Shown here one piece after another: positions 1 through 64,000 of a stretch of 64,000 bases of DNA. Origin of the DNA: a virus. Below the pieces are notes generated by a model. The model was not told the origin of the DNA. It saw nothing but the letters and a program-made list of their open reading frames with translations, and made no database searches. The number at the start of each line of letters is the position of its first letter. Positions within the stretch are counted from its first letter, which is position 1. The translations under genes and the position numbers were made by a program. Where the stretch lies: positions 15,655-79,654 of the IMG/VR virus record IMGVR_UViG_3300042303_000421; one strand, written 5' to 3'.

Positions 1-2
1 AA

Positions 3-983
3 AAATGGTTACACTTTGCAATAGTTAATAAGATTGCTTTTAGAGATTCATTTAAAGAAGGTAATCAAGGTGCTGCTACAGGTAAACTTGCAGGTTCATT
101 TAATAATGGACAATCAAGTTCAATTGATATGGAAACAGGTAATTATATACAACAACATATTCAATTACTTGAATTTATTAAAATGGAAATGGGTGAACTT
201 TGTGGTGTTAGTAAACAACGTGAAGGTCAAATATCTAATAGAGAAACAGTTGGTGGTGTAGAACGTTCAGTAAATCAATCTAGTCATATTACTGAAAGTT
301 TATTTATGTTACATGAAAACTTTAAGATTAGAGTATTAGATGCATTTCTTGAAACAGCTAAGTTTGCTTTAAAAGGTAACAACTTAAAAACACAATATAT
401 ATTAGATGACCAAACAGTTGAGATTCTTAATATAGAAGGTGATGAATTTGCAGAATGTGATTATGGTATCTTAACTTCTAATTCACCTAAAACAATTGAG
501 TTAGATCAAATGATGAAACAACTTGCACAAGCATATTTACAAAATGGTGGTTCAATGTCTACAATTATAGATATTTATATGTCACCATCTATTATGGATA
601 TGAAACGTAAAATTGAAGAAGCAGAAGAAAAACAAGCACAACAAGCACAAGCTCAGAATGAAGCAATGCAAGAACAAACACAAGCAATGGTTCAAATGGA
701 GCAAATGAAAATTCAATTAGAAGATACTAAAAATATTCGAGATAATGAAACTAAGATTTATATTGCTGAGTTAACTAAAGGAACAGAGCAGACATCTACA
801 GATGATGGTATTTTAGATCCTCTTGAATTAGAGAAACATGAATTAAATAAAGAAAAAGTTAAAAATGATTATTTAGCTAAGATGAAAGCATTACAACAAG
901 ATATGGAAAAACATAAAGATAATGTAATGTTGAAAAAAGAATCTAATTCTATATCTAGAATTAAGAAAAAATCAAGCAATTAG
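3..983 (+). CDS. Portal protein, C-terminal part (5' end outside window)
   Basis: Frame is open from nt 3 (KWLHFAIVNKIAFRDSFKEGNQGAATGKLAG) into ORF 129..983; GVSKQREGQI..RETVGGVERSVNQSSHITE motif and Q-rich coiled C-terminus typical of crAss-like portals; lies upstream of scaffold/MCP. Confidence 0.85.
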   Translation, partial: KWLHFAIVNKIAFRDSFKEGNQGAATGKLAGSFNNGQSSSIDMETGNYIQQHIQLLEFIKMEMGELCGVSKQREGQISNRETVGGVERSVNQSSHITESLFMLHENFKIRVLDAFLETAKFALKGNNLKTQYILDDQTVEILNIEGDEFAECDYGILTSNSPKTIELDQMMKQLAQAYLQNGGSMSTIIDIYMSPSIMDMKRKIEEAEEKQAQQAQAQNEAMQEQTQAMVQMEQMKIQLEDTKNIRDNETKIYIAELTKGTEQTSTDDGILDPLELEKHELNKEKVKNDYLAKMKALQQDMEKHKDNVMLKKESNSISRIKKKSSN

Positions 984-1025
984 CTATTAGAAAAATCAAT
1001 ATTAATGAAAAAAATATAAAATATA

Positions 1026-1059
1026 TTTGCATTCTTAATAAAAATGTTGTATATTTGTA
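1026..1059 (+). promoter_or_regulatory. Bacteroidota primary-sigma promoter (-33 TTTG / -7 TATATTTG)
   Basis: TTTG 1026-1029, 20-nt spacer, TATATTTG 1050-1057, upstream of ORF 1086. Confidence 0.75.
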
Positions 1060-1085
1060 TTTTATAATAAAAATAGGGAGAAATT

Positions 1086-2186
1086 ATGGAAGAAAATGAA
1101 TTTGAAATGGATCTTTTTGGAGATTCTAATTATGATTTAAATTATGAGGATAATCCTTTTGAATCTTTTACGGAAGAACAAACTGATGATAATGATAATG
1201 ATGAATCACAAGATGACAACACAGATGATCAATCTGACAACAATGATAATAATCTCGACGAGGACGAAGGTTCAGAGGAAGTAGGCGAGGATGAAGTAGG
1301 TGATGAAGGTGGGGGTGAAAGTAACAATTCTCCCAATCTGTATTCTTCTCTGTTTAGTGTCCTTTATGATGAAGGATTACTGCCCTCACTGGATCCCACT
1401 TCCACTGAAGTTAAAACTCCTGCAGATTTAGCAGAAGCTTTTAAAAAAGAAATTGATGTTCAGACTGATTTAAAATTACAAAAGTATTTAGAAAATATTG
1501 ATGTTAATCAAATAGCACAAAGTAAAGCACAGATTAATGATTTATCTCAAATCAATGAAGAATATTTAAGAGATAATTTAGATACTGCAAAAGAAATCAT
1601 TAAACAAGATTATTTAAATCAAGGTTTACCTGAAGCTAAAGTAAATAGACTTTTAAATAAAACTATTGATTTAGGTGAAGATATGATTTTGGAAGAAGCT
1701 TTAGAATCTTTAGAATCTTTAAAAGTTTTTAATCAACGTAAAATTGAACAAGAACAACTTGCTTATAAAGAACGATTAGTTCAAGAGCAAAAAGATAATG
1801 AAGTATTACAAAATAAAATTAAAGACAGTCTTTATAATTCAAAATCTTTTATCGAAGGACTACCTGTAAACAAGGCTATCCAAGATAGAGTATATAAAGC
1901 AATGAATGATGTTGTAAGTAAAGATCCAACAACAGGTGAAATGGAAAATGAATTAATGAAATCTCGTAGAGAAAATCCTCTTGAGTTTGATTTAAAATTA
2001 TATTATCTATATACACTTACAAATGGATTTAAAAACTTTAATAACATTGTTTCAAATACCAAATCTAAAGTAATTAAAGATTTAGAAACTGCAATCCGTA
2101 GAACACCTGTTAAAGATAATGGAATACCTTCTTTTTTACAAGATAGTAATTCATATAGTGGTATGGGGGATGAACTTGTTCTGTAA
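1086..2186 (+). CDS. Acidic scaffold-like protein preceding MCP
   Basis: Very D/E-rich N-terminus, helical remainder; conserved position between portal and MCP in crAss-like phages. Confidence 0.6.
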   Translation: MEENEFEMDLFGDSNYDLNYEDNPFESFTEEQTDDNDNDESQDDNTDDQSDNNDNNLDEDEGSEEVGEDEVGDEGGGESNNSPNLYSSLFSVLYDEGLLPSLDPTSTEVKTPADLAEAFKKEIDVQTDLKLQKYLENIDVNQIAQSKAQINDLSQINEEYLRDNLDTAKEIIKQDYLNQGLPEAKVNRLLNKTIDLGEDMILEEALESLESLKVFNQRKIEQEQLAYKERLVQEQKDNEVLQNKIKDSLYNSKSFIEGLPVNKAIQDRVYKAMNDVVSKDPTTGEMENELMKSRRENPLEFDLKLYYLYTLTNGFKNFNNIVSNTKSKVIKDLETAIRRTPVKDNGIPSFLQDSNSYSGMGDELVL

Positions 2187-2212
2187 ACAAATAAAATAAT
2201 TAAATAATAACT

Positions 2213-3724
2213 ATGAATCTAGGTAAATTTACAATGATCAAAGGACAAGCTTGGTCAGGTTTAACTTTGAAAAATCACATTGGAGCCATATTTGGTTCTA
2301 AGCCTCAAATGGCTACTAAAATCACAACTGTATTGTTACAAAATTCAGGAATGAAAAATTTAGATACAACTCTATCTTTATTCCCTGAAAAAATATTAGA
2401 ATCAGCTGATGACTTTATGTGGAAAGTTGTAGGAAGTGAAGAAAGAAACATTCCTCTTGTTGAAGCTCGTTGGAATGGTGCTGTTGTTAATAGTGGAACA
2501 ACTGGTGTTGGTGCTGCTCGTGCAACTTTTGAATTAGTATTCGGTGAAAAATGGTTTACTAAAATGCATTTAATTGCAGGACATAGACCAGATTTGTATC
2601 AAGTACGTATTATCAACGAACCTTTTGAAGAAGGTCAAAACTACGTTTATACTGTTGAAGTATTTGGTGGTCAAGAAACATTAAATGGTATTCCAGGTGA
2701 TGAGTTCTTACCAGGAAACAGATTCTCTATTGAGGGTGCTCCTGTTGAAGATGAATTATCTACTCAAGGTGCTGGAATTCAATTTACATCTCCTTACTTA
2801 TTGAGAAACTCTGTTACATCTATTCGTATGGAACATAAAGTTTCTGGTAAAATGATTGACTGTAAAGTTGAGCCAGTTTATTTTTCTGGTATTGAAACTA
2901 GAGATCCTAGTACAGGAAAAGTACACAAATCAGTAACTTGGATGCAAGAAGTTTACTGGCAGTTTGAAAAACAATTATCTCGTATTAAATCTAAAACAGT
3001 TATGTTTGGTAAAACCAACCGTGATGAAAATAGTAGATTTTTAAATAAAGGTAATTCAAACATTGAAATTAAAGCAGGTTCAGGTATCCGTGAGCAAATG
3101 GAAGTATCTAATACAGTGACTTACAACTTGTTCTCTATTAGATTACTTGAAGATATGCTTTATGAATTGTCAGAAGGTAAACTTGATTGGGGTGAAAGAA
3201 AATTCATGTTACGTACAGGTGAAAGAGGAGCTGCTCAGTTCCATAGAGCTGTAACACAAGAAGCTTCTGGATGGCAAGCACTTGGTTTTGATAACACTAA
3301 TTCTAATGCTATCAAACAAACTACTTCTAAATTCCACAGTAATGCTTTTGTAGCAGGATTCCAATTCACTGAATGGAAAGCCCCTAACAACATTCATGTA
3401 ATGTTAGAAGTTGACCCAATGTATGATGATAAAGTAAGAAATAAAGTTATGCACCCAGCTGGTGGTGTAGCTGAGTCTTATCGTTATGACATCCTTTACA
3501 TTGGTGCAATGGAAGAGCCTAATATTCAAAAAGTAAAAGTACGTGGTTCTGATGAACTTCGTGGTTACAAAGCTGGTATTAGAGATCCATTTACAGGACG
3601 TAGAGGTGGTGTAATGCAACACATGGAAGATTCTGCAACAATCACTGCACTTTGTGAAGGTATTGGAGCATTAGTAATCGATCCAGGTCGTACTGCAACT
3701 TTAAAACCTGCAATCATAGATTAA
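2213..3724 (+). CDS. Major capsid protein (crAss-like)
   Basis: 503 aa; WSGLTLKNH, NIPLVEA, GSGIREQME, TGERGAAQFH, DPMYDD..RNK.MHP.GG.AESYRYDI motifs of crAss-family MCP. Confidence 0.92.
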   Translation: MNLGKFTMIKGQAWSGLTLKNHIGAIFGSKPQMATKITTVLLQNSGMKNLDTTLSLFPEKILESADDFMWKVVGSEERNIPLVEARWNGAVVNSGTTGVGAARATFELVFGEKWFTKMHLIAGHRPDLYQVRIINEPFEEGQNYVYTVEVFGGQETLNGIPGDEFLPGNRFSIEGAPVEDELSTQGAGIQFTSPYLLRNSVTSIRMEHKVSGKMIDCKVEPVYFSGIETRDPSTGKVHKSVTWMQEVYWQFEKQLSRIKSKTVMFGKTNRDENSRFLNKGNSNIEIKAGSGIREQMEVSNTVTYNLFSIRLLEDMLYELSEGKLDWGERKFMLRTGERGAAQFHRAVTQEASGWQALGFDNTNSNAIKQTTSKFHSNAFVAGFQFTEWKAPNNIHVMLEVDPMYDDKVRNKVMHPAGGVAESYRYDILYIGAMEEPNIQKVKVRGSDELRGYKAGIRDPFTGRRGGVMQHMEDSATITALCEGIGALVIDPGRTATLKPAIID

Positions 3725-3737
3725 GCATAAATAAATA

Positions 3738-3770
3738 GTGTCTCCCTGCACATTAGCTGCAGGGGTGCAC
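3738..3770 (+). promoter_or_regulatory. GC-rich hairpin after MCP (mRNA stabiliser or partial terminator)
   Basis: CCCTGCA-cattagc-TGCAGGG stem, only a short T tail. Confidence 0.5.
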
Positions 3771-3797
3771 TTTAAAATAATATTAAATTCGGGAGAA

Positions 3798-4667
3798 ATG
3801 AAAAAAGAGAATACAGAAACAACTTTAGAACAATCAAGTTTTACTTTACCTAATGAAATCGTAATTGTAAAACACATTCCACGTAGACGTGGTATGGCAG
3901 CAAATGTAGATGACAACCATGTAATATCAGGAGGGATGTTAATGGGTTCAGTTAAGAAATTTTCAGCACCACTGCAACGAAATGGTGGTATTGCTAATAT
4001 TTTATCTGAAGATGAAAAAGAATATTTAGAAAAAGTAACAGGTACTAATTTATCTGTTTATGGTGATTTTTGGAAAACCTTTATTGTATCATTATATAAA
4101 GAAAGTGAAAATAATAGATTTGATTTAAGTAATCCTTTCGATTACATTTCTGTTAAATTACTTCAAAAATATAAAGATGATGTTGCACCTACATGGGAAG
4201 AAAGAGATCGAAAGAGTTCATATGAATTTGTTATTACTCGTTCTGATGAAGAATTGAATGAGAAAAAACAAAAATATGATTCTAAAAAACAAGCTTTCAA
4301 ACTTTATGGTAAAATTGAAGATGATAAAGAAAAACTTTTAGGAGTTCTTAAATTACTTTCTAATCAACCTATTTCTAAAGAATCTTCTTTAAAATGGTTA
4401 CAAGCTAAAGTTGAAGAATATATTGACACAATGCCTTCATTATTTGTAAGTGTTATAAATGATGCTTCTTATGAAACTAAAATATTAATTAATAACGCAG
4501 TTGATAAAGGTATCATTAAGATTTCAGGAAATAAATATTCTACTGCAGATGGTTTAGAGTTATCTTCAGCAGGTCAAATTGCAACATTTGATAATGCTGT
4601 TAGATATTTAGATGCTCCAAAAAATCAAGAAGTACGAGCAATTATTGAAGCTAAATTAGATAAATAA
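3798..4667 (+). CDS. Conserved crAss capsid-module protein (gene-75-like)
   Basis: Directly after MCP; FDLSNPFDYI motif; ATG 3798 preferred over GTG 3738, which lies inside the hairpin. Confidence 0.65.
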   Translation: MKKENTETTLEQSSFTLPNEIVIVKHIPRRRGMAANVDDNHVISGGMLMGSVKKFSAPLQRNGGIANILSEDEKEYLEKVTGTNLSVYGDFWKTFIVSLYKESENNRFDLSNPFDYISVKLLQKYKDDVAPTWEERDRKSSYEFVITRSDEELNEKKQKYDSKKQAFKLYGKIEDDKEKLLGVLKLLSNQPISKESSLKWLQAKVEEYIDTMPSLFVSVINDASYETKILINNAVDKGIIKISGNKYSTADGLELSSAGQIATFDNAVRYLDAPKNQEVRAIIEAKLDK

Positions 4668-4669
4668 TT

Positions 4670-5416
4670 ATGACAGTTCAAGAATTTTCAAATCATTTTG
4701 ACATTTTATATAATGCTATTGCTACACAATCTGCTCCAGGAATTGACAGTTATGAAAAATCTGTTTATTTAACTAAAGCACAGTTAGAAATAATTAAAAA
4801 TTATTATGACCCTGCTAGTAATAGAAAACAAAAAGGTTTTGAAGGATCTGAAAAAAGAAGAGCTGATTTAAAAGAATTAATTAAATCTTATTCTACAACA
4901 ACAGTTATAAATAATAGTACTAAAATACATTCTAGTGCTAAATTTTATCCTGTACCTGAAGATACTTTTTTAATTGTCAATGAACAAGTTAAAATTACTT
5001 CTTCAGATTGTTTTAATGGAACTACAATAAATACTAAACCTGTCACATATGATGAGTTTAATATTCAAATTAAAAATCCTTTTAAAACACCAGATAGTAC
5101 TGTTGCATGGAGATTAGATATTTCTAGATTAAATAATGTTAAAGTTGTCGAAATTGTTTCACCTTATAATGTGTTAGGTTCTTTAGAATATAAAATAAGA
5201 TATTTAAAATACCCTAAACCTATTATCTTGGAAAATTTAAATACAGCTTTTCCAGGTGAAGGATTAACTATTGATGGTAAATTTTTACCACAAACATGTG
5301 AATTAGATTCACATATACATGATGAAATTTTAGACAGAGCTGTAGAGTTGTGTTTAAGAGATTATAAACCACAAAATTTAGAATCTAAAATTCAATTAGG
5401 TTCTAGAAATGAATAA
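4670..5416 (+). CDS. Tail ring/adaptor protein (gene-74-like)
   Basis: EFS..FDILYN..APGID.YEKSVYLTKAQ, YLKYPKPII, CELD..IHDEILDRAV motifs. Confidence 0.75.
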   Translation: MTVQEFSNHFDILYNAIATQSAPGIDSYEKSVYLTKAQLEIIKNYYDPASNRKQKGFEGSEKRRADLKELIKSYSTTTVINNSTKIHSSAKFYPVPEDTFLIVNEQVKITSSDCFNGTTINTKPVTYDEFNIQIKNPFKTPDSTVAWRLDISRLNNVKVVEIVSPYNVLGSLEYKIRYLKYPKPIILENLNTAFPGEGLTIDGKFLPQTCELDSHIHDEILDRAVELCLRDYKPQNLESKIQLGSRNE

Positions 5417-5453
5417 ATAAAAATTATTGTTTAAAAATTAAAATTAAAAAATT

Positions 5454-6467
5454 ATGTTTGGACCAAGACAAGTTGGTGAATTAATTGTTGGTAATACTTC
5501 TGCAGCTCAGACAACAGTGCCTACATTTATTGCTTCTGCAGCAGATAAGGCAATAAAAGTTTTATCAAAAGACGGTACAGTTGTACTAGCTAATAAACCT
5601 TTCTTCTTAATGCAAAAAACTGCAGGTGATGCATCTAAAGGACTTAATTACGAGTTCTCTGATGTAATCGATCCTCGAAAAGTAGAAAGAGTAACTTTAG
5701 CAACTTATGCTGCTGAAGTACAAAAAGCTGTAAAAATTGATGGATTTGCTGTAGCTGGTACAGTTGCTGCTCAAAGAACTTATGAAGTTGAAATTAGACT
5801 TGAAAGTGATTTGTCTCCTGAAAATTTTGAAGTAATTCCAGGTTACTATGTAACTGGTGAAGTATTAGGTTCTGATACTGCAACAACTGTTCGTGATGGT
5901 GTATTACTATCTTTGAATAAAAATCTTGCACGTAGAGGAAATGGAGAATTTACTGCTGTAGCTGATGGTACAGGTATTTTAGTTACTTCTAAATATCAAG
6001 ATAATATTCCTGGAAAAATTCCTGGAAAAATTAAAAGATTTGAAGTAGTTGGAAAAGTATTTAATAACGTTGCAAACGGTTACAATTCTAATTTAAATTT
6101 ATTGACTTCTACTACTACTGTACCTGGTACACAAGGTAATGGAACAGGTAAATTTGCTACAAACTTTGAATGGTTTGTTAAAGGATATAAATATGATTCT
6201 AACAGAGGAACTGGTTATCCAGCAGATTTTATGGATCGTATTCCTTTTTACACTAGTAAAGCAGGTATTTATAATACAATTCAAATTGTATATTTTAGTA
6301 CTGTAGATGAAACTTCTGTAGAAAGACAATATAAAGTATTAACTATTTTGGTTGACAAAGTAACTAATACTTTAGCAAATAATGCAGCTACTAACTCAGT
6401 TCTTACTGATATTAGAACAGCTGTAAGTACAAATGCTACAGTTCCTGCGAACTTACCAGTAGTATAA
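5454..6467 (+). CDS. Auxiliary capsid/structural protein (gene-73-like)
   Basis: A/T/V/G-rich beta protein with G.G....FEWFVKG..R..GYP C-terminal motif; followed by a terminator. Confidence 0.6.
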   Translation: MFGPRQVGELIVGNTSAAQTTVPTFIASAADKAIKVLSKDGTVVLANKPFFLMQKTAGDASKGLNYEFSDVIDPRKVERVTLATYAAEVQKAVKIDGFAVAGTVAAQRTYEVEIRLESDLSPENFEVIPGYYVTGEVLGSDTATTVRDGVLLSLNKNLARRGNGEFTAVADGTGILVTSKYQDNIPGKIPGKIKRFEVVGKVFNNVANGYNSNLNLLTSTTTVPGTQGNGTGKFATNFEWFVKGYKYDSNRGTGYPADFMDRIPFYTSKAGIYNTIQIVYFSTVDETSVERQYKVLTILVDKVTNTLANNAATNSVLTDIRTAVSTNATVPANLPVV

Positions 6468-6492
6468 TTTTACATAACTTAATTAAAAATCT

Positions 6493-6527
6493 AAGGGAGT
6501 TGAGTGCAAACTCTTCTCCCTTTTTTT
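6493..6527 (+). terminator. Rho-independent terminator
   Basis: AAGGGAG-TT-GAGT-GCAA-ACTC-TT-CTCCC followed by T7. Confidence 0.8.
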
Positions 6528-6533
6528 ATACAT

Positions 6534-7127
6534 ATGATACAAATAAATAACTTATCAATAAGTAACGATAAAACAAAACTTTATGTAGATGTTGAAACTA
6601 ACGAAGGAGAAACTATTACATCTGCAACATTATGGAATCATAATACATTTAAAAATTATTCTTTAGGTATTAGTTTAAATAATAAATTAGAACAAGTAAA
6701 TAATAAAGAAATATTTACTTTAAATGCTTCAGAAATAAATATTTATTCTTTTGACGGTATTTACTTTGTAGAATTTACAACATCATATGTAGATGAAGAA
6801 TGTTCACAATGTCAAAATTCTATAATTGGAATTGCTGCAAATTTTAATGATATTAATGAATATATTTTAAATTTAATTTTAGAATTAAATATATGTATTC
6901 AATGTAATAAAAATTTAGATGGAATTATTCAATTAAATTTAACATTAGATGGAATTTGTACAGCATTAAAATTAGGATATTATGAAGAAGCAATATATTT
7001 ATATAGAAAAATTCTAAAATTATTAGGAAGTAATTTAAAATGTACAAACTGTTCTAAATTAATAAATCCTACTTTAATTAATGGATTAAATTTTGGAACA
7101 TTAGATAATACATTAATTTTAATATAA
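6534..7127 (+). CDS. Tail hub-like structural protein, Cys-rich
   Basis: ATG 6534 (MIQINNL) after terminator; Ig-like N-half, CxxC motifs; position. Confidence 0.5.
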   Translation: MIQINNLSISNDKTKLYVDVETNEGETITSATLWNHNTFKNYSLGISLNNKLEQVNNKEIFTLNASEINIYSFDGIYFVEFTTSYVDEECSQCQNSIIGIAANFNDINEYILNLILELNICIQCNKNLDGIIQLNLTLDGICTALKLGYYEEAIYLYRKILKLLGSNLKCTNCSKLINPTLINGLNFGTLDNTLILI

Positions 7128-7825
7128 TGAATATAATAACAGCATCTCAAACCTTAATTGGTAGTTTACATAAAAGTTTTGATTTAGCTTCTTTAAATGG
7201 AAATTTAAAATTAAAAAATCTTTATCTTTTAAATTTAATTAATAAATATATATATGGTTGTGGTTCAGCAATAACTTTCAATCAAAAACAATATTTATTA
7301 AATTTAGCTATTGCTATTGAAAATTTAGATAAAAATATATGTAAATATAGAGAACAAAGAAGTATTTATACAAATATTGTAGGATGTAAAAATTGTAAAA
7401 ATGTTAATCAAAGTGATTATATTGTCATAAACGATGCACCTACTATTGGTCCAGATACAGACATACCTGTAAATGTATTAAAACCTATTGTATGTGATAT
7501 ACAATTTCATTATCCTGAAGGATTAAGTGGTTTACTTTTAAATATAGAAACATTTACAAAATGTTTTGATTATGAAGATAATGTTGATTCATATAGTACT
7601 TTAAAAATTACAGAATTACCTATTAAAGGTGTTTTATATAATTCAGAAAGTAATATTAATGTGAATGATACAATAAGTTTGACAGATTTACCTTTTATTT
7701 TAAAATATTTATATACTGAGGATGTATATCCTACAGAAGATAATTTTAAATTTCAAATAAGTACAAACGAAACAGATCCTGAAGTATTTTCAAATGATTA
7801 TATAGGAACAATTAAAATGATATGA
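7127..7825 (+). CDS. Structural protein (hub/fibre-associated)
   Basis: Overlapping stop/start; C-terminal LKITELP.KG.L...Y...DNFKFQ cadherin/Ig-like repeat. Confidence 0.45.
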   Translation: MNIITASQTLIGSLHKSFDLASLNGNLKLKNLYLLNLINKYIYGCGSAITFNQKQYLLNLAIAIENLDKNICKYREQRSIYTNIVGCKNCKNVNQSDYIVINDAPTIGPDTDIPVNVLKPIVCDIQFHYPEGLSGLLLNIETFTKCFDYEDNVDSYSTLKITELPIKGVLYNSESNINVNDTISLTDLPFILKYLYTEDVYPTEDNFKFQISTNETDPEVFSNDYIGTIKMI

Positions 7826-8478
7826 CACACGAATTAAATAAACCAGGTGATTTTTATATATTTACATCTACAGATTTTATTTCTTCTTATACAGATAAAA
7901 ACAATGATTTACCTAAAAGTATAATTTTAATGTCTTTACCTTTATTTGGAGCTTTATATTTTAAAAATAAACATATAACCAATATAAAAACAATAATAGA
8001 TTTATTAGCAATAAATGAATTGAAATATGTTAGACTTTCAGTAGATGCTTATTCTGACACTTTTAATTTTAAAGTTAATGATATAAATCAAAATACAAAA
8101 TTTAGTAATATGGCAACATTCACAATTAATGTAAATGCTTATGATAATCAACCACCTGTAATTGGAGATAATGAAATTACAATTACTTTTGGTTCAACAA
8201 AAGTATTTAGTGTAAATGATTTTACAACAAATACTACTCCTGCTTATTCTGATGAAGAAGCAGACGGACCTTATAAATTAAAAATATTAAGTTTACCTGC
8301 TACAGGTGAATTAAGATATAATAATATACCAGTAACTATTAACCAAGAAATTTTATTTACTAATATTGCTTTAGGATTATTAACATATATACCAGATATT
8401 GTAGATTTAGATGGATATAATGATGATACATTTGATTTTGCAATATCAGATTTAGGATCTCAAGAATATAGTACATAA
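7822..8478 (+). CDS. Protein with two cadherin/Ig-like repeats
   Basis: Two copies of Y.D...D.P....I.SLP..G.L........L.Y......DTF.F.(V/I).D. Confidence 0.55.
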   Translation: MTHELNKPGDFYIFTSTDFISSYTDKNNDLPKSIILMSLPLFGALYFKNKHITNIKTIIDLLAINELKYVRLSVDAYSDTFNFKVNDINQNTKFSNMATFTINVNAYDNQPPVIGDNEITITFGSTKVFSVNDFTTNTTPAYSDEEADGPYKLKILSLPATGELRYNNIPVTINQEILFTNIALGLLTYIPDIVDLDGYNDDTFDFAISDLGSQEYST

Positions 8479-8479
8479 T

Positions 8480-8857
8480 ATGGCACAGTTTACAATAAAT
8501 CATAATGGATTACCTCCATTATTTGCAATGGACATAACATATTTTATAGATCCTTTTAATAGAGGTTTAGATCAAAACACTCAAGATATGATTTTTGACG
8601 ATATATTACCACAATGTGACTTAGGAGCTCAACCTACAACTATAAGCTTTTTAGATCCTTTATATACTCCTTGTGGAACATTTGAGATAATGACAGAAGA
8701 TCCTGCTAATACAAGAATAGCATTAAGAGCTCCTTGGCTAGACCTAGACGACTTAACTCTTCCTGAAAGAACAAGTACTTTAGATTATAAGATAATGGAT
8801 TCTTTTGGAAGAGAAAGTGCTACAGGAAGAATAACAGTAACATTTACAACAATATAA
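8480..8857 (+). CDS. Hypothetical Ig-like structural protein
   Basis: Tightly packed ORF; MAQFTIN start resembles MATFTIN inside previous ORF. Confidence 0.45.
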   Translation: MAQFTINHNGLPPLFAMDITYFIDPFNRGLDQNTQDMIFDDILPQCDLGAQPTTISFLDPLYTPCGTFEIMTEDPANTRIALRAPWLDLDDLTLPERTSTLDYKIMDSFGRESATGRITVTFTTI

Positions 8858-8858
8858 T

Positions 8859-9263
8859 ATGATACAATGTAACGAAATAAATCAAAATATTAATTATTTA
8901 CTTTCAGCTTTTGAAGCATGTAAGGTACCTAAAGCAGAAGATATGCAACTACTTGTAGAATTAATAGCTGCTGTAAATACTTGTTCAAACGGAGGACCTA
9001 ATTATGATACTTTAGTTACTGAAGTTTATCAACCAATAATTGATGAAGTAGTTACTTATCCTATAAATACATATCATTCAATAAGTGTTATGATTTTAGA
9101 AGGAAATTTAACAAGAACTATAGGAACTGAAACAATTACTTTTCCAACAGGAACAGTATTAGATCATGAAGTAACAACATTAAATCAATATGAATATAGT
9201 TTTACTGTTAAAGCAGGAGCTAACGTAGTAGTAGAATATTTAATTGAAACAATAATACCTTAA
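8859..9263 (+). CDS. Hypothetical structural protein
   Basis: Tightly packed ORF in tail-fibre region. Confidence 0.45.
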   Translation: MIQCNEINQNINYLLSAFEACKVPKAEDMQLLVELIAAVNTCSNGGPNYDTLVTEVYQPIIDEVVTYPINTYHSISVMILEGNLTRTIGTETITFPTGTVLDHEVTTLNQYEYSFTVKAGANVVVEYLIETIIP

Positions 9264-9264
9264 A

Positions 9265-11712
9265 ATGGCAGATATAAATAATAGTTTAGGACAATCACAA
9301 AATAATTTTAATTTAAAAGTTAATGAAATAGGAGAATCTTTAATTGAAAATATATATAATATTGAATTTGATGGTGCAACGGTTACTGATGAAGGAGATA
9401 ATAAAGTTAAAGTAACTATTGAATCATCTAGTGATAATAATAGTCCTTTTGTTCAAGAAACAAATGGTGCAATTCATAGAGCAGATGTAATTGATACAAA
9501 CGGGGGATTAAATTCAACTAATTTAACTGACTCCGCTTCAAGAGCGGTTGGTGGATATTCTCATGCAGATAGTAATGGATTAGTCGGGCTTGAAGGAGCT
9601 TATAGTCATGCTGATAGTAACGGAACAGTTAATTATTCATATTCTCATGCAGATAGTGACGGAACTGCTAATTCTCAGTATTCTCACGCAAACAGTAAAG
9701 GCTGGGCAAACGGATACAATTCTCATGCAACTACTAAAGGAAGAGCTGATGGATATGTGTCTAATGCAAATGGAGATGGTTCAAGATCAAATAGTTATTC
9801 TGAAACAGCTGTTGGAATGTATAATGAAGAAATTATAGCAAATGATTCAACAGCATGGAATGCGGAAGATTTAGCTTTTAATATTGGTATTGGTGAAAAT
9901 GATTCAAATCGTTTAACTTCTTTTTTTGCTTTTAAAAATGGTGGTTTTAAATTTATTGCACGCTCTTTAACTAATATTTTAAATGCTGCAAAAGGATTTT
10001 TTGCTTATGACGAAAATGGTAGACCAAACGCACACGATGGTACACAATGGAATCCACTAGCTTATTTAAGTGACATTGCTGGTGGTGGCGGTACTCCACC
10101 ACTTCAAGAGGTTTTGGACGAAGGAAAAACAGCAACGTTTATAGACGAACAAGGCACTCAAATTAATATTGATTTAGGTCAATATGATGAAGATAATTCT
10201 GAAACTCGAATTCAATTTATACAACAAAGAATTTTTGAAGATATTCAAGAATATGCCGCTTTAGGAATGCACCTTAGTGGTGCACATTTAAATTCTTATT
10301 TTTATGATTTATTGAATGATATAGGATTGTCAGCGGCGATAGTTGCAGCAAATGGCGAATTATTTATTACAAAACAAAATTACTCACCATTATTTACTGC
10401 AAGTCAAAGCTTTCAAATAGAAAACGATTTAACACCATCGTCGAATTATGAAGTTGTCTACAAACCAAACCCTAAAAATGTAACAGGCACTTATTATTTA
10501 GCGACAACAGAGGATATTCCAACGCTTCAAGAGGTATTGGATAACAATCACGATTTAGTTGATGGCAATAACTTTCAGGGCACGGGTGCGGGGGATGGAA
10601 ATACAGGAACGGAAGTAAATGCTTTTGGAACAGATGCTGGTACAGACAACACAGGGAACAATCAAAACGCTTTTGGTAATAGTGCAGGTTATGAAAATCA
10701 GGGAGAAAATCAAAATGCTTTAGGAGAAAGTGCAGGTCAAGAAAACACAGGGGCAAATCAAAACGCTTTTGGAGGTTCTGCAGGTTATCAAAACATAGGA
10801 GATTACCAAAACGCTTTTGGTGTAGGTGCAGGCTTTTTAAACACAGGGGCAAATCAAAATGCTTTAGGTAGTAGTGCTGGGGCATACAATACAGGGAACA
10901 ATCAAAATGCTTTTGGTAGTAGTGCTGGTGTAGACAACACAGCAACAAATCAAAACGCTTTTGGGTCTAAGGCAGGTCAAGTTAATAGTGGGGCAAATCA
11001 AAATGCTTTAGGGGAAAATGCAGGTAAAAATAATAGCGGGATAAGTCAAAATGCTTTTGGCAATACTGCTGGGCAAGACAATACGGGTGATAATGTAAAT
11101 GCTTTTGGGGAAAATGCAGGCGATGGAAACACTTTTAGTAACGTTAATCTATTTGGAGAAGGAGCACAAGCGGACGAAGATGGTCAAACGGTACTTTCAA
11201 AAGATGGTGCTATTATGGCTCGTATATCAACTGCTGATTTAACTGAAACAAGGAAATATACTTTGCCTGATGCTGATGGTACATTAGCTCTTTTAGATGA
11301 TATTCCTCCTGCAATAACAATCGATGCAAATCCTACCGATGGCAGTAGCAATGCGGTTAGTAGTAACGGTGTGTTTGATGCTTTGGCTACAAAGGTTTCA
11401 AAATCAGACTACACTCCATCGCATTCTATTTTAGTTCAACAAAGTGGAACTGGAAATCCTACAGCATTACAAGTTGGAAATAATACTTTAGTAGGTAGAG
11501 TAAGCGGAGGCGGTTCAGATATTGATGACCTTTCAACATCGCAAGTGCGTACTATGTTAAGTATAAACAACGTAGATAACACAAGCGATGCTAATAAGCC
11601 AGTTAGTACCGCTACTCAAACAGCTTTGGATTTAAAACAGAAAACAATAACGAGCGGAACGTCCGCACCATCAGGCGGAGTAGATGGAGATATTTATTTA
11701 CAATATACATAA
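9265..11712 (+). CDS. Tail fibre / receptor-binding protein with beta-roll repeats
   Basis: YSHADSxG repeats, 14-aa NTGxNQNAFGxxAG repeats, NVDNTSDANKPVSTATQTAL fibre motif. Confidence 0.8.
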   Translation: MADINNSLGQSQNNFNLKVNEIGESLIENIYNIEFDGATVTDEGDNKVKVTIESSSDNNSPFVQETNGAIHRADVIDTNGGLNSTNLTDSASRAVGGYSHADSNGLVGLEGAYSHADSNGTVNYSYSHADSDGTANSQYSHANSKGWANGYNSHATTKGRADGYVSNANGDGSRSNSYSETAVGMYNEEIIANDSTAWNAEDLAFNIGIGENDSNRLTSFFAFKNGGFKFIARSLTNILNAAKGFFAYDENGRPNAHDGTQWNPLAYLSDIAGGGGTPPLQEVLDEGKTATFIDEQGTQINIDLGQYDEDNSETRIQFIQQRIFEDIQEYAALGMHLSGAHLNSYFYDLLNDIGLSAAIVAANGELFITKQNYSPLFTASQSFQIENDLTPSSNYEVVYKPNPKNVTGTYYLATTEDIPTLQEVLDNNHDLVDGNNFQGTGAGDGNTGTEVNAFGTDAGTDNTGNNQNAFGNSAGYENQGENQNALGESAGQENTGANQNAFGGSAGYQNIGDYQNAFGVGAGFLNTGANQNALGSSAGAYNTGNNQNAFGSSAGVDNTATNQNAFGSKAGQVNSGANQNALGENAGKNNSGISQNAFGNTAGQDNTGDNVNAFGENAGDGNTFSNVNLFGEGAQADEDGQTVLSKDGAIMARISTADLTETRKYTLPDADGTLALLDDIPPAITIDANPTDGSSNAVSSNGVFDALATKVSKSDYTPSHSILVQQSGTGNPTALQVGNNTLVGRVSGGGSDIDDLSTSQVRTMLSINNVDNTSDANKPVSTATQTALDLKQKTITSGTSAPSGGVDGDIYLQYT
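10570..11160 (+). repeat. Imperfect 42-bp tandem repeat (about 13-14 units) encoding a trimeric beta-roll
   Basis: Recurring aatcaaaa(c/t)gcttt(t/a)gg...gc(a/t)gg. Confidence 0.85.
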
Positions 11713-11715
11713 AAA

Positions 11716-11922
11716 ATGAAAGTAATAAAAAAAACAGAATCAATACTCTACATCTCTGATAGTGGAGATTGGGGGTTGCAAGTAAGCAACGAAAACTTTG
11801 AGATACTGCCACAAGCAGGTGGTTTGGTATATCAATCGGGTGTTAATATTGATAATTTATCACAACTAATTGTTGAAGCGAAAGCTCACGCAATTGAAAA
11901 CGGAATAACATGGCAGCAATAA
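11716..11922 (+). CDS. Small hypothetical protein (fibre chaperone?)
   Basis: Fills gap between fibre genes in the GC-richer cassette. Confidence 0.45.
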   Translation: MKVIKKTESILYISDSGDWGLQVSNENFEILPQAGGLVYQSGVNIDNLSQLIVEAKAHAIENGITWQQ

Positions 11923-12758
11923 CAGACTTATCGGATTTAATCAACCGTCAATCAGGTGGCAATAGTGGTACTCCTGAAAATATCTTTTTTCATAAAGTGC
12001 CTCGTGTTCAAGGTGTGGCAGCAACCGCACCAGTGTCAGGTAGAGGTTGTTCGCTGTGGGAGTATGACGGAATGCCTGCCAAAGGAGATGTTCCTACGGC
12101 GGGAGCAATACCTACTAAATCAACTCAAGGGGCAATACCTTTTACTGCTCCCGGTGGTGGTAGAGATAAACACTTAATTGGGGCAAGTATTACACCAATA
12201 ACCCCAGGCGTGTATTTACTTTATGATAGGTTATTTCACGAGGGTGGATTATCAGGAACATCAACCGCAGCACAAACAATACAAGGGTCAACTCCAACTC
12301 CTGCTTTAACCCGTAATACGGGCGGTGCAGGAAACATAGCGTTTTATGAGATTTATACAATAATAGGAACAACATCTACAACCCTTACAATGACCTACAC
12401 AAATCAAGCAGGGACGGGTTCAAGAACATCAACAATCAATATAGGCGCAACGGGTTTTAGAGAGGCTACCCGTATGCAACGCATACCTTTAGCAGCAGGT
12501 GATTCAGGTATTCGAGCTATTGAGCAAATACAATTAACGGCTACTACGGGTACGGCAGGCAACTTTGGTATAACCATTGCACAACCTTTGGCATGGATTC
12601 CAGTTGGTGCAGGTGGTACAATGGGGTGGAGAGATTACACAACAGGACTTCCCGGCATACCCGTTATTGACCCTAATGCTTGTTTAGCACTAATGTTTAT
12701 CCCTGGTTCAGGAACTGCACCTGAATTATTCGGTTCAATAGCAACAATAGAAAAATAA
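11910..12758 (+). CDS. Putative fibre tip/structural protein, paralog A
   Basis: G/T/A-rich beta protein, paralogous to next ORF. Confidence 0.55.
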   Translation: MAAITDLSDLINRQSGGNSGTPENIFFHKVPRVQGVAATAPVSGRGCSLWEYDGMPAKGDVPTAGAIPTKSTQGAIPFTAPGGGRDKHLIGASITPITPGVYLLYDRLFHEGGLSGTSTAAQTIQGSTPTPALTRNTGGAGNIAFYEIYTIIGTTSTTLTMTYTNQAGTGSRTSTINIGATGFREATRMQRIPLAAGDSGIRAIEQIQLTATTGTAGNFGITIAQPLAWIPVGAGGTMGWRDYTTGLPGIPVIDPNACLALMFIPGSGTAPELFGSIATIEK

Positions 12759-13561
12759 TGGCACTAACTGACTTTGACGAATACGTAGACAAGCTAAAAG
12801 AAAACAGGGTCGCTGATTTTAGCACCAGCACAATAAGAATAGTGAGACCGAATGCAAATTGGCAATACTTTAACCCTGCTCCTGCTACACCAACAACAAG
12901 CGTTGCATTAGACAAAAATTCTGCACAATCAATGGGCCCTATACCTGCTGTATCAACAGGTAAATTGACAATGTTAGGGGCAAGGATTAGCACTACAAAT
13001 TATGGTGCAGCATCAATGATGGTTGTTGATTTGTTAAATGTTAGCGGAGGACTGAACGGAACTTTAACAACACCTCAAACAACTAATCTTCCAACCGCAG
13101 CATTAACAAGATATACATCGGGTGAGGGAGTTATGGCAGGAATTGTAGTATATGGCATTATTGGCACAACACAAACAACGGTAACAATAAGCTACACAAA
13201 TTCAGCAGGCGTGAGTGGTAGAATATCTACTGCTACAATAATCGGTGGAGGGTTTTATCGAGAAGTAGGTATCCTTATTCCTATTCCTTTACAAGGATCA
13301 GATAAAGGATTTAGAAGTATTGAGTCAGTAACTCTTGCGGGAACAACAGGATCGGCAGGAAACTTTGGGGTGTGTATGTTTAAACCGTTGGCAATGATTT
13401 CATTGGAAAGTGCAACAGGTGCAATGCCATTAGATGCAGTTAGTACAGGTTGCATAATTAATTCACTTTGTGAAATTCATCCTGATGCTTGTTTAACTTT
13501 TAGTGCTGTTACAGTAGTAAATTTTGGAATAACAGGTGCATTAATTTTAGGAGAAGTATAA
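12758..13561 (+). CDS. Putative fibre tip/structural protein, paralog B
   Basis: Shares YTN.AG..R.ST..IG...RE....IPL...D.G.R.IE...L..TTG.AGNFG....PLA.I...I.P.ACL with previous ORF. Confidence 0.55.
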   Translation: MALTDFDEYVDKLKENRVADFSTSTIRIVRPNANWQYFNPAPATPTTSVALDKNSAQSMGPIPAVSTGKLTMLGARISTTNYGAASMMVVDLLNVSGGLNGTLTTPQTTNLPTAALTRYTSGEGVMAGIVVYGIIGTTQTTVTISYTNSAGVSGRISTATIIGGGFYREVGILIPIPLQGSDKGFRSIESVTLAGTTGSAGNFGVCMFKPLAMISLESATGAMPLDAVSTGCIINSLCEIHPDACLTFSAVTVVNFGITGALILGEV

Positions 13562-13562
13562 A

Positions 13563-13766
13563 ATGGCAACAAGGAGGTTATATGATGGTGCAACGATTGA
13601 GATAGGGCAAATTCCTATTGTGGGAGCAGGAGTGCCTCCAATTGCAGGAACAATAGCATGGATTAAGGTTGCAGGAGTATGGAAGGAAGCTACTGTTCAT
13701 ATAAAAGTAGCAGGAGTTTGGAAAATAGCAACGCCAAATATAAAAGTTGCAGGAGTTTGGAAATAA
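13563..13766 (+). CDS. Small fibre-associated protein with three IKVAGVWK repeats
   Basis: Exact triple peptide repeat. Confidence 0.6.
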   Translation: MATRRLYDGATIEIGQIPIVGAGVPPIAGTIAWIKVAGVWKEATVHIKVAGVWKIATPNIKVAGVWK

Positions 13767-13781
13767 TTAAAATACAGAAAT

Positions 13782-14189
13782 ATGAAATTTAGATTTATAA
13801 AATTATTATTAGAAGCTTATAAAACTTCAAATTTTAAATTGCATTTAATATTAGGAACAGGAATATCTTTAATGTTATTACCTTATGAAAGAGCTTTTAT
13901 TTTACAATTTTTAATAGCAATTATTTTTACAACAGTAATTGCAGGAATATTAGAGTATGGACAAAAAATATTTTTTCCTAAAGCTATTCCAGATATGAGA
14001 GATGTAATAACTACAGGTATATATGGAGGATTTTCAGGATGGTTAATTCATCAAATTATTTATGGATTTACATTATATTCTGAAAACTTACCAAAAGATA
14101 ATATATTTTTATCAACACAATTTTTTACAGGATTAGGATTAGTTGTGATATCAATAACATTATGGATTATTAAACAATTTAAAAAATAA
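13782..14189 (+). CDS. Multi-pass membrane protein (holin candidate)
   Basis: Three to four hydrophobic segments, basic ends, next to lysis genes. Confidence 0.45.
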   Translation: MKFRFIKLLLEAYKTSNFKLHLILGTGISLMLLPYERAFILQFLIAIIFTTVIAGILEYGQKIFFPKAIPDMRDVITTGIYGGFSGWLIHQIIYGFTLYSENLPKDNIFLSTQFFTGLGLVVISITLWIIKQFKK

Positions 14190-14191
14190 AA

Positions 14192-14620
14192 ATGATTACA
14201 GTTTTAAAAGAATTTTTTTTTAATAACTGGTATACAGTTGTAACAACAATTGCTATACCTATTGCTTGGATTTTTGGAGGTAAAGAAAAACAAAAAGTTG
14301 AATTAAAAAAATCTAATGCTGATGCTGTTTCAACAATGCAAAGTGTATATGATCATTTTTTAGAAGATTATAAAACAAGAATGAATGAAGTAATGTTAGA
14401 ATTAGATCGTGTAAGAGAACATAATAAATCTTTACAAAATCAATTTAATAACATACAACTTCAATATGCAAAAGAAATTGAAACATCACAAAATTGGGAA
14501 AAATTACATAGAGAATTAAAAGGTCAGTATATGGAATTAGAAAAACATTATATGACATTACAAAAAGATCACGATAAACTTAAAAAAGAATTTGAACAAT
14601 ATAAAAAACAAAATTCATAA
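14192..14620 (+). CDS. Single-TM coiled-coil protein (holin/lysis accessory candidate)
   Basis: N-terminal TM then long coiled coil; immediately upstream of amidase. Confidence 0.5.
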   Translation: MITVLKEFFFNNWYTVVTTIAIPIAWIFGGKEKQKVELKKSNADAVSTMQSVYDHFLEDYKTRMNEVMLELDRVREHNKSLQNQFNNIQLQYAKEIETSQNWEKLHRELKGQYMELEKHYMTLQKDHDKLKKEFEQYKKQNS

Positions 14621-15108
14621 TGCCAAAAGCTAAAGATATTAAAAGTATAGTAATACATTGTTCTGCAGGATTTAGTAAACGAAAAGATATAGAAGCTTTT
14701 TGGAAATCTAAAGGTTGGAAAGCACCAGGTTATCATAGACTTGTTGAAGTAGATGGTAAAATTGAAAAGCTTGCAGAATTTAACACAATTACTAATGGAG
14801 TATTAGGTTTTAATAGTTCCACTTTACATATTTGTTATGTAGGTGGAATTGAAGTAAGTGGTACAAAAGAAAAACCTATTTACAAGAGTAAGGATACACG
14901 AACTGCTGCTCAAAAGCAATCTATATTAAAATGTATAGAAGAAGCTTTACAATGGCTTAAAATGAACGGTAATACTAATAAAATAACAATTAAAGGTCAT
15001 AGAGATTTCTCACCAGATAAAAATGGTAATGGAGTTATTGAAAGTTGGGAAAGAATTAAAGAATGTCCTAGTTTTGATGCTATAGCTGAATATAAACATT
15101 TAACATGA
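14620..15108 (+). CDS. Endolysin, N-acetylmuramoyl-L-alanine amidase (T7 lysozyme type)
   Basis: IVIHCSA, GYH, ICYVGG, GHRD, K.CPSFD zinc-amidase motifs. Confidence 0.92.
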   Translation: MPKAKDIKSIVIHCSAGFSKRKDIEAFWKSKGWKAPGYHRLVEVDGKIEKLAEFNTITNGVLGFNSSTLHICYVGGIEVSGTKEKPIYKSKDTRTAAQKQSILKCIEEALQWLKMNGNTNKITIKGHRDFSPDKNGNGVIESWERIKECPSFDAIAEYKHLT

Positions 15109-15785
15109 AAAAAGTATTAATAATTATTTTTAGTTTAATTACTATTTTATCTTGTGGTCCAAAAACAAAAACTCAAACAGAAAATCAATCACAAATTTCT
15201 GCTCAAGAAATTACTCAACAAGAAAAAATAAAACAAGCTGAAAGTAAAAGATTAGATTCAATTAGAGTTGTATTAAAAGAAGAATTATTAAAAGAATTTA
15301 ATCAAAAATATAATGAAAGTTCTTCTGAAGAAAATACTAGAAAAACTACAACAGAAGTAACTGAAACACTTAAAAATCCATTAGAAGGTTTTAGACCTGT
15401 AGGTAATGGTGATATTTATATAAATGATTCCAATGGACAACTTTTAGAAAGAAAAACTAAAACTATTATTGAGGAAAAATTTAAAAAAGAACAACAAAAA
15501 GAAATTGAAACAAAACGTATTGAACAAGAGAAAAAAGTAAAAGATTCTGTTGCTAAAATTAAGTATATTGATTCTACTGTTGAAAAAGTAGTAGAAAAAC
15601 ATATGTTACAATATGAAAAGAAAGATAAAGCAAAAGTTAAAGTAAATGAAAAAAAAGGATTTCAATTAGGATTTTGGGGTTGGTTTTGGATTATATTAAT
15701 TATACTAATTATACTTGCTTTTACAGTATTTAGAAAATGGTTATTAATACAATTTCCTTTTTTAAGATTGTTAATAAAAAGTTAA
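15105..15785 (+). CDS. Lipoprotein with C-terminal TM (unimolecular spanin-like)
   Basis: MKKVLIIIFSLITILS|C lipobox, coiled-coil body, C-terminal TM helix; follows endolysin. Confidence 0.65.
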   Translation: MKKVLIIIFSLITILSCGPKTKTQTENQSQISAQEITQQEKIKQAESKRLDSIRVVLKEELLKEFNQKYNESSSEENTRKTTTEVTETLKNPLEGFRPVGNGDIYINDSNGQLLERKTKTIIEEKFKKEQQKEIETKRIEQEKKVKDSVAKIKYIDSTVEKVVEKHMLQYEKKDKAKVKVNEKKGFQLGFWGWFWIILIILIILAFTVFRKWLLIQFPFLRLLIKS

Positions 15786-15789
15786 ATGA

Positions 15790-15823
15790 TTAGGAATTAT
15801 CAAATATATTTTGTACCTTTGTA
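15790..15823 (+). promoter_or_regulatory. Bacteroidota-type promoter
   Basis: TTAG 15790, 20-nt spacer, TACCTTTG 15814-15821. Confidence 0.7.
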
Positions 15824-15850
15824 CAATATATATTAATTTAAATTAAAAAT

Positions 15851-16822
15851 ATGAGTATTAAACAAATTAAAGAATTTTTAAGAAATCGTCCAGGATATTT
15901 AAAAGAAGGTGGAAAAAGATTATCTAAACGTTTACAAGGATCTACAATAGCTCAATGTAAACAAGCAATTAGAGAAGTTAATGCTGAATTACCAGGTAAA
16001 GATAATAAAACATTTAAATTAATTTTAAATGAACCATGGCAACCTACTAAAATTAAAAGATTATTTTATGATATTGAAACTTCTTATAATATAGGATGGT
16101 TTTGGAGAGCAGGTTATAATCAAACAATTACTCCTGATCAAATTATACATGAAAGAGCAATTATTACTATTGCTTGGAAATGGGAAGGAGAAGATCAAGT
16201 ATACTGTAAAGAATGGAATAATGGATGTGATAAAGAATTAATTCAAACATTTATTGGTTTAATGAACGAAGCTGATGAAATTATAGGTCATAATATTGAA
16301 AGATATGATACTGCATTTATAATGACAAGAGCTTTAAAACATGGAATTTTAACACTACCTAAATATAAACAATTTGATACTCTTAAAAAAGCAAAATATC
16401 ATTTTAATTTTAATTCAAATAAATTAGATTATATTGCAACATTTTTAGGATTAGGTGGTAAATATAAACACTCAGGATTATCAATGTGGAATGATATTGT
16501 AATGTATGATGTGTTTGGTAAAGGTTCTAAAGAACAAAGAGATACTTCAATGAAAGAAATGGTACATTATAATATGATTGATGTTGCATTAACTGAAGAA
16601 GTTTATCAAAGATTAAGATTATATTCTACACATGAAACACATCATGGAGTTATATTAGGAAAACCTAAGTTTACATGTCCTAATGATGGTTCAGAAAATG
16701 TAGAACTAATTAAAACTATTGTTACTGCATCAGGAACTATTAAAAGATTAATGCAATGTAATGATTGTGGTCAACAATACTTTATAAGTAATAAAGATTA
16801 TTTAAAATTTTTAAACACATAA
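15851..16822 (+). CDS. DnaQ/RNase H-like 3'-5' exonuclease with C-terminal Zn ribbon
   Basis: FYDIET, GHNIERYD, SNKLDY, YNMIDV; CPND...CNDC. Confidence 0.85.
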   Translation: MSIKQIKEFLRNRPGYLKEGGKRLSKRLQGSTIAQCKQAIREVNAELPGKDNKTFKLILNEPWQPTKIKRLFYDIETSYNIGWFWRAGYNQTITPDQIIHERAIITIAWKWEGEDQVYCKEWNNGCDKELIQTFIGLMNEADEIIGHNIERYDTAFIMTRALKHGILTLPKYKQFDTLKKAKYHFNFNSNKLDYIATFLGLGGKYKHSGLSMWNDIVMYDVFGKGSKEQRDTSMKEMVHYNMIDVALTEEVYQRLRLYSTHETHHGVILGKPKFTCPNDGSENVELIKTIVTASGTIKRLMQCNDCGQQYFISNKDYLKFLNT

Positions 16823-16830
16823 CAAATTAG

Positions 16831-16855
16831 AGCCTCTCCATGGAGAGGTTTTTTT
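16831..16855 (+). terminator. Rho-independent terminator
   Basis: AGCCTCTC-CATG-GAGAGGTT followed by T run. Confidence 0.8.
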
Positions 16856-16867
16856 ATTTATATACAT

Positions 16868-17548
16868 ATGATATTATCAAAATTAATTTACGATGTACGA
16901 GAAGGTATAAAACAATACCAAGACGATACAGAAATAGATGATAGACACATTATACATCTATTTAATATTAAACGAGCTAAATATTTAAGACAAGAACTTA
17001 ATAATTTACAAAGAAGTGTAGATATTTCTATAACACAAAGTTTTTGTGAAGGATTAGAAGAAGTGTCTATAAATCAATGTAATTTAGATTTTGTTTGTGG
17101 AAAAATACTTAGAACTAAAAGACCTATTCCACAAGCATTAGAATTACATTTAGCACCTGCAATCACAAGTGTTAAACCTACAAACATAACAAGTTTACCT
17201 TTTAATTTTTTACCTAAAGAAAGAGCTTTATATCATCAATTTTCACCATTTAAAAATAGTATTTATTCTTTTTTAAATGATGATGGTTATATTTATTTAA
17301 TTAGTGAAAATAAAGCTTTAAGATTAATTGAATGTATAACTGTTTCAGGAGTATTTGAAGATCCTTTAGAATTAAAAATTTATAATAATTGTTGTGGATG
17401 TGAAACACCTGCACCTTGTTTTGATATAAATTCTACAGATTATCCTTTACAATCACATTATATAGATTTAATTAAAATGGAAATTATAAGTGAATATGTA
17501 AAACTTTTACAAATACCTGAAGATAAAACTAATGATTCAAATGACTAA
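16868..17548 (+). CDS. Tail ring protein
   Basis: ILRT..PIP, GVFEDP, DYPL, P.DK.ND motifs of crAss ring proteins. Confidence 0.7.
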   Translation: MILSKLIYDVREGIKQYQDDTEIDDRHIIHLFNIKRAKYLRQELNNLQRSVDISITQSFCEGLEEVSINQCNLDFVCGKILRTKRPIPQALELHLAPAITSVKPTNITSLPFNFLPKERALYHQFSPFKNSIYSFLNDDGYIYLISENKALRLIECITVSGVFEDPLELKIYNNCCGCETPAPCFDINSTDYPLQSHYIDLIKMEIISEYVKLLQIPEDKTNDSND

Positions 17549-18050
17549 GAAATCTAATAATAAAATTCAAGTTCATTATGGAATTACTGATTATTATAAA
17601 TATTATAAAGATAAATATAAAAATCATGTTTCTTCAAAAAAATATAATAAAATTATTTCAGATTTTAATAATGAAATTATTAATTTAATTTTAAATGAGA
17701 ATATAGAATATTATATGAATCATTTACATTTAGTTGTAGGTGTTAGAAAAGTTAAAAGAAGACCTCGTATTGTAAATGGAAAACTACGTAATACTGTACC
17801 TATTGATTGGAAAGTTACTAAAGAACTATGGCAATCTGATGAAGAAGCAAAAGAGAAAAAACTTCTTGTAAGATTTAATAATTCTCATACTTCTGGTTAT
17901 ATTTTTAGTATAAATCTTATTAAGGTAGGATTAGGTTTTAAAAATAAAAAATATTACAAATTTAAAGCAGCTAGAAATTTTGCTAGAGATTTAGCTAAAA
18001 GAATTAAAGATGAAGAAAAAGAAAGATATGACACTTATAAATTATATTAA
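17541..18050 (+). CDS. IHF/HU-like DNA-binding protein (crAss IHF-like)
   Basis: Basic; PIDWK.TKELW...N.HT.GY..Y.FK..R motif; conserved position before tail tubular protein. Confidence 0.75.
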   Translation: MTKKSNNKIQVHYGITDYYKYYKDKYKNHVSSKKYNKIISDFNNEIINLILNENIEYYMNHLHLVVGVRKVKRRPRIVNGKLRNTVPIDWKVTKELWQSDEEAKEKKLLVRFNNSHTSGYIFSINLIKVGLGFKNKKYYKFKAARNFARDLAKRIKDEEKERYDTYKLY

Positions 18051-18052
18051 AT

Positions 18053-18778
18053 ATGGCACATAATGGACAAATGATTGGTATGGGTGAAATCTTATGGAGA
18101 GTATTAAGACAACCTTTACTTAAAGATTTAAAATATGAAGAAGCAGCTGAATATGCTTTAGAATGTATTCCTTTATTAGGAGCACCTATGGCTTTAGTTG
18201 AAAAAGTTACAGATCCTATTCCAATAGAATCATTTAAATCACCACTACCTTGTGATTTAACACAAATTAGAGGAGTTAGATATTTAGGATTAGATGGTTG
18301 TCAAGATCCAATTGCTATGAGAGAAGCTACTAATTTATATCATAAAAGTCAAAATGAATTAAATAGTGAACTTGAATTAATTAGAGAATATACTTATTCA
18401 ATTCAAAATGGTATTATATTTACTTCTCGTGAAGAAGGTTTTATTGAAATTTCATATAGAGCAATTGCTACAGATGAAAATGAATTTCCTTTAATACCTA
18501 ATACTGAAAAAGTTAAATTAGCATTAGAATATTATATAATGTTTAGATATTTAGAACAATTATTTTCAGTAGGTAAAATAACTGATAAAGTATTTCAATA
18601 TTATGAACAAAAAAAATGTTGGTATATGGGAGCAGCTAATACTGATTTACAAATGCCTACAATAGATAAAATGGAATCTATGATGAATGCTATTAATAGA
18701 TTAATTATTAATGATAAAGCTCATGAATCATTTTATAAAAACTTTGGAATGAAAGAATATATAAAAGATAATAGATAA
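18053..18778 (+). CDS. Tail tubular (ring 1) protein
   Basis: LPCDL, G.I.ISY.AI.TDE..FPLIP, WYMGAA motifs. Confidence 0.8.
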   Translation: MAHNGQMIGMGEILWRVLRQPLLKDLKYEEAAEYALECIPLLGAPMALVEKVTDPIPIESFKSPLPCDLTQIRGVRYLGLDGCQDPIAMREATNLYHKSQNELNSELELIREYTYSIQNGIIFTSREEGFIEISYRAIATDENEFPLIPNTEKVKLALEYYIMFRYLEQLFSVGKITDKVFQYYEQKKCWYMGAANTDLQMPTIDKMESMMNAINRLIINDKAHESFYKNFGMKEYIKDNR

Positions 18779-21700
18779 TGAATAAAGCAACAAAAATTAC
18801 GTATAATGGTGGTATGAATAAAGATATTAGTAAATCTAAATTTCAACCACAATTTTATTTTGAAGGTAAAAATATACGAATTATTGCAACTGATTCACAA
18901 AGTACAGGTTCTGTAACTAATGAAAAAGGTAATAGTCTGATATTAGAATTACCAAGTATAGTAATTAATGACGGTGTTATTACATATGGTAATAAAACAT
19001 TATTATATACTACAAATGAATTAACAAATTCAACATCTACAGAACAAGTAATTATAGGACATTCTTATAATAGAGAATGTTTTATATTATTTACAACAGA
19101 TAATAATGGTATTGATTGTATTTGGAAATTAAATGAAAGTGATTTTGATTTAAGATTACTTTATGTAAGAAATTTAAATTTTTCTTCTAATTATCCAATA
19201 TGGGCATTATCAAATTTTGAAAATAAAAAAATTGATAAAGTATATTGGGTAGATGGTGTAAATCAAATGAGATTTTTAAATATTAATCATTCTATATCAA
19301 ATGGAGATTTAGAACAATTAATAGATATACCTGTAACAACTATTAACCAAGTAAGTAATTTTAATTTATCACAACCTCAAATAACTGATAAATTAGTTGG
19401 AGGAAATCATACTTCAGGTATGATACAATATGCTTACAATTTATACAGAATTAATTCTTCTCAAACTAAAATTAGTCCTTTATCTGAATTAATATCTTTA
19501 GATAAAAGTACTTTAGGTGGTGGAGAAGTTAATGAAGTAGTAAGTACTACACCTATAATATATATACCAAGTATTGATAAAAATTATACTAATTTAAAAT
19601 TATATTCTATAAAATATACTTCTTATAATCAAATACCTGAAATTAGTTTACTTTTAGATACAGATATCACAAACAATGAAGATTTAACTTATTATGATGA
19701 TGGTAATATAATTCAAAATGTATCTTTAGAACAATTTACTTTTTTAGGTTCAGATATTATTATACCTAAACATATTAATTCTAAAGATAATAGATTATTT
19801 TCAGCAAATTATGAAGAAAAAAATTATAATATAGATCTTGATTGCAGAGCATATAGTTTTCAAGCATTAGGTAATTCAAAAGTAGTAGATAGATTTGAAA
19901 CAGTTGGTTCTAATCCATTATTTCCAATAGAAGAAATAACAATAGATTTTACTACTCCTAATTATGATTCTATTCCTTTAAATCATTCATCAATCAATAA
20001 AGATTATGATAAGTATAAATATACTAATAATGGTATTCAATTAGGTGGTGAAGGTAAATATTTAAAATATGAATTAAAAAGAAGACAAGATTTAACTTTA
20101 AAAGCAGATAATGTTTTTAAAGATAATGAAATATACAGAATAGGACTTCAATTTTATAATTTAAAAGGACAAATTAGTTTACCTAAATGGATTGCTGATT
20201 TTAAAACTCATCCTAATAATTTAGATCAATCTAATTTAAATGGATGGTTTTCTTATTTAGAAATAACATTAAAATCTGAATTTTACACATGGTTAAATGA
20301 TTCAAATAATTTTTTAACTGATGAAGGTAATTATGATGAAGAATTAAAACCTGTAGGTTATAAGATACTTAGAGCAGATAGAACTTTAAATGATAAAACT
20401 ATTATTTGTCAAGGTATTATAAATACAATGATGTCTATGGGTCGTCATGGTGGTGATGGATTTAATGTTAGTGATTTTGGAGAAAATTATGGACTAATTA
20501 ATACTAATAATGAAATTTCAGCAGACAATGGGTTAAAAATGCCTTCTTTAATGAGAAGAATAGATAGTTATTTATCTCCTATTCATGGTATGGATAATTA
20601 TTCTAAACTAGATAGACAAATTCCATTTCATCCTCAATCATCAGCATTAGATAGTTCTCCTTCAAATGAAGTTTATAAATCAACATCTTCTTCTGGATGG
20701 ATTAAAGATTTTTGGCAATATAATCATATGATGCAATTATTTTCTCCTGAAATATTATTTGATAATATTAATAACATTAATATAAATAGTAAATTAAAAA
20801 TAATAGGAGGAATAGAAAATAATAACAATGAATGGTGGTCACAACTTAGAAATCCAGAAACAAAAGAAACTGCTTATGAAGCTAAAGGAAGTAATTCATT
20901 AACTCCTTGGGATATTAAATGTTCAGAAACTTTAGGAACATTAGTTAAATCTATAGCAGATCCTTATCAAAATTTTAAATATGGATTAATAGCAACTAAT
21001 GAAGGATATACTCCTTTTAGTCAATATTTAAGAGAATATAAAGGAAACTTTAAAAGATCTTTAGCAAACACCAGTAATCCATATAATACATTAATTTTTG
21101 GAGGTAGAGAATATGATTTCTACGGAACACCAATAATAACAGAAAAAGGACAAGGAAGAACTGTTTATAATAATGATATAAATTATGCTTATTCAAATTC
21201 ATGGCAACCTATATTAACTGACGATAGTGTTAGTGCTCCTGCTGTAATTGGAGCTAATTCTTACGGAGCTAAAAATTTAACTTTTGTTTTGGGACTAGGA
21301 ACAAGTATTCTTCCAAAAAATAGAATTAATTATAAAAATCTTCATACTCATACTTTATTAACAGATCAAGATATTTCTTTAATAGGAGAAATTAAAATAC
21401 CAGAGATTCAAATATACATAGGAAATATATACGGAGGAAATACTTATGAATCTAAAAAAAGAACTAATTATATTGAAATAGGAGAATATATAAATATTAA
21501 CAATTCTAATATTATAATTTATAATCCTGGTGATACTTTTATAAATGATTTTAAATTTACAAAATTAGTAAAAACTGATGTTGAAAAATATGGAATAAAT
21601 ACAATGCAAACTACAGAAATTGTAAGTGTACGTATTGAAACTTCTGTAAATTTAAAAAATAGAAATGATTCAAGTATAGGAGCGTGGGATAGTATATTTC

Positions 21701-22851
21701 AAACTAGATATGATGATTTTCATAAATATAATAAAGTATATTCACAACAACCTAATTTATTTTTAAGAAAAGACTTAAATTATAATTTTAAAAAAGAAAA
21801 TATTTATGATGCTAATGTAATTGCTTCTAGTCTTAAATCTCCTGGAGAATTAATTGATAGTTGGACTAATTTACTTCCAAATGAAGTTCTTTCATTAGAT
21901 GGTAAATATGGACCTATTACACATCTACATAATTTTAAAGATGAACTTTATACTTTTCAAGATAATGGTGTAGCTTTTTTATCTATTAATCCTAGAGTAC
22001 AAGTACAAGGTTCAGATGGTATATCTGTAGAATTAGGTTCTGGTCAAGTATTACAAGAGTATAAATATATTAGTACAGATTCAGGTACATTAAATAAATG
22101 GTCAGTTGTAAATAGTCCACAAACATTTTATTTTTATGATTTAAATAATAAATCTATTAAAATGTTTAATAATGGAGCTAGTAAATTATCAGATATAAAA
22201 GGATTACATTCATTTTTACAAAATAATACTACTGATGGTTTATTAAAAAATAATAATCCTATTTTAAGAGCTGGTATAACATCAGGATATGATTATATTA
22301 ATAATGAGGCATTTATGACTTTTTTACAAGGAAATAAATCTTTTACTATTAATTATAATGAATTAACTCAAAGCTTTATAAGTTTGTATGATTACTTACC
22401 TAATATGTATATTAGTAAAGGTAATAACTTTTTAGTAACACATCCTAATAATAAAAAAATATATAAACAGTATGCTGGACAATACAATGTATACTTTGAT
22501 ACATATTATCCTTCTTATATAACTTTAATGTTAAATCCTGAAGCAGATTTAGATTGTGTATTTGATAATATTCAATTTAAATCAGAACTTTATTTAAATG
22601 ATATTGATCAACCTGATGAAACATTAACTAAGATTCAAGCTTATAATGAGTATCAAAACTCTGGTTTAATACCTTTAGAGTTGGGTAGAAATAAAAATCT
22701 TAGACGTAAGTTTAGAGATTGGCACGCATTAATACCTAGAGAAGGTAGAAATAGAATACGTAATCCTTGGGTTTATTTAAAATTACAATTAGATAATGAG
22801 GATAATTATAAGATGATTTTGCACGATATTATTTGTTACTATACAGTTTAA
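18778..22851 (+). CDS. Tail stabilisation / muzzle protein
   Basis: 1357 aa; GMNKDISKSK, NIRI, VTNEKGN, YWVDG.NQ.R, GDTF, DSWT, YGPI, RKFR.W, RIRNPW motifs. Confidence 0.85.
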   Translation: MNKATKITYNGGMNKDISKSKFQPQFYFEGKNIRIIATDSQSTGSVTNEKGNSLILELPSIVINDGVITYGNKTLLYTTNELTNSTSTEQVIIGHSYNRECFILFTTDNNGIDCIWKLNESDFDLRLLYVRNLNFSSNYPIWALSNFENKKIDKVYWVDGVNQMRFLNINHSISNGDLEQLIDIPVTTINQVSNFNLSQPQITDKLVGGNHTSGMIQYAYNLYRINSSQTKISPLSELISLDKSTLGGGEVNEVVSTTPIIYIPSIDKNYTNLKLYSIKYTSYNQIPEISLLLDTDITNNEDLTYYDDGNIIQNVSLEQFTFLGSDIIIPKHINSKDNRLFSANYEEKNYNIDLDCRAYSFQALGNSKVVDRFETVGSNPLFPIEEITIDFTTPNYDSIPLNHSSINKDYDKYKYTNNGIQLGGEGKYLKYELKRRQDLTLKADNVFKDNEIYRIGLQFYNLKGQISLPKWIADFKTHPNNLDQSNLNGWFSYLEITLKSEFYTWLNDSNNFLTDEGNYDEELKPVGYKILRADRTLNDKTIICQGIINTMMSMGRHGGDGFNVSDFGENYGLINTNNEISADNGLKMPSLMRRIDSYLSPIHGMDNYSKLDRQIPFHPQSSALDSSPSNEVYKSTSSSGWIKDFWQYNHMMQLFSPEILFDNINNININSKLKIIGGIENNNNEWWSQLRNPETKETAYEAKGSNSLTPWDIKCSETLGTLVKSIADPYQNFKYGLIATNEGYTPFSQYLREYKGNFKRSLANTSNPYNTLIFGGREYDFYGTPIITEKGQGRTVYNNDINYAYSNSWQPILTDDSVSAPAVIGANSYGAKNLTFVLGLGTSILPKNRINYKNLHTHTLLTDQDISLIGEIKIPEIQIYIGNIYGGNTYESKKRTNYIEIGEYININNSNIIIYNPGDTFINDFKFTKLVKTDVEKYGINTMQTTEIVSVRIETSVNLKNRNDSSIGAWDSIFQTRYDDFHKYNKVYSQQPNLFLRKDLNYNFKKENIYDANVIASSLKSPGELIDSWTNLLPNEVLSLDGKYGPITHLHNFKDELYTFQDNGVAFLSINPRVQVQGSDGISVELGSGQVLQEYKYISTDSGTLNKWSVVNSPQTFYFYDLNNKSIKMFNNGASKLSDIKGLHSFLQNNTTDGLLKNNNPILRAGITSGYDYINNEAFMTFLQGNKSFTINYNELTQSFISLYDYLPNMYISKGNNFLVTHPNNKKIYKQYAGQYNVYFDTYYPSYITLMLNPEADLDCVFDNIQFKSELYLNDIDQPDETLTKIQAYNEYQNSGLIPLELGRNKNLRRKFRDWHALIPREGRNRIRNPWVYLKLQLDNEDNYKMILHDIICYYTV

Positions 22852-22906
22852 TTATAAACTATTAATAAAATAAGTATAAAATATATTGTTAAATAATTGT
22901 GAAAAA

Positions 22907-22940
22907 TTAGGAAATATAGAAAATATTTTGTATATTTGTA
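22907..22940 (+). promoter_or_regulatory. Bacteroidota-type promoter
   Basis: TTAG 22907, 20-nt spacer, TATATTTG 22931-22938. Confidence 0.7.
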
Positions 22941-22957
22941 TAAATTATAAATAATTT

Positions 22958-23896
22958 ATGAAACAAGGAGTATATCAAATAAGAAATTTAGTAAATAAAA
23001 AAAGATATATCGGTAGTTCTATTGATTTAAATAAAAGAAAAGATGAGCATTTTTACTATCTTAGAAGAAATGCTCATCATAATATACATTTACAAAATTC
23101 TTTTAATGAATATGGTGAAAGTAAATTTTTATTTGAAACTATTGAATCTAATGATAATTTAGATAGAGATGAACTTTATGAATTAGAGCAGTTTTATATA
23201 GATTCTTTTAATTGGGAAAATCTTTATAATATAAATAAAGATGTTAAAAGTGGTGGTTCAGATGTATTATCTATTCCTATATTACTTTTAGATTTAAATC
23301 ATAATATTATAGAAGAATTTGAAAGTATTCAACAATGTAGTAGATTTTTAAATAAATCACAAATTAATTCTAATCGATTAAACAACAATACAATTATTTC
23401 TAATAATTATAGAATTGTAACTAAAGATTTTTATGATTCTGAAATAGAAGAAATTTTAAGTTGGAAAAATAAATTAGAAGAACAACTTGTTGAAGAAGAA
23501 AATCGTGAAGAATATAAAAGATTAAATAAAATAATTTATTTAGATTTAAATAATAAAACATATAGATTTGAAACATTAAAAGAAGCTGGAAATTTTGTAA
23601 ATCTTTCAAGTGAAAGAGTTAGACAAATACTTAATTCAGATTGGAAAATTAATCAAAAATATAAATTTTATAATTTGTGTGATAAAGAAACAAAATATCA
23701 AAATCAAAAAGAATTAGAAACATATTTACAAAATAAACCCATTAAAACAAAATATGATAAATATTACAAATTTGATGAAAAATCAAATGAATGGATAGTT
23801 TTTACAGAAGATGAAATTATTGCTAAAGTAGATAATGAACAAAAAGCTAAACTAATAAGTAAATATTTATTTAAAACATTACAAGAAGAAGAATAA
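22958..23896 (+). CDS. Free-standing GIY-YIG homing endonuclease
   Basis: GVYQIRN..N.KRYIGSS..L.KR..H, E.EQ, YNI; NUMOD1-like FESI..C / FETL.EA repeats. Confidence 0.88.
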   Translation: MKQGVYQIRNLVNKKRYIGSSIDLNKRKDEHFYYLRRNAHHNIHLQNSFNEYGESKFLFETIESNDNLDRDELYELEQFYIDSFNWENLYNINKDVKSGGSDVLSIPILLLDLNHNIIEEFESIQQCSRFLNKSQINSNRLNNNTIISNNYRIVTKDFYDSEIEEILSWKNKLEEQLVEEENREEYKRLNKIIYLDLNNKTYRFETLKEAGNFVNLSSERVRQILNSDWKINQKYKFYNLCDKETKYQNQKELETYLQNKPIKTKYDKYYKFDEKSNEWIVFTEDEIIAKVDNEQKAKLISKYLFKTLQEEE

Positions 23897-23902
23897 ACAC
23901 AC

Positions 23903-23937
23903 AAAGGGTAATTAAGTAAAATTAGTTACCCTTTTTT
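23903..23937 (+). terminator. Rho-independent terminator
   Basis: AAAGGGTAATTAA-GTAAAA-TTAGTTACCCTTTTTT. Confidence 0.75.
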
Positions 23938-23960
23938 AATATAAAATTTTTACTAACAAT

Positions 23961-25637
23961 ATGAACAAAATAACAACTTACAATGAAGGTGGTACACATT
24001 CCACTAACCCAAATGGTGGAATTCCTATGGGTACAAGTCCTGAAGGGGCACAAAATACTGTAGAGCAAGGAGAAGCTAGAATGGGTGATATGATATACTC
24101 TAATAGAATTCCTTTATCTCAAGAAGCTGTAGAAGCTGTAGGATTACCTCGTAAATTTGCAGGTAAAACTCCAGGTCAAATTATGTCTTTAATTGATAAA
24201 ACATTTAAAGATAGAAATGATCAGCCTTCACAAGCTACTAAAAAAGATATTGCTGATAAAGTTGCACAAGCTCAAGAGATGATTAAAGCTCAACAAGAAG
24301 CTATGCAAACACAATCACAAGAAGTACCTGATATGATGAATGGTGAAATACCTGAAGGTATGAATCAATTTGTACTTGGTGGTGATATAACACAAGGTAC
24401 ATTACCTTTAGGAGGTTTAGATGATTTAGCTGGAGGTTTAACTAGTTTAGCAACAGGTAATAAAGATCAAGCTTTAACTCAAGGTATAACAGGAGGACTT
24501 ACTTTAGCTGGTACAGCTATTGGTGGACCAGTTGGTGGATTTATAGGTAAAACAATTGCTGATATTGGAACAGGAATTATAAATGGAGAAAAAGCTAAAA
24601 AAGAAGCCCAAAAACAAGCAGTTGTTGATGCTAAAATATTAGGTTCACAATATACGTCTGATTTTGCATTAGGTGGTAATATGTATGAAGGTGAAGGTCC
24701 TTTAGGATTTCGTAAATCTACAAGTACAATACCTCAAGTTGGAGCACCAATTGGTAAAATACTACCAACTGTAATGAATCAAAATATTCGTAGACAAGTA
24801 ACACCAGTTAATTCATTAAAAGTTGATAATAAAACATTTACAGCTAATGGTCCTGTACTAACTGATAAAAGTCAATTACCTCAAATTGGACAATCTACTA
24901 CTACTGAAAATAAATTTAATTGGAAAAAAGTAGGAGATGAAGTTAAAAAAAATTATCCTCACGTATTAAGAGCTGCTCCAGTAGCAATGAATCTTGCAGA
25001 ATTAGCTAGACTTAAAAAGAATGGTTACGATAAAGTAAATCCTGTTTTAAATGATACTAGATTTAAACCTGAATATATTGATGAGAAATCATTAGTTAAT
25101 TTAGCTAATAGTGAAATGAATAATTCTATAAATGCAATTAGTCAAATGGGAGGTTCGCAAGGAGCTACTAGAAACGCTATAATTGCAGCAGGATTAAATA
25201 AAAATAAAGCTTTAAATCAAGCAATGATTGAAGCTCAAGGTAAAAATATAGCAACTAATCAATTTGGTCAACAATTTAATAATCAAAATACTGAAGCTAA
25301 TATAGCACGTACAGTAATGGCTGAAGATTTAACAGCTCGTAATAAAGGTGCTTATGAAACTAATAGAAGTAAATTAGTTGGTCAATTAGGTACAGATATA
25401 GGTTCTATTGGAAAAGAAGAAGTATTTAAAGATATTGCAGAAAATATGACAGGTTATACTTGGTTAGGAGAATATTTAAAAATAAATCCTAATGCTACTG
25501 AAGAAGAAGTAAAAGCTGCTGCACAAGAAGAAGTTAAAAAGAAAGGTACAACTTATTTTAAAAATAGACCTTCAATAGATACATCACCAATTACCACAGG
25601 AGCTTATGGTGGTAAAATGAAATTTAAAAAATATTAA
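23961..25637 (+). CDS. Ejection/cargo protein 1
   Basis: GGTH..NP.GGI..G...N.VE.GE N-terminal motif, Gly-zipper hydrophobic segment; no Cys. Confidence 0.7.
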   Translation: MNKITTYNEGGTHSTNPNGGIPMGTSPEGAQNTVEQGEARMGDMIYSNRIPLSQEAVEAVGLPRKFAGKTPGQIMSLIDKTFKDRNDQPSQATKKDIADKVAQAQEMIKAQQEAMQTQSQEVPDMMNGEIPEGMNQFVLGGDITQGTLPLGGLDDLAGGLTSLATGNKDQALTQGITGGLTLAGTAIGGPVGGFIGKTIADIGTGIINGEKAKKEAQKQAVVDAKILGSQYTSDFALGGNMYEGEGPLGFRKSTSTIPQVGAPIGKILPTVMNQNIRRQVTPVNSLKVDNKTFTANGPVLTDKSQLPQIGQSTTTENKFNWKKVGDEVKKNYPHVLRAAPVAMNLAELARLKKNGYDKVNPVLNDTRFKPEYIDEKSLVNLANSEMNNSINAISQMGGSQGATRNAIIAAGLNKNKALNQAMIEAQGKNIATNQFGQQFNNQNTEANIARTVMAEDLTARNKGAYETNRSKLVGQLGTDIGSIGKEEVFKDIAENMTGYTWLGEYLKINPNATEEEVKAAAQEEVKKKGTTYFKNRPSIDTSPITTGAYGGKMKFKKY

Positions 25638-25639
25638 TA

Positions 25640-27493
25640 ATGAATAGATATACAAATATGTCCGTTTCTGCATATGATCCGTTATCACTACAAGAAGTAT
25701 TAATGGCCCCAGTTATGAAACGTCAGCAACACGATCAAACTTCTGCTCAATTAGGTGCATTAGAAGCTGAATTAGCTAAAATAGATCCTTTAGATGTTCA
25801 TAATGAATATGCTAAAGCTGAAAGAGCTAAATTAGCTGATAAAATAAATCAACAAGCTGAGTTATTAAATAAACAAGGTTATACAAATAATACTAAAGGT
25901 GATTTATTAAAATTTAATAGAGAATTTCAAGAAACTATATCACCTACAGGTACAATAGGTCAAATAAATCAAGCAAAAGTAGTACACGATCAATTATACA
26001 AAGATTGGATGTCTACAGAAGAAGCTAAGAAAGCAGGACCTGAAGTAGCTACTCAACGTTGGTTAGAACATAGAAAAAAATATGCTGATGATTTTGGTCT
26101 TAATCAAAAAGTTAAACCAATTGGTCAAATGGTTGCTCCTAAATTTCAAGATTTAGAAGCAGATATAAAAGATTTTATGACAGGTTTAGGTGAAACAACT
26201 AAAGGTTGGATTACAAAAAACGGTTATGGTTTTGATGAAGGTCCTGAAGGTACTTTAATTATGGTTACAGAAACAGGTAAAAGAGTTACAAGTGATAATG
26301 TAAAACAAATTGAAAGTGCTACACAAAGACTTGCTGAAAAATGGATTAAAGAAAATGCACCAGGTCGTGAGTGGGCAGATTTTACAAGTACAGATAAAAA
26401 TTATATTATAAATCAAATTAATTTAGCTGCTGGTTCTAAAATTAAAACTAAAGTAGATGATTCTTTATCTACAGGTAGAACTTGGAAAGGTGATTTAAAG
26501 AAAAAAGAAGAAGAAAATTCCAATGTACCTTCAGTTACAGAACCTGTAGTTGAATTTAATAATAACAAAACAAATTTAGCTTCTTCTTTAAATAAATTAG
26601 GTCAATATAAACCTTCTGTAACAAATGTTAGAATTACTAGTACTGGTCCTGGAGGATTTAATACTAAGGAATCAGCTGCAAATGGTGTTTATACTGAAAA
26701 AGATTTAAGTAAATCTGAGTTAGAATATTATGATACTATGTATAATGCTATGAAAAATAGTGGTCAAATAGATGCTAAAGAACCTAAGTTTTCTAAAGCT
26801 AATGTTACTAAAATCCAGCAATATATTAAAAATACACAAAATTATTCTTTTTCTAATAAAATATTAAAACCTACAGCGGTAGATAATAATTTACAAAAAC
26901 CTTTAGTTTTTACATCTAAAAAAGGTACAGATATGAATACTCATCTTTTACAAGAAGTTTCTTCAGGTAGAAGAACTTTAATAGACAAAGATTCTCAAAA
27001 AACAATTGATTTATCTAAATATCCAAATTATAAAGTAGAATATGTAGGAATGGTTTCACCAGATAATGTTTTAACTAAAAATGATAAAACTACTTTTAAT
27101 GATGATTCTTTTGTTTTACCACATGTTGTACAAATTACATATAAAGAAGGTGGTGTAGAAAAAAGAAAAGAAGTTTACATGGATAGAGATTCTGAAGAAA
27201 TTAAAAAACCAGAATTTAAAGCTTCTAAAACAATTAAAAATATTACATTAAAAGGAAAACAAGCTCCTGGTTTAATTAATAAATATGAAGATAAAACTTT
27301 AAACGAAATTGGTTTAAAAGAAATTGAAAGTGTTTATGTAGCTGAACAAGATGGATATATTGTTAAATATAAAAAAGCTAATGGTGAAACCTATCAAGAA
27401 ACAGATGATAATGGTAATCCTTTAGTATTACCTTCTGAATATGTACAAAATCAAATTTATGAAATGTACGATAGAAGATTTAATAAAAAATAA
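25640..27493 (+). CDS. Ejection/cargo protein 2
   Basis: NRY......YDPLSLQE...P N-terminus; position; no Cys. Confidence 0.6.
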   Translation: MNRYTNMSVSAYDPLSLQEVLMAPVMKRQQHDQTSAQLGALEAELAKIDPLDVHNEYAKAERAKLADKINQQAELLNKQGYTNNTKGDLLKFNREFQETISPTGTIGQINQAKVVHDQLYKDWMSTEEAKKAGPEVATQRWLEHRKKYADDFGLNQKVKPIGQMVAPKFQDLEADIKDFMTGLGETTKGWITKNGYGFDEGPEGTLIMVTETGKRVTSDNVKQIESATQRLAEKWIKENAPGREWADFTSTDKNYIINQINLAAGSKIKTKVDDSLSTGRTWKGDLKKKEEENSNVPSVTEPVVEFNNNKTNLASSLNKLGQYKPSVTNVRITSTGPGGFNTKESAANGVYTEKDLSKSELEYYDTMYNAMKNSGQIDAKEPKFSKANVTKIQQYIKNTQNYSFSNKILKPTAVDNNLQKPLVFTSKKGTDMNTHLLQEVSSGRRTLIDKDSQKTIDLSKYPNYKVEYVGMVSPDNVLTKNDKTTFNDDSFVLPHVVQITYKEGGVEKRKEVYMDRDSEEIKKPEFKASKTIKNITLKGKQAPGLINKYEDKTLNEIGLKEIESVYVAEQDGYIVKYKKANGETYQETDDNGNPLVLPSEYVQNQIYEMYDRRFNKK

Positions 27494-27495
27494 TT

Positions 27496-30400
27496 ATGGA
27501 AAAAGAAAAAGAATTTGATCCTTTTAAAGTATTATCTAAATCTACATATGATCAAAAATTTACATCACCTATGTCTAAAACTACAGAAAGTGGTTCTGGA
27601 GACATGTATGGTTATAATGTTGGATTAGGTTCTTCTAAATATGATAAAAATTTATCTCCCACTACAAGTATTGAGTTTAATGATTTTGTAGATTCTTTAG
27701 AAGACTATAGATCTAAAAATCAACCCTGGATAGATAAAGCAGGTGCAGGTTTAGCTAGAGTAGGACTTAAAGTAGGTGTAGAATTAGCTAAAATGCCAGG
27801 ATTTATTGGTGGTGCAATAGCAGCTCCATTTGCTGAAGAAGGTCAAGGTTGGGAAACATTTGTTAATAATTCCTGGGTTAAATCATTAAATAATTTAAAT
27901 CAAAAAATTAATAATGAGTATTTACCTGTATATGTTAAAAAAGCTGTAGCAGAAGGTAATTTATGGGCAAATATTACATCTATTGATTTTTGGGCTACAG
28001 ATGGTGCTGATGGTATAGGATATATTGTATCTATGATGGCACCAGGAGCTATTTTAAAAGGAATTGGTGTAGGTAATAAATTAGCAAAACTTGGAGCAAA
28101 TGAAAAACTTTTAAAAGTTTTAAATAGAGCTGATCCTTTACTTTCTGCACAAAAAGGAGATGTTATTACTGCAACAATTGCAAATACTATGTTTGAATCT
28201 GCTGCTGAAGCAGGTAATGCTATGGAAAATTTTGATAAAACTAAAGATACTTTTATACAATCACAATTATCTAAAGGTTTAACCGCAGAAGAAGCAGAAC
28301 AAACATTTACTGAACAAAAAGCTAGATTAGGTAGAGATATATTTATAGCAAATACTGCTATTTTAATGGGTCCCAATGCTTTACAATCAAACATGTTATG
28401 GGGTCGTACAGTTAATAAAACAGCCACTGAAGTTTTTGATAAAAAAGGTACTTTATTACAAAACGTGATAAATCCTCAAATATATAAAAAAGTTAGTCGC
28501 AGACTTGGAGATATTGGTAAAGCAACAATTTCTGAAGGTTTATGGGAAGAAGGAATGCAGATGAGTGTTGAACATATGTTTACTAATTCAGCTAAAAAAG
28601 GTCAGTTAACTAATAATATGTTTAATGATTTTAATTTAGGAGAATTAGGTGATGCTTATTTAAATACTATCTCGTCTACTGAAGGTCTAAAAGCAATGTT
28701 TTTAGGAGCTTTTTTAGGTGGTGGTATGCAAGCATTTAGTGGAGGTAAACAAGATATTAGAGATAGAAAAGCAACACAATCATTATTAGATGTAGCACAT
28801 ACATCTATTGATAGTTATTATAAAGCTTTAACTGAAAATGTATATAATGAAGATGGTTCTGTTAATGTAACAAAAGCAAGATCTAAAGTAGCTGCTTTAA
28901 AAAACTTAGAAACTTTAGACGAAATGTATCAAAATGCATTAGCTAAAGGTGATTTTGAAGTTCTTGAAGAATTAAGAGATATTGCAGGTTCTCAACTTGC
29001 AATGGGTTTTATAATGAATGATAAATTAGGACTAGAAGTTTTAAGAAAGCATTTAGAAGAATCTACTCAATTAGAAGAAGTATTACAAAAAGAACAAGAG
29101 TTAGGTAATAAAGTTTCTAAAAAAGATATTGTAGAGCGTGTAATGTCTAAAGCAACTTTAATGGAAAACGCTTTAAGTAATTTTCAAAAGTTTGCACCAT
29201 CATTATATAATCCTACATTTAAAGATGAATCTTTAACTGAAGAAGTTAAACAACAAAAAACACAAGAGTTTAGAAAGGTTTTAGCACAAAATTATTTAAC
29301 TAATAAAGTAGTTAAAGATATTTATAATAAAAAAATTAAAGAACTCGAAAAAGATAAAGCTCAAATATTAGCAGATTTAGGTTATTCATCTAGTGTCAAT
29401 TTAGATTTAGATAATTATACTGTTGATATAGAACAAGCAAATAAAGTTGATAAAGATGTTTTAGAAACTTCTGATGAGCGTTTACGTAAAGTAACAGAAG
29501 ATTTAAAAGAATTAAAAGAAGAATTTCAACAAGTTGATAAATTAGATAAATTATTTTGGAATAAAGAAAGAATTCAAAAAGATTTTGATAAATATAACAA
29601 TCAAGTTAAAAAAGATGAGAAAGCTGTTACACCTGAAAAATTAGAACAATATGATTCAGTATTAGGTGAAATCGCAGAAATAGAATCAATTAAAGAACTT
29701 GAAAGTTATGCTAGAAATCTTAAAGAAGAATATCAGACAAATCCTGTAATACTTGATAAGTTAGCTGAACATAAAGTAGCTTTAGAAACAGCATTAGAAC
29801 TTAAAAAAGCAAAAGAAGAAGCTGATGTAATTCAAGAAGATGAAGAACAATTTGAACAAGATGAAGTTATTGGTACTACTACAGTTAATACTGATACTAA
29901 AAGTGCTACAGATATAACAATTGTTACAGATTTAGAAACATTACAAAATTCTGAAACTTCAGAAGTAGAAGATACTATTGAAGATCCTAATAATTTTTTA
30001 GAATTAAAAGAAAATACAAATCCTGAATTTTCAGATAAAAATCAAAGTGCTGCTAGAATTATTAGTACTTATCAAGATACTGGTGAATCAATTCCAGGAT
30101 TAGAATCATTTGTAGAATATGAAAAAGAAACACGAAATAAAACAAATGATAAAGTTACATTTAGTTTAGGTGATTTAACACAACAAAAACAAGATCAATT
30201 AATGAGTTCCATATTAGATAAATTAAAAAATGATGGTACATTAAATGATAAACAAATTGAAATGTTAGAAAATTATTTACTTATTAAAGTTACACTTTCA
30301 AATGGTACTAAATCAGCATCATCTTTTATAGATTCAATGTCACATCCTAATCCTGATATAGTAACTAGAGAAACATTACCTTTACGTAAAGCTATTATAA

Positions 30401-32049
30401 AGGCTTTAGTAGACAATCAAGGTAGTTTTGAAGGTATAGAAGGTAAAGTAGATAAACAGTTCACAGGAGTGCTTAAAATAGGTGAGCAAGGTGGTAGTAT
30501 ATTAAATCTTGCAGTATTTGAAGGAATGACCGAAAAAGAAAAGATTAATTACTTTAAAAAGAATACCATATATGTAGGTAATAAAGGAATGGTTAAACAT
30601 ACGGCTACTGATTTACCAGTTCATAATTTAAATCTTAAAGCTAGAAGTAAAGGTGAAGTATTTTTACTTATACCTATGATTAATGGTGAAATGTTTCCTT
30701 TAAAATTAAACACTAATAAATTAAGTGATGAAAAAGCATCAGCTACATTAGATTTAATTATATTACGTTCAAGATTATTAAGTCAAAAACAAGATATGAC
30801 TTTTGATGAATTACAAGAGTATATTACTAATAATGATTTAGGAGCTATTCAAACTGAATTTGATTTTGTTAAACGTGAAGAAGATAATATTGATCAAACT
30901 TTAGAAAGACTTATTAACTTTATAGTATTTTCTCAAAATACAAATACTAAGACTAGATTAGAATTAAAACCTAATGGTGTTTTATTATTAGGAGAATTAC
31001 TTCATAAATTTAATGATAAATTACCTGCATTTGATGGAGATAAAGTAAAACATTATTATTATACTAATGAAATACTTGAAAGTTTATCTGGTGTACAAAG
31101 ACAATCATTAATTGATTATTTAAAATATAAAAGACATAATGTATTAATTACTAAAGATGGTAATGCTACATTTAATAATGATGCTTATATTAAATATTTA
31201 TTAGGAACTGAAACAGGTTATTCTGTTTTATCTACTAACGCAATAACTAATGAACCAACATTTCAAGGTTATTCAAATATTTATTTAAGTCAATCAGTTA
31301 CTAATAAAACAGAACCTAAAATTAAAAAAGCTGAAGATACTGATGATACACAAAGTCTTTTAGATAGTCTTAATTATGGTAATATTGTAGAAGAACCTAT
31401 AACTACTCAATCTGAAATAGAAGCTAAAAAAGCTGATATAGAAAGAAGATTAGGAATAAAATTACCTGTAAAAAACACTTCTCTACCTGTATCTTCTAAA
31501 ACATGGGGAGATAGAAAATCTCTTGCAAATCAATTATCTTCTGAATTAAAAGGAGTAGTTGAAAGAGGTGTATCTATGCAAGAATGGTTAGATAAAGGAT
31601 ATGGAAGACAATTAGCTACTTGGACAGACGAAACTATTATTGAGTTTTTAGAAGTAGCTGATATAGAAAAAAGAAGACAAGAAAAGTTAGAAGCTTATAA
31701 ATTAAAAAAAGACGGAACTCCTAAAAATGAAGCAGAATTAACCAAAGTATATGCAATAGATGATGTTAGAATTATCAATGCTAAATATGATGCAGAACTA
31801 AAAACATTAGAAACTCAAAATGTTCTTCCTACAGCTAATATTAATCAACCAGTATTAACTACTGAAAGTGAATTAGTTACCAAATTTAATAGTTTATCAG
31901 AAACTCAACAACTTGAAACAATTGAAACTTTAGCTGAAAAACTTAATAAACCTATTGATTCTTTAGTTGGTGAATCATTCATTGAAATGTTTAAAGAATT
32001 AACAAAAGGTGTAGAAAATAATAAAATTATAAAAATATGTGGATTTTAA
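27496..32049 (+). CDS. Large ejection/cargo protein 3 with predicted TM segments
   Basis: 1517 aa; hydrophobic Gly-rich segments, ESA.EA and SEG.WEEG.Q motifs; single Cys at residue 1515. Confidence 0.65.
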   Translation: MEKEKEFDPFKVLSKSTYDQKFTSPMSKTTESGSGDMYGYNVGLGSSKYDKNLSPTTSIEFNDFVDSLEDYRSKNQPWIDKAGAGLARVGLKVGVELAKMPGFIGGAIAAPFAEEGQGWETFVNNSWVKSLNNLNQKINNEYLPVYVKKAVAEGNLWANITSIDFWATDGADGIGYIVSMMAPGAILKGIGVGNKLAKLGANEKLLKVLNRADPLLSAQKGDVITATIANTMFESAAEAGNAMENFDKTKDTFIQSQLSKGLTAEEAEQTFTEQKARLGRDIFIANTAILMGPNALQSNMLWGRTVNKTATEVFDKKGTLLQNVINPQIYKKVSRRLGDIGKATISEGLWEEGMQMSVEHMFTNSAKKGQLTNNMFNDFNLGELGDAYLNTISSTEGLKAMFLGAFLGGGMQAFSGGKQDIRDRKATQSLLDVAHTSIDSYYKALTENVYNEDGSVNVTKARSKVAALKNLETLDEMYQNALAKGDFEVLEELRDIAGSQLAMGFIMNDKLGLEVLRKHLEESTQLEEVLQKEQELGNKVSKKDIVERVMSKATLMENALSNFQKFAPSLYNPTFKDESLTEEVKQQKTQEFRKVLAQNYLTNKVVKDIYNKKIKELEKDKAQILADLGYSSSVNLDLDNYTVDIEQANKVDKDVLETSDERLRKVTEDLKELKEEFQQVDKLDKLFWNKERIQKDFDKYNNQVKKDEKAVTPEKLEQYDSVLGEIAEIESIKELESYARNLKEEYQTNPVILDKLAEHKVALETALELKKAKEEADVIQEDEEQFEQDEVIGTTTVNTDTKSATDITIVTDLETLQNSETSEVEDTIEDPNNFLELKENTNPEFSDKNQSAARIISTYQDTGESIPGLESFVEYEKETRNKTNDKVTFSLGDLTQQKQDQLMSSILDKLKNDGTLNDKQIEMLENYLLIKVTLSNGTKSASSFIDSMSHPNPDIVTRETLPLRKAIIKALVDNQGSFEGIEGKVDKQFTGVLKIGEQGGSILNLAVFEGMTEKEKINYFKKNTIYVGNKGMVKHTATDLPVHNLNLKARSKGEVFLLIPMINGEMFPLKLNTNKLSDEKASATLDLIILRSRLLSQKQDMTFDELQEYITNNDLGAIQTEFDFVKREEDNIDQTLERLINFIVFSQNTNTKTRLELKPNGVLLLGELLHKFNDKLPAFDGDKVKHYYYTNEILESLSGVQRQSLIDYLKYKRHNVLITKDGNATFNNDAYIKYLLGTETGYSVLSTNAITNEPTFQGYSNIYLSQSVTNKTEPKIKKAEDTDDTQSLLDSLNYGNIVEEPITTQSEIEAKKADIERRLGIKLPVKNTSLPVSSKTWGDRKSLANQLSSELKGVVERGVSMQEWLDKGYGRQLATWTDETIIEFLEVADIEKRRQEKLEAYKLKKDGTPKNEAELTKVYAIDDVRIINAKYDAELKTLETQNVLPTANINQPVLTTESELVTKFNSLSETQQLETIETLAEKLNKPIDSLVGESFIEMFKELTKGVENNKIIKICGF

Positions 32050-32083
32050 TTTGGAATTGTCAAATAAATTTCGTATATTTGTA
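32050..32083 (+). promoter_or_regulatory. Bacteroidota-type promoter
   Basis: TTTG 32050, 20-nt spacer, TATATTTG 32074-32081. Confidence 0.72.
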
Positions 32084-32096
32084 AAAATGTATAAAT

Positions 32097-35000
32097 ATGA
32101 AATGTAAAAGAATAGCTTACACAGGAAAAGCTGAATCAATATTATTTGATACTATTTATGATAAAATAGCAAATCAAAATGAAAAAGTAGCAGAAGAACT
32201 GTTTGCATATTTTGGTAAAGAATCATTTATTGAAGATTTTGGAGATTATCTTCAAGATTATAAAAATAATAAATATGATTCTAACAGAATTGATGAGAAT
32301 GGTGAACCTGCTTTATTTTATGATGACACAGCTAAAAAACATTATTATTTAAATAAAAATAATGAAAAAGTATATTTTCCTTTAGTTGATAGAGGTTTAC
32401 GTGCTATTTATAGTTATAAACAAATTGCTAAAATTAAATCAAGATTAGCTTTAAATTATTTTAAAAATTCTGGATTAGATTTTAATAATATTGAATTTAG
32501 TGAAGGTGAAAGTTTACCAAATTTAAGAAATTTTATTATTAAAGAAATTACAGATAAAGCTACAGAACTTAAAGAACAAGGTGGAGTGAGTTTACTTAAA
32601 GCACGAAGCCTTGAACGTTCTTTAAAATATGTTGATGAATTAGTTGAAAATGTAGAAAACTTTTTTAGAGAGTTATCTATTGAAATTATAGAAAATGAAG
32701 AAGATACTTCTTTTTTAGAAGAAGAAGGTAGAGATCCATCATTTAATCAACATTCTGCAGAAAGAAATACTAAAGATAATATTAGTGCTAATGTTAAACT
32801 TAGATTAAGTTTATTAGAAGACCCTAATACCTTAGATCCTATATGGAATGAACCTACTTTTTTAGATAGAGATATGGTTTATTCTACATTACAAAGTGTA
32901 TTGTCTAATGAAATTGCTTTACCTAGTGAAGATTTGTTTGAAAATTATAAAACATATTTAAGTAGAGTTCAAGATAAAAAACCATACTTAAAAGGATTAT
33001 TAGAATATTTAAATAAAGTTACATCTGAAAATCAAAAAAGTGAATTTGTTCAAGCATTTAATCTTATTAAAAATAATCATATAGTAACTCAATTTGAAAT
33101 TACTAAACGTGTTGTTAATGAAGAAACTGGTGAAACAGAAATGTTTGTAGAACATAGAAGTTTACCTATTTCAGATACAGGTTCTAAGATTACAGTAGTT
33201 AAAGATGCTTGGGATATTAATTTTCAAAATAATTTTTTAACTGCTGATAATACATTAAAAACAGGTTCAATTGAAAGATTGAATAAAGCTTCTAATGTAT
33301 TAAAACAATATTTTAAAGATAGTGAGTTATTAACAGAAGATAATGTAGAAGGATTTGAAATTTTAGCAAATAAATCAATTAAATTTTTAGAAACATTAGG
33401 TGTTAATTTAACTAAAGAGGGATTTGATAATTTTATAGACAATTTTGGTAAAGATATTACATTTAATGATAGATTAAAAAACTTAAAAACTTTAATTAAT
33501 CAAACAGAATATGTTGTAAATGGTATTAAAACTAAATATAGTTATAAATCAGAAGATTACTCTAGTTTTATAGGATTGTCTCAAACACTTACAAAGTTAG
33601 CTTCATCTGAAGCTTTCTTTTTAAATGAAGGTTCTGATGCTACAATTGTTACATCTTCTTCTACTGGTAAATCAAAACAAAAATGGATTTATTCATATCC
33701 TTCTTATGTATCAACAAAAGTTAAACAATGGAAAAAAAATCCTAAATTATTATTAGATTTGTATAAATCTGGTAATTATCAATTAGGTTCTTTCTATATG
33801 GGTGTTTTAACAGGTACTATTAATAATAAAGGTGAAAAATTAAATCTTGAAGAAAAAGATCAATTAGAACTATCTAAGAAGATTTTAGAAGGATTAGATG
33901 TTGCTATTATGAATCAAATGTCTTCTGATAGTGAGTACAAAGAAACTACCAATTTATCTTATAAAGATTATTTAGTAGATTATGTTAATAAAGTACTTAA
34001 AGAAGATGATTTTATTAGAACAACAACTCCTGCAGATAAAACAACAGAATTACAAATTAAAACAGGAATTAGATTAAATTCATTTAATGGTTTAAATCAA
34101 GATAAAAAAATTAATATTAGACCTAGAACATTAGACATATTTTTTAACTATTTTAGTTCAGAATATAATAGAATGTTAGAAGCTAATCAAGATGTTATTA
34201 ATGCTGAAACTAATCCTGAAAAATATAAATTAACACCTCATTATCATTATCAATATGAAATTAAAGATAAAAATGGTAATAAAATTATAAATCCAAATCC
34301 TTATGATAAAAGTGGTAATGCTTTCAAATCACAATATTTTGAAAAGTTGTCACCAAATTCAAAAGGTCAAACTAATTTAGAAGACCAAATTACTAATTTA
34401 TTATATGATAATAAAGGTAATTTTAACTTTCAGAAATTAACAAGAGAAAGTAGTGAAGAATTAAATAGTTTATTTAATCAATATATTACTACTAACTTAA
34501 GATCTCGTATTGAACAAACAATTAGTTATTTACAAGCTAATGAAGTATTTATTAGAAATAAAGAAGGTATAATTGTACCTAATAAAATAGATTCTAAAAT
34601 ATTAACAAGTGGAGCATATAGAAACGTATCAGCAGCTCAAAAAGCAATTGCGTTTGCTACTGACTTTATAATTAACGGTTTAGTTTCTAATGTTGAATAT
34701 TCTAAAATGTTTACAGGTGATGTAGCATTTTATAAGAATATGGTAGATTATAAAAAACGTGTACCTGCATCATATACTGATGGTTTGCAATTAAGAATAA
34801 CTCAAGGTAATGAATTTTTTAATATTGCTACTATTGAAAGTGTATATCGTAAATCACCTTTTTATGACTTACTTGTTGAAAGTTTAAGTGAAGAAGGAGC
34901 TAGACCTTATGAAAATATTAACTCTGCTGATGCTCAAGCATGGATTACACCTAAACGTTGGAAATTTTTAATTCAAGCATTAGGTAAATGGACTAAAGTT

Positions 35001-38000
35001 CATGATGAAGTTTATAAAAAAATGATTTCTAATAATATTGAACAATATACTGAAAAAGAATTAAAAGTTGCAGCACAACCTTTAAAAGGTGTGTATTTCT
35101 TTAGAGATAATAGTGGTAAACCTACATATCTTAAATATTCACAAGCAGTATTAACTAAATCATTAATACAAGATTCTGATTTAGAAAAAGTATTCAATCA
35201 GATGGAAGTTGATAATGTTGATGAATTGATTACTTTTGATGGTGTTAAAGTTGGAGCAATTGAACCAACTAAAATACATGATGAAAATGGTAATGTTGTT
35301 CAAGATATTAAATATAATGTACAAACACTATCTAATTATGGTTGGAAACTTCAACAAGATTTACCAACTAAAACATATAAAGATACTGATGTAGGTTCTC
35401 AGATTCAAAAAAATATATTTGCAGGATTATTACATTTACAAAACGATACTAATTTTGAATTAGATGGTCAATTAGTAAGTGGTAAATATGTTAAAGATGA
35501 AATTGTTAAAACTATTACAGGTTTAACTAATCAAGGTTTAGAATCTCTTAAAAAAGAATTTAAAATTGATGATGATTTTAGAATTGGAGATATTTCAGGA
35601 TTTTATAATGCATTAATTTCTGAATTACAAAAACGTGGTGGTTCTGAAAATGTTATTAAAGCATTACAATCAGAAGTTACAATTGTAGGTATTCCTCAAT
35701 CATCTGAAAAGTTATTTAATATGTTTGCTTCAATTATGAATAGTAGACTTGTTAAAATTAAAACTAATGGTGGTTCTTTTATTCAAATGAGTAACTTTGG
35801 TTTAAATAAATCTGAAGCTGATTCTAAAGGTGTTATATGGCATCCTGAAGCATTATCTACAGTACATGAACCACATATATATATTCATCCTGAAACATTA
35901 AGACCAACAGTAAGACCTGGTGGTGTTTTAATATCAGGAAGTTTTATAGCTAAATATATTCCTAATTGGAAAAGTTATGATGAAGTAGAATTATTTGTAG
36001 GTAAAGATGGTAAACCACCAATTATAGATAAAAAAATACAAGATAACATTATAGGTTATCGTATTCCTAATCAGGGTTTAGCTTCTAATGATGCTTTACA
36101 AATTGTAGGTATATTACCTGAAACATCTGGAGATACTATTGTAGCTTATACAGGTATTACTACTAAAACTGGTTCAGATTTTGACGTTGATAAAATGTAT
36201 ATAATGTTTCCATCTTATAATAAAAAAGACAAACAACTTATATATAAAGAAAATGATTTAGGTAACAGATTAATAGAATTATATAAATCTGTGTTAACAC
36301 ATCCTGAAGTTTATAAATCTGTAATGAAACCTATTGATATTGAATTTATTAAAAATGAAATTAATACTTTATTTCCAGAAACAGATTCTGTATTTATGAG
36401 TCATTTTGACCCAGAAGTAGATTTAAAACTTAGATATTATTTTTTAGGTGGTAAAGCTGGTGTTGGTCAAGAAGCTAATGCTTTAGTTGATATTAGTAGA
36501 GAAGGTAAACTTTCTTTAAATGATATTAAATATATAACTTGGGGTCATCATAACACTGAAGGTGAAAGTGCTTTTGATTTTGAATATTCTGAAGAATTAT
36601 CTGATAAAGACTTAGATTATTATGTTAAACAAATAGTTAAAAGTACTGCTACTCAAAAAGAAATTGATGAATTTAAAAATGAATTACGTAAAGTAAAAGT
36701 AGGTGATTCATTAACAGCAATTCTTAATGCGTTTGTGGATATTGCAAAAGACCCATATATATCTAAAGGTAACTGGACAACAGCTACAACTAATATAGGT
36801 AATCTTTTATTACGTATTGGTGCACATCCTTTATATGTTGTTAACTTTTTAGCTAATCCTGTAATTGCAGAATATATTGAGTATTTAAAATCTAAAGAAG
36901 GTATTACTAATACTGAAAAAGATTTAGGTTCATTAGATAGTTTTAAAAAGTTTAAAAAACATATTGTTAAAACAGCTTTAAATGCTTCTACACCTGAAAG
37001 TTCAAATACTTTATTGGGTAATTTATATTTAGATTATTATAAAAATTTTAATATTGATTGGCAAAAAGAAAAGCTTTCTCAAGATCTTAAAAATAATTTT
37101 GTAACTAAAGAACAATATGATAAAGAAATAATTAAATTAGATAATTCATTTAATACTTCAAAAACAAAAGTTAAAAAACTTTTAAAAGTTTCAGATGAAG
37201 AAATTACAAATATTATTAATTTAATGAATCAACAACATTCTAAAGTATTTTTACATGAAAAATATAGTGTATTTAATAAAGATAGATTTGATTTAGAATA
37301 TTTTAGAAATCAAGTAACTACAACTAAACCAGATTCTGAGTTTAGAATGAATATTTTAAATACTTTTAAAGAATTAAATGAGTTTAGTAAGAATGTTAGA
37401 GAAAATGTAATGGTTTCTAAACTAGATACTGATGGTATGGGTAAAGATCATAATAAATTATTCACAATATTTAATATGATACAAATTATTAATGATAAAG
37501 TTGAAAATAATGTACCAGGAGCTATTAAAGGCTTTAATAGTAAATTTGAAGGTACAACACTAGAAGCATATTATAATAGCTTAAAATGGGTTAAAAACGT
37601 TGTAGAAAGCAATCCTTTATTATTTCCTACAGGTACAATTCAAACTAGACAACAATTTAATGAAATTTCTCAAGATGTCTATAGTAGTTTATTAACTAAT
37701 GAAGAAATGAGTAATGATTTAAGTAGAGAATATAATTCTTATTTAATGGAACAATTCTTTAATATTACTAAAGAAGAAAAGTTAGATTTAATTGATAATT
37801 TACCTAATAGATTTAAAGAATTTAAAGAAGCTAATAAAGATAAGTATTTTATACTTGATGAATTAACATTAGATATTCCTAAAAGTAAAAAACGTAAAGC
37901 TATTATTTCTTTAACTAATAGAAAGAAATCTAAAGCATATGAAAAAATATTTACAGATTCTTGGAGAGATTTATTTATAGATAATCCTACATTAGCAGAA

Positions 38001-40079
38001 GATTTAGTTAAATATTCTTTTGTTACTTCAGGATTTAAAATGAATGCAACACAATTTTATACATACATACCATTTGAATATTTTGTTCAAAATCAAATTA
38101 ATAGTAAAGTTAATGATATTATAAATAATAACACATTTGACTTTTTAGATAAGTTTTACTTAAATAAATTAGAAAATAAAAAATATGTTAAAAAAGTATT
38201 TGATAATAATTTAAATTTAGCAATTGGTACTAATGTTGTTAAAAAAGACAATGGTTTTAAATTAGAAAAAGGTTCTAAGTATTATGTAGAATTAGAAGTT
38301 AAAATTCCAGATAATGCTCCTGCTGATTTTGTACCAAAACTTAAATATTATAAATTGGTTGGTTTTAATAAAAATGAAGACGGATTATATGTTAGAATTA
38401 ATAATACACCATTATCTTTAAATAAACGTAAATTAACAGACTATAGTGATAATATATTTGATGATGTTATTAATGAAGAAACACAATACATTAAATCACA
38501 AGTAATATTTGATAGAAATATGAATAAAATAAATGATATTGTTGATGATGTTATTGAAACTACAGAAGTTCAACCTCAAGTTCAACCTCAATCTAATAAA
38601 ATATTATTTAAAGAAGAACTAACATTAGGATATAAAAATAGAACTATTAAAAATGCTAGTGCAGATGCTACAATAGCAATAGCAATAGATTTTAATAGTG
38701 CTGGAGAAAGATTAACTAAATCATCTGTATTAAGTCAAAATAAAAAATATATTTCTTTAGATGCTAGTAATTTAACTGTTACACAAGAAAGAGTTGATAA
38801 AATAGTAGAACAATTAAACTCTGCTAAAGAATATACTTCTGAAAATATAACTTCTTTAAAACCAAATGAAGTATTTGTATTTGGTAGTAATGCAGAAGGA
38901 GTTCATGGAAAAGGTGCTGCATTATTAGCTAAAACTAATTTTGGAGCTAAACAAAGTCAATCAGAAGGATTACAAGGACAATCTTATGCAGTTATTACAA
39001 AGAAAAACTGGAGAGTTGAAAAATCTTCTACATTAGAAGAAATTGGTAAAGGACTACAAGATATGTTACTATTTGCTAAACAAAATCCAGACAAGAAATT
39101 TTTAGTTACTAAACTTGGTAGTTCATTAGCAGGATATTCAGTAGAAGAAATTAAAGAATTATTTGAGAAATTAAAAAATATTATTCCAAATAATGTTATT
39201 TTACCTAAAGAATATGAAATTAGAGGAATAACTTTAAATATTGCTGGTAATGGTATTTATACTATGAAAGGTAAATATACTCAGCAGCAAGTTGATGATT
39301 TTACATATAATTTATTAAAAGCTGTTATTGAATCTCCAAATCTTAAAACTAAAATAGAAAGTATTAGAAGTGGTGGTCAAACAGGTTTTGATGAAGCAGG
39401 TACAAAAGCAGGTATTAAATTAGGTTTACCAACATTAACTTTAGCTCCTAAAGGTTGGACTTTTAGAGATATAACAGGTAAAGATATTTCTAATGAACAA
39501 CAGTTTAAAGCTAGATTTGGTGAAGTAATTACTCAACAACCTCAATTAGTTGAAAATATTTATAATCAATTAGGAAATAAAACAGTTTCTAATAATGTAG
39601 AAATATTAGATTGGAAAGACTTAAAAGAATATGATGCACCAATTGAAAAAGATCTTGAAGGAAATTTAGAATTTATTATTTCTACCAGAATACCTAAAGT
39701 TTTTAATCATTTTGGAAATCCTTTTAGTCATGATCCAGCAGGTAAAACTCAAGGATTAATTAAAACAGAAACTATAAAAGAAGCTGTTGAAAAATATATT
39801 GATTGGGTTATTAATTCAAAAGATGATAGAGCTGAATGGATTAGAAAACAAATTCAATCAGGTAAATTAAAAGGTCTACCTATTTTGTACTATAAAGAAT
39901 TAAATCAACCTTCTCACGCTACAGCTTTAGATTATTTAATAAATAAACATAATTGGAATATTGAAACAAATAATCAACCATCTCAATTATCTTTATTTCC
40001 AGAATTATCTGAACAAGAATTTAATAACTTAACTGAAGAAGAACGAGCTACAATTTTGTGGCAAAAAAATAATTGTTAA
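32097..40079 (+). CDS. Virion-packaged DNA-dependent RNA polymerase (two-barrel, phi14:2 gp66-like) with C-terminal accessory domains
   Basis: 2660 aa; catalytic GSDFDVDKM (36177-36191), YRIPNQG, DAQAWIT, QPLKG, KYS, VDIAKDP. Confidence 0.93.
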   Translation: MKCKRIAYTGKAESILFDTIYDKIANQNEKVAEELFAYFGKESFIEDFGDYLQDYKNNKYDSNRIDENGEPALFYDDTAKKHYYLNKNNEKVYFPLVDRGLRAIYSYKQIAKIKSRLALNYFKNSGLDFNNIEFSEGESLPNLRNFIIKEITDKATELKEQGGVSLLKARSLERSLKYVDELVENVENFFRELSIEIIENEEDTSFLEEEGRDPSFNQHSAERNTKDNISANVKLRLSLLEDPNTLDPIWNEPTFLDRDMVYSTLQSVLSNEIALPSEDLFENYKTYLSRVQDKKPYLKGLLEYLNKVTSENQKSEFVQAFNLIKNNHIVTQFEITKRVVNEETGETEMFVEHRSLPISDTGSKITVVKDAWDINFQNNFLTADNTLKTGSIERLNKASNVLKQYFKDSELLTEDNVEGFEILANKSIKFLETLGVNLTKEGFDNFIDNFGKDITFNDRLKNLKTLINQTEYVVNGIKTKYSYKSEDYSSFIGLSQTLTKLASSEAFFLNEGSDATIVTSSSTGKSKQKWIYSYPSYVSTKVKQWKKNPKLLLDLYKSGNYQLGSFYMGVLTGTINNKGEKLNLEEKDQLELSKKILEGLDVAIMNQMSSDSEYKETTNLSYKDYLVDYVNKVLKEDDFIRTTTPADKTTELQIKTGIRLNSFNGLNQDKKINIRPRTLDIFFNYFSSEYNRMLEANQDVINAETNPEKYKLTPHYHYQYEIKDKNGNKIINPNPYDKSGNAFKSQYFEKLSPNSKGQTNLEDQITNLLYDNKGNFNFQKLTRESSEELNSLFNQYITTNLRSRIEQTISYLQANEVFIRNKEGIIVPNKIDSKILTSGAYRNVSAAQKAIAFATDFIINGLVSNVEYSKMFTGDVAFYKNMVDYKKRVPASYTDGLQLRITQGNEFFNIATIESVYRKSPFYDLLVESLSEEGARPYENINSADAQAWITPKRWKFLIQALGKWTKVHDEVYKKMISNNIEQYTEKELKVAAQPLKGVYFFRDNSGKPTYLKYSQAVLTKSLIQDSDLEKVFNQMEVDNVDELITFDGVKVGAIEPTKIHDENGNVVQDIKYNVQTLSNYGWKLQQDLPTKTYKDTDVGSQIQKNIFAGLLHLQNDTNFELDGQLVSGKYVKDEIVKTITGLTNQGLESLKKEFKIDDDFRIGDISGFYNALISELQKRGGSENVIKALQSEVTIVGIPQSSEKLFNMFASIMNSRLVKIKTNGGSFIQMSNFGLNKSEADSKGVIWHPEALSTVHEPHIYIHPETLRPTVRPGGVLISGSFIAKYIPNWKSYDEVELFVGKDGKPPIIDKKIQDNIIGYRIPNQGLASNDALQIVGILPETSGDTIVAYTGITTKTGSDFDVDKMYIMFPSYNKKDKQLIYKENDLGNRLIELYKSVLTHPEVYKSVMKPIDIEFIKNEINTLFPETDSVFMSHFDPEVDLKLRYYFLGGKAGVGQEANALVDISREGKLSLNDIKYITWGHHNTEGESAFDFEYSEELSDKDLDYYVKQIVKSTATQKEIDEFKNELRKVKVGDSLTAILNAFVDIAKDPYISKGNWTTATTNIGNLLLRIGAHPLYVVNFLANPVIAEYIEYLKSKEGITNTEKDLGSLDSFKKFKKHIVKTALNASTPESSNTLLGNLYLDYYKNFNIDWQKEKLSQDLKNNFVTKEQYDKEIIKLDNSFNTSKTKVKKLLKVSDEEITNIINLMNQQHSKVFLHEKYSVFNKDRFDLEYFRNQVTTTKPDSEFRMNILNTFKELNEFSKNVRENVMVSKLDTDGMGKDHNKLFTIFNMIQIINDKVENNVPGAIKGFNSKFEGTTLEAYYNSLKWVKNVVESNPLLFPTGTIQTRQQFNEISQDVYSSLLTNEEMSNDLSREYNSYLMEQFFNITKEEKLDLIDNLPNRFKEFKEANKDKYFILDELTLDIPKSKKRKAIISLTNRKKSKAYEKIFTDSWRDLFIDNPTLAEDLVKYSFVTSGFKMNATQFYTYIPFEYFVQNQINSKVNDIINNNTFDFLDKFYLNKLENKKYVKKVFDNNLNLAIGTNVVKKDNGFKLEKGSKYYVELEVKIPDNAPADFVPKLKYYKLVGFNKNEDGLYVRINNTPLSLNKRKLTDYSDNIFDDVINEETQYIKSQVIFDRNMNKINDIVDDVIETTEVQPQVQPQSNKILFKEELTLGYKNRTIKNASADATIAIAIDFNSAGERLTKSSVLSQNKKYISLDASNLTVTQERVDKIVEQLNSAKEYTSENITSLKPNEVFVFGSNAEGVHGKGAALLAKTNFGAKQSQSEGLQGQSYAVITKKNWRVEKSSTLEEIGKGLQDMLLFAKQNPDKKFLVTKLGSSLAGYSVEEIKELFEKLKNIIPNNVILPKEYEIRGITLNIAGNGIYTMKGKYTQQQVDDFTYNLLKAVIESPNLKTKIESIRSGGQTGFDEAGTKAGIKLGLPTLTLAPKGWTFRDITGKDISNEQQFKARFGEVITQQPQLVENIYNQLGNKTVSNNVEILDWKDLKEYDAPIEKDLEGNLEFIISTRIPKVFNHFGNPFSHDPAGKTQGLIKTETIKEAVEKYIDWVINSKDDRAEWIRKQIQSGKLKGLPILYYKELNQPSHATALDYLINKHNWNIETNNQPSQLSLFPELSEQEFNNLTEEERATILWQKNNC

Positions 40080-40080
40080 T

Positions 40081-43000
40081 ATGAATTGTATAAACATAAA
40101 CGACTCAAAGTATAAAGAGTTATTAGAACAAACAAAATTAAATCCATTAATCCTGAAGGCTAGAATTTCTATCTTTCAGGATAAAAATGGTTTAGAATCA
40201 TTTCCTAAATTAGAAGATGTTATTCAATCTAATGAAGTTAATCAAAGTTTAAAATCTGTTGATATATTATCTTCTGATAAAGCAAAACAAATTTTTGAAA
40301 AAGGTAAAAAGTCTAATTGGGATTTAAATAAAATTTTAACAGAGCTGCAGATCCCTAAAGATCAAAAACAATTAATATTGGATTTAGATAAAACTAATAG
40401 AGAAGAAATCATTACAGACCTATTAGCTAAATATAGTTATACTATTGAGATTAATACTGCTAAAGAACAAATTAAAACTGGTACAAAAAAAGTTCAAGGT
40501 TCTCCTATTAAGTATTATTCAAAATCTGAAAATAGATATTATAGAGATACTGAAGAATTAGGATGGATTAGTTCTGATGAAAATAATAAAAATCAAGAAG
40601 TAGATGTTCAAACACCAGAAGATTTAGAACCAATTGAATTTGATACTTATAATATTGATACTTTTTCAGAATTAGAAACTAAACATTACTCTAACCTAAC
40701 AGTTCCAGGTGGTACTAATTATACAGAAAATGAAATATCTACTCCATTAATTACACCTAGTATTAAAGGTCATGCTCAATTTAGTACTGATAAAGGTATA
40801 GGTTGGTTTAGAAGTGACGAGCAGCAATCTAATAATGACTTAGAAGAACAAAGAGAAGAAGAAGAATATCAGATAGCTAATAATCCAAACTATGTAAAAG
40901 GAAGTATTCAATTTGAAAAGGGAGAGGGCTCTAAAACTCGTAGAATACTAGAAGTACAATCAGATTTATTTCAGAAGGGTAGAGATAAAGATTATTTGCC
41001 TAAATATCCTTTTAAAAGCAATGATAATAAATTTCTTCAACTTCTAAACAAAGATAATAATTGGGTAACATTCTTTGTTAAATCTATTATACAAGATAGT
41101 GTTAAGAAAGGATATGAAAAAATATTATTTCCTTCTGGTAATACAGCTAGTAAAGTGGAAGGTCATACTACTTTAGAAGAGTTTAAGAAACAGAAAGAAG
41201 ATAGGTTAAAAGAGCTTGAGGATAAAGTTAATAAAGGTAGATATGTACTTACTGATAATACTGGGTTTCCAATGGGTATAGCTCCAATAGATTCTGACAT
41301 CAATGTATTAAAAAGTAATAATCCAACATTAAAAATTGAAAAAGAGTCTTTGACGCAAAAAGAATTAGATGATACAAATAATGAAATAAACCAACTTAAA
41401 CAAGAACTTGAAAGAGTAGAAGGACCAGAAGGATTTGGTGCATTAAAACCTATCTATAACTTCTATGAGAACACTGTAAAGAATGTTCTTAATAAACAAT
41501 ATGGTAAAGAAAATGTAAAACAAGTTACTGATGAATATGGTAATACTTGGAATGAATTAACTTTAGAAGAAAGTAGAGATACTTCAACTATTTTATTTAA
41601 TAAAAAAGATTTAAATGATTTTGTTGGAGATAATTCAAAACCTTTTTTTCCAGAAAGTACAACAAATCAACCTCAAGTAAATAATAGATTTCAAATAAAT
41701 AAAGAATTATTATTTAATGATAAAAATATTAATAATTCTTTTAAAGCTAAAGATGTATTACAAAATATAATTAATTCTAATTTAGAATTTTCAGATGCTG
41801 GTAATAATTTAGTATTTAAAGCAATGAATGTTTTAAATCGTTCTAATAGTAGAGTTAAAGTTATTAGTCAAGAACAATTTGATAAAATGACTGAAAATTC
41901 TGAAGGGAACGGAACTGCTGTAATGGCTTATGAATCAGAATTAAATGTTATTTATACGACAGAAAATTCTTTAAGTATTTTTACAAAAGAACAAATATTA
42001 GAATCATTTTTACATGAAGTTGCTCACAATTTAAGTATTAAAGCAATTATTAATCCTGTAACTTTTGAAGAAATACAATTTAATGAATTAATTAAAAAAG
42101 CATTTGAACAATATAAATATTTAGGTAAAAATTTAAAAGGTTCCAAAAGCTATGGTTTTACAAATGAAAAAGAATTTGTAGCAGAATTATATTCTAATGA
42201 AGAATTTCAAAATGAAATTAAATCATTAGATAAAAACTTTTGGCAACAATTTAAAGACGCTATTAGAAGATTATTTGGATTAACTAAATCATTACAAAAT
42301 AATGAATTAATTAATAGTATTTTATTAATTGAAAATGTTGAAAAATTTATTGAAACTAGTCAACAATCTTTAGACGGTTTAGCTAGAAATGATTATTCAA
42401 ACTCTTTTAATAACATAATGTTTAAAAAAATAGAACAACCTAAAGAAATTGAATTAGATACTTTAGATAAACAATTAAATTATACTATTGAAAAAGCGTT
42501 AGATAAAATTGATGCAATTATTCGTAGAACCAAAAAATCTAAAAATTCTAAAAACAAACAAGATAATGAAGCTTTTGTAAAATCTTTTACTGAATTATTT
42601 AAAGAAATTGAAACTTTAGAAAATACTAATAAATGGCAAGCTGTTAATGCATACGTTACTTCATTTTCAAAAACAGTATTTCATTTAAATCAAATGTTAA
42701 AAACTAAATTATATAATAAAGATACTGAAACATTTAATAAAGATATAAGTTCTGAAGAAATGTTAGACTTATCTTATAGATATGAAGAATATCTTACTGC
42801 GTATGATTTATTAGAAGATATTAAAAAGTTATTACAAACAAGTGAAACTGATGAATTTGTTACTAAACAAAATCAGATAGAAATAAATAAAATTAAAGAT
42901 ATTTTAGCTAATTTAACTAAAGATCATAATAGTTTAACTGGAATAATATTAAATATTAAAAAAGCACATGCTGTAAAAATGATGTCTGAAGCTGATTTAA

Positions 43001-45606
43001 ATACAGAAGTTGTTGCTAAATGGAGAAATAAATTATTTCAAGAACATACTGATTTAAAAATTACAAATGAAACCAAAGAAGCTTATTTTGGTAGAATGAT
43101 TGAAGGTAAATATAAAGATGAATATAATAAAGCTTTAGTTGCTAATGCTCGTAAAATAGTTAATGATCCATCTTTTGATATTGAAAGTGTTACTCGTTCT
43201 GTTGTAGATATTTTAAACACCAATTCACCATTATTAAACATGATGTCTAATGTAATTGGTAAAATGAGAGATTCTATTATTTCCGCAGCAAGAACTAAAA
43301 ATTTTGAAATAGATAAAGTTTATAAAAAATATTCTGCTGAAAAAGGTCAAAATAAACAATCTCAAATGTATAAAAATCTTGTAGAATTATCTAAATCAGA
43401 TGATAGATATTATTTACATGGAGAATATTCTACAACATATTTAGATTCATTTAATAGTTTACAACCTGTATTTAAAGCACGTAAAGAGTTAGTAGCTTTA
43501 AAATTAGCAGAAGGTTTAACTAATTCACAAATTAAAAAATTACCTGAGTATAAACTTTTAAATAAACAAATAGCAAATTGGTTTAAAGCAAACACTATTA
43601 AAGTTGATGGTATTACTTATCCAAATCCTAAATATAAAAATAAAGAATTAACAGGTATTGAAAAAGAAACATTAGATTATTTTATTTATGAAACTGAAAA
43701 AAATGATGATTCTTATAATGGTACAGCATCTTTAATAACTTTAATACCTGGAGCTACATTTTATAAATTACCTTCAGTTACTAAAAGTGATTTAGAACGT
43801 ACATTAGAAGGTGATATTAAAGGTCAGTTTGTAGATAAATGGAAAGATTTAAATGAAGTACGTGTTGATGATGTTAGTTATGGTGAAGCAATTAATAATA
43901 AAAATGAAGAATTACGTACTGTAAGAGTTCATTATAGAGGTAAAATAGAATCTAAAAATCAATCATTAGATTTATTTACAGTTTATCGTAAAGAAGCTTT
44001 TAATGCAATTAATTATGCTGAAAAGAAAGAAAATGAATATAAACTTAAATTGTTTGTAGATATTGCTTCTAGTAAACAATATAAGAAACGTTCAAAATCA
44101 GGAGGATGGGCTCAAAATGTATTTGCAACTAAACAACCAGGTGTTATTGTAGAAGGTGAATTTAGTGAAGAATTAAAACGTATTAAAGGTTTACTTGAAA
44201 GTACTGCTTATGATATTTTATCATATAATGGACAAAAAGTATTAGGTACTAATATTGAAGCAAATAAATTATCATCATTAATTAATGGTACAGCAGCAAG
44301 TATTGCAATGACAATGAACTTAGGTTCTGGTGTAGTCAACGTAATGAACGGTGTTACACAAATGTTTATTGAATCTGTTGGTGGTAGAAATTTTAAAAAA
44401 GCAGATTTATTAAAAGCTGAAGCTAATTATAGTAAAAACTTAATGAATATTTTAGCTGATTTAAATGAACCTGTTAAAAAATCATTTCATAATCAAATGT
44501 TAGAAATGTTTGATGTATTTGGAGGTTTTGATGTTTCTACTCAAGAATTTTTAAGAAATTCATATGCTAAGAAATTAATTTCCAAACAACAAATGAATAT
44601 GTTAAATGAAATGGGTGAACATATGATGAACTCAGTTTTAACAGAAGTTATGTTAAGAGGAATTAAAGTAATGAATGAACAGCGTCAATTTATTGATAAA
44701 TCAGGAAATGTTGTAGAAGAATCAAAAGCTGCTTCATTATTTGATATGTTATCTTTAAATAAAGATGGTGTTTTAGAAATGGATAGTAAAGTTGTTTATA
44801 CTCTTAAAAATTTAGATTCTAAATATCATGAAAGTGGTAAATATCATATTAATTATGTTATTAAGAAAAAAGCTCATGATATATTTGGTGTTTATGATCC
44901 ATTAATGAAAGCTGAAATAGCTAAACATTGGTGGGGTAAAACAGTTTTAATGTTTAAGAACTTCTTTTTATCAGGACTTAAATACAGATATCAAGGTATT
45001 AGTAAATCTTTAAAGAAAAAAGAAGATTTAACTGATGATGATATAGTATTTAATAACGCTGAACAGGAGTTCACAGAAGGTACTTATGTTACTTTTATTA
45101 GATTTGTACGTAATGTTGTTTTTCCTGCATTAAAAGGGCTACAATTAGCTCATATGAGTGATGGTTATAATAAGTTAACAGACTATGAAAAAGCTAATTT
45201 AAGAAAAACTACATTAGAAGTAGGTTTAACTATGGTATTGTTACCGATGTTAGGTTACTTATTAGCATCTCTTGGTGGAGATGATGATGATAAACCATAT
45301 TTTGCATTATATGTATTTAGAAGATTAGAGTCAGAACTTTCACAATATAGAAATCCTATAGAGTTAAATAGAATGATTCAAAATCCTGTAGCAGCTAATA
45401 GATTTATTCAAAATTCATTAAATGCTTTAGGTGAAATAATTACACCACTTAATTTTAATCCTGGAAATAATGAATATTTGTTTGATTATTTAAGTGAAGA
45501 TTCTAAAGGTAAAAATAAAGTAGTTAAATCTATTAAGAAAATTACACCATTTTATGCTCAATTTCAAAAACCATATAGAGAAATGCATAATCTTATAAAT
45601 AAATAA
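40081..45606 (+). CDS. Large ejection/cargo protein with zincin metallopeptidase and polyvalent-type domain
   Basis: 1841 aa; LHEVAH...EFVAE zincin; PGG.NY.E...WFR.D...EVQSD domain; C-terminal hydrophobic segment. Confidence 0.75.
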   Translation: MNCININDSKYKELLEQTKLNPLILKARISIFQDKNGLESFPKLEDVIQSNEVNQSLKSVDILSSDKAKQIFEKGKKSNWDLNKILTELQIPKDQKQLILDLDKTNREEIITDLLAKYSYTIEINTAKEQIKTGTKKVQGSPIKYYSKSENRYYRDTEELGWISSDENNKNQEVDVQTPEDLEPIEFDTYNIDTFSELETKHYSNLTVPGGTNYTENEISTPLITPSIKGHAQFSTDKGIGWFRSDEQQSNNDLEEQREEEEYQIANNPNYVKGSIQFEKGEGSKTRRILEVQSDLFQKGRDKDYLPKYPFKSNDNKFLQLLNKDNNWVTFFVKSIIQDSVKKGYEKILFPSGNTASKVEGHTTLEEFKKQKEDRLKELEDKVNKGRYVLTDNTGFPMGIAPIDSDINVLKSNNPTLKIEKESLTQKELDDTNNEINQLKQELERVEGPEGFGALKPIYNFYENTVKNVLNKQYGKENVKQVTDEYGNTWNELTLEESRDTSTILFNKKDLNDFVGDNSKPFFPESTTNQPQVNNRFQINKELLFNDKNINNSFKAKDVLQNIINSNLEFSDAGNNLVFKAMNVLNRSNSRVKVISQEQFDKMTENSEGNGTAVMAYESELNVIYTTENSLSIFTKEQILESFLHEVAHNLSIKAIINPVTFEEIQFNELIKKAFEQYKYLGKNLKGSKSYGFTNEKEFVAELYSNEEFQNEIKSLDKNFWQQFKDAIRRLFGLTKSLQNNELINSILLIENVEKFIETSQQSLDGLARNDYSNSFNNIMFKKIEQPKEIELDTLDKQLNYTIEKALDKIDAIIRRTKKSKNSKNKQDNEAFVKSFTELFKEIETLENTNKWQAVNAYVTSFSKTVFHLNQMLKTKLYNKDTETFNKDISSEEMLDLSYRYEEYLTAYDLLEDIKKLLQTSETDEFVTKQNQIEINKIKDILANLTKDHNSLTGIILNIKKAHAVKMMSEADLNTEVVAKWRNKLFQEHTDLKITNETKEAYFGRMIEGKYKDEYNKALVANARKIVNDPSFDIESVTRSVVDILNTNSPLLNMMSNVIGKMRDSIISAARTKNFEIDKVYKKYSAEKGQNKQSQMYKNLVELSKSDDRYYLHGEYSTTYLDSFNSLQPVFKARKELVALKLAEGLTNSQIKKLPEYKLLNKQIANWFKANTIKVDGITYPNPKYKNKELTGIEKETLDYFIYETEKNDDSYNGTASLITLIPGATFYKLPSVTKSDLERTLEGDIKGQFVDKWKDLNEVRVDDVSYGEAINNKNEELRTVRVHYRGKIESKNQSLDLFTVYRKEAFNAINYAEKKENEYKLKLFVDIASSKQYKKRSKSGGWAQNVFATKQPGVIVEGEFSEELKRIKGLLESTAYDILSYNGQKVLGTNIEANKLSSLINGTAASIAMTMNLGSGVVNVMNGVTQMFIESVGGRNFKKADLLKAEANYSKNLMNILADLNEPVKKSFHNQMLEMFDVFGGFDVSTQEFLRNSYAKKLISKQQMNMLNEMGEHMMNSVLTEVMLRGIKVMNEQRQFIDKSGNVVEESKAASLFDMLSLNKDGVLEMDSKVVYTLKNLDSKYHESGKYHINYVIKKKAHDIFGVYDPLMKAEIAKHWWGKTVLMFKNFFLSGLKYRYQGISKSLKKKEDLTDDDIVFNNAEQEFTEGTYVTFIRFVRNVVFPALKGLQLAHMSDGYNKLTDYEKANLRKTTLEVGLTMVLLPMLGYLLASLGGDDDDKPYFALYVFRRLESELSQYRNPIELNRMIQNPVAANRFIQNSLNALGEIITPLNFNPGNNEYLFDYLSEDSKGKNKVVKSIKKITPFYAQFQKPYREMHNLINK

Positions 45607-45613
45607 AAGGTCT

Positions 45614-45659
45614 AAAAAAACCCTACTACGACTCGTTTGAGTTATAGTAGGGTTTTTTT
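45614..45659. terminator. Bidirectional intrinsic terminator between convergent gene blocks
   Basis: A7-CCCTACTACGACTC-GTTT-GAGTTATAGTAGGG-T7. Confidence 0.88.
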
Positions 45660-45663
45660 GTTT

Positions 45664-45762
45664 TTAATTATGACATGAACAATTACATGTTTCAGGATGA
45701 CAATTTCCACTGTTACATCTATGACAAGTATATGGACTGTTTATCATATCTTTTCTTTTCAT
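45664..45762 (-). CDS. 32-aa Cys/His-rich peptide (not in ORF track)
   Basis: MKRKDMINSPYTCHRCNSGNCHPETCNCSCHN*; starts 1 nt after upstream stop and ends at terminator. Confidence 0.65.
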   Translation of the reverse strand: MKRKDMINSPYTCHRCNSGNCHPETCNCSCHN

Positions 45763-45763
45763 A

Positions 45764-46180
45764 TTAAATATATTTTTTTAAAATTTCACTAATTATATCT
45801 TTAGAGCCACTAATTGAACCTAAAACTATATCACTTTGAATTTCTGATCTTTTAGGTAACATTTCATTTAATTGTTTTTCAACTTCTTTATCATACATTA
45901 ACATAAGATTTTTTAAATCTGGTGTAAAATAATTAAATTTATCAAAAGGGTTTTTAATTTCTGTAGATAATAAATTAGCTTCTTGACCTAAAATTTTTAA
46001 TTTTTCTTGAATTTCTTCATATCTTTTAGCTTTTTTCTTTAATTCATCATAATTAATTGATTCTGCTACCATTGTACAAGTATCTTTATATACTTTACCT
46101 GTAATAATATGTTTTCTCAATTCAGACATTATTCTATTACAAATAATATCTAATTGAATGTTTGTTAAGTTTTTACTCAT
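45764..46180 (-). CDS. Hypothetical coiled-coil protein
   Basis: ORF packing. Confidence 0.5.
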   Translation of the reverse strand: MSKNLTNIQLDIICNRIMSELRKHIITGKVYKDTCTMVAESINYDELKKKAKRYEEIQEKLKILGQEANLLSTEIKNPFDKFNYFTPDLKNLMLMYDKEVEKQLNEMLPKRSEIQSDIVLGSISGSKDIISEILKKYI

Positions 46181-46191
46181 TTATTTTATAT

Positions 46192-46890
46192 TTACATAAA
46201 CATTCCTTTTCTCCAATCAATATTACTAAATACATTTGGTAGTTCTTTTTCAAGTTCTTCACCAATAGCTGTAGCAATATCTCTCACTTCTTTCTGTGCA
46301 TGTTCATCACATCTAACATTAAGAAATCCTAATAAATCTCTTAATGTAGCTGTAATGTGTATTGTAGTTTTAGTACATAAAGGTAATATATCTCTAGCAC
46401 ATTCACGAGCTACACCTAGACTTATTAGTCCTTCATAAAGTTCTTGAATTTGTCTTAAAACACTATCAATAGCATCTTTAGGATAAAAATGACTTCCTGC
46501 ACCATAAGCAGCATCAGACAACTTAATTGTATCAAATTCTTTATCAAAAATTATTTCTTCAGTACTACTTTGTCTATTAGTAGGATGTTCACGTCTTAAT
46601 TCAATTTTTTCAAAACCTAATGGTTCTGCATATCTTAAAGACCATTCTTGACCATTTAAACTTCTATGTCTAAATATTTGTGCAGATATACTACGTCTAG
46701 TTTCTATTTTAAATCCAAATGAAATATGTTGTAATGGACTCCAATGTGCATGATCCATTAAATACTTAACAAGTTTACCATTATCTTCTTTTACAGTACC
46801 ATGACGTGCAATAGCAGCTATAATTTCTTCATTATTTAATTCACCATATGAATTAACTCCTACTGTTTTACTTATTAATTCTACTTTCAT
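46192..46890 (-). CDS. thyX: Flavin-dependent thymidylate synthase
   Basis: HWSP, QIFRHRS..QEWSLRY (RHRxxxxxxxS), RE.AR.ILP, HAQKEVR. Confidence 0.93.
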   Translation of the reverse strand: MKVELISKTVGVNSYGELNNEEIIAAIARHGTVKEDNGKLVKYLMDHAHWSPLQHISFGFKIETRRSISAQIFRHRSLNGQEWSLRYAEPLGFEKIELRREHPTNRQSSTEEIIFDKEFDTIKLSDAAYGAGSHFYPKDAIDSVLRQIQELYEGLISLGVARECARDILPLCTKTTIHITATLRDLLGFLNVRCDEHAQKEVRDIATAIGEELEKELPNVFSNIDWRKGMFM

Positions 46891-47056
46891 TCAATTTTTC
46901 TTTATGTTCTTTAATTTTTTGTTCTAACAATTCTAAATCAAATTGTATTGGTCCATATTCACCCCAAGAATCATCAAATATTACAAAATTATTTTCTAAT
47001 TTTAAATATGCTATTCTCTCCCATTGTGCAGAACCTTCAAAAACTTTAGTTGTCAT
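46868..47056 (-). CDS. Hypothetical protein
   Basis: ORF packing. Confidence 0.45.
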   Translation of the reverse strand: MTTKVFEGSAQWERIAYLKLENNFVIFDDSWGEYGPIQFDLELLEQKIKEHKEKLNESRINK

Positions 47057-47058
47057 AA

Positions 47059-47853
47059 TTATCTTCCTTTAAATTCTGGATATAAAGTTTTACCATCATC
47101 TGATTGCCAAACTTCTTTAGTATCTACATCCATTATTGTTACAAATCCATTCCAACCACCACCAGTATCTAAATTCCAGATATTAGCAGCTTTCATAGGT
47201 TTATCTTCTTTCCAAAATTGTGTAGAAGTATGACCTATAAATACTTCACTAAAATTATCAGACATTTTAAATGATGGTTTTTTTTCTAACATTCCATTTC
47301 CCATTGATTCCCAAGATAAAGCTTGTGACCATAAATCTCTATCCCACATTAATACATCTTCATTATTATGTATAGGATCTTCAATACTAAAATGTCTATT
47401 AAATCCGCCATGTACAAATAATCTGTTTTGATTATCAACATAATGTGATAATTGAGATTGAAAAAATATTTTATGTGTAATAGGTAAATGTGCAGAAGTT
47501 AGTCTAACTCTAGCGTGACCAGTTGAATAATCATATAAAAAGAAATCTTCTTTACTAATTAAATTTTTAATATATGATTCGCCTGTAGCTTTAGCACCTT
47601 GTTGCCATTGTGCAGGATGTGTACCACGCATTATCCAATATAACCACCAATCATCATGATTACCACGAATAGGAATTAAATTTTTTATTTTAAGTAATTC
47701 TTCAACTACTTCATAACTTTGACTATGACCATCTACAACATCTCCAAGAGATATTAATGTATCATTATCATAATCAAAATTACATCGTTCTAAGGTTTGT
47801 TTAAAGCCTTTAAAATTGCCGTGCAAATCACCAACCACTAATGTTCTACTCAT
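47059..47853 (-). CDS. Metallophosphoesterase (Ser/Thr phosphatase-like)
   Basis: GDLHG, LGDVVD, RGNHD, FVHGG, GHT, LDTG. Confidence 0.9.
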   Translation of the reverse strand: MSRTLVVGDLHGNFKGFKQTLERCNFDYDNDTLISLGDVVDGHSQSYEVVEELLKIKNLIPIRGNHDDWWLYWIMRGTHPAQWQQGAKATGESYIKNLISKEDFFLYDYSTGHARVRLTSAHLPITHKIFFQSQLSHYVDNQNRLFVHGGFNRHFSIEDPIHNNEDVLMWDRDLWSQALSWESMGNGMLEKKPSFKMSDNFSEVFIGHTSTQFWKEDKPMKAANIWNLDTGGGWNGFVTIMDVDTKEVWQSDDGKTLYPEFKGR

Positions 47854-48338
47854 AATAATTCTTCTAATAATTTTGGTTTATAATCTATAACTTCAGCAGA
47901 CACGTTAATATAACGTTTATCTGGTAAAGTATTTTCATGTACATGACCGTGAATATTAATATTAAATCTATATTCTAATTCACAAGGATGAATAGGAGCA
48001 TGACTTAATATAATATTACCATATTGTTTATGTTTTAAATATTTCATTGCTGCAACATTATTAACATATTTTAATAATTCTGGTACATGTTGAGGTTCAT
48101 CATGATTACCAAGAATAACTTTTTTAATACCATTTAATTCATTTAACCAATAATATTGTGTAGCTTTTTCCATAGTGATGTCACCTAATATATAAGTGAC
48201 ATCTTTTTTACTAACTATAGAATTCCATTGCTTTACAATATGTTTATTCATTTTTTCTTCATCTTTAAATCCACGTCTTATAGCCATATTTCTATGTCCA
48301 AAATGTGGATCTGAATAATATCTAACTACTGATGACAT
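47850..48338 (-). CDS. Calcineurin-like phosphoesterase
   Basis: SDPHFGH, LGD, GNHD, SHAPIH, HGHVH; second ATG (MSSVVR) preferred. Confidence 0.88.
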   Translation of the reverse strand: MSSVVRYYSDPHFGHRNMAIRRGFKDEEKMNKHIVKQWNSIVSKKDVTYILGDITMEKATQYYWLNELNGIKKVILGNHDEPQHVPELLKYVNNVAAMKYLKHKQYGNIILSHAPIHPCELEYRFNINIHGHVHENTLPDKRYINVSAEVIDYKPKLLEELL

Positions 48339-48657
48339 TTTGTTCAATTTTATCAATTATAGACATTTTTTTAATAAGAAGATAAATTAAATTATCATCA
48401 AATTTTTCATTAACTGTTCCAATTTTAGGTAAAATACCTTTTTCTAAATCATTTGTCATATCTGCAATAGATATTTCATGTTTAAGTAAAAATCCATCTA
48501 ATACTTTTTCACGTATTAAACCACTTCTTTTACTACCTTCATCAAAATTATGAAATACATTGTTATTTCTACGATATTCTTTCCCTTTTACAACTAAAAG
48601 ATCACATAAGTGTTCTAATGTTGCATTTACTAATTCATCAAATCTTTCTTCTGTCAT
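48322..48657 (-). CDS. All-alpha nucleotide-modification-associated protein (DUF1599-like)
   Basis: KGKEY....FHNF ... D...YL pattern. Confidence 0.45.
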   Translation of the reverse strand: MTEERFDELVNATLEHLCDLLVVKGKEYRRNNNVFHNFDEGSKRSGLIREKVLDGFLLKHEISIADMTNDLEKGILPKIGTVNEKFDDNLIYLLIKKMSIIDKIEQNVISS

Positions 48658-48944
48658 AATTTACCAATATATTTATTTTCTGCAACATAAGATTTAAGTT
48701 TATCTAACTTATATTGTATACGTTGTTTAATCTTTTTATTATTAAAAAAATGACTTAAAACTTTCAATCTAATTTTAACATCACCAATTTCATCAATAAC
48801 TTCTTGTATATCTACTTTTTCTTTTTTAAGAGTCATTTGAGTAAGAACAAGAGATAGTTCTTGAAGTTCTTCAGCAGCTTTTAATAAATTATATTTATAA
48901 TCATTATGATCTACTAAATACTGTATAAGTTCTTTATTTGTCAT
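48654..48944 (-). CDS. MazG-like NTP pyrophosphohydrolase
   Basis: EELQEL ... DEIGDV; start at MTNKEL preferred. Confidence 0.7.
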   Translation of the reverse strand: MTNKELIQYLVDHNDYKYNLLKAAEELQELSLVLTQMTLKKEKVDIQEVIDEIGDVKIRLKVLSHFFNNKKIKQRIQYKLDKLKSYVAENKYIGKL

Positions 48945-48945
48945 T

Positions 48946-49158
48946 TTAATTCCATCCATCTTCAACTGTTTCATTTAAATATTTCATTGCTTCAGTACAA
49001 TTAATTATACCGTCTATTTGATTACCACTATGGTTTAATAAAGAATTAAATGGTTTATTAAATACATATCTCGCATCTAATTCTCTTTGAACAGCTCTCC
49101 AAGTATATTCATATTTAACTCTTAAAAGTTTAATAAATAAAGCTTTAAATCTTGTCAT
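48946..49158 (-). CDS. Hypothetical protein
   Basis: ORF packing. Confidence 0.45.
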   Translation of the reverse strand: MTRFKALFIKLLRVKYEYTWRAVQRELDARYVFNKPFNSLLNHSGNQIDGIINCTEAMKYLNETVEDGWN

Positions 49159-49871
49159 TTTAATTGTGATTTAATTTCTTGTCTTTTAAAAAACCCATCT
49201 ATTCCAAAATTATGAATTTGACTTGCTCCACTTAAATGAAATTTATTATAATATAGTTCATCATAATTTAAATCTAAATTATCATAAAATACTTTACAAT
49301 TTTTAATATAATAAGAATCTCCAGTAATAAAAGGTTTATGATCAGTTAAAACCTTTTTCATAGTTGTTAATTCAGTTAAATTAAAATAACATCTAATTAA
49401 TAATGTATAAATACTAATTAACGTTGTAGTTTTAGTCCAATAAATAGGAGCTTTAATAATTAAAGTATCTTCATCTAAAGTAATTTTAGATTTGCTTGGT
49501 AAATTTAATTTCTTTTCAAAATGATTTAAAAACTTTTGTAAAACTTTATAATTATTAATTAATTCAGTTTGACATTTTTCAAAATCATTCCAAGTATTAC
49601 CTTCATTATAATGTAATGTATTTACACCTAAATAAAAATGTTCTTCATTATCAAAACAATTTAATAATTTATGATTGTAACCATGAATACTACCAATTTC
49701 TTTTTTAGTGTATTCTACATAACTAAAATCATTTAAATAATCTCTACAAGCTGTAAAAGCATTAAATGTTTCATATTTGTTATTTTTCTTATTCAAAATA
49801 GCAAAACCTAATCCAAAGTTTCTACCTTCATCTAATTTTGAACGTTTTTGTAATTCTTTAATTTTTTTCAT
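49155..49871 (-). CDS. Hypothetical protein (CRDYLND / W...SIYTLLIR motifs)
   Basis: 238-aa ORF with enzyme-like motifs. Confidence 0.55.
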   Translation of the reverse strand: MKKIKELQKRSKLDEGRNFGLGFAILNKKNNKYETFNAFTACRDYLNDFSYVEYTKKEIGSIHGYNHKLLNCFDNEEHFYLGVNTLHYNEGNTWNDFEKCQTELINNYKVLQKFLNHFEKKLNLPSKSKITLDEDTLIIKAPIYWTKTTTLISIYTLLIRCYFNLTELTTMKKVLTDHKPFITGDSYYIKNCKVFYDNLDLNYDELYYNKFHLSGASQIHNFGIDGFFKRQEIKSQLK

Positions 49872-50081
49872 TTATTTTATATTTTCAAGTGGATAAACAT
49901 TTAAAATTGAATCTTTTATTCCATCTTGAACTTCTTCAATATTTATTTTTTCATAAACGTGAGTTAAAGCAGCTTCTACATGAAATTTAGCAAATTCAAT
50001 CATCTTTTCATTAAAAGACATTGGTAAACCATTTATATCTTTTTTATCATAAAATTCTTCTGCTTTTGGTATATTATTCAT
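49872..50081 (-). CDS. Hypothetical protein
   Basis: MIEFAK.HVEAAL...SIL..YPLENIK motif common in Bacteroidota phages. Confidence 0.55.
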   Translation of the reverse strand: MNNIPKAEEFYDKKDINGLPMSFNEKMIEFAKFHVEAALTHVYEKINIEEVQDGIKDSILNVYPLENIK

Positions 50082-51276
50082 TTTGTTTATATTTAATTAT
50101 ACAATCTTCAATATTATCACAATTAATAATATTAAAATCATTCATGTTTTCCATCATTTTAGAAAACCATATTTCTTCTTGTGTGTTTTTAGTAAGTAAT
50201 ATAAATACATTACCTATTTTATCACCATTTTGACGTAATCTACCTACTCTTTGTATAATATCTTTTTCTACACCATAATATGAATGTATAATACAATTAT
50301 CAATGTTAGTTAAATTAGCACCTTGTTTAAGTTTTTTAAATGAAGCAATATGATTAATTTTATTATTATCAAAGTTACTTCTAATTAAATCATTTTTATC
50401 TTCTGAGTTTTTAGAAGATACTACATTATTAGTTATTTTTAATAATGAATCTAAACTATTACCAAAAATTATAGTTTTACCATCAATATTTTTTAATAGT
50501 GTTTTAATAACTGATATTTTAGAAGGTAAATTAAATAATAAATGACTTCTTTTATGTGAAGTAATTCTAATTTTTAATGATTTTAATTCTTCATCTTCTA
50601 AAAACCATGAACGTTTATGTTCTTTATCCCAATAATCATAAGAAGCTTTTTCAGTTTGTAAAAATGATTTTTTCAAACTACCTGCTTTTACTGTTTTTTC
50701 AACAGCTTCAAGTTCGTGATTGATTACATAAATGTTTAATTTACGTGATACACCTTCACTTTGACCTTCACTTATTGTATATTTAAATATGACAGGAGCT
50801 ATTTTATCTAAAAGATGACCTTTAGTAAAAATAGTATCTCCTTGTTCATATTTAGTTTTTCTATCTACTGTTGCAGATAATCCAATAATAGCTTTGTATG
50901 AATTATTAAAATAAAATTTAGAGTAATTAGGACTTAATGAATCATGTATTTCATCTGCAATAACTAATCCAAAAGATCTATCTTTCCATTTATAAACAGT
51001 CTGATAACAATAAAATTTTATATTATAATCATTAACTACATCACAATTAAACAACTTATTAAATAATTTAATATCTTTTAATAAATCTTTTTTACGTTCT
51101 GTAGTTTCAGCTAAAAACAAATGAATAGAATCATCCTTATCCATTGTGTACAACGCATGTAAAGCAAGTATAGTTTTACCAACACCTGTTGCCAACTCGG
51201 CAGTTCCAATTTTTTCATTATTTAACCATTTATTTAATGCTTTTTTTTGTATTTTATCTTTTAACTCATTTAACAT
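50074..51276 (-). CDS. Superfamily 2 DExH helicase
   Basis: ATGVGKT, DEIH, GLSAT, QRVGR. Confidence 0.9.
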   Translation of the reverse strand: MLNELKDKIQKKALNKWLNNEKIGTAELATGVGKTILALHALYTMDKDDSIHLFLAETTERKKDLLKDIKLFNKLFNCDVVNDYNIKFYCYQTVYKWKDRSFGLVIADEIHDSLSPNYSKFYFNNSYKAIIGLSATVDRKTKYEQGDTIFTKGHLLDKIAPVIFKYTISEGQSEGVSRKLNIYVINHELEAVEKTVKAGSLKKSFLQTEKASYDYWDKEHKRSWFLEDEELKSLKIRITSHKRSHLLFNLPSKISVIKTLLKNIDGKTIIFGNSLDSLLKITNNVVSSKNSEDKNDLIRSNFDNNKINHIASFKKLKQGANLTNIDNCIIHSYYGVEKDIIQRVGRLRQNGDKIGNVFILLTKNTQEEIWFSKMMENMNDFNIINCDNIEDCIIKYKQNE

Positions 51277-51301
51277 TTATCTTTCTTTCATTGTTAAAAA
51301 A

Positions 51302-51392
51302 AATAATAGAGAGAAGGTAGGATTCGAACCTACTTGAAAATCCTGCACCTTATATCACGTTCAGATCCATAAGTATACTTCTCTCCATTATT
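51302..51392 (-). ncRNA. tRNA-like element (intact acceptor and T arms, degenerate D and anticodon arms)
   Basis: GAGAGAAG/CTTCTCTC acceptor-like stem, GTAGG-TTCGAAT-CCTAC T arm, tRNA-like length, no CCA. Confidence 0.65.
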
Positions 51393-51533
51393 AATTATTA
51401 AAAAAGACACCTACAGTTTCACTATATGTAACCAATATATTTATTGGTGAATAACTTACGTTTTATACATATTTCGGGTCTTTCAAGGTTTCTGGGTGTT
51501 TTTAATTTACGCTACTACAAACCTTTTTTCACG

Positions 51534-52040
51534 TTATTTATTATGTATTTCTTTTAATATTGGTGATAATTTCATAAAATCTTCATAAGAATATATATCT
51601 GATTTCATTCTATTACAATTCCAACAACAAGTAACTACATTTTCTTTTGTATATCCTAAATTATTATTTTTTCTATCCAATTGATAAGCTCTTGAAACAT
51701 AATTTGAATTTTTATCTCTAGTATGTTTATTAAATTCTAATTTTTTATTACAATAATGACAATTTGAATTTTTTATTATTAAAATAAAATCTTCATAATT
51801 TAAATTAATAAAATGATTAGTTTTAGTTAAACAACTATGAATTAATTCATTTAAAATATGTTCATAAGGTTTTTTCTTTTGTGTACATTTTTTACATTTA
51901 CCAGAATGTGTTTTTAATTGTGATTGTTGACTTTTTATATCATTACCACAATCAACACATTCAAAAGTAAATGTTTTATATGTACTACCAGATTTAGATT
52001 TTTTAACATCTATGGATTTTGCATTATTTATGTCTAACAT
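51534..52040 (-). CDS. HNH-like (ββα-Me) endonuclease with Zn motifs
   Basis: CVDC, CKKC, CHYC, LDRKNN..GY..ENVV.CCWNCN.MK. Confidence 0.8.
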   Translation of the reverse strand: MLDINNAKSIDVKKSKSGSTYKTFTFECVDCGNDIKSQQSQLKTHSGKCKKCTQKKKPYEHILNELIHSCLTKTNHFINLNYEDFILIIKNSNCHYCNKKLEFNKHTRDKNSNYVSRAYQLDRKNNNLGYTKENVVTCCWNCNRMKSDIYSYEDFMKLSPILKEIHNK

Positions 52041-52058
52041 AATTTTGTATATTTTATA

Positions 52059-52092
52059 TACAAATATACGAAAAATTTATGAGAATTCCTAA
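52059..52092 (-). promoter_or_regulatory. Bacteroidota-type promoter
   Basis: Minus strand TTAG (52092-52089), 20-nt spacer, TATATTTG (52068-52061). Confidence 0.72.
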
Positions 52093-52099
52093 TATTTTA

Positions 52100-54331
52100 T
52101 TAAAAATTTAACTCACATGCACCACCAGCACAACTTTGTGCACCAGTAGTATTAATTTCAGTATATGTAGGTTTAATATTAGCATTTAACCAATCTACAG
52201 GTTTTAAAGTTTTATTAACTTTATTCCATTTATGTAAAAGATAAACATCTTTTAACAAATAAGATGTTTCTTTATAATCATTATTTAAATAATTACTTGC
52301 AAATTTTTTAAATCTTCTAACCCAATCTTTTTTTAATACTGTATTTGAATTTTCTTCAAAAACAATGTCAAATAATACTGAATCACAAGCTTGCCATAAA
52401 TTATTATTAAAAGCGTGTAAACCATCGACAATTAATCCACTTGCAAATAATGCACCTTCACCATATTTTTTAATAATTTGTTCAATTGTTAAAACAGATG
52501 TAAATGGTGCTTGATTATAATCTTTATCCCCACTATTTGATAATAATGAAATTCCTGCAAAATAATGTCTATTTTCATAAATATAATCTCTAACTTCTTC
52601 CCAATTATCAACATTAATTGTGTTAGAAACATTATGCCTTGTTTCTGGACAAACACATAGTTCTTTGTTTGTACTAGCTTCAACCCAATGTTTTTGTACT
52701 AATTTTATTTTTTCTAATAATTTAATACCTAATAAATCATCTTTAAATAATGAATCAGATTTTACTTCTATTGGAAAACTAGCAACCCAATCAGTTTGAT
52801 TACTTGACCAAGCAGATTCTTCAAACATGTCTGGATTACTTTCTTTTATAAATTTAGGAATATCTTCATCTTTATTTACTTGTACATTTCTAAAATGTTT
52901 TTCAGAATGTTCACCATGAATACCTGAAGCTGTTTTTAATAAAACAGAAGCATTTCCTGAAGGTTTTGTACAACCTATTCTCGCAGCTTGATTTATTCCT
53001 AAAATTTCAGATACTTTTTTATTAGTATCTTTTAAAATTTGAGCACCATATTTAAGTATTTCAGGATTAAATAATATTTCAGGATTATTTGTAAAACCTG
53101 TAATAGAACAACCCAATAAACATTCTCTTTCAAATATAATTTTTGCAGGACTTGTTTTATCTACATAAGGAAAATCTGTATAACCAGCTTGTAGTGTACC
53201 CATAATAGATGAAGCTTTACACATTCTATAGAATTTTTCTTCAGTATCACACATTCCACCATTTCCTTCTGTTAAATTACATCCTTGCCAACCAGATATT
53301 CCTTCAATTTGAGGATATTTACCTATTTCAACACAAGGGTTAAAAGTAATATCATAATTATCTGTCCAAATAAAACCTGGCTCACCCCAATCTTTTACAG
53401 ATTGAAATATTTTATCAAATTCTTCTTTAGATATTTTATTTCTTAATAATAAAACAGAATTATTTGATCTTGCTCTTTGAGGATTTTCTTCATACCATTT
53501 TCCTGTTTTAGCATTTAACAATAAACTGTCATCTTTATGAAATAAACAAATTGAAGCAGATCTTCTTACACCTCCACTAAGAACAGCATCTGACATATGC
53601 ATGATAATATCATAAACGTCAATTGTTCTAAGTGTTTTATAATTTATTCTTAATTCAATAAGTTCTTGAATTTTTAATATAGAATTTCTAAGGCCGTCAG
53701 GTCCAGGAGCTTTAAATCCTCCTGAAATTAAAGAACCTTTTTTTCTAATTAAATTATAATCAAAATCAACTCTATATCCTTGATATTCTGGAAAAGTAAC
53801 CTTATATTCTTCAGACAAATAAGAAGAAATTAAAACGCCAATCGCATCACTCCATCCTTCAATAGAATCAGGTATTACAAAAGTTTTAACTCCTTTTGTT
53901 CGATTTTCTAAATTTTTATAATTATCAATATCTTTTTGGAATATTCTAAATCCTATACCACAACCTGACAATAACCAATACATTGCTTCTTGAAAAAATG
54001 CAGGTCTATCAGCATAAGAACTTAAACAATTATACATTTTAGAATTATGTTTTAAAATACCTTGTGTTTCATCTGCAAAACCAAATTGCAATGCTCTCTG
54101 AGAACCTAATAATAATTTTTCATTATATGCTTCTTGTACAAAATCTAAATATGGTGACAATTCTTTTAATTTATCTTTATATTTAATTTTGTGCATATTC
54201 ATAACTCTATCTACGGATTCTTCCCATGTTTCATATCGTTGTTTATTATTTGAATATTTTGAATAATTACCTGAATAAAATTTAAATTCTGATAACAATT
54301 CTTTACCATTTAACTTTTTATCTAACTGCAT
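52100..54331 (-). CDS. nrdJ: Class II (B12-dependent) ribonucleotide reductase
   Basis: YNC, GGVRRSA, WGEPG, NPCVEI, CNLTE, KPSGNAS, C-terminal CAGGAC; no adjacent beta subunit. Confidence 0.85.
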   Translation of the reverse strand: MQLDKKLNGKELLSEFKFYSGNYSKYSNNKQRYETWEESVDRVMNMHKIKYKDKLKELSPYLDFVQEAYNEKLLLGSQRALQFGFADETQGILKHNSKMYNCLSSYADRPAFFQEAMYWLLSGCGIGFRIFQKDIDNYKNLENRTKGVKTFVIPDSIEGWSDAIGVLISSYLSEEYKVTFPEYQGYRVDFDYNLIRKKGSLISGGFKAPGPDGLRNSILKIQELIELRINYKTLRTIDVYDIIMHMSDAVLSGGVRRSASICLFHKDDSLLLNAKTGKWYEENPQRARSNNSVLLLRNKISKEEFDKIFQSVKDWGEPGFIWTDNYDITFNPCVEIGKYPQIEGISGWQGCNLTEGNGGMCDTEEKFYRMCKASSIMGTLQAGYTDFPYVDKTSPAKIIFERECLLGCSITGFTNNPEILFNPEILKYGAQILKDTNKKVSEILGINQAARIGCTKPSGNASVLLKTASGIHGEHSEKHFRNVQVNKDEDIPKFIKESNPDMFEESAWSSNQTDWVASFPIEVKSDSLFKDDLLGIKLLEKIKLVQKHWVEASTNKELCVCPETRHNVSNTINVDNWEEVRDYIYENRHYFAGISLLSNSGDKDYNQAPFTSVLTIEQIIKKYGEGALFASGLIVDGLHAFNNNLWQACDSVLFDIVFEENSNTVLKKDWVRRFKKFASNYLNNDYKETSYLLKDVYLLHKWNKVNKTLKPVDWLNANIKPTYTEINTTGAQSCAGGACELNF

Positions 54332-54377
54332 ATATCTCTTTCATTTGTGGTTACTACCACGTTCATTTCATTATTAA

Positions 54378-54806
54378 TTAATTACCTGTACTACCAAAAC
54401 TTTTATCACCTCGTTCAGTAGTAGATAATTCTTCTACTTCTTCAAAAGTAACTTGTGGTATTGGTAAAATTATTAATTGTGCTATTCTATCACCAGTATT
54501 GTAAATATTACAATTAGGAATAGGTTTAAAACGACATTTAATTGGTCCTCTATAGTTAGAGTCCACTACACCTACTGCGTTCGCTAAAATCAATCCTGTG
54601 TGGCTTATAGAGCTTCTAGGAAACACTAATCCTACATGACCTTCTGGAATTTCCATTGAAATACCTGTATCATATTCTAAATATCCATAATTATCTTCAT
54701 TTACTGAAGTCATAGCTATAGCTGTTAAATCTAAACCTGCATCACCTTCTTTAGAATAAGACGGTATCACTGCTTCAGGATGTAACTTTTTTATTTTTAT
54801 ATTCAT
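54378..54806 (-). CDS. dut: dUTPase (trimeric)
   Basis: AGLDL, PRSS, GVVDSNYRG, RIAQL, RG..SFGSTG. Confidence 0.95.
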   Translation of the reverse strand: MNIKIKKLHPEAVIPSYSKEGDAGLDLTAIAMTSVNEDNYGYLEYDTGISMEIPEGHVGLVFPRSSISHTGLILANAVGVVDSNYRGPIKCRFKPIPNCNIYNTGDRIAQLIILPIPQVTFEEVEELSTTERGDKSFGSTGN

Positions 54807-55341
54807 CTATATTTATTGTTTCGTGTTCTATTTCAACAAAATCGCCTAATTCAGCGTTATCATCTAATTTTACATTAAATTGTTCTTCTAATTTCTCTTT
54901 GAGTATTTTTTCTTTGTATAATATTTGTTTTTGTTTTAATATAAAATTAATACCTATTGTTGATTTACCATATAATTTTGTCCAAAAATCTAATATTTGA
55001 TTTTTAGCATCTTTCCCAAATTCTGAATACTTACTATTTAATAATAAATAATATTCTACAAGATATTCTTCAGGAAATTTAAAAACATATAATACTTTTT
55101 CATCAGAATCATGTAATTCTACAAAATACTGATTATCTGTTAATCTATGTTCATATGCTGTAAATTCAGGATTTTTAAATGAAAAATCTTGTTCAATAAT
55201 AATACAATCTATGTGTTTGTTTTCTGAATCAAACAACCATGTATTTTCTATTAAATTAAAATATTCATTTTCAATTCCAATTAGTGGTGCAATTAATGGT
55301 AATAAAAAGGTCTTACTTTTATTATACTTTGGTTTACTCAT
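54775..55341 (-). CDS. Conserved hypothetical protein
   Basis: FLLP..., VFK.PE.Y......KYS pattern typical of crAss-like replication regions. Confidence 0.55.
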   Translation of the reverse strand: MSKPKYNKSKTFLLPLIAPLIGIENEYFNLIENTWLFDSENKHIDCIIIEQDFSFKNPEFTAYEHRLTDNQYFVELHDSDEKVLYVFKFPEEYLVEYYLLLNSKYSEFGKDAKNQILDFWTKLYGKSTIGINFILKQKQILYKEKILKEKLEEQFNVKLDDNAELGDFVEIEHETINIDEYKNKKVTS

Positions 55342-56350
55342 TTACTTCTATAAAATCATCTTTTAAAATTAAACACCCATTTTGTTCTAAGATTTCTTTA
55401 GGTAATATAAATTCCTTATTTTTCCAATGATAATATATATCATCTAATAAATGGTTTAAACCACGATATTTATATTTACCAGCCATCATAAAACCATTTA
55501 ATGCTGCATTATGCCATTTTTCACTTACTTGATATATTAAAGGAAAATTTTCTGTTCTTGATAAATATATAAATTTAAAAGGCATTAATTTATAATCTAC
55601 TAAATTTAATTCTTTACAAATATGTTCAAATGCTAAAGAATAAACACATTCTTGTAAATAATATCTATATTTGATAAAACTTTCCATAAATTCTAAACTT
55701 TTAGGAGCACCTGTTTTAATATCTTCCATATACACTTTTTTATTTGTATGGTCAATAGTTAATTTATCAAGTATTCCTTTAAATGTAAAGTTTTTATATT
55801 TAAATTTTATTTTATATTGATAATGATTTTCTAAATTATTATTAAATATTCCTTTTGTATATTCATGATTTAAAAATATATCTACAGATTCTTTTGCTTT
55901 AGTATATTCTTCTTTAGTTACAATTTTTTTATCTTTAGTTTCAAATTTGATTTTTAAATAATCCCAAAATTCTGGAATATTAAAATTTGCTATTTTAGTA
56001 TCTTCTTTATATTTACTCCAATAACTATTTTTATTTACAATATTTAAAACTTCATTAACATCAGGTATTTCAATATAATTATTTAAAATTATATCACATA
56101 AAAGTCCTAATGTTGCAGTTGGTTTATTTTCATCATAAACAACATATTCTTCATTAAATAAATTAGTGTTTTGTATTCTATCTGTTAATAAAATATCTAC
56201 TACACTACCATGTTTCATTCCTTCATTTTCACTAGTGATTTTTTGAAGTAATGCTTTTGGTCCATTTCTATCAAAATCTGAAACTCTACTGTAACTTAAA
56301 CTTAAATCTATTGTTTCTTCATTGTCTAATAGTTTACTTAACTTGTTCAT
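55334..56350 (-). CDS. PD-(D/E)XK exonuclease (RecB/exo VIII-like)
   Basis: LSYS, GS.VD, KG.LD...EDIKT, Y.LQ..VY. Confidence 0.8.
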   Translation of the reverse strand: MNKLSKLLDNEETIDLSLSYSRVSDFDRNGPKALLQKITSENEGMKHGSVVDILLTDRIQNTNLFNEEYVVYDENKPTATLGLLCDIILNNYIEIPDVNEVLNIVNKNSYWSKYKEDTKIANFNIPEFWDYLKIKFETKDKKIVTKEEYTKAKESVDIFLNHEYTKGIFNNNLENHYQYKIKFKYKNFTFKGILDKLTIDHTNKKVYMEDIKTGAPKSLEFMESFIKYRYYLQECVYSLAFEHICKELNLVDYKLMPFKFIYLSRTENFPLIYQVSEKWHNAALNGFMMAGKYKYRGLNHLLDDIYYHWKNKEFILPKEILEQNGCLILKDDFIEVNE

Positions 56351-56600
56351 TATAATTATAGTTTTCATGAAATAAGTTTAGAACTTCTGCTTCTAAGATG
56401 TAACTATGTTCAAGTTGTTTTATTAAAACATCTCTTTCTTGTATATCATTTAAATTTAAAGTTAATTCTAAACTATCTATTTGTCTTTCTAAAAAAAGTC
56501 TAGCTCTATTATAATTTTTAGAGTTAATACAATTTTTAAAATAATTATATTCTTCATCATCAAATGCTAATGAAGCATATTTTTCTAATTTTTCTTTCAT
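56334..56600 (-). CDS. Hypothetical protein
   Basis: ORF packing. Confidence 0.45.
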   Translation of the reverse strand: MKEKLEKYASLAFDDEEYNYFKNCINSKNYNRARLFLERQIDSLELTLNLNDIQERDVLIKQLEHSYILEAEVLNLFHENYNYNEQVK

Positions 56601-56602
56601 AT

Positions 56603-57049
56603 TTATATTTTTATATATACACCTGGATTTTCTTTATCCAACGTATAATATTGATTATTCATTTTAAAAGCGTAAGGAATAAATATATCCATATTATCTT
56701 CTTCAATAATACCATGTGCTACTAATAAATCAGCAATAATTTGATTTGCATTATTAAAATCAAATTTATGTTTAGTTTTCCTTACAAAATGAAAACCTAT
56801 TTCAAAAGGAGGCTCTTTTCCTTCTAAAACTTTGTTAAATTTTTCTCTTAGTAATTCTATTTGATTAGGTCTATTTACATATCCTACAACCTCTTTACGA
56901 GATGCAGAATATCTTTGTATTCCTAAATTACTAAGATAATCTTTAACAGTTTTAGAAGGAAAGATTCCTCTTGAAGTTTTAATTTTACTATTCTTTAAAC
57001 TAGGCGTGTTATAAGGAATAAATATTAATTTTTCTTCTTTTTTATTCAA
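56603..57049 (-). CDS. RusA-like Holliday junction resolvase
   Basis: PSLKNSK, R..KFDFNN..Q...DL....G.IEEDN. Confidence 0.65.
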   Translation of the reverse strand: MNKKEEKLIFIPYNTPSLKNSKIKTSRGIFPSKTVKDYLSNLGIQRYSASRKEVVGYVNRPNQIELLREKFNKVLEGKEPPFEIGFHFVRKTKHKFDFNNANQIIADLLVAHGIIEEDNMDIFIPYAFKMNNQYYTLDKENPGVYIKI

Positions 57050-57058
57050 ATTAATTTA

Positions 57059-58864
57059 TTAAAATTTAATTTTAGTTGATGAAGCTGCTTGTAAAAATTC
57101 ATCAGCATCAACAACTTTACTATCATTTGAAAGATTTAATGTATCATAACCAAAATTTTCACTTGTTTCAGTTACAGGACTTGTTTCATTTATAAGATCT
57201 TGTAAAGTAATAGATCCTAGTTCTACTTGTTTTATTTTAATATATTTTTCAGTTTCCTTAGCTTTTTGATCAATTCTTATTTTACTTCTTAGTATTTCTT
57301 TTTCATGTTCAGAAATATAAGTAGGTGCAGATTTACCAATACTTGTTTTAAATTTAGATGGATATATAATTTTTTCTAAATCAGATACTGGTGAAAAAGG
57401 ATTAATTCTTTTAAAATTACAATAAATTGAATTTTCATCTTCATACATTTTAGAATCTCTATTTTGATTTTTAATCTGTTCTTTACGATTCAAAAAATAA
57501 GTAATAAGTTCTGCTTTAAAAACATAACCATCTACATATACACCTAAAATATGTATAAGAGGTGGTATATTCATATGTTTTAAAATTGTAGAAGTATTGT
57601 TTTTAACAAAATCTATAATAGAAACATTTAAAATCATAAAAGCTAAAATTTTATCAATATCATACGTAGGTGTATGAATTCTAAATTCTATAGTTTCTTT
57701 ATTACCAAAAATAATAGGAATTAAATTATGAACAAAATATCTTGTATGAACATTCCATTTTTGATTATTTCCTGGATTATTAGGATGAGCTACTACTTGA
57801 CTTAAATCATTATTATATGCTTTAAAAGAAGCACCTTCAGATAAAAATCGAAATATTATTTCAAAATTTCTAGTGATATTTTCAGGAGTTATAATAGGAT
57901 CTAATTTTGAAAGTAATGCTTCAGTTGGATAAGGTGCTGCATAATTTTTATTTTTATATCCAAAATTATACTTTTTATACAAAGGAAATAATTCAAATAT
58001 TTCATTTTGAATATGAAGAGTAGTAATCATAAAAGCTAAAAGAAATTCTGCAGTTCTAGGAATATTACCAATATGTAAATGTAAAGCACAATTATCATTA
58101 AAACTTGTTCTATCTTTTAAAATATTTATACTGTTTTTTAATGTTTGTATTCCTTTAGCACCACTTAATGGTATTGTAACATATTCTAATCCACTAATTG
58201 AACCATCTCTTAATGGTATTAAACCATTTTTAAAACACAAATCTGTAGGTACAAAACCCGTAATAGTTTCAAATTCTAAACCAAAAGTATAATCTTTCAT
58301 CAATTTACTTATATCTTCAGAATCTTTACTTATTTCAATATGTGAATTATTATATGATATAATATTTTTATACATAATACCTTGTGAGTCATAAGGTAAA
58401 CTTTGTTTAAGATTACTACTAGGAACTACTTTTTTAATAAATTCCTTAGCTCTTATTCTTGAAATATTATAAAATTTACCATCAGATAATCTTTCTCTAT
58501 AAGAATAATCATTTTTAAATACATCACGAGATAAAAGATATTGTTCATTTCCATTTTCTAAAATACAATAAATAATTTCATTTTTATTATTTACTGTAAA
58601 ATAACCATTTTCACATTTATCATTAATTATACCAAATAAGATTAATTTATCATTAGATTTAACAATATATTTTTTAACAGTATGATCAAATACAACAAGA
58701 CCTGTTTCAATTCTGTAATATTTTTTATCATCCATTAAATAACAATCACCTGAATTTTCAATAAAAGGATCACCTATCTCATAATAATTTTTATTGAATT
58801 TTTTGGTTTTTTCAATTAATAATTTCTTACCACTAATAGTGGTTACATATTTTTGACTTGACAT
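57059..58864 (-). CDS. Putative amidoligase (glutamine synthetase-like COOH-NH2 ligase)
   Basis: FGLEFET, DGS..GLEYVT.P, CALHLHIG, RY...N, TIEFRIH. Confidence 0.85.
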   Translation of the reverse strand: MSSQKYVTTISGKKLLIEKTKKFNKNYYEIGDPFIENSGDCYLMDDKKYYRIETGLVVFDHTVKKYIVKSNDKLILFGIINDKCENGYFTVNNKNEIIYCILENGNEQYLLSRDVFKNDYSYRERLSDGKFYNISRIRAKEFIKKVVPSSNLKQSLPYDSQGIMYKNIISYNNSHIEISKDSEDISKLMKDYTFGLEFETITGFVPTDLCFKNGLIPLRDGSISGLEYVTIPLSGAKGIQTLKNSINILKDRTSFNDNCALHLHIGNIPRTAEFLLAFMITTLHIQNEIFELFPLYKKYNFGYKNKNYAAPYPTEALLSKLDPIITPENITRNFEIIFRFLSEGASFKAYNNDLSQVVAHPNNPGNNQKWNVHTRYFVHNLIPIIFGNKETIEFRIHTPTYDIDKILAFMILNVSIIDFVKNNTSTILKHMNIPPLIHILGVYVDGYVFKAELITYFLNRKEQIKNQNRDSKMYEDENSIYCNFKRINPFSPVSDLEKIIYPSKFKTSIGKSAPTYISEHEKEILRSKIRIDQKAKETEKYIKIKQVELGSITLQDLINETSPVTETSENFGYDTLNLSNDSKVVDADEFLQAASSTKIKF

Positions 58865-58866
58865 TT

Positions 58867-60825
58867 TTAATTATTTGTTTCTAAGATTATACTCATTTGA
58901 TCTTTAAGGAATTTTAATTGTATTATTTTATTAAAAATTTCAGGATCTGAATCAAAATCTTTTAATCTATCAATATGTCCTTCAAGTCCACTAATAGATT
59001 CATTTAAATTTTCTGAAATTAATTCATATTCTCCACTAATTTTATCTAAATCTTCAAATTCTTTGGTCATATCTAAAACTTTTATTTTAGGATTGTCTAA
59101 TAATTTCATTTCTTCCTTATAATTATCAAGAATTTCACTATCTTCTTCAAAAATAACAGATTTTTTTTCAACTAATTTATCTAAACTTTCTAATTGTTTG
59201 TTTTTTTCTTCTTCAATTCTTCTTAATCTGAATTTTTCTTTAAGTGCCTCAGCATGAGGTCTTACAGGAGTCCAAATTGATGCTTTTCCATACATACTAA
59301 TTGAAGTACTTTTTAAATTACCATAATCAATTGTATAAATAAATTCTGAACCTAAAGGAGAAATTATTTCATTACTTACTAATTTAGAATTATATACAAT
59401 ACCTTGATTTAAAATATTTTTTGTATTTACTGATAAATCTATAATAGGATGACTACTTATTTCAGATAATTGCATATGATCTAACATTTTATTTTTTTGT
59501 AATAAATAATGTTTTCTATAAAATATTTTAAAATCAAGAAATGTTCTAATTTTTACACCTTCTACAAAATAATGAAAATTTTCATATTGTTCTTTTTTAA
59601 AAGGAACATAATAATGATTATTTTTAATTTCTTCAACACCGTAAGAATGATCAAAATCGTTATCTACAAAAGGAACTCCTATTAAATCACGCATTCTTGT
59701 AGTAGCCATAACATTATCATCATTATATGTTAATTCATAAAAACCATATCCTTTAATAAAAGTATAAATACCACTAATTAAATGACCTTTTTTCCAATAT
59801 CTTAGTTTATTAAAATAAACTCTTTTACCATAAGAATTTTGGTTGATTGATAAAACTTCTAAATAAATATTAGTATTATTATTTTTATTTTGAATATGTT
59901 TATTAATAGAACTACTTATAACATCTGTAGTATCTGTTCTTTTATTAAAATTACAATTATAATTATCATAATCATATCTTTTAGTATTTTTAGTTGTATA
60001 AGATTCTTTTTGAGTAGAATTATCTCTTACAATTAAAAGTTTTTCTGCATTTTTAACATCACCATTTGTTATAATATATAATACATTATTTTCAAACGCA
60101 AAAACACTTTCATTTTTTACTCCACCTATAGATAATAAAGGTTGATATAAAGAAGATATATATAAAGAATTTTTATTTTCAATGTAATAAAATAAAGGTC
60201 TTTCTTCTTCTATTTTACTATGAGTATAATCATATAATTTTGAAGCACCTTTCCAAATATAAACTTTATTAGGTTCATTAGTATTTGTAAACATTAATGC
60301 TGCAGCTCCAGTATATTCACTTAAAACTTTAAAGTTTTTATGAGTATATATGATTTCTAATAATATTTCAGAATCAATTTTCTTTCTTTTTGAAATATAA
60401 GTATGATTAGAATGTTCATAAGTTTCTTCTTTTTCTTCCCATTCTTCAATATTATAATGTTTAGCTAATTCATCATGATTATATAATGTTCCATTATGAC
60501 AACCTATAAATTCAAAACCTTCATTTTCTTTATTTATACCAAAACCAAATGGATGAGCGTTTGATTCATTAACTATATTCCCAACACTTGCTTGTCTTGT
60601 ATGTCCTATTACTACAGGATATTTTGTAGGTATTAATTTATTATGATTTACAATAAAATCTGAAAAGAGTTTTTTTCCATAAGCTGCACCAATAGTAATA
60701 TCACCGTCGACAGAAACACCACAAGAATCTTTACCTCTTTCAATATTATAAAGACCTAATTTATCAAACTTGTCTTTATTAAATTTTTTTGGGTCTTTTC
60801 CTGCCCAACCAAATATTCCACACAT
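58867..60825 (-). CDS. Class II (Ntn) glutamine amidotransferase with long C-terminal extension
   Basis: MCGIFG, RG.DSCG, GHTRQAS, NAHPF, HNGTL, DSE, ERPL; no SIS domains. Confidence 0.88.
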   Translation of the reverse strand: MCGIFGWAGKDPKKFNKDKFDKLGLYNIERGKDSCGVSVDGDITIGAAYGKKLFSDFIVNHNKLIPTKYPVVIGHTRQASVGNIVNESNAHPFGFGINKENEGFEFIGCHNGTLYNHDELAKHYNIEEWEEKEETYEHSNHTYISKRKKIDSEILLEIIYTHKNFKVLSEYTGAAALMFTNTNEPNKVYIWKGASKLYDYTHSKIEEERPLFYYIENKNSLYISSLYQPLLSIGGVKNESVFAFENNVLYIITNGDVKNAEKLLIVRDNSTQKESYTTKNTKRYDYDNYNCNFNKRTDTTDVISSSINKHIQNKNNNTNIYLEVLSINQNSYGKRVYFNKLRYWKKGHLISGIYTFIKGYGFYELTYNDDNVMATTRMRDLIGVPFVDNDFDHSYGVEEIKNNHYYVPFKKEQYENFHYFVEGVKIRTFLDFKIFYRKHYLLQKNKMLDHMQLSEISSHPIIDLSVNTKNILNQGIVYNSKLVSNEIISPLGSEFIYTIDYGNLKSTSISMYGKASIWTPVRPHAEALKEKFRLRRIEEEKNKQLESLDKLVEKKSVIFEEDSEILDNYKEEMKLLDNPKIKVLDMTKEFEDLDKISGEYELISENLNESISGLEGHIDRLKDFDSDPEIFNKIIQLKFLKDQMSIILETNN

Positions 60826-60835
60826 ATATTATTTT

Positions 60836-61636
60836 TTAATTTGTTAAAATTTGTTCAAATTGTTTAATTTCTTCTAATAATTCTTGAGCTAATTTTTTAT
60901 TATTTGTATCAATAGCTTCTCTAACTCTTTCAGAATATTTATTTTCATATTCTGTAAATTCATTATTTAAAACACAATTAACTGCTTTAATTGTTTGTTC
61001 ATATACCCAACCAATTAATTCATTTGATTGAATCCAAAAGTTAGATAATTGTCTACATTCTACACCAAAATCTTTAAATCTAAAAGAACCTGCTTTACCA
61101 TAAAGTTCACGTCTTCTGTCATCTTTATCAATCAATAATGCTGGTAATGTAACAAATATATCAAAAGCTTTAACAATAATTTCACTTGTTTCTTGATTAG
61201 GTTCTGGATATCCTATATGTACATGTCCACCAACACTTCTTAAATTTGTTTTAGAATTAGGTGTTGGATTAATATCTTTAAGATAAACATTAAAATCAGG
61301 TTCACAACCAAAAGTATTTGCTTGTTTAGTTTTTAAATATTTTTTATTAATTTCACTTGATGCTTTATTTGATAATTTACAGTTATGACTTGCAGCCATA
61401 ATTTCAAGATAATTTAATACATATTGAATATTTTCAATAAACTCTTCTTTGTTTTTACACGGAGGTATATTAAATTCTGCTGCAATATTATCTAATTGAA
61501 TGCAATGACCCTTATCACTAATTGGATAAGGATCGTGTTTTGTACCAGGTACTATTCCTTCAGCTGAGATTATTTCTATTTCATTTTCTAAAAAGATTTC
61601 AGGATCAGTTCCTAATAGTATATTAAAATTTTTCAT
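60836..61636 (-). CDS. phiEco32-like COOH-NH2 ligase type 2
   Basis: [60 protein letters not shown]. Confidence 0.9.
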
Positions 61637-62627
61637 TTTTTAAAAATAGTTTTTTTGTTAAATGTACTGTTGCTTTTACAAATTTTTCTTCAAAATTCAT
61701 CCATTCAGGATGTCCTTGAATACATAATGATTTTGTTTTAGGATAATAAATTATTTCAGGTTCTACAAAAGAAACAGGTATTTTAATATTTTTATTATCA
61801 CCATTTAAATAAATAGGACTTCTATTATATTCGGAATAACCATATATAATATAAGAATCTTCATTTAAATCAAACGGATACATCATTTGATGATGAGAAG
61901 AAGTTATAGGAATAGTTGTACTACTATTTTCAAAATCTAAAGCTTTATTTGCTGAAGGAATAAAAGTAATATTATGATCACTGTTATGATTTTCAACATG
62001 TTGGATAAGTTTTCCTTTATTCATAACTGTTAAAAATTGTCCACCTCTACAAATACCTAATTTAGGAGTTTTTGAAAATTGATTATAAACTACTTCTTCT
62101 AAACTATCTCTTTTAGCATTAACACTTGTGTATTTACCTAATTTTTCATTATAAAATGATGGACTTACATCTTCTCCTCCTGTAAATAAAATTAAATCTA
62201 TTAAAAAACCTGGAATTATACCAATTTTATCATGTTCTATAATTCTTAATCTTTTATTTTCAGGTACTATTAATTCTAAATATTTAATATAATCTGATGG
62301 TTGTGTATTATCAGCTATAATTACTAAAAATTCATTATCATTTTTTAAAACATTTGTTTCTCTTTCTTTTTCTTGTTGATTATTTGACATCCATTCTATA
62401 TCATCATATTTATTATTGTTGTTTTCTATAACATCTAATAAATTTTTAGCTTTAGATTGTGTACCCATACCTCCAACTAAACTCTTAAATAAGTTTGGAT
62501 GACAATTAGCTGAGCTACTTATAAAAGAACTTATATATTTTAAACGGACTACTGGTTCATATATATTTTTTTCTGTAAAAATATCTAAAAAATGGTTAAT
62601 TAAATCATCATAACTAGTTATTGTCAT
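61623..62627 (-). CDS. Class I glutamine amidotransferase / peptidase C26 (gamma-glutamyl hydrolase-like)
   Basis: [27 protein letters not shown]. Confidence 0.88.
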
Positions 62628-62628
62628 T

Positions 62629-63501
62629 TTATTTATTTATTTTATGTTTAATAATTTTTGGAATTTCTTCAATATATTTTTGAGCACAAACAGATACTTC
62701 TCCTGTACCATTATCCATTGAACTTGCACTATTACATTCTAAAAGAATATATTCTTGGTATTTTCTTGGTTTACCATCAGAATCATTTGGTCCTTGTACT
62801 CTAACATCAAATGATAATAAATCTGCACCTACAGCTTTTAAAGCTTTAACACAATCATTTTCAATATCATTCCAAGAATTAGGTTTTAAAAAGTTTTCAT
62901 TAGTTTCTAAAAACCAAACACAAATATCATCATGTCTTCTCCATTTTTGATCTTCAGGTACATCTGATTTTAATGCTTTTCTACAAGTATAAAAACAACC
63001 TAATTCACTAATATGTAATCTATACTCTAAAGCATAATTCATAAATTGTTCAAAAATATAACTCGAATGATTTGTAGTTTTTTGTTTCCACGCATCAAAT
63101 TCAGATTGAGATTTAATTAGAGAATTACCTCTACCTTTTGAACCATAATGAGCTTTAGCTACAATTGCATTTTTCCAATCATTTGTAAGAGAATTAATAT
63201 TATTAATATTATTTGTCCATTCAGCTGTTTTAACATTTGCTTCAACAAACTTTTGTTTCATTAATAATTTGTTAGCTGAAATTTTAATAGCATTAACACT
63301 ATTTATTTCAACTCTATCACCACCTTTACTAATTATATCATGTACTTCTGTAGATGATCCAAATCTAATAACAGAACGATACGGTAAAGCTTGTATTTTT
63401 TTATGTTTAAGTCTTAAAATATCATGACTAGGATGACGACTTAAAATCATAGGTCTAAACAATGTTAATTTTTTTATATTTTTTTTAACTAATGTAGCCA
63501 T
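62629..63501 (-). CDS. ATP-grasp ligase (RimK/YheCD-like)
   Basis: NKL.MK, GSKGRG, EQF....EYRLH, FDV, ILLECNSA. Confidence 0.82.
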   Translation of the reverse strand: MATLVKKNIKKLTLFRPMILSRHPSHDILRLKHKKIQALPYRSVIRFGSSTEVHDIISKGGDRVEINSVNAIKISANKLLMKQKFVEANVKTAEWTNNINNINSLTNDWKNAIVAKAHYGSKGRGNSLIKSQSEFDAWKQKTTNHSSYIFEQFMNYALEYRLHISELGCFYTCRKALKSDVPEDQKWRRHDDICVWFLETNENFLKPNSWNDIENDCVKALKAVGADLLSFDVRVQGPNDSDGKPRKYQEYILLECNSASSMDNGTGEVSVCAQKYIEEIPKIIKHKINK

Positions 63502-63503
63502 AA

Positions 63504-64000
63504 TTAAAGAATTAATAATTTTTTAATAATTTGATTAGAATAAACATCATTTATTTCTTCAGGATGATATTGTACACCATAAATAACTTCTGAAAATTTT
63601 GCAATTTCAATATTTTGATCTTGTACTTCTCTTGCAATTACCATACTGTTAGGTAAATTAAAACATCCTTGATGATGTAATGAATTTACTTCATATTTAG
63701 ATTTAATTTCTTGATTAATAAATATTAATTTATCAACTAATTCTCCTCTATGTTTATTAGAATAATTAAAAGGATAATGTTGTTCTAAAGTACCTCCAAA
63801 TTTAACACATAATTGTTGAAATCCTAAACAAATTCCAAATATTGGTATTCCAGCATTAATATATTGATCTAAATTTACATCAAAGAAAAACTGTTTCATT
63901 ACATCTGTATTTGATGTATTATAATCAGGTACAGCACCATAAGTACTAGGATTCATATCCATACCACCAGGTAAAATCAATAAATCTAAATCTTCCACAA
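63504..64000 (-). CDS. Second peptidase C26 / class I GATase (5' end outside window)
   Basis: LPGG.D.NP..YG, GICLGFQ, VNSLHHQG, VQYHPE. Confidence 0.85.
   Translation of the reverse strand, partial: VEDLDLLILPGGMDMNPSTYGAVPDYNTSNTDVMKQFFFDVNLDQYINAGIPIFGICLGFQQLCVKFGGTLEQHYPFNYSNKHRGELVDKLIFINQEIKSKYEVNSLHHQGCFNLPNSMVIAREVQDQNIEIAKFSEVIYGVQYHPEEINDVYSNQIIKKLLIL

Follow-up and report, generated by a model that had tools for sequence, protein, structure and literature searches.

Paired cysteines at the facing ends of giant crassvirus ejection proteins: a probable end-to-end link through the virion RNA polymerase

The phages most abundant in the human gut are the crassviruses. Their virions raise the question of how over 0.6 MDa of protein is delivered through a narrow tail, the polymerase with which infection begins being part of this load. 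The stretch of DNA analysed here, termed the window, is 64,000 nucleotides long and comes from the IMG/VR virus record IMGVR_UViG_3300042303_000421 (79.6 kb). The crassvirus virion module is on the + strand of the window, and its genes follow the order muzzle, cargo 1, cargo 2 and three giant proteins. A GIY-YIG homing endonuclease gene is also part of this + strand module. Five cargo open reading frames (558, 617, 1517, 2660 and 1841 aa) had been listed in an earlier sequence-only reading, and their coordinates and lengths are reproduced here:

18778-22851, + strand: muzzle protein (Pfam crAss_MUZ, E 6e-220)
23961..25637, + strand: cargo protein 1, 558 aa, no Cys, outside the proposed chain
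25640..27493, + strand: second cargo-block protein, 617 aa, no Cys, counterpart of crAss001 gp46 by position
27496..32049, + strand: upstream giant protein, 1517 aa, sole Cys at residue 1515
32097..40079, + strand: protein assigned as virion RNA polymerase (RNAP), 2660 aa, Cys only at residues 3 and 2660
36177..36191, + strand: DFDxD catalytic motif of the RNAP, residues 1361-1365
40081..45606, + strand: downstream giant protein, 1841 aa, sole Cys at residue 3, HExxH at residue 645

The block contains homologues of crAss001 gp44, gp45, gp47, gp50 and gp49. The 558-aa protein belongs to Pfam crAss_CARG1 (E 1.2e-20) and aligns with residues 439-572 of crAss001 gp45 (BLASTP E 4e-14). Family and homologue searches with the 617-aa protein gave no detectable match, and an open reading frame of about 600 aa at the same place has no Cys in nearly all relatives. 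The 1517-aa protein is similar to crAss001 gp47 (BLASTP E 1.6e-8) and to the 1797-aa protein of phage phi14:2 (E 1e-10), and by this similarity is classed as their counterpart. The 2660-aa protein matches the sequence of the solved phi14:2 gp66 (PDB 6VR4) over query residues 2-1378 (phmmer E 1.2e-207) and gp66 itself with a BLASTP E value of 6.5e-163. It is of the two-barrel type, has a C-terminal extension with extra modules, and by homology is the Crassvirales virion RNA polymerase of the phi14:2 gp66 type. The DFDxD motif is given as the catalytic site in the phi14:2 gp66 paper (bioRxiv 10.1101/2020.03.07.982082). The 1841-aa protein is assigned in the same way, its counterparts being a phi14:2 protein of 1421 aa (by gene order, gp65; BLASTP E 7e-107) and crAss001 gp49 (E 1e-30).

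Thus phi14:2 gp67-gp66-gp65 and crAss001 gp47, gp50 and gp49 are homologous to the three giant proteins of the window and come in the same order. The three crAss001 proteins were found in virions by mass spectrometry, and proteins of the RNAP block were not resolved by cryo-EM of that phage (PMC10172136). By analogy with its orthologues, which are found in phi14:2 and crAss001 virions, the window RNAP would also be packaged and ejected.

The five cargo proteins total 7,193 aa and contain four Cys residues (0, 0, 1, 2 and 1, respectively). All four are at facing ends of consecutive proteins, with the RNAP in the middle. This pattern was first pointed out in the sequence-only reading and is borne out by counts and by direct reading of the codons:

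32038..32040, + strand: codon tgt, Cys1515 of the upstream protein, C-terminal tail ..KIIKICGF*
32103..32105, + strand: codon tgt, Cys3 of the RNAP, MKCKR..
40074..40076, + strand: codon tgt, Cys2660, last residue of the RNAP, ..KNNC*
40087..40089, + strand: codon tgt, Cys3 of the downstream protein, MNC..

The remaining phage proteins have an ordinary Cys content of 0.4-6%, and in the other 46 coding-strand open reading frames of the window a Cys is found within eight residues of the N-terminal end in two and of the C-terminal end in two. The 558- and 617-aa cargo proteins have no Cys and therefore would be outside any chain made with these residues. With random placement, the probability that all four Cys are within three residues of any of the ten termini is 2.5e-10, and that each of the four facing ends has one is 7e-13; both figures are post hoc. 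It is conservation among homologous sequences, rather than such a probability, that settles whether the pattern is real.

The window was compared with 85 related IMG/VR loci, phi14:2 (L032; KC821624) among them, and with crAss001, p-crAssphage ZA, crAss002 and Flavobacterium phage Fpv1. About 40 gut loci were translated with TAG read as Gln. The set of loci was taken from an RNAP-core alignment; the C-terminal 499 aa of the RNAP were discarded as a query, as they retrieved mostly promiscuous small domains in unrelated phages. After removal of duplicates, Cys is present at both the RNAP C-terminal end and the downstream N-terminal end in 53 of 53 distinct loci. At the other junction, both the upstream C-terminal end and the RNAP N-terminal end have a Cys in 25 of 27 distinct loci. 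Relatives with paired Cys include phi14:2, crAss001, p-crAssphage, crAss002 and Fpv1. In the two exceptions at the upstream junction, the Cys of the upstream protein lies in a motif of the same type (..ICNG or ..MCGKG), but a Lys-rich extension places it 31 or 17 residues from the end.

The N-terminal Cys is residue 3 in 57 of 84 cases. In 77 of 82 cases only 0-3 residues follow the C-terminal Cys; that of crAss001 gp50 is eight residues from the end. The K-x-C-G-[FIL] sequence at the C-terminal end, as seen at Cys1515, recurs among relatives. When the last 70 residues of the RNAP or the first 65 residues of the downstream protein are aligned from 34 relatives (alignments A5 and A6, respectively), the sole invariant column in each is the Cys. 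A further alignment of the downstream N-terminal module (alignment A4) has C3 and P42 invariant and N5 and Q33 nearly so, with sequences diverging beyond about residue 55. A wider alignment, with 350 aa of this protein, proved too gappy, conservation being confined to roughly the first 55 residues. These termini are found in relatives whose RNAP cores are down to about 25-26% identical to that of the window.

Interior Cys residues make up 0.016% of the proteins in lineages that use translation table 11 (38 in 237,438 aa) and 0.17% in the gut lineages with TAG read as Gln. The latter have 4-17 interior Cys, and therefore strict purging is not universal. Lys or Arg is found beside the terminal Cys at 24%, relative to a background of 13%, an approximately two-fold enrichment. 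The outer ends of the proposed chain do not have a Cys in any lineage. On the basis of these comparisons, the terminal Cys pattern is real and extends throughout the order Crassvirales.

Gene fusions and splits are found in this block, and the junction states were defined by profile mapping and BLAST. Where both junctions are split, as in the window, phi14:2 and crAss001, there are two Cys pairs. Where the upstream protein is fused to the RNAP, only the downstream pair is present (L038, L042, L045, Fpv1 and the gut lineages with TAG read as Gln); for example, gp33 of Fpv1 has 4401 aa and a sole Cys at residue 4400, and its partner gp34 has C3. Where the RNAP is fused to the downstream protein, as in p-crAssphage ZA and crAss002, only the upstream pair is present and the far C-terminal end has no Cys. 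One triple fusion of 5002 aa (L048) has no terminal Cys, and one locus with an additional break further upstream (L003) has an additional pair (..NLDC* followed by MNITC..). The Cys pair strictly tracks the gene breaks. One check put forward in the sequence-only reading was whether terminal Cys residues are kept in Crassvirales orthologues and are lost on gene fusion; they are conserved, and they vanish exactly where genes are fused.

A break without a pair is found in two loci (L009 and L010), where it falls within the catalytic motif. The 940-nt gap there gives group-I-intron-like matches that are below the Rfam gathering score. The break looks like an RNA-level group I intron, and if so, the missing pair is as expected. 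Another locus (L033) was considered a fusion and was rejected; it has an ordinary N-terminal end, MSKEC.., and its upstream gene is lost at the contig end. In a rough FastTree tree, whose deep branches are long and unreliable, every junction state is found in two or more separate clades. As the deep tree is poorly resolved, fusion and split events are counted only as at least two of each.

The TGT codons of the window are close to stop and start codons, and this raises the question of whether the pattern arose by chance or reflects a nucleotide signal where genes meet. In crAss001, gp50 has C5, C1334 and C2404 of 2412 residues, and gp49 has a sole Cys at residue 5. The upstream partner, gp47, with a sole Cys at position 2339 of 2341, is encoded on the opposite strand about 11 kb from the gp50 start, and therefore the pattern is not a DNA junction motif. 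In other loci 500 nt to 6 kb separate the partners and the pairs are still kept, and in one (L022) three inserted Cys-rich genes lie between them. Both TGT and TGC codons are used at terminal Cys sites. A motif at the DNA level is ruled out by the opposite strands in crAss001, the gaps of up to 6 kb and the use of both codons. These same properties, together with a probability of at most 2.5e-10 from the window alone and conservation at about 25% protein identity, leave chance or a nucleotide signal with virtually no likelihood.

The paired gain and loss of Cys at each junction and the bare outer ends suggest, as the simplest reading, that facing termini are in contact and linked to each other, which would give a linear chain in the order of the genes. 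The sequence-only reading had proposed a linear topology of upstream protein-RNAP-downstream protein, and of the possible pairings this is the most parsimonious.

Another view is that the terminal Cys residues serve each protein separately, as a packaging, processing or stability signal at a free end, and are not paired. Fusion removes free ends, so the loss of an end-specific signal would be expected, and the fixed position of the N-terminal Cys (residue 3 in most cases) could suit an N-terminal processing signal. However, the outer ends of the chain are also free yet never have a Cys, and separate N-terminal and C-terminal signals would need to be lost and gained in step. We know of no such free-end Cys signal. 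Also pointing away from this view is the predicted complex described below, which is weakly positive for contact between two of the ends. Separate signals are very unlikely to account for the pattern.

Disulfides might also form in a different topology: homodimers through identical ends, capped polymers of the RNAP, or links to portal or tail-barrel proteins. In the polymer form, several RNAP copies would be joined C-terminal end to N-terminal end and capped by the upstream and downstream proteins. The K-x-C-G-[FIL] and [IL]-K-K-C-K tails occur at either junction across lineages, and in one locus (L040) the N-terminal ends of the RNAP and the downstream protein resemble each other, such that the junctions may not be fully specific. 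In addition, cargo-1-like proteins of the Intestiviridae have a Cys near the C-terminal end for which no partner is evident. These observations are to be set against the way in which both Cys come and go together wherever a junction is split or fused, which fits hetero-pairs best, and the absence of Cys from the two outer ends in every lineage. The two junctions of the window differ in both tail and module sequences, and the one solved precedent, discussed below, is a hetero-pair of neighbouring gene products. A topology other than the linear chain is thus considered unlikely.

If the facing ends do form a linear chain, the short sequences that carry the Cys would be expected to dock. Two segments are proposed as docking partners at the downstream junction:

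39867..40076, + strand: C-terminal 70 residues of the RNAP, proposed docking tail, ending ..ERATILWQKNNC
40081..40245, + strand: N-terminal module of about 55 residues of the downstream protein (MNCININD..FPKLED), proposed docking partner

Complex prediction with these two segments gives an ipSAE of 0.38, relative to 0.02 for the best control, and is graded as weak support; the mark used is one that 58 of 80 solved complexes and two of 110 mismatched pairs attain, and only seven of the 80 solved complexes have an ipSAE of 0.60 or under. The runs share at least 90% of contacts, and the pLDDT of the partner is at least 66. The docking of terminal elements, as envisaged in the sequence-only reading, is thus weakly supported.

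The closest known case comes from the cyanopodophage A4 (Anabaena phage A-4L). In the cryo-EM structure from this phage, gp27 reaches into gp26 with its C-terminal helix, and a disulfide between gp27 Cys1715 and gp26 Cys5 is resolved (PMC12002296, PNAS 2025). These two residues are the only Cys of gp27 (1717 aa) and gp26 (1114 aa). As in the window, the ejection proteins are encoded by neighbouring genes, the upstream Cys is two residues from the C-terminal end, and the downstream Cys is near the N-terminal end. The window likewise has a sole or near-sole Cys at a C-terminal end and then one within the first residues of the product of the next gene. The sequence-only reading knew of no description of such a mechanism, a statement which, for a single link, has been overtaken by the A4 structure.

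The A4 phage differs from the crassviruses in that its single link joins components of a T7-like core, with no RNA polymerase, and the disulfide is treated in that paper as a stabilizing detail and not as a rule (PMC12002296). Crassviruses have two putative links in series that are found order-wide and are interchangeable with peptide fusion. The upstream and downstream giant proteins gave no match to PDB sequences, A4 gp27 and gp26 included. The terminal modules also show no similarity to gp26 and gp27 (hhalign probability about 0.1%), and therefore the precedent is an analogy.

The comparative evidence would be identical if the termini docked head to tail with no disulfide, through a shared metal ion, other chemistry or packing, as a non-covalent tether; it is the pairing, not the chemistry, that the comparison brings out. 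Gut phages live without oxygen, and the excess of Lys and Arg beside the Cys (24% vs 13%) is compatible with any role of a reactive thiol. On the other hand, a usual zinc site would call for more than the single Cys that each partner has, and there is no conserved His, Asp or second Cys nearby, the Cys being the only invariant column. Further, the sole solved analogue is a disulfide, and crAss001 virions have inter-subunit disulfides elsewhere (PMC10172136). Non-covalent or metal-based docking has a rather small likelihood. A disulfide is favoured because of the other crAss001 virion disulfides, the Lys/Arg enrichment by the Cys and the solved A4 analogue, and by analogy it would most likely be the bond, being the obvious one for two lone cysteines. 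It should be pointed out that many crassviruses are found in the gut, which is anoxic and where thiols would less obviously oxidize spontaneously; oxidation in this environment is uncertain.

The reading preferred here is that the three giant cargo proteins are probably joined end to end in the virion by their terminal Cys, most likely through disulfides. The C-terminal end of the upstream protein would be joined to the N-terminal end of the RNAP, and the RNAP C-terminal end to the N-terminal end of the downstream protein. At each junction a short C-terminal tail would dock on the module with which the following protein begins, and a bond between the two terminal Cys, most likely a disulfide, would hold it there. 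The product would be a single linear thread, about 6,000 residues long, that corresponds to the polyprotein encoded as one gene in other crassviruses. Interior Cys may have been purged because stray cross-links would form loops or branches unable to pass the narrow portal-tail channel; end-to-end links would keep the thread linear.

RNAP cargo proteins are fused into one polyprotein in some phages (bioRxiv 10.1101/2020.03.07.982082), and in the published view of crassviruses protease cleavage of the fused forms is assumed. In contrast to a peptide bond, a disulfide could be opened by the reducing host cytoplasm, which would free the polymerase; fused forms would need a protease or would remain fused. 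We infer the bond chemistry, the time at which the bond forms, ordered threading and reductive release, and of these reductive release, like the order of ejection, is conjecture. A tentative and rather doubtful extension is that of a redox-cleavable pseudo-polyprotein, in which the disulfide would be the functional equivalent of a peptide bond, the two being swapped at each gene split or fusion. The chain would leave the capsid in linear form, up to about 6,000 residues ejected as one, with each protein pulling the next. Reduction in the host cytoplasm would then cut it and yield active RNA polymerase and its two partners.

It is of interest to compare this arrangement with phage N4, whose giant virion RNA polymerase, gp50, travels in the capsid and leaves it through a short tail. 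This polymerase is of the T7-like and not the two-barrel type. N4 resembles the window in the absence of interior Cys. However, gp50 (3500 aa) and the ejection proteins gp51 and gp52 of N4 have no Cys, termini included, and therefore N4 has no such tether. The window proteins do not share this fully Cys-free state; their interiors have no Cys, but the four terminal Cys are present and conserved.

Redox-switched virions are also found among eukaryotic viruses, where disulfides hold outside the cell and open or rearrange on entry. Examples are the capsid disulfides of polyomaviruses and papillomaviruses and the adenovirus protease with its disulfide-linked pVIc peptide. These bonds stabilize capsid lattices or activate an enzyme; to our knowledge, none of them strings ejected proteins into a thread.

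With respect to crassviruses, a search of the literature found no description of an end-to-end Cys link. The crAss001 paper (PMC10172136) and the gp66 preprint have no mention of the Cys of the block proteins or of links between them. The crAss001 work did include mass spectrometry of reduced vs non-reduced samples, which is described only in the methods (PMC10172136). What is new are putative serial links, two in number, with the RNAP in the middle, a rule that applies to the whole order, and interchangeability with peptide fusion.

The cargo blocks of phi14:2 and crAss001 have the terminal Cys pattern seen in the window, and the sequence rule predicts that in these two phages the three proteins are covalently joined in a 1:1:1 chain and come apart on reduction. 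It would also explain the near-absence of Cys in the giant cargo proteins, the free tolerance of gene fusions and splits in the cargo block, and the purpose of the short conserved terminal modules. If phage A4 represents the same principle, reached independently, end-to-end disulfide stringing may be a general means by which several large proteins are ejected by way of a narrow tail.

The rule may be of use in annotation as well. A true protein break would be recognized by its Cys pair, and an intron break by the absence of one. The correct start codon would yield M-x-C; in both p-crAssphage ZA and crAss002 the likely true start is internal to the annotated open reading frame, and the sequence there reads MSC...

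The junction cysteine pair, one cysteine at each of the facing ends of consecutive cargo proteins, is retained in about 40 human-gut relatives (L044, L046, L049, L051, L053, L054, L056–L067 and L069–L086), yet these tolerate 4–17 interior cysteines. The loci are legible only when TAG is read as glutamine, with 41–72 in-frame TAG codons per polymerase open reading frame of 4,500–5,200 aa. In the IMG/VR locus L022, three inserted cysteine-containing genes (781, 500 and 440 aa; 14179–19363) separate the virion RNA polymerase and the downstream protein, and both proteins keep the terminal cysteine.

In loci L009 and L010 the polymerase gene is split within the catalytic motif (..GSD / FDVDK.., positions 11335–12278), and no cysteine pair is present at this break. 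The interrupting sequence of about 940 nt has group-I-intron-like Rfam matches of 33.5 and 25.2 bits, which are below the gathering score of 50.

Cysteines also occur near other protein ends. In the Intestiviridae, one lies close to the C-terminus of the protein that precedes the cargo block:

L088 (p-crAssphage ZA) 1981–4368: protein upstream of the cargo block, Cys 794 of 795
L089 (crAss002) 1631–3304: gp30, upstream of the cargo block, Cys 550 of 557

A facing N-terminal cysteine is absent from the proteins that follow in these two phages. The muzzle protein of the window (18778–22851, plus strand) has seven cysteines, one of them four residues from the C-terminal end (..HDIICYYTV). p-crAssphage ZA carries two annotated thioredoxin genes (L088 27322–28601) on the opposite strand, approximately 2–3.5 kb past the end of the polymerase block, and one can speculate that they are connected with reduction of the proposed disulfide bonds. 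The annotated starts of the fused polymerase genes of p-crAssphage ZA (12875) and crAss002 (12326) are probably 21–32 codons too far upstream; an internal ATG in each gives MSC.., which matches all relatives.

Residues 2–150 of cargo protein 1 (window 23961–24410, plus strand) match residues 439–572 of crAss001 gp45, a stretch that overlaps the segment resolved by cryo-EM on the crAss001 portal wing (425–552). The crAss001 protein has a long N-terminal part inside the tail barrel, and therefore the window protein, given where its match lies, seems to be without that part. Between the muzzle gene and that of cargo protein 1 is what looks like a mobile insertion into the virion module:

22958–23896, plus strand: GIY-YIG/NUMOD homing endonuclease gene (Pfam GIY-YIG, 2.5e-7; phrog_314, 1.5e-20)

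The window polymerase has a long C-terminal extension. Two PHROG modules lie in it together with a cpYpsA SLOG domain, whose match of 29.9 bits exceeds the cut-off of 26.2:

38577–39536, plus strand: extension modules cpYpsA SLOG, phrog_2072 and phrog_10774, polymerase residues ~2160–2480

These modules may represent injected accessory enzymes carried along on the polymerase. More than 400 unrelated phages encode them as small stand-alone genes, and their order differs in the related loci L001 and L003.

Follow-up and report, generated by a model that had tools for sequence, protein, structure and literature searches.

A nested SLOG-macrodomain and DUF4326-like cassette on the virion RNA polymerase of a marine crAss-like phage, a probable counter-defence payload

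Introduction

The RNA polymerase gp66 of phage phi14:2 and its homologues in crAss001 are virion cargo (bioRxiv 10.1101/2020.03.07.982082; PMC10172136). gp66 is active in vitro and in vivo, and its active site has an inactive conformation in the crystal (bioRxiv 10.1101/2020.03.07.982082). Very large virion-delivered multidomain proteins with conflict-related enzymatic domains, which vary between relatives, are known as polyvalent proteins (Iyer et al., 2017; PMC5512222). Viral fusions of SLOG, Macro, NADAR and DUF4326 domains have been predicted to counteract, at an early stage, immune signals that are diffusible and derived from ADPr, and the packaging of such domains in virions was considered in the same survey, which terms them 'typically standalone' (Iyer et al., 2022; PMC9503650). 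PhiKZ AdfM, a DarG2-like macrodomain, defeats DarTG2 (PMC13309987), and orphan NADAR antitoxins counter DarTG1 (PMC11825919). ORF83 is a free-standing, LOG-like phage protein of the SLOG superfamily with an experimental anti-Avs phenotype, and its homologues in amoeba viruses are SLOG-DUF4326 fusions (bioRxiv 10.1101/2025.06.06.658234).

The window, i.e., the whole stretch of 64,000 nucleotides that was analysed (positions 15,655 to 79,654 of IMG/VR record IMGVR_UViG_3300042303_000421), is from a marine crAss-like phage. It encodes a polymerase of the gp66 type with the same set of domains as in the 2022 survey at its C-terminal end; however, in the searched text of that survey, there is no mention of such domains fused to a virion RNA polymerase or of the nesting of one domain in another. 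The locus also resembles the polyvalent proteins, but here a Crassvirales protein, the two-barrel virion RNA polymerase, is the carrier, and the description of those proteins makes no mention of SLOG, YpsA, crAss or DUF4326 (PMC5512222). In contrast to ORF83, its SLOG domain is a YpsA-clade copy inside a phage polymerase. The idea of a cassette of this kind matches the published concepts of polyvalent proteins and of viral ADPr networks.

Results

The polymerase and its gene block

The polymerase gene has the following features:

32097..40079, + strand: virion RNA polymerase ORF, 2660 aa
32097..38546, + strand: virion RNA polymerase body, residues 1-2150, from the phmmer match to PDB 6vr4
36177-36191, + strand: catalytic DFDVD motif in the polymerase body, residues 1361-1365, from the sequence

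The ORF matches phi14:2 gp66 (PDB 6vr4) with an E value of 1.2e-207 in phmmer, the best stretch being 2-1378. The alignment ends at about residue 2057 of the ORF and residue 2044 of the 2194-residue 6vr4 chain. The homologous body of ~2050 residues spans both double-psi beta-barrel regions and contains the DxDxD catalytic motif, which is also located at 1361-1365 in gp66, and both proteins have a Cys3 and a C-terminal Cys. They are encoded in the same gene block. The order of the genes around the polymerase is that of crAss001 gp44-gp50, placing it within the crassvirus cargo gene block, and a muzzle protein (PF25731, E 6e-220) and cargo protein 1 (PF25725) are encoded upstream. By this homology, the ORF belongs to the crassvirus virion RNA polymerases typified by phi14:2 gp66. 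However, gp66 stops ~150 residues past its last alignable body segment and has no SLOG, macro or DUF4326-like domain, so that the last ~500 residues of the 2660-aa ORF are missing in it. No match to positions 30000-46000 was found among GenBank phages with megablast. The base composition at 38-40 kb is the same as that of the flanks and, thus, there is no sign of a recent import of this segment.

Layout of the cassette

Behind the polymerase body, the original prediction had recognized four motif blocks, (a) to (d), which are indeed all in frame in the ORF at the places where they had been put. They include YKNRT (starting at 38631), ENITSLKPNEVF (38841), LNIAGNG (39234), IRSGGQTGFDEAG (39363), PKGW (39447), FGNPFS (39711), EAVEKY (39780) and SHATAL (39912). 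The domains to which they belong are arranged as follows:

38556..38600, + strand: Q/P-rich linker (VQPQVQPQS) joining the passenger block to the polymerase body, from the sequence; model 1 has a pLDDT of ~62 in its first 10 residues
38601..38825, + strand: SLOG part a with three strand-helix units, residues 2169-2243, from the cpYpsA profile and the AF2 model
38826..39224, + strand: inserted macrodomain b, residues 2244-2376, of the A1S_2505 or 'N4 gp14-like' family, from NF049995 and a fold match
39225..39521, + strand: SLOG part c, which contains the Gly-rich loop RSGGQTGFDEAG, residues 2377-2475, from the cpYpsA profile and the AF2 model
39537..39965, + strand: putative divergent DUF4326-like domain d, residues 2481-2623, with HFGNPFS and PSHATALDYLIN, from AF2, BFVD and ESM; these limits exceed the 39690-39950 of the original prediction
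39969..40076, + strand: conserved C-terminal tail, residues 2625-2660, two short helices, from the sequence and its relatives
39984-39998, + strand: QLSLF motif in the tail, from the sequence

The resemblance of the motif blocks to known families is judged to be far above chance, since b scores 121 bits against NF049995 and a and c match separate parts of cpYpsA. With the 502-aa passenger region, 5036 cluster representatives were retrieved at E<=1e-3 among 1.8 billion proteins, whilst a phmmer search of PDB sequences gave nothing meaningful. The cassette alignment that was folded (A4) had been inspected by eye; two others were discarded because SLOG part c fell on the macrodomain columns (A2) or unrelated inserts were forced onto these columns (A3). 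As Foldseek against the PDB gave mostly low-TM TIM-barrel and SRP-GTPase rows for the nested two-domain model, its fold matches were taken from VIA-align instead.

A permuted and interrupted SLOG domain

Parts a and c had been proposed to form a single, permuted SLOG domain. In agreement with this proposal, part a matches positions 46-114 of the Pfam cpYpsA profile (PF12694) and part c, which follows it, positions 1-32; thus, when compared with the Pfam model, the phage copy has its elements in a circularly permuted order. The score was 27.6 bits on a 559-aa piece, against a gathering threshold of 26.2, and 24.1 bits on the whole protein. Relatives score 32-40 bits, and PF12694 is annotated on most giant relatives. 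A match to phrog_10774 also covers both parts. In the AF2 model, with pLDDT values of 93-98 in part a and 94-98 in part c, a fold match to 3imk_A bridges the insert (VIA-align Z 8.3, close to that program's own background range of 7-8; rmsd 3.1 A, 107 residues aligned, 23% identity, model range 8..254). The domain shares with cpYpsA the Rossmannoid fold and the conserved GGQTGxDE nucleotide loop, and the residues of the Gly-rich loop RSGGQTGFDEAG are invariant across four polymerase homologues. Profile and model together identify a and c as one SLOG domain of the YpsA clade, which differs from cpYpsA also in being split by a domain of 133 residues. An insert of any kind is absent from 158 of the 175 related SLOG copies.

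A macrodomain inside the SLOG domain

Part b had been described as an in-frame, Macro-like insert of the A1S_2505 family, and it amply passes the cut-off of the corresponding profile, NCBIfam NF049995 (121.2 bits versus 45), over profile positions 1-109 of 109. It also matches phrog_2072 (E 2e-30), and its only match in a defence library, PADLOC, is DarG (E 7e-6). DarG is also the one defence-related profile matched in NCBIfam, though weakly (25.7 bits versus a cut-off of 250), none of the Pfam Macro families is listed even at E<=10, and the profile of the macro family itself found TARG1 in the PDB at E 0.3 only. In VIA-align, b superimposed best on the DarG macrodomain 5m3i, over 125 residues with an rmsd of 2.6 A and Z 11.8, followed by such matches as 2lgr (Z 10.3) and 7omu (Z 10.1), and among the 27 chains with Z>=8, ranks 1-24 are all macrodomain entries except for one designed protein. 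Combining profile and model, b is identified as a DarG/TARG1-like macrodomain that sits in the SLOG loop after the third helix.

The Gly-rich phosphate loops are well conserved, with G2268, G2273 and G2341 invariant and G2346 present in 47 of 48 family members. Asp125 of TARG1 aligns with a position that is Ala in 46 of the 48. K2309 is located one residue off the position aligned with K84 of TARG1 and is kept in 26/48 members. Since the catalytic residues of TARG1 are not family-invariant in b, this macrodomain may bind rather than hydrolyse its ligand. b resembles DarG, TARG1 and PhiKZ AdfM (PMC13309987), its nearest folds, in its phosphate loops, but shares only ~20% sequence identity with them.

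A divergent DUF4326-like domain

The suggested resemblance of d to DUF4326 is in line with its fold neighbours and ESM clusters, but the Pfam score remains below threshold (PF14216: 13 bits versus a cut-off of 25, E 0.17). Among 28 relatives of d, nine matched PF14216 at E<=1, all sub-threshold with 0.006 as the best value, and it was the only family matched repeatedly; across the 79.7-kb source virus record, PF14216 gave no match. In a Foldseek search of BFVD with d, modelled with a pLDDT of ~95, roughly half of the 33 best rows bear the name DUF4326, and no row reaches E<=0.001; K4RI33 is the best so named (probability 1.00, E 0.012, TM 0.37/0.48). The nearest ESM clusters carry DUF4326 as well (scores 0.90 and 0.88). 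No PDB fold matched d (best Z 2.9 in VIA-align, E>0.6 in Foldseek), nor did any GenBank phage in tblastn. Thus, d is a putative, divergent DUF4326-like domain, assigned below threshold.

Variation of the payload among relatives

Related loci were found with an alignment as the query, whereas none was found with a single sequence. The C-termini of the polymerases vary. In the closest full-length relatives (P0021, P0089), the body is followed by a SLOG domain without interruption and by the tail. Other polymerases end in d (P0206, L026, L029, L046), in b (P0193), in NADAR and DUF7831 (L004, L005), in DUF7831 (L015, L034) or in an SF1 helicase (L011, L014, L020), and some have no add-on. Because the add-on differs among relatives, the cassette is a passenger that does not belong to the polymerase fold. 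gp66, which is active and has been crystallised, lacks it, and relatives have other modules in its place; hence, it is neither invariant nor needed for folding. The passenger domains are also seen on giant non-polymerase proteins, and ART-PolyVal, AlkB, zeta-toxin kinase, NADAR and helicase domains occur on giant relatives. Nesting takes several forms, with macro, NADAR or DUF4326-like domains within SLOG, and macro or SLOG within a DUF4326-like domain.

Free-standing genes for the macrodomain are present on long contigs and are real. Apparently free-standing SLOG or d proteins were rejected, as these are short matches on ~1-kb contigs with the same Cys tail at their end and, thus, probably pieces of giant proteins.

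Discussion

Function of the cassette

The explanation that we favour, and consider fairly probable as a whole, is that a polymerase of the gp66 type carries the ~500-residue cassette of SLOG, nested macrodomain and DUF4326-like domain into the cell, where it acts on NAD-derived immune molecules. The cassette would have been gained between the polymerase body and the conserved, Cys-ended tail. Packaged in the virion, the polymerase would be ejected into the cell before or with the DNA and, thus, the cassette would be inside the host prior to the expression of any phage gene. There, it would bind or degrade NAD-derived molecules of host immunity: the macrodomain might strip ADP-ribose off DarT-type modified DNA or ADPr conjugates, the SLOG domain might bind or cleave cADPR-like signals, and the DUF4326-like domain might trim a terminal phosphate. 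Early action is suggested by the b family, which N4-like phages encode in their early region ('N4 gp14-like'). On the grounds of homology and context, the cassette probably serves to blunt host immunity at entry.

Alternatively, the cassette could assist transcription or RNA chemistry, e.g., by removing NAD/ADPr-type 5' caps or clearing ADPr-phosphate from RNA repair on or near nascent early transcripts. The tethering of the passenger domains to an RNA polymerase and the SF1 helicase, with its nucleic-acid function, at the same site in relatives would suit such a role, and Macro, DUF4326 and related domains have also been tied to the processing of RNA-repair by-products (PMC9503650). However, gp66 is active in vitro and in vivo without any cassette (bioRxiv 10.1101/2020.03.07.982082), the payload is highly variable, and its domains are found on giant non-polymerase proteins and as free genes as well, all of which makes this role unlikely. 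The inactive conformation in the gp66 crystal (bioRxiv 10.1101/2020.03.07.982082) could also bring to mind an auto-inhibited virion polymerase that is switched by SLOG and macro domains acting as non-catalytic sensors of an NAD-derived ligand. Many such domains sense ligands, ThsA for example (PMC11204291), with 8v6q being among the fold matches, and the TARG1-type catalytic residues are variable in b. Yet, most relatives, including gp66, have no cassette or unrelated modules, which argues against a general regulatory device of the polymerase and renders this option quite improbable.

The cassette might also have a mainly physical role in the virion, in packing, spacing or the order of ejection, its chemistry being irrelevant or decayed. 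Its location between the body and a terminal tail resembling a packaging or linkage signal, and its flexible, Q/P-rich linkers, would be compatible with this role. However, the passenger domains are 55-75% identical to copies carried by many unrelated giant proteins, and they have kept their Gly-rich ligand loops and family-invariant polar residues: b has N2265, H2270 and T2301, SLOG the GGQTGxDE loop, and d the motifs GNPF and PSHAT. Since this conservation indicates selection on function, a mainly physical role is very doubtful.

If the cassette is indeed an injected counter-defence payload, an abundant order of phages would have, in its virion RNA polymerase, a vehicle delivering exchangeable anti-immunity enzymes, and SLOG, macro, NADAR, DUF4326-like, DUF7831 and helicase domains would constitute a set of candidate immediate-early counter-defence modules. 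The repeated nesting shows that small ADPr-type domains tolerate mutual insertion, which is useful in structural work and engineering.

Terminal cysteines of the cargo proteins

The polymerase and the cargo proteins encoded on either side of it contain only four Cys in 6018 residues, each at most three residues from a terminus:

32038..32040, + strand: Cys1515, the third-last residue and sole Cys of the upstream 1517-aa cargo protein (ORF 27496..32049)
32103..32105, + strand: Cys3 of the polymerase, one of just two in 2660 aa
40074-40076, + strand: Cys2660 of the polymerase
40087..40089, + strand: Cys3, the sole Cys of the downstream 1841-aa cargo protein (ORF 40081..45606)

The 1517-aa and 1841-aa proteins have no match in Pfam or PHROGs, and the zincin that had been suspected in them was not confirmed. 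Along the three proteins, Cys is found at the C-end, at both the N-end and the C-end, and at the N-end, respectively, a pattern kept in ~60 relatives and in phi14:2 and crAss001. In homologues of the upstream protein, Cys is restricted to the last 8 residues in 32/33 cases; Cys3 of the polymerase is invariant in four full-length homologues, and Cys is found at both ends, within 8 residues of each, in 52 of 56 related polymerases; all 61 homologues of the downstream protein carry Cys among their 8 N-terminal residues but lack it among the 8 C-terminal ones. The Cys of the tail is one of the last 6 residues in 180/257 relatives. Where two cargo proteins are fused, the pair of Cys at the junction is lost.

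The restriction of Cys to the termini and the loss of the junction pair upon fusion suggest a head-to-tail disulfide chain. In the virion, two intermolecular disulfides, each from a C-end Cys to the N-end Cys of the next protein, would covalently connect the upstream protein, the polymerase and the downstream protein and set their order of ejection, and the chain would come apart in the reducing cytoplasm of the host. Passengers would be allowed only when they lack Cys and follow the polymerase body but precede the Cys tail. The QLSLF-type motif, present in the tail of a subset, could dock the freed polymerase on the host sliding clamp. Taken together, this is a tentative reading, a little less likely to be right than wrong. 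If correct, the terminal-cysteine rule would offer a testable handle on a question posed by the crAss001 structure, namely, in which way cargo protein of several megadaltons is put in order and passes through the tail.

Cys is found at a loop position of b in none of the 27 embedded copies versus 60 of the 108 free-standing b proteins. Embedded copies thus obey the rule of the cargo proteins against internal Cys, which argues that the cassette is translated as part of the cargo. Among 65 polymerases, 10 of the 11 QLSLF-type matches lie in the last 60 residues.

Genome setting and polymerase body

The IMG/VR virus record that contains the window is 79.7 kb long and low in G+C. PHROGs identified a major head protein in the window, which also contains the following genes:

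18778..22851, crassvirus muzzle protein (Pfam, E 6e-220)
23961..25637, cargo protein 1 (Pfam)
27496..32049, upstream giant ORF, 1517 aa, after the cargo genes
32097..40079, + strand, middle giant ORF, 2660 aa, virion RNA polymerase, homologue of gp66
40081..45606, downstream giant ORF, 1841 aa

The 2660-aa protein matches (E 1.2e-207) gp66, the crystallised virion RNA polymerase of Cellulophaga phage phi14:2 (PDB 6vr4), which carries a DFDID motif (bioRxiv 10.1101/2020.03.07.982082). The window polymerase has DFDVD at the identical position (residues 1361-1365). The alignment ends at approximately residue 2057 of the window protein and residue 2044 of the 2194-residue gp66 chain. Since gp66 stops ~150 residues past this point, the last ~500 residues of the window polymerase are extra. 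They comprise the first part of a SLOG domain (a), a macrodomain (b), the second SLOG part (c), a DUF4326-like domain (d), and a tail. All motif strings reported for this block in the original prediction were recovered, in frame and in place.

A SLOG domain interrupted by a macrodomain

Segments a and c had been proposed to form one SLOG domain with a permuted order of its elements, and both sequence and fold agree with this proposal. The Pfam cpYpsA model matches in two stretches, i.e., residues 2172-2239 with profile positions 46-114 and residues ~2424-2455 with positions 1-32. With a 559-aa piece as query, the score was 27.6 bits, above the cut-off of 26.2; with the entire protein, it was 24.1 bits. 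In phrog_10774, a and c form a single family with the insert left out, and a precomputed PF12694 label is present on >100 giant relatives. Residues 2159-2480 were modelled with AlphaFold2 from a hand-checked alignment (A4), with a mean pLDDT of 92.3 and a pTM of 0.85. In VIA-align, model residues 8..254 matched residues 49-157 of 3imk, a solved 'molybdenum carrier'/cpYpsA protein, in an alignment that bridges the insert (Z 8.3, close to the tool background of Z 7-8; rmsd 3.1 A; 107 residues; 23% identity). Thus, the two-stretch Pfam match, phrog_10774 and the 3imk match show that a and c constitute one Rossmannoid SLOG domain, whose elements stand in a circular permutation of the Pfam order. 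The SLOG loop RSGGQTGFDEAG does not vary across four full-length polymerase homologues.

The assignment of b to the A1S_2505 family of macro-like domains was confirmed. NCBIfam NF049995 matched over the entire model with 121 bits (cut-off 45); other sequence signals were limited to weak DarG matches in NCBIfam and PADLOC, and the Pfam Macro models gave no match. In VIA-align, ranks 1-24 were occupied by 23 macrodomain entries and, at rank 8, a de novo designed protein. Mycobacterium tuberculosis DarG came out on top, with Z 11.8 and 22% identity (rmsd 2.6 A over 125 residues). Human TARG1/C6orf130 (Z 10.3) and Thermosipho DarTG (Z 10.1) were also among the top matches. Among 48 members of the b family, there is little or no variation in the two Gly-rich loops and at N2265, H2270, and T2301. 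A Lys adjoining the position of TARG1 K84 is present in only 26 of the 48 members, and Ala is found at the position aligned to TARG1 Asp125. Fold and ligand site of b look intact; its catalytic mechanism cannot be read off.

The b family is large, with 1390 free-standing proteins of 74-237 aa. It is found in 431 GenBank phage records, where many N4-like phages have it as their 'N4 gp14-like' gene in the early region. It is also present in other giant proteins of crassviruses, including gut crassviruses, at different positions: close to the N-terminus of a crAss001-type 'putative RNA polymerase' in cr112_1 (L002:2126-2491), ~350 aa from the end of a giant protein in Kolpuevirus (L001:9001-9378), and, in cr50_1 (H2), within a protein that bears a DNA helicase annotation.

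The DUF4326-like domain

The resemblance of d to DUF4326 was supported at a sub-threshold level; formal membership of the family is not established. The AlphaFold2 model of d has a mean pLDDT of 89.6 (core ~95). Among solved structures, Foldseek gave no match at E<=0.001 (best E 0.67) and VIA-align no counterpart (best Z 2.9, to NADAR proteins). Of the top 33 rows in BFVD, approximately half carry the name 'DUF4326 domain-containing protein'; these proteins belong to phages, giant viruses, and haloarchaeal viruses. The best match so named had probability 1.00, E 0.012, and TM 0.37/0.48, with no row at E<=0.001. DUF4326 is the only Pfam family that recurs among 28 relatives (nine matches, best E 0.006, all below the cut-off), and the nearest ESM-Atlas clusters bear it as well. 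We regard d as a divergent representative of the DUF4326-like clade. No match to d was found among 50,697 GenBank phage records.

Nesting and exchange of domains

That b is an in-frame insertion into the SLOG domain is evident from the retrieved relatives, in which 158 SLOG copies are uninterrupted and 17 carry an insert of 120-305 residues, always at one point, after the third helix. The insert is b in P0123, P0125, and P0205 (in P0123 together with a NADAR domain, recognised by eye only from its motif in alignment A1), d in P0011, NADAR in P0159, and a domain of ~133 residues without family assignment in eight proteins. Reverse nesting occurs too, with b (P0113, P0182) or SLOG (P0124) located within d. 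Small ADPr-type domains are thus nested mutually in many combinations (P0011, P0113, P0123, P0124, P0159, P0182). Since the closest full-length polymerases, P0021 (47% identity) and P0089 (45%), consist of body, plain SLOG, and tail, the window gene differs from them by two extra in-frame domains, b inside the SLOG domain and d between SLOG and tail.

With an alignment as query, homologous polymerases were retrieved from 79 IMG/VR loci, and the sequence after the body varies between them. The following C-termini were found, besides sequence without family assignment:

Short tail only: e.g., L043, identical to 6vr4 over the tested residues (100 N-terminal and 150 C-terminal)
d: L026, L042, L029, L046; in protein searches, P0206
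NADAR and DUF7831: L004, L005
DUF7831: L015, L034
SF1 helicase: L011, L014, L020
b: P0193 (protein searches)

Because relatives differ after the body, the region is not an invariant part required for folding of the polymerase. The uncharacterised DUF7831 (PF25176), often located at the polymerase C-terminus (L004:16340-17485, L015:16328-17479, L034:16232-17317), once accompanies NADAR, is labelled on many giant relatives, and is a candidate further member of the payload set.

In L071 and L078, N-terminal modules of the 1841-aa downstream protein (window 40081-41700) precede the polymerase body as a fusion; evidently, modules are shuffled among cargo proteins. The downstream protein had no match in Pfam or PHROGs, and a zincin noted there earlier was not confirmed. 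Passenger modules are flanked by short Q/P-rich linkers with low pLDDT in the models, i.e., VQPQVQPQS (38556-38594), TQQPQL (39522-39545), and NNQPSQ (39969-39986).

The pentapeptide QLSLF (window 39984-39998) lies in a disordered stretch before the terminal helices of the polymerase tail. QLSLF is the canonical bacterial sliding-clamp-binding pentapeptide. It is the clamp-binding motif of Bacillus subtilis PolC (PMC12309361). In 65 related polymerases, Q[LVIM][SDTE][LIM]F matched 11 times, ten of them within the last 60 residues, and QL[SD]LF-like motifs, present in 10 of the 65, are confined to this region.

A possible role in counter-defence

The concept of polyvalent proteins delivered by the virion has been published (PMC5512222), as has that of viral SLOG/Macro/NADAR/DUF4326 cassettes, of which some are packaged in virions (PMC9503650). 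In the literature searched, neither a crassvirus virion RNA polymerase as carrier of such domains nor systematic nesting of SLOG/macro/DUF4326-type domains was found. The antitoxin domains of DarG1 and DarG2 are NADAR and macro, respectively, and phages carry orphan forms of either domain that defeat DarTG (PMC11825919, PMC13309987). For domains of this kind, action on ADP-ribose marks or on immune signals derived from NAD has been proposed in general (PMC9503650), and gp66 and its crAss001 homologues are packaged and ejected (PMC10172136).

The analyses show which domains the passenger block contains, how they are nested, and that they vary among relatives. If the window polymerase is packaged and ejected like gp66 and the crAss001 proteins, the block would reach the cytoplasm ahead of any phage gene expression, where it could, by analogy, target ADP-ribose marks or NAD-derived signals of host immunity. 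We consider such early counter-defence somewhat probable. Alternatively, the block might process the RNA products of the polymerase itself, serve as its ligand sensor, or have a purely physical role. Each of the three fits worse with the variability of the block and the conserved ligand-site residues than does counter-defence.

Terminal cysteines of the giant proteins

The three giant proteins contain only four Cys in 6018 residues, as compared with 0.70% Cys in the window proteins overall. They are located as follows:

32038-32040, Cys1515 of the upstream protein (1517 aa), third from the end
32103-32105 and 40074-40076, Cys3 and Cys2660 (last residue) of the polymerase (2660 aa)
40087-40089, Cys3 of the downstream protein (1841 aa)

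Distinct IMG/VR relatives (loci L004-L082) display the same pattern. Polymerases have Cys in both the first and the last eight residues in 52 of 56 cases (seven internal Cys in 138,518 residues), upstream proteins at the C-end only in 32 of 33 (three in 53,710), and downstream proteins at the N-end only in 61 of 61 (six in 86,506). Phage phi14:2 gp66 itself starts with MAC and ends with ECK. Phage crAss001 (L083) obeys the rule despite having the genes on opposite strands: gp47 has a single Cys at -3, gp50, which bears DFDVD, has Cys5, Cys -9, and one internal Cys, and gp49 has a single Cys at position 5. In natural fusions, precisely the junction pair is missing. The 3525-aa fusions of polymerase and downstream protein (L035, L038, L068) retain Cys7 alone. 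In L077, the polymerase makes up part of the C-terminal half of a 4641-aa protein that retains Cys -2 alone; the N-terminal half of this protein has no detectable similarity to the window upstream protein. A loop Cys of the macrodomain is found in 0 of 27 embedded copies, which have Ser there, vs. 60 of 108 free-standing ones (Fisher p 2e-8). The simplest reading of these patterns is that the giant cargo proteins may be linked head-to-tail by disulfides in the extracellular virion and become reduced in the host. Neither the terminal-Cys rule nor a head-to-tail disulfide chain was found in the literature searched.

In L008, L027, L032, and L062, the polymerase ORF is broken at or adjoining the catalytic GSDxD motif, ending in ...TGSDKR or ...GSDFD, a pattern suggestive of an intron, an intein, or a different kind of interruption at the active site. 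The N-terminal parts of these split polymerases have the N-terminal Cys only and the C-terminal parts the C-terminal Cys only.
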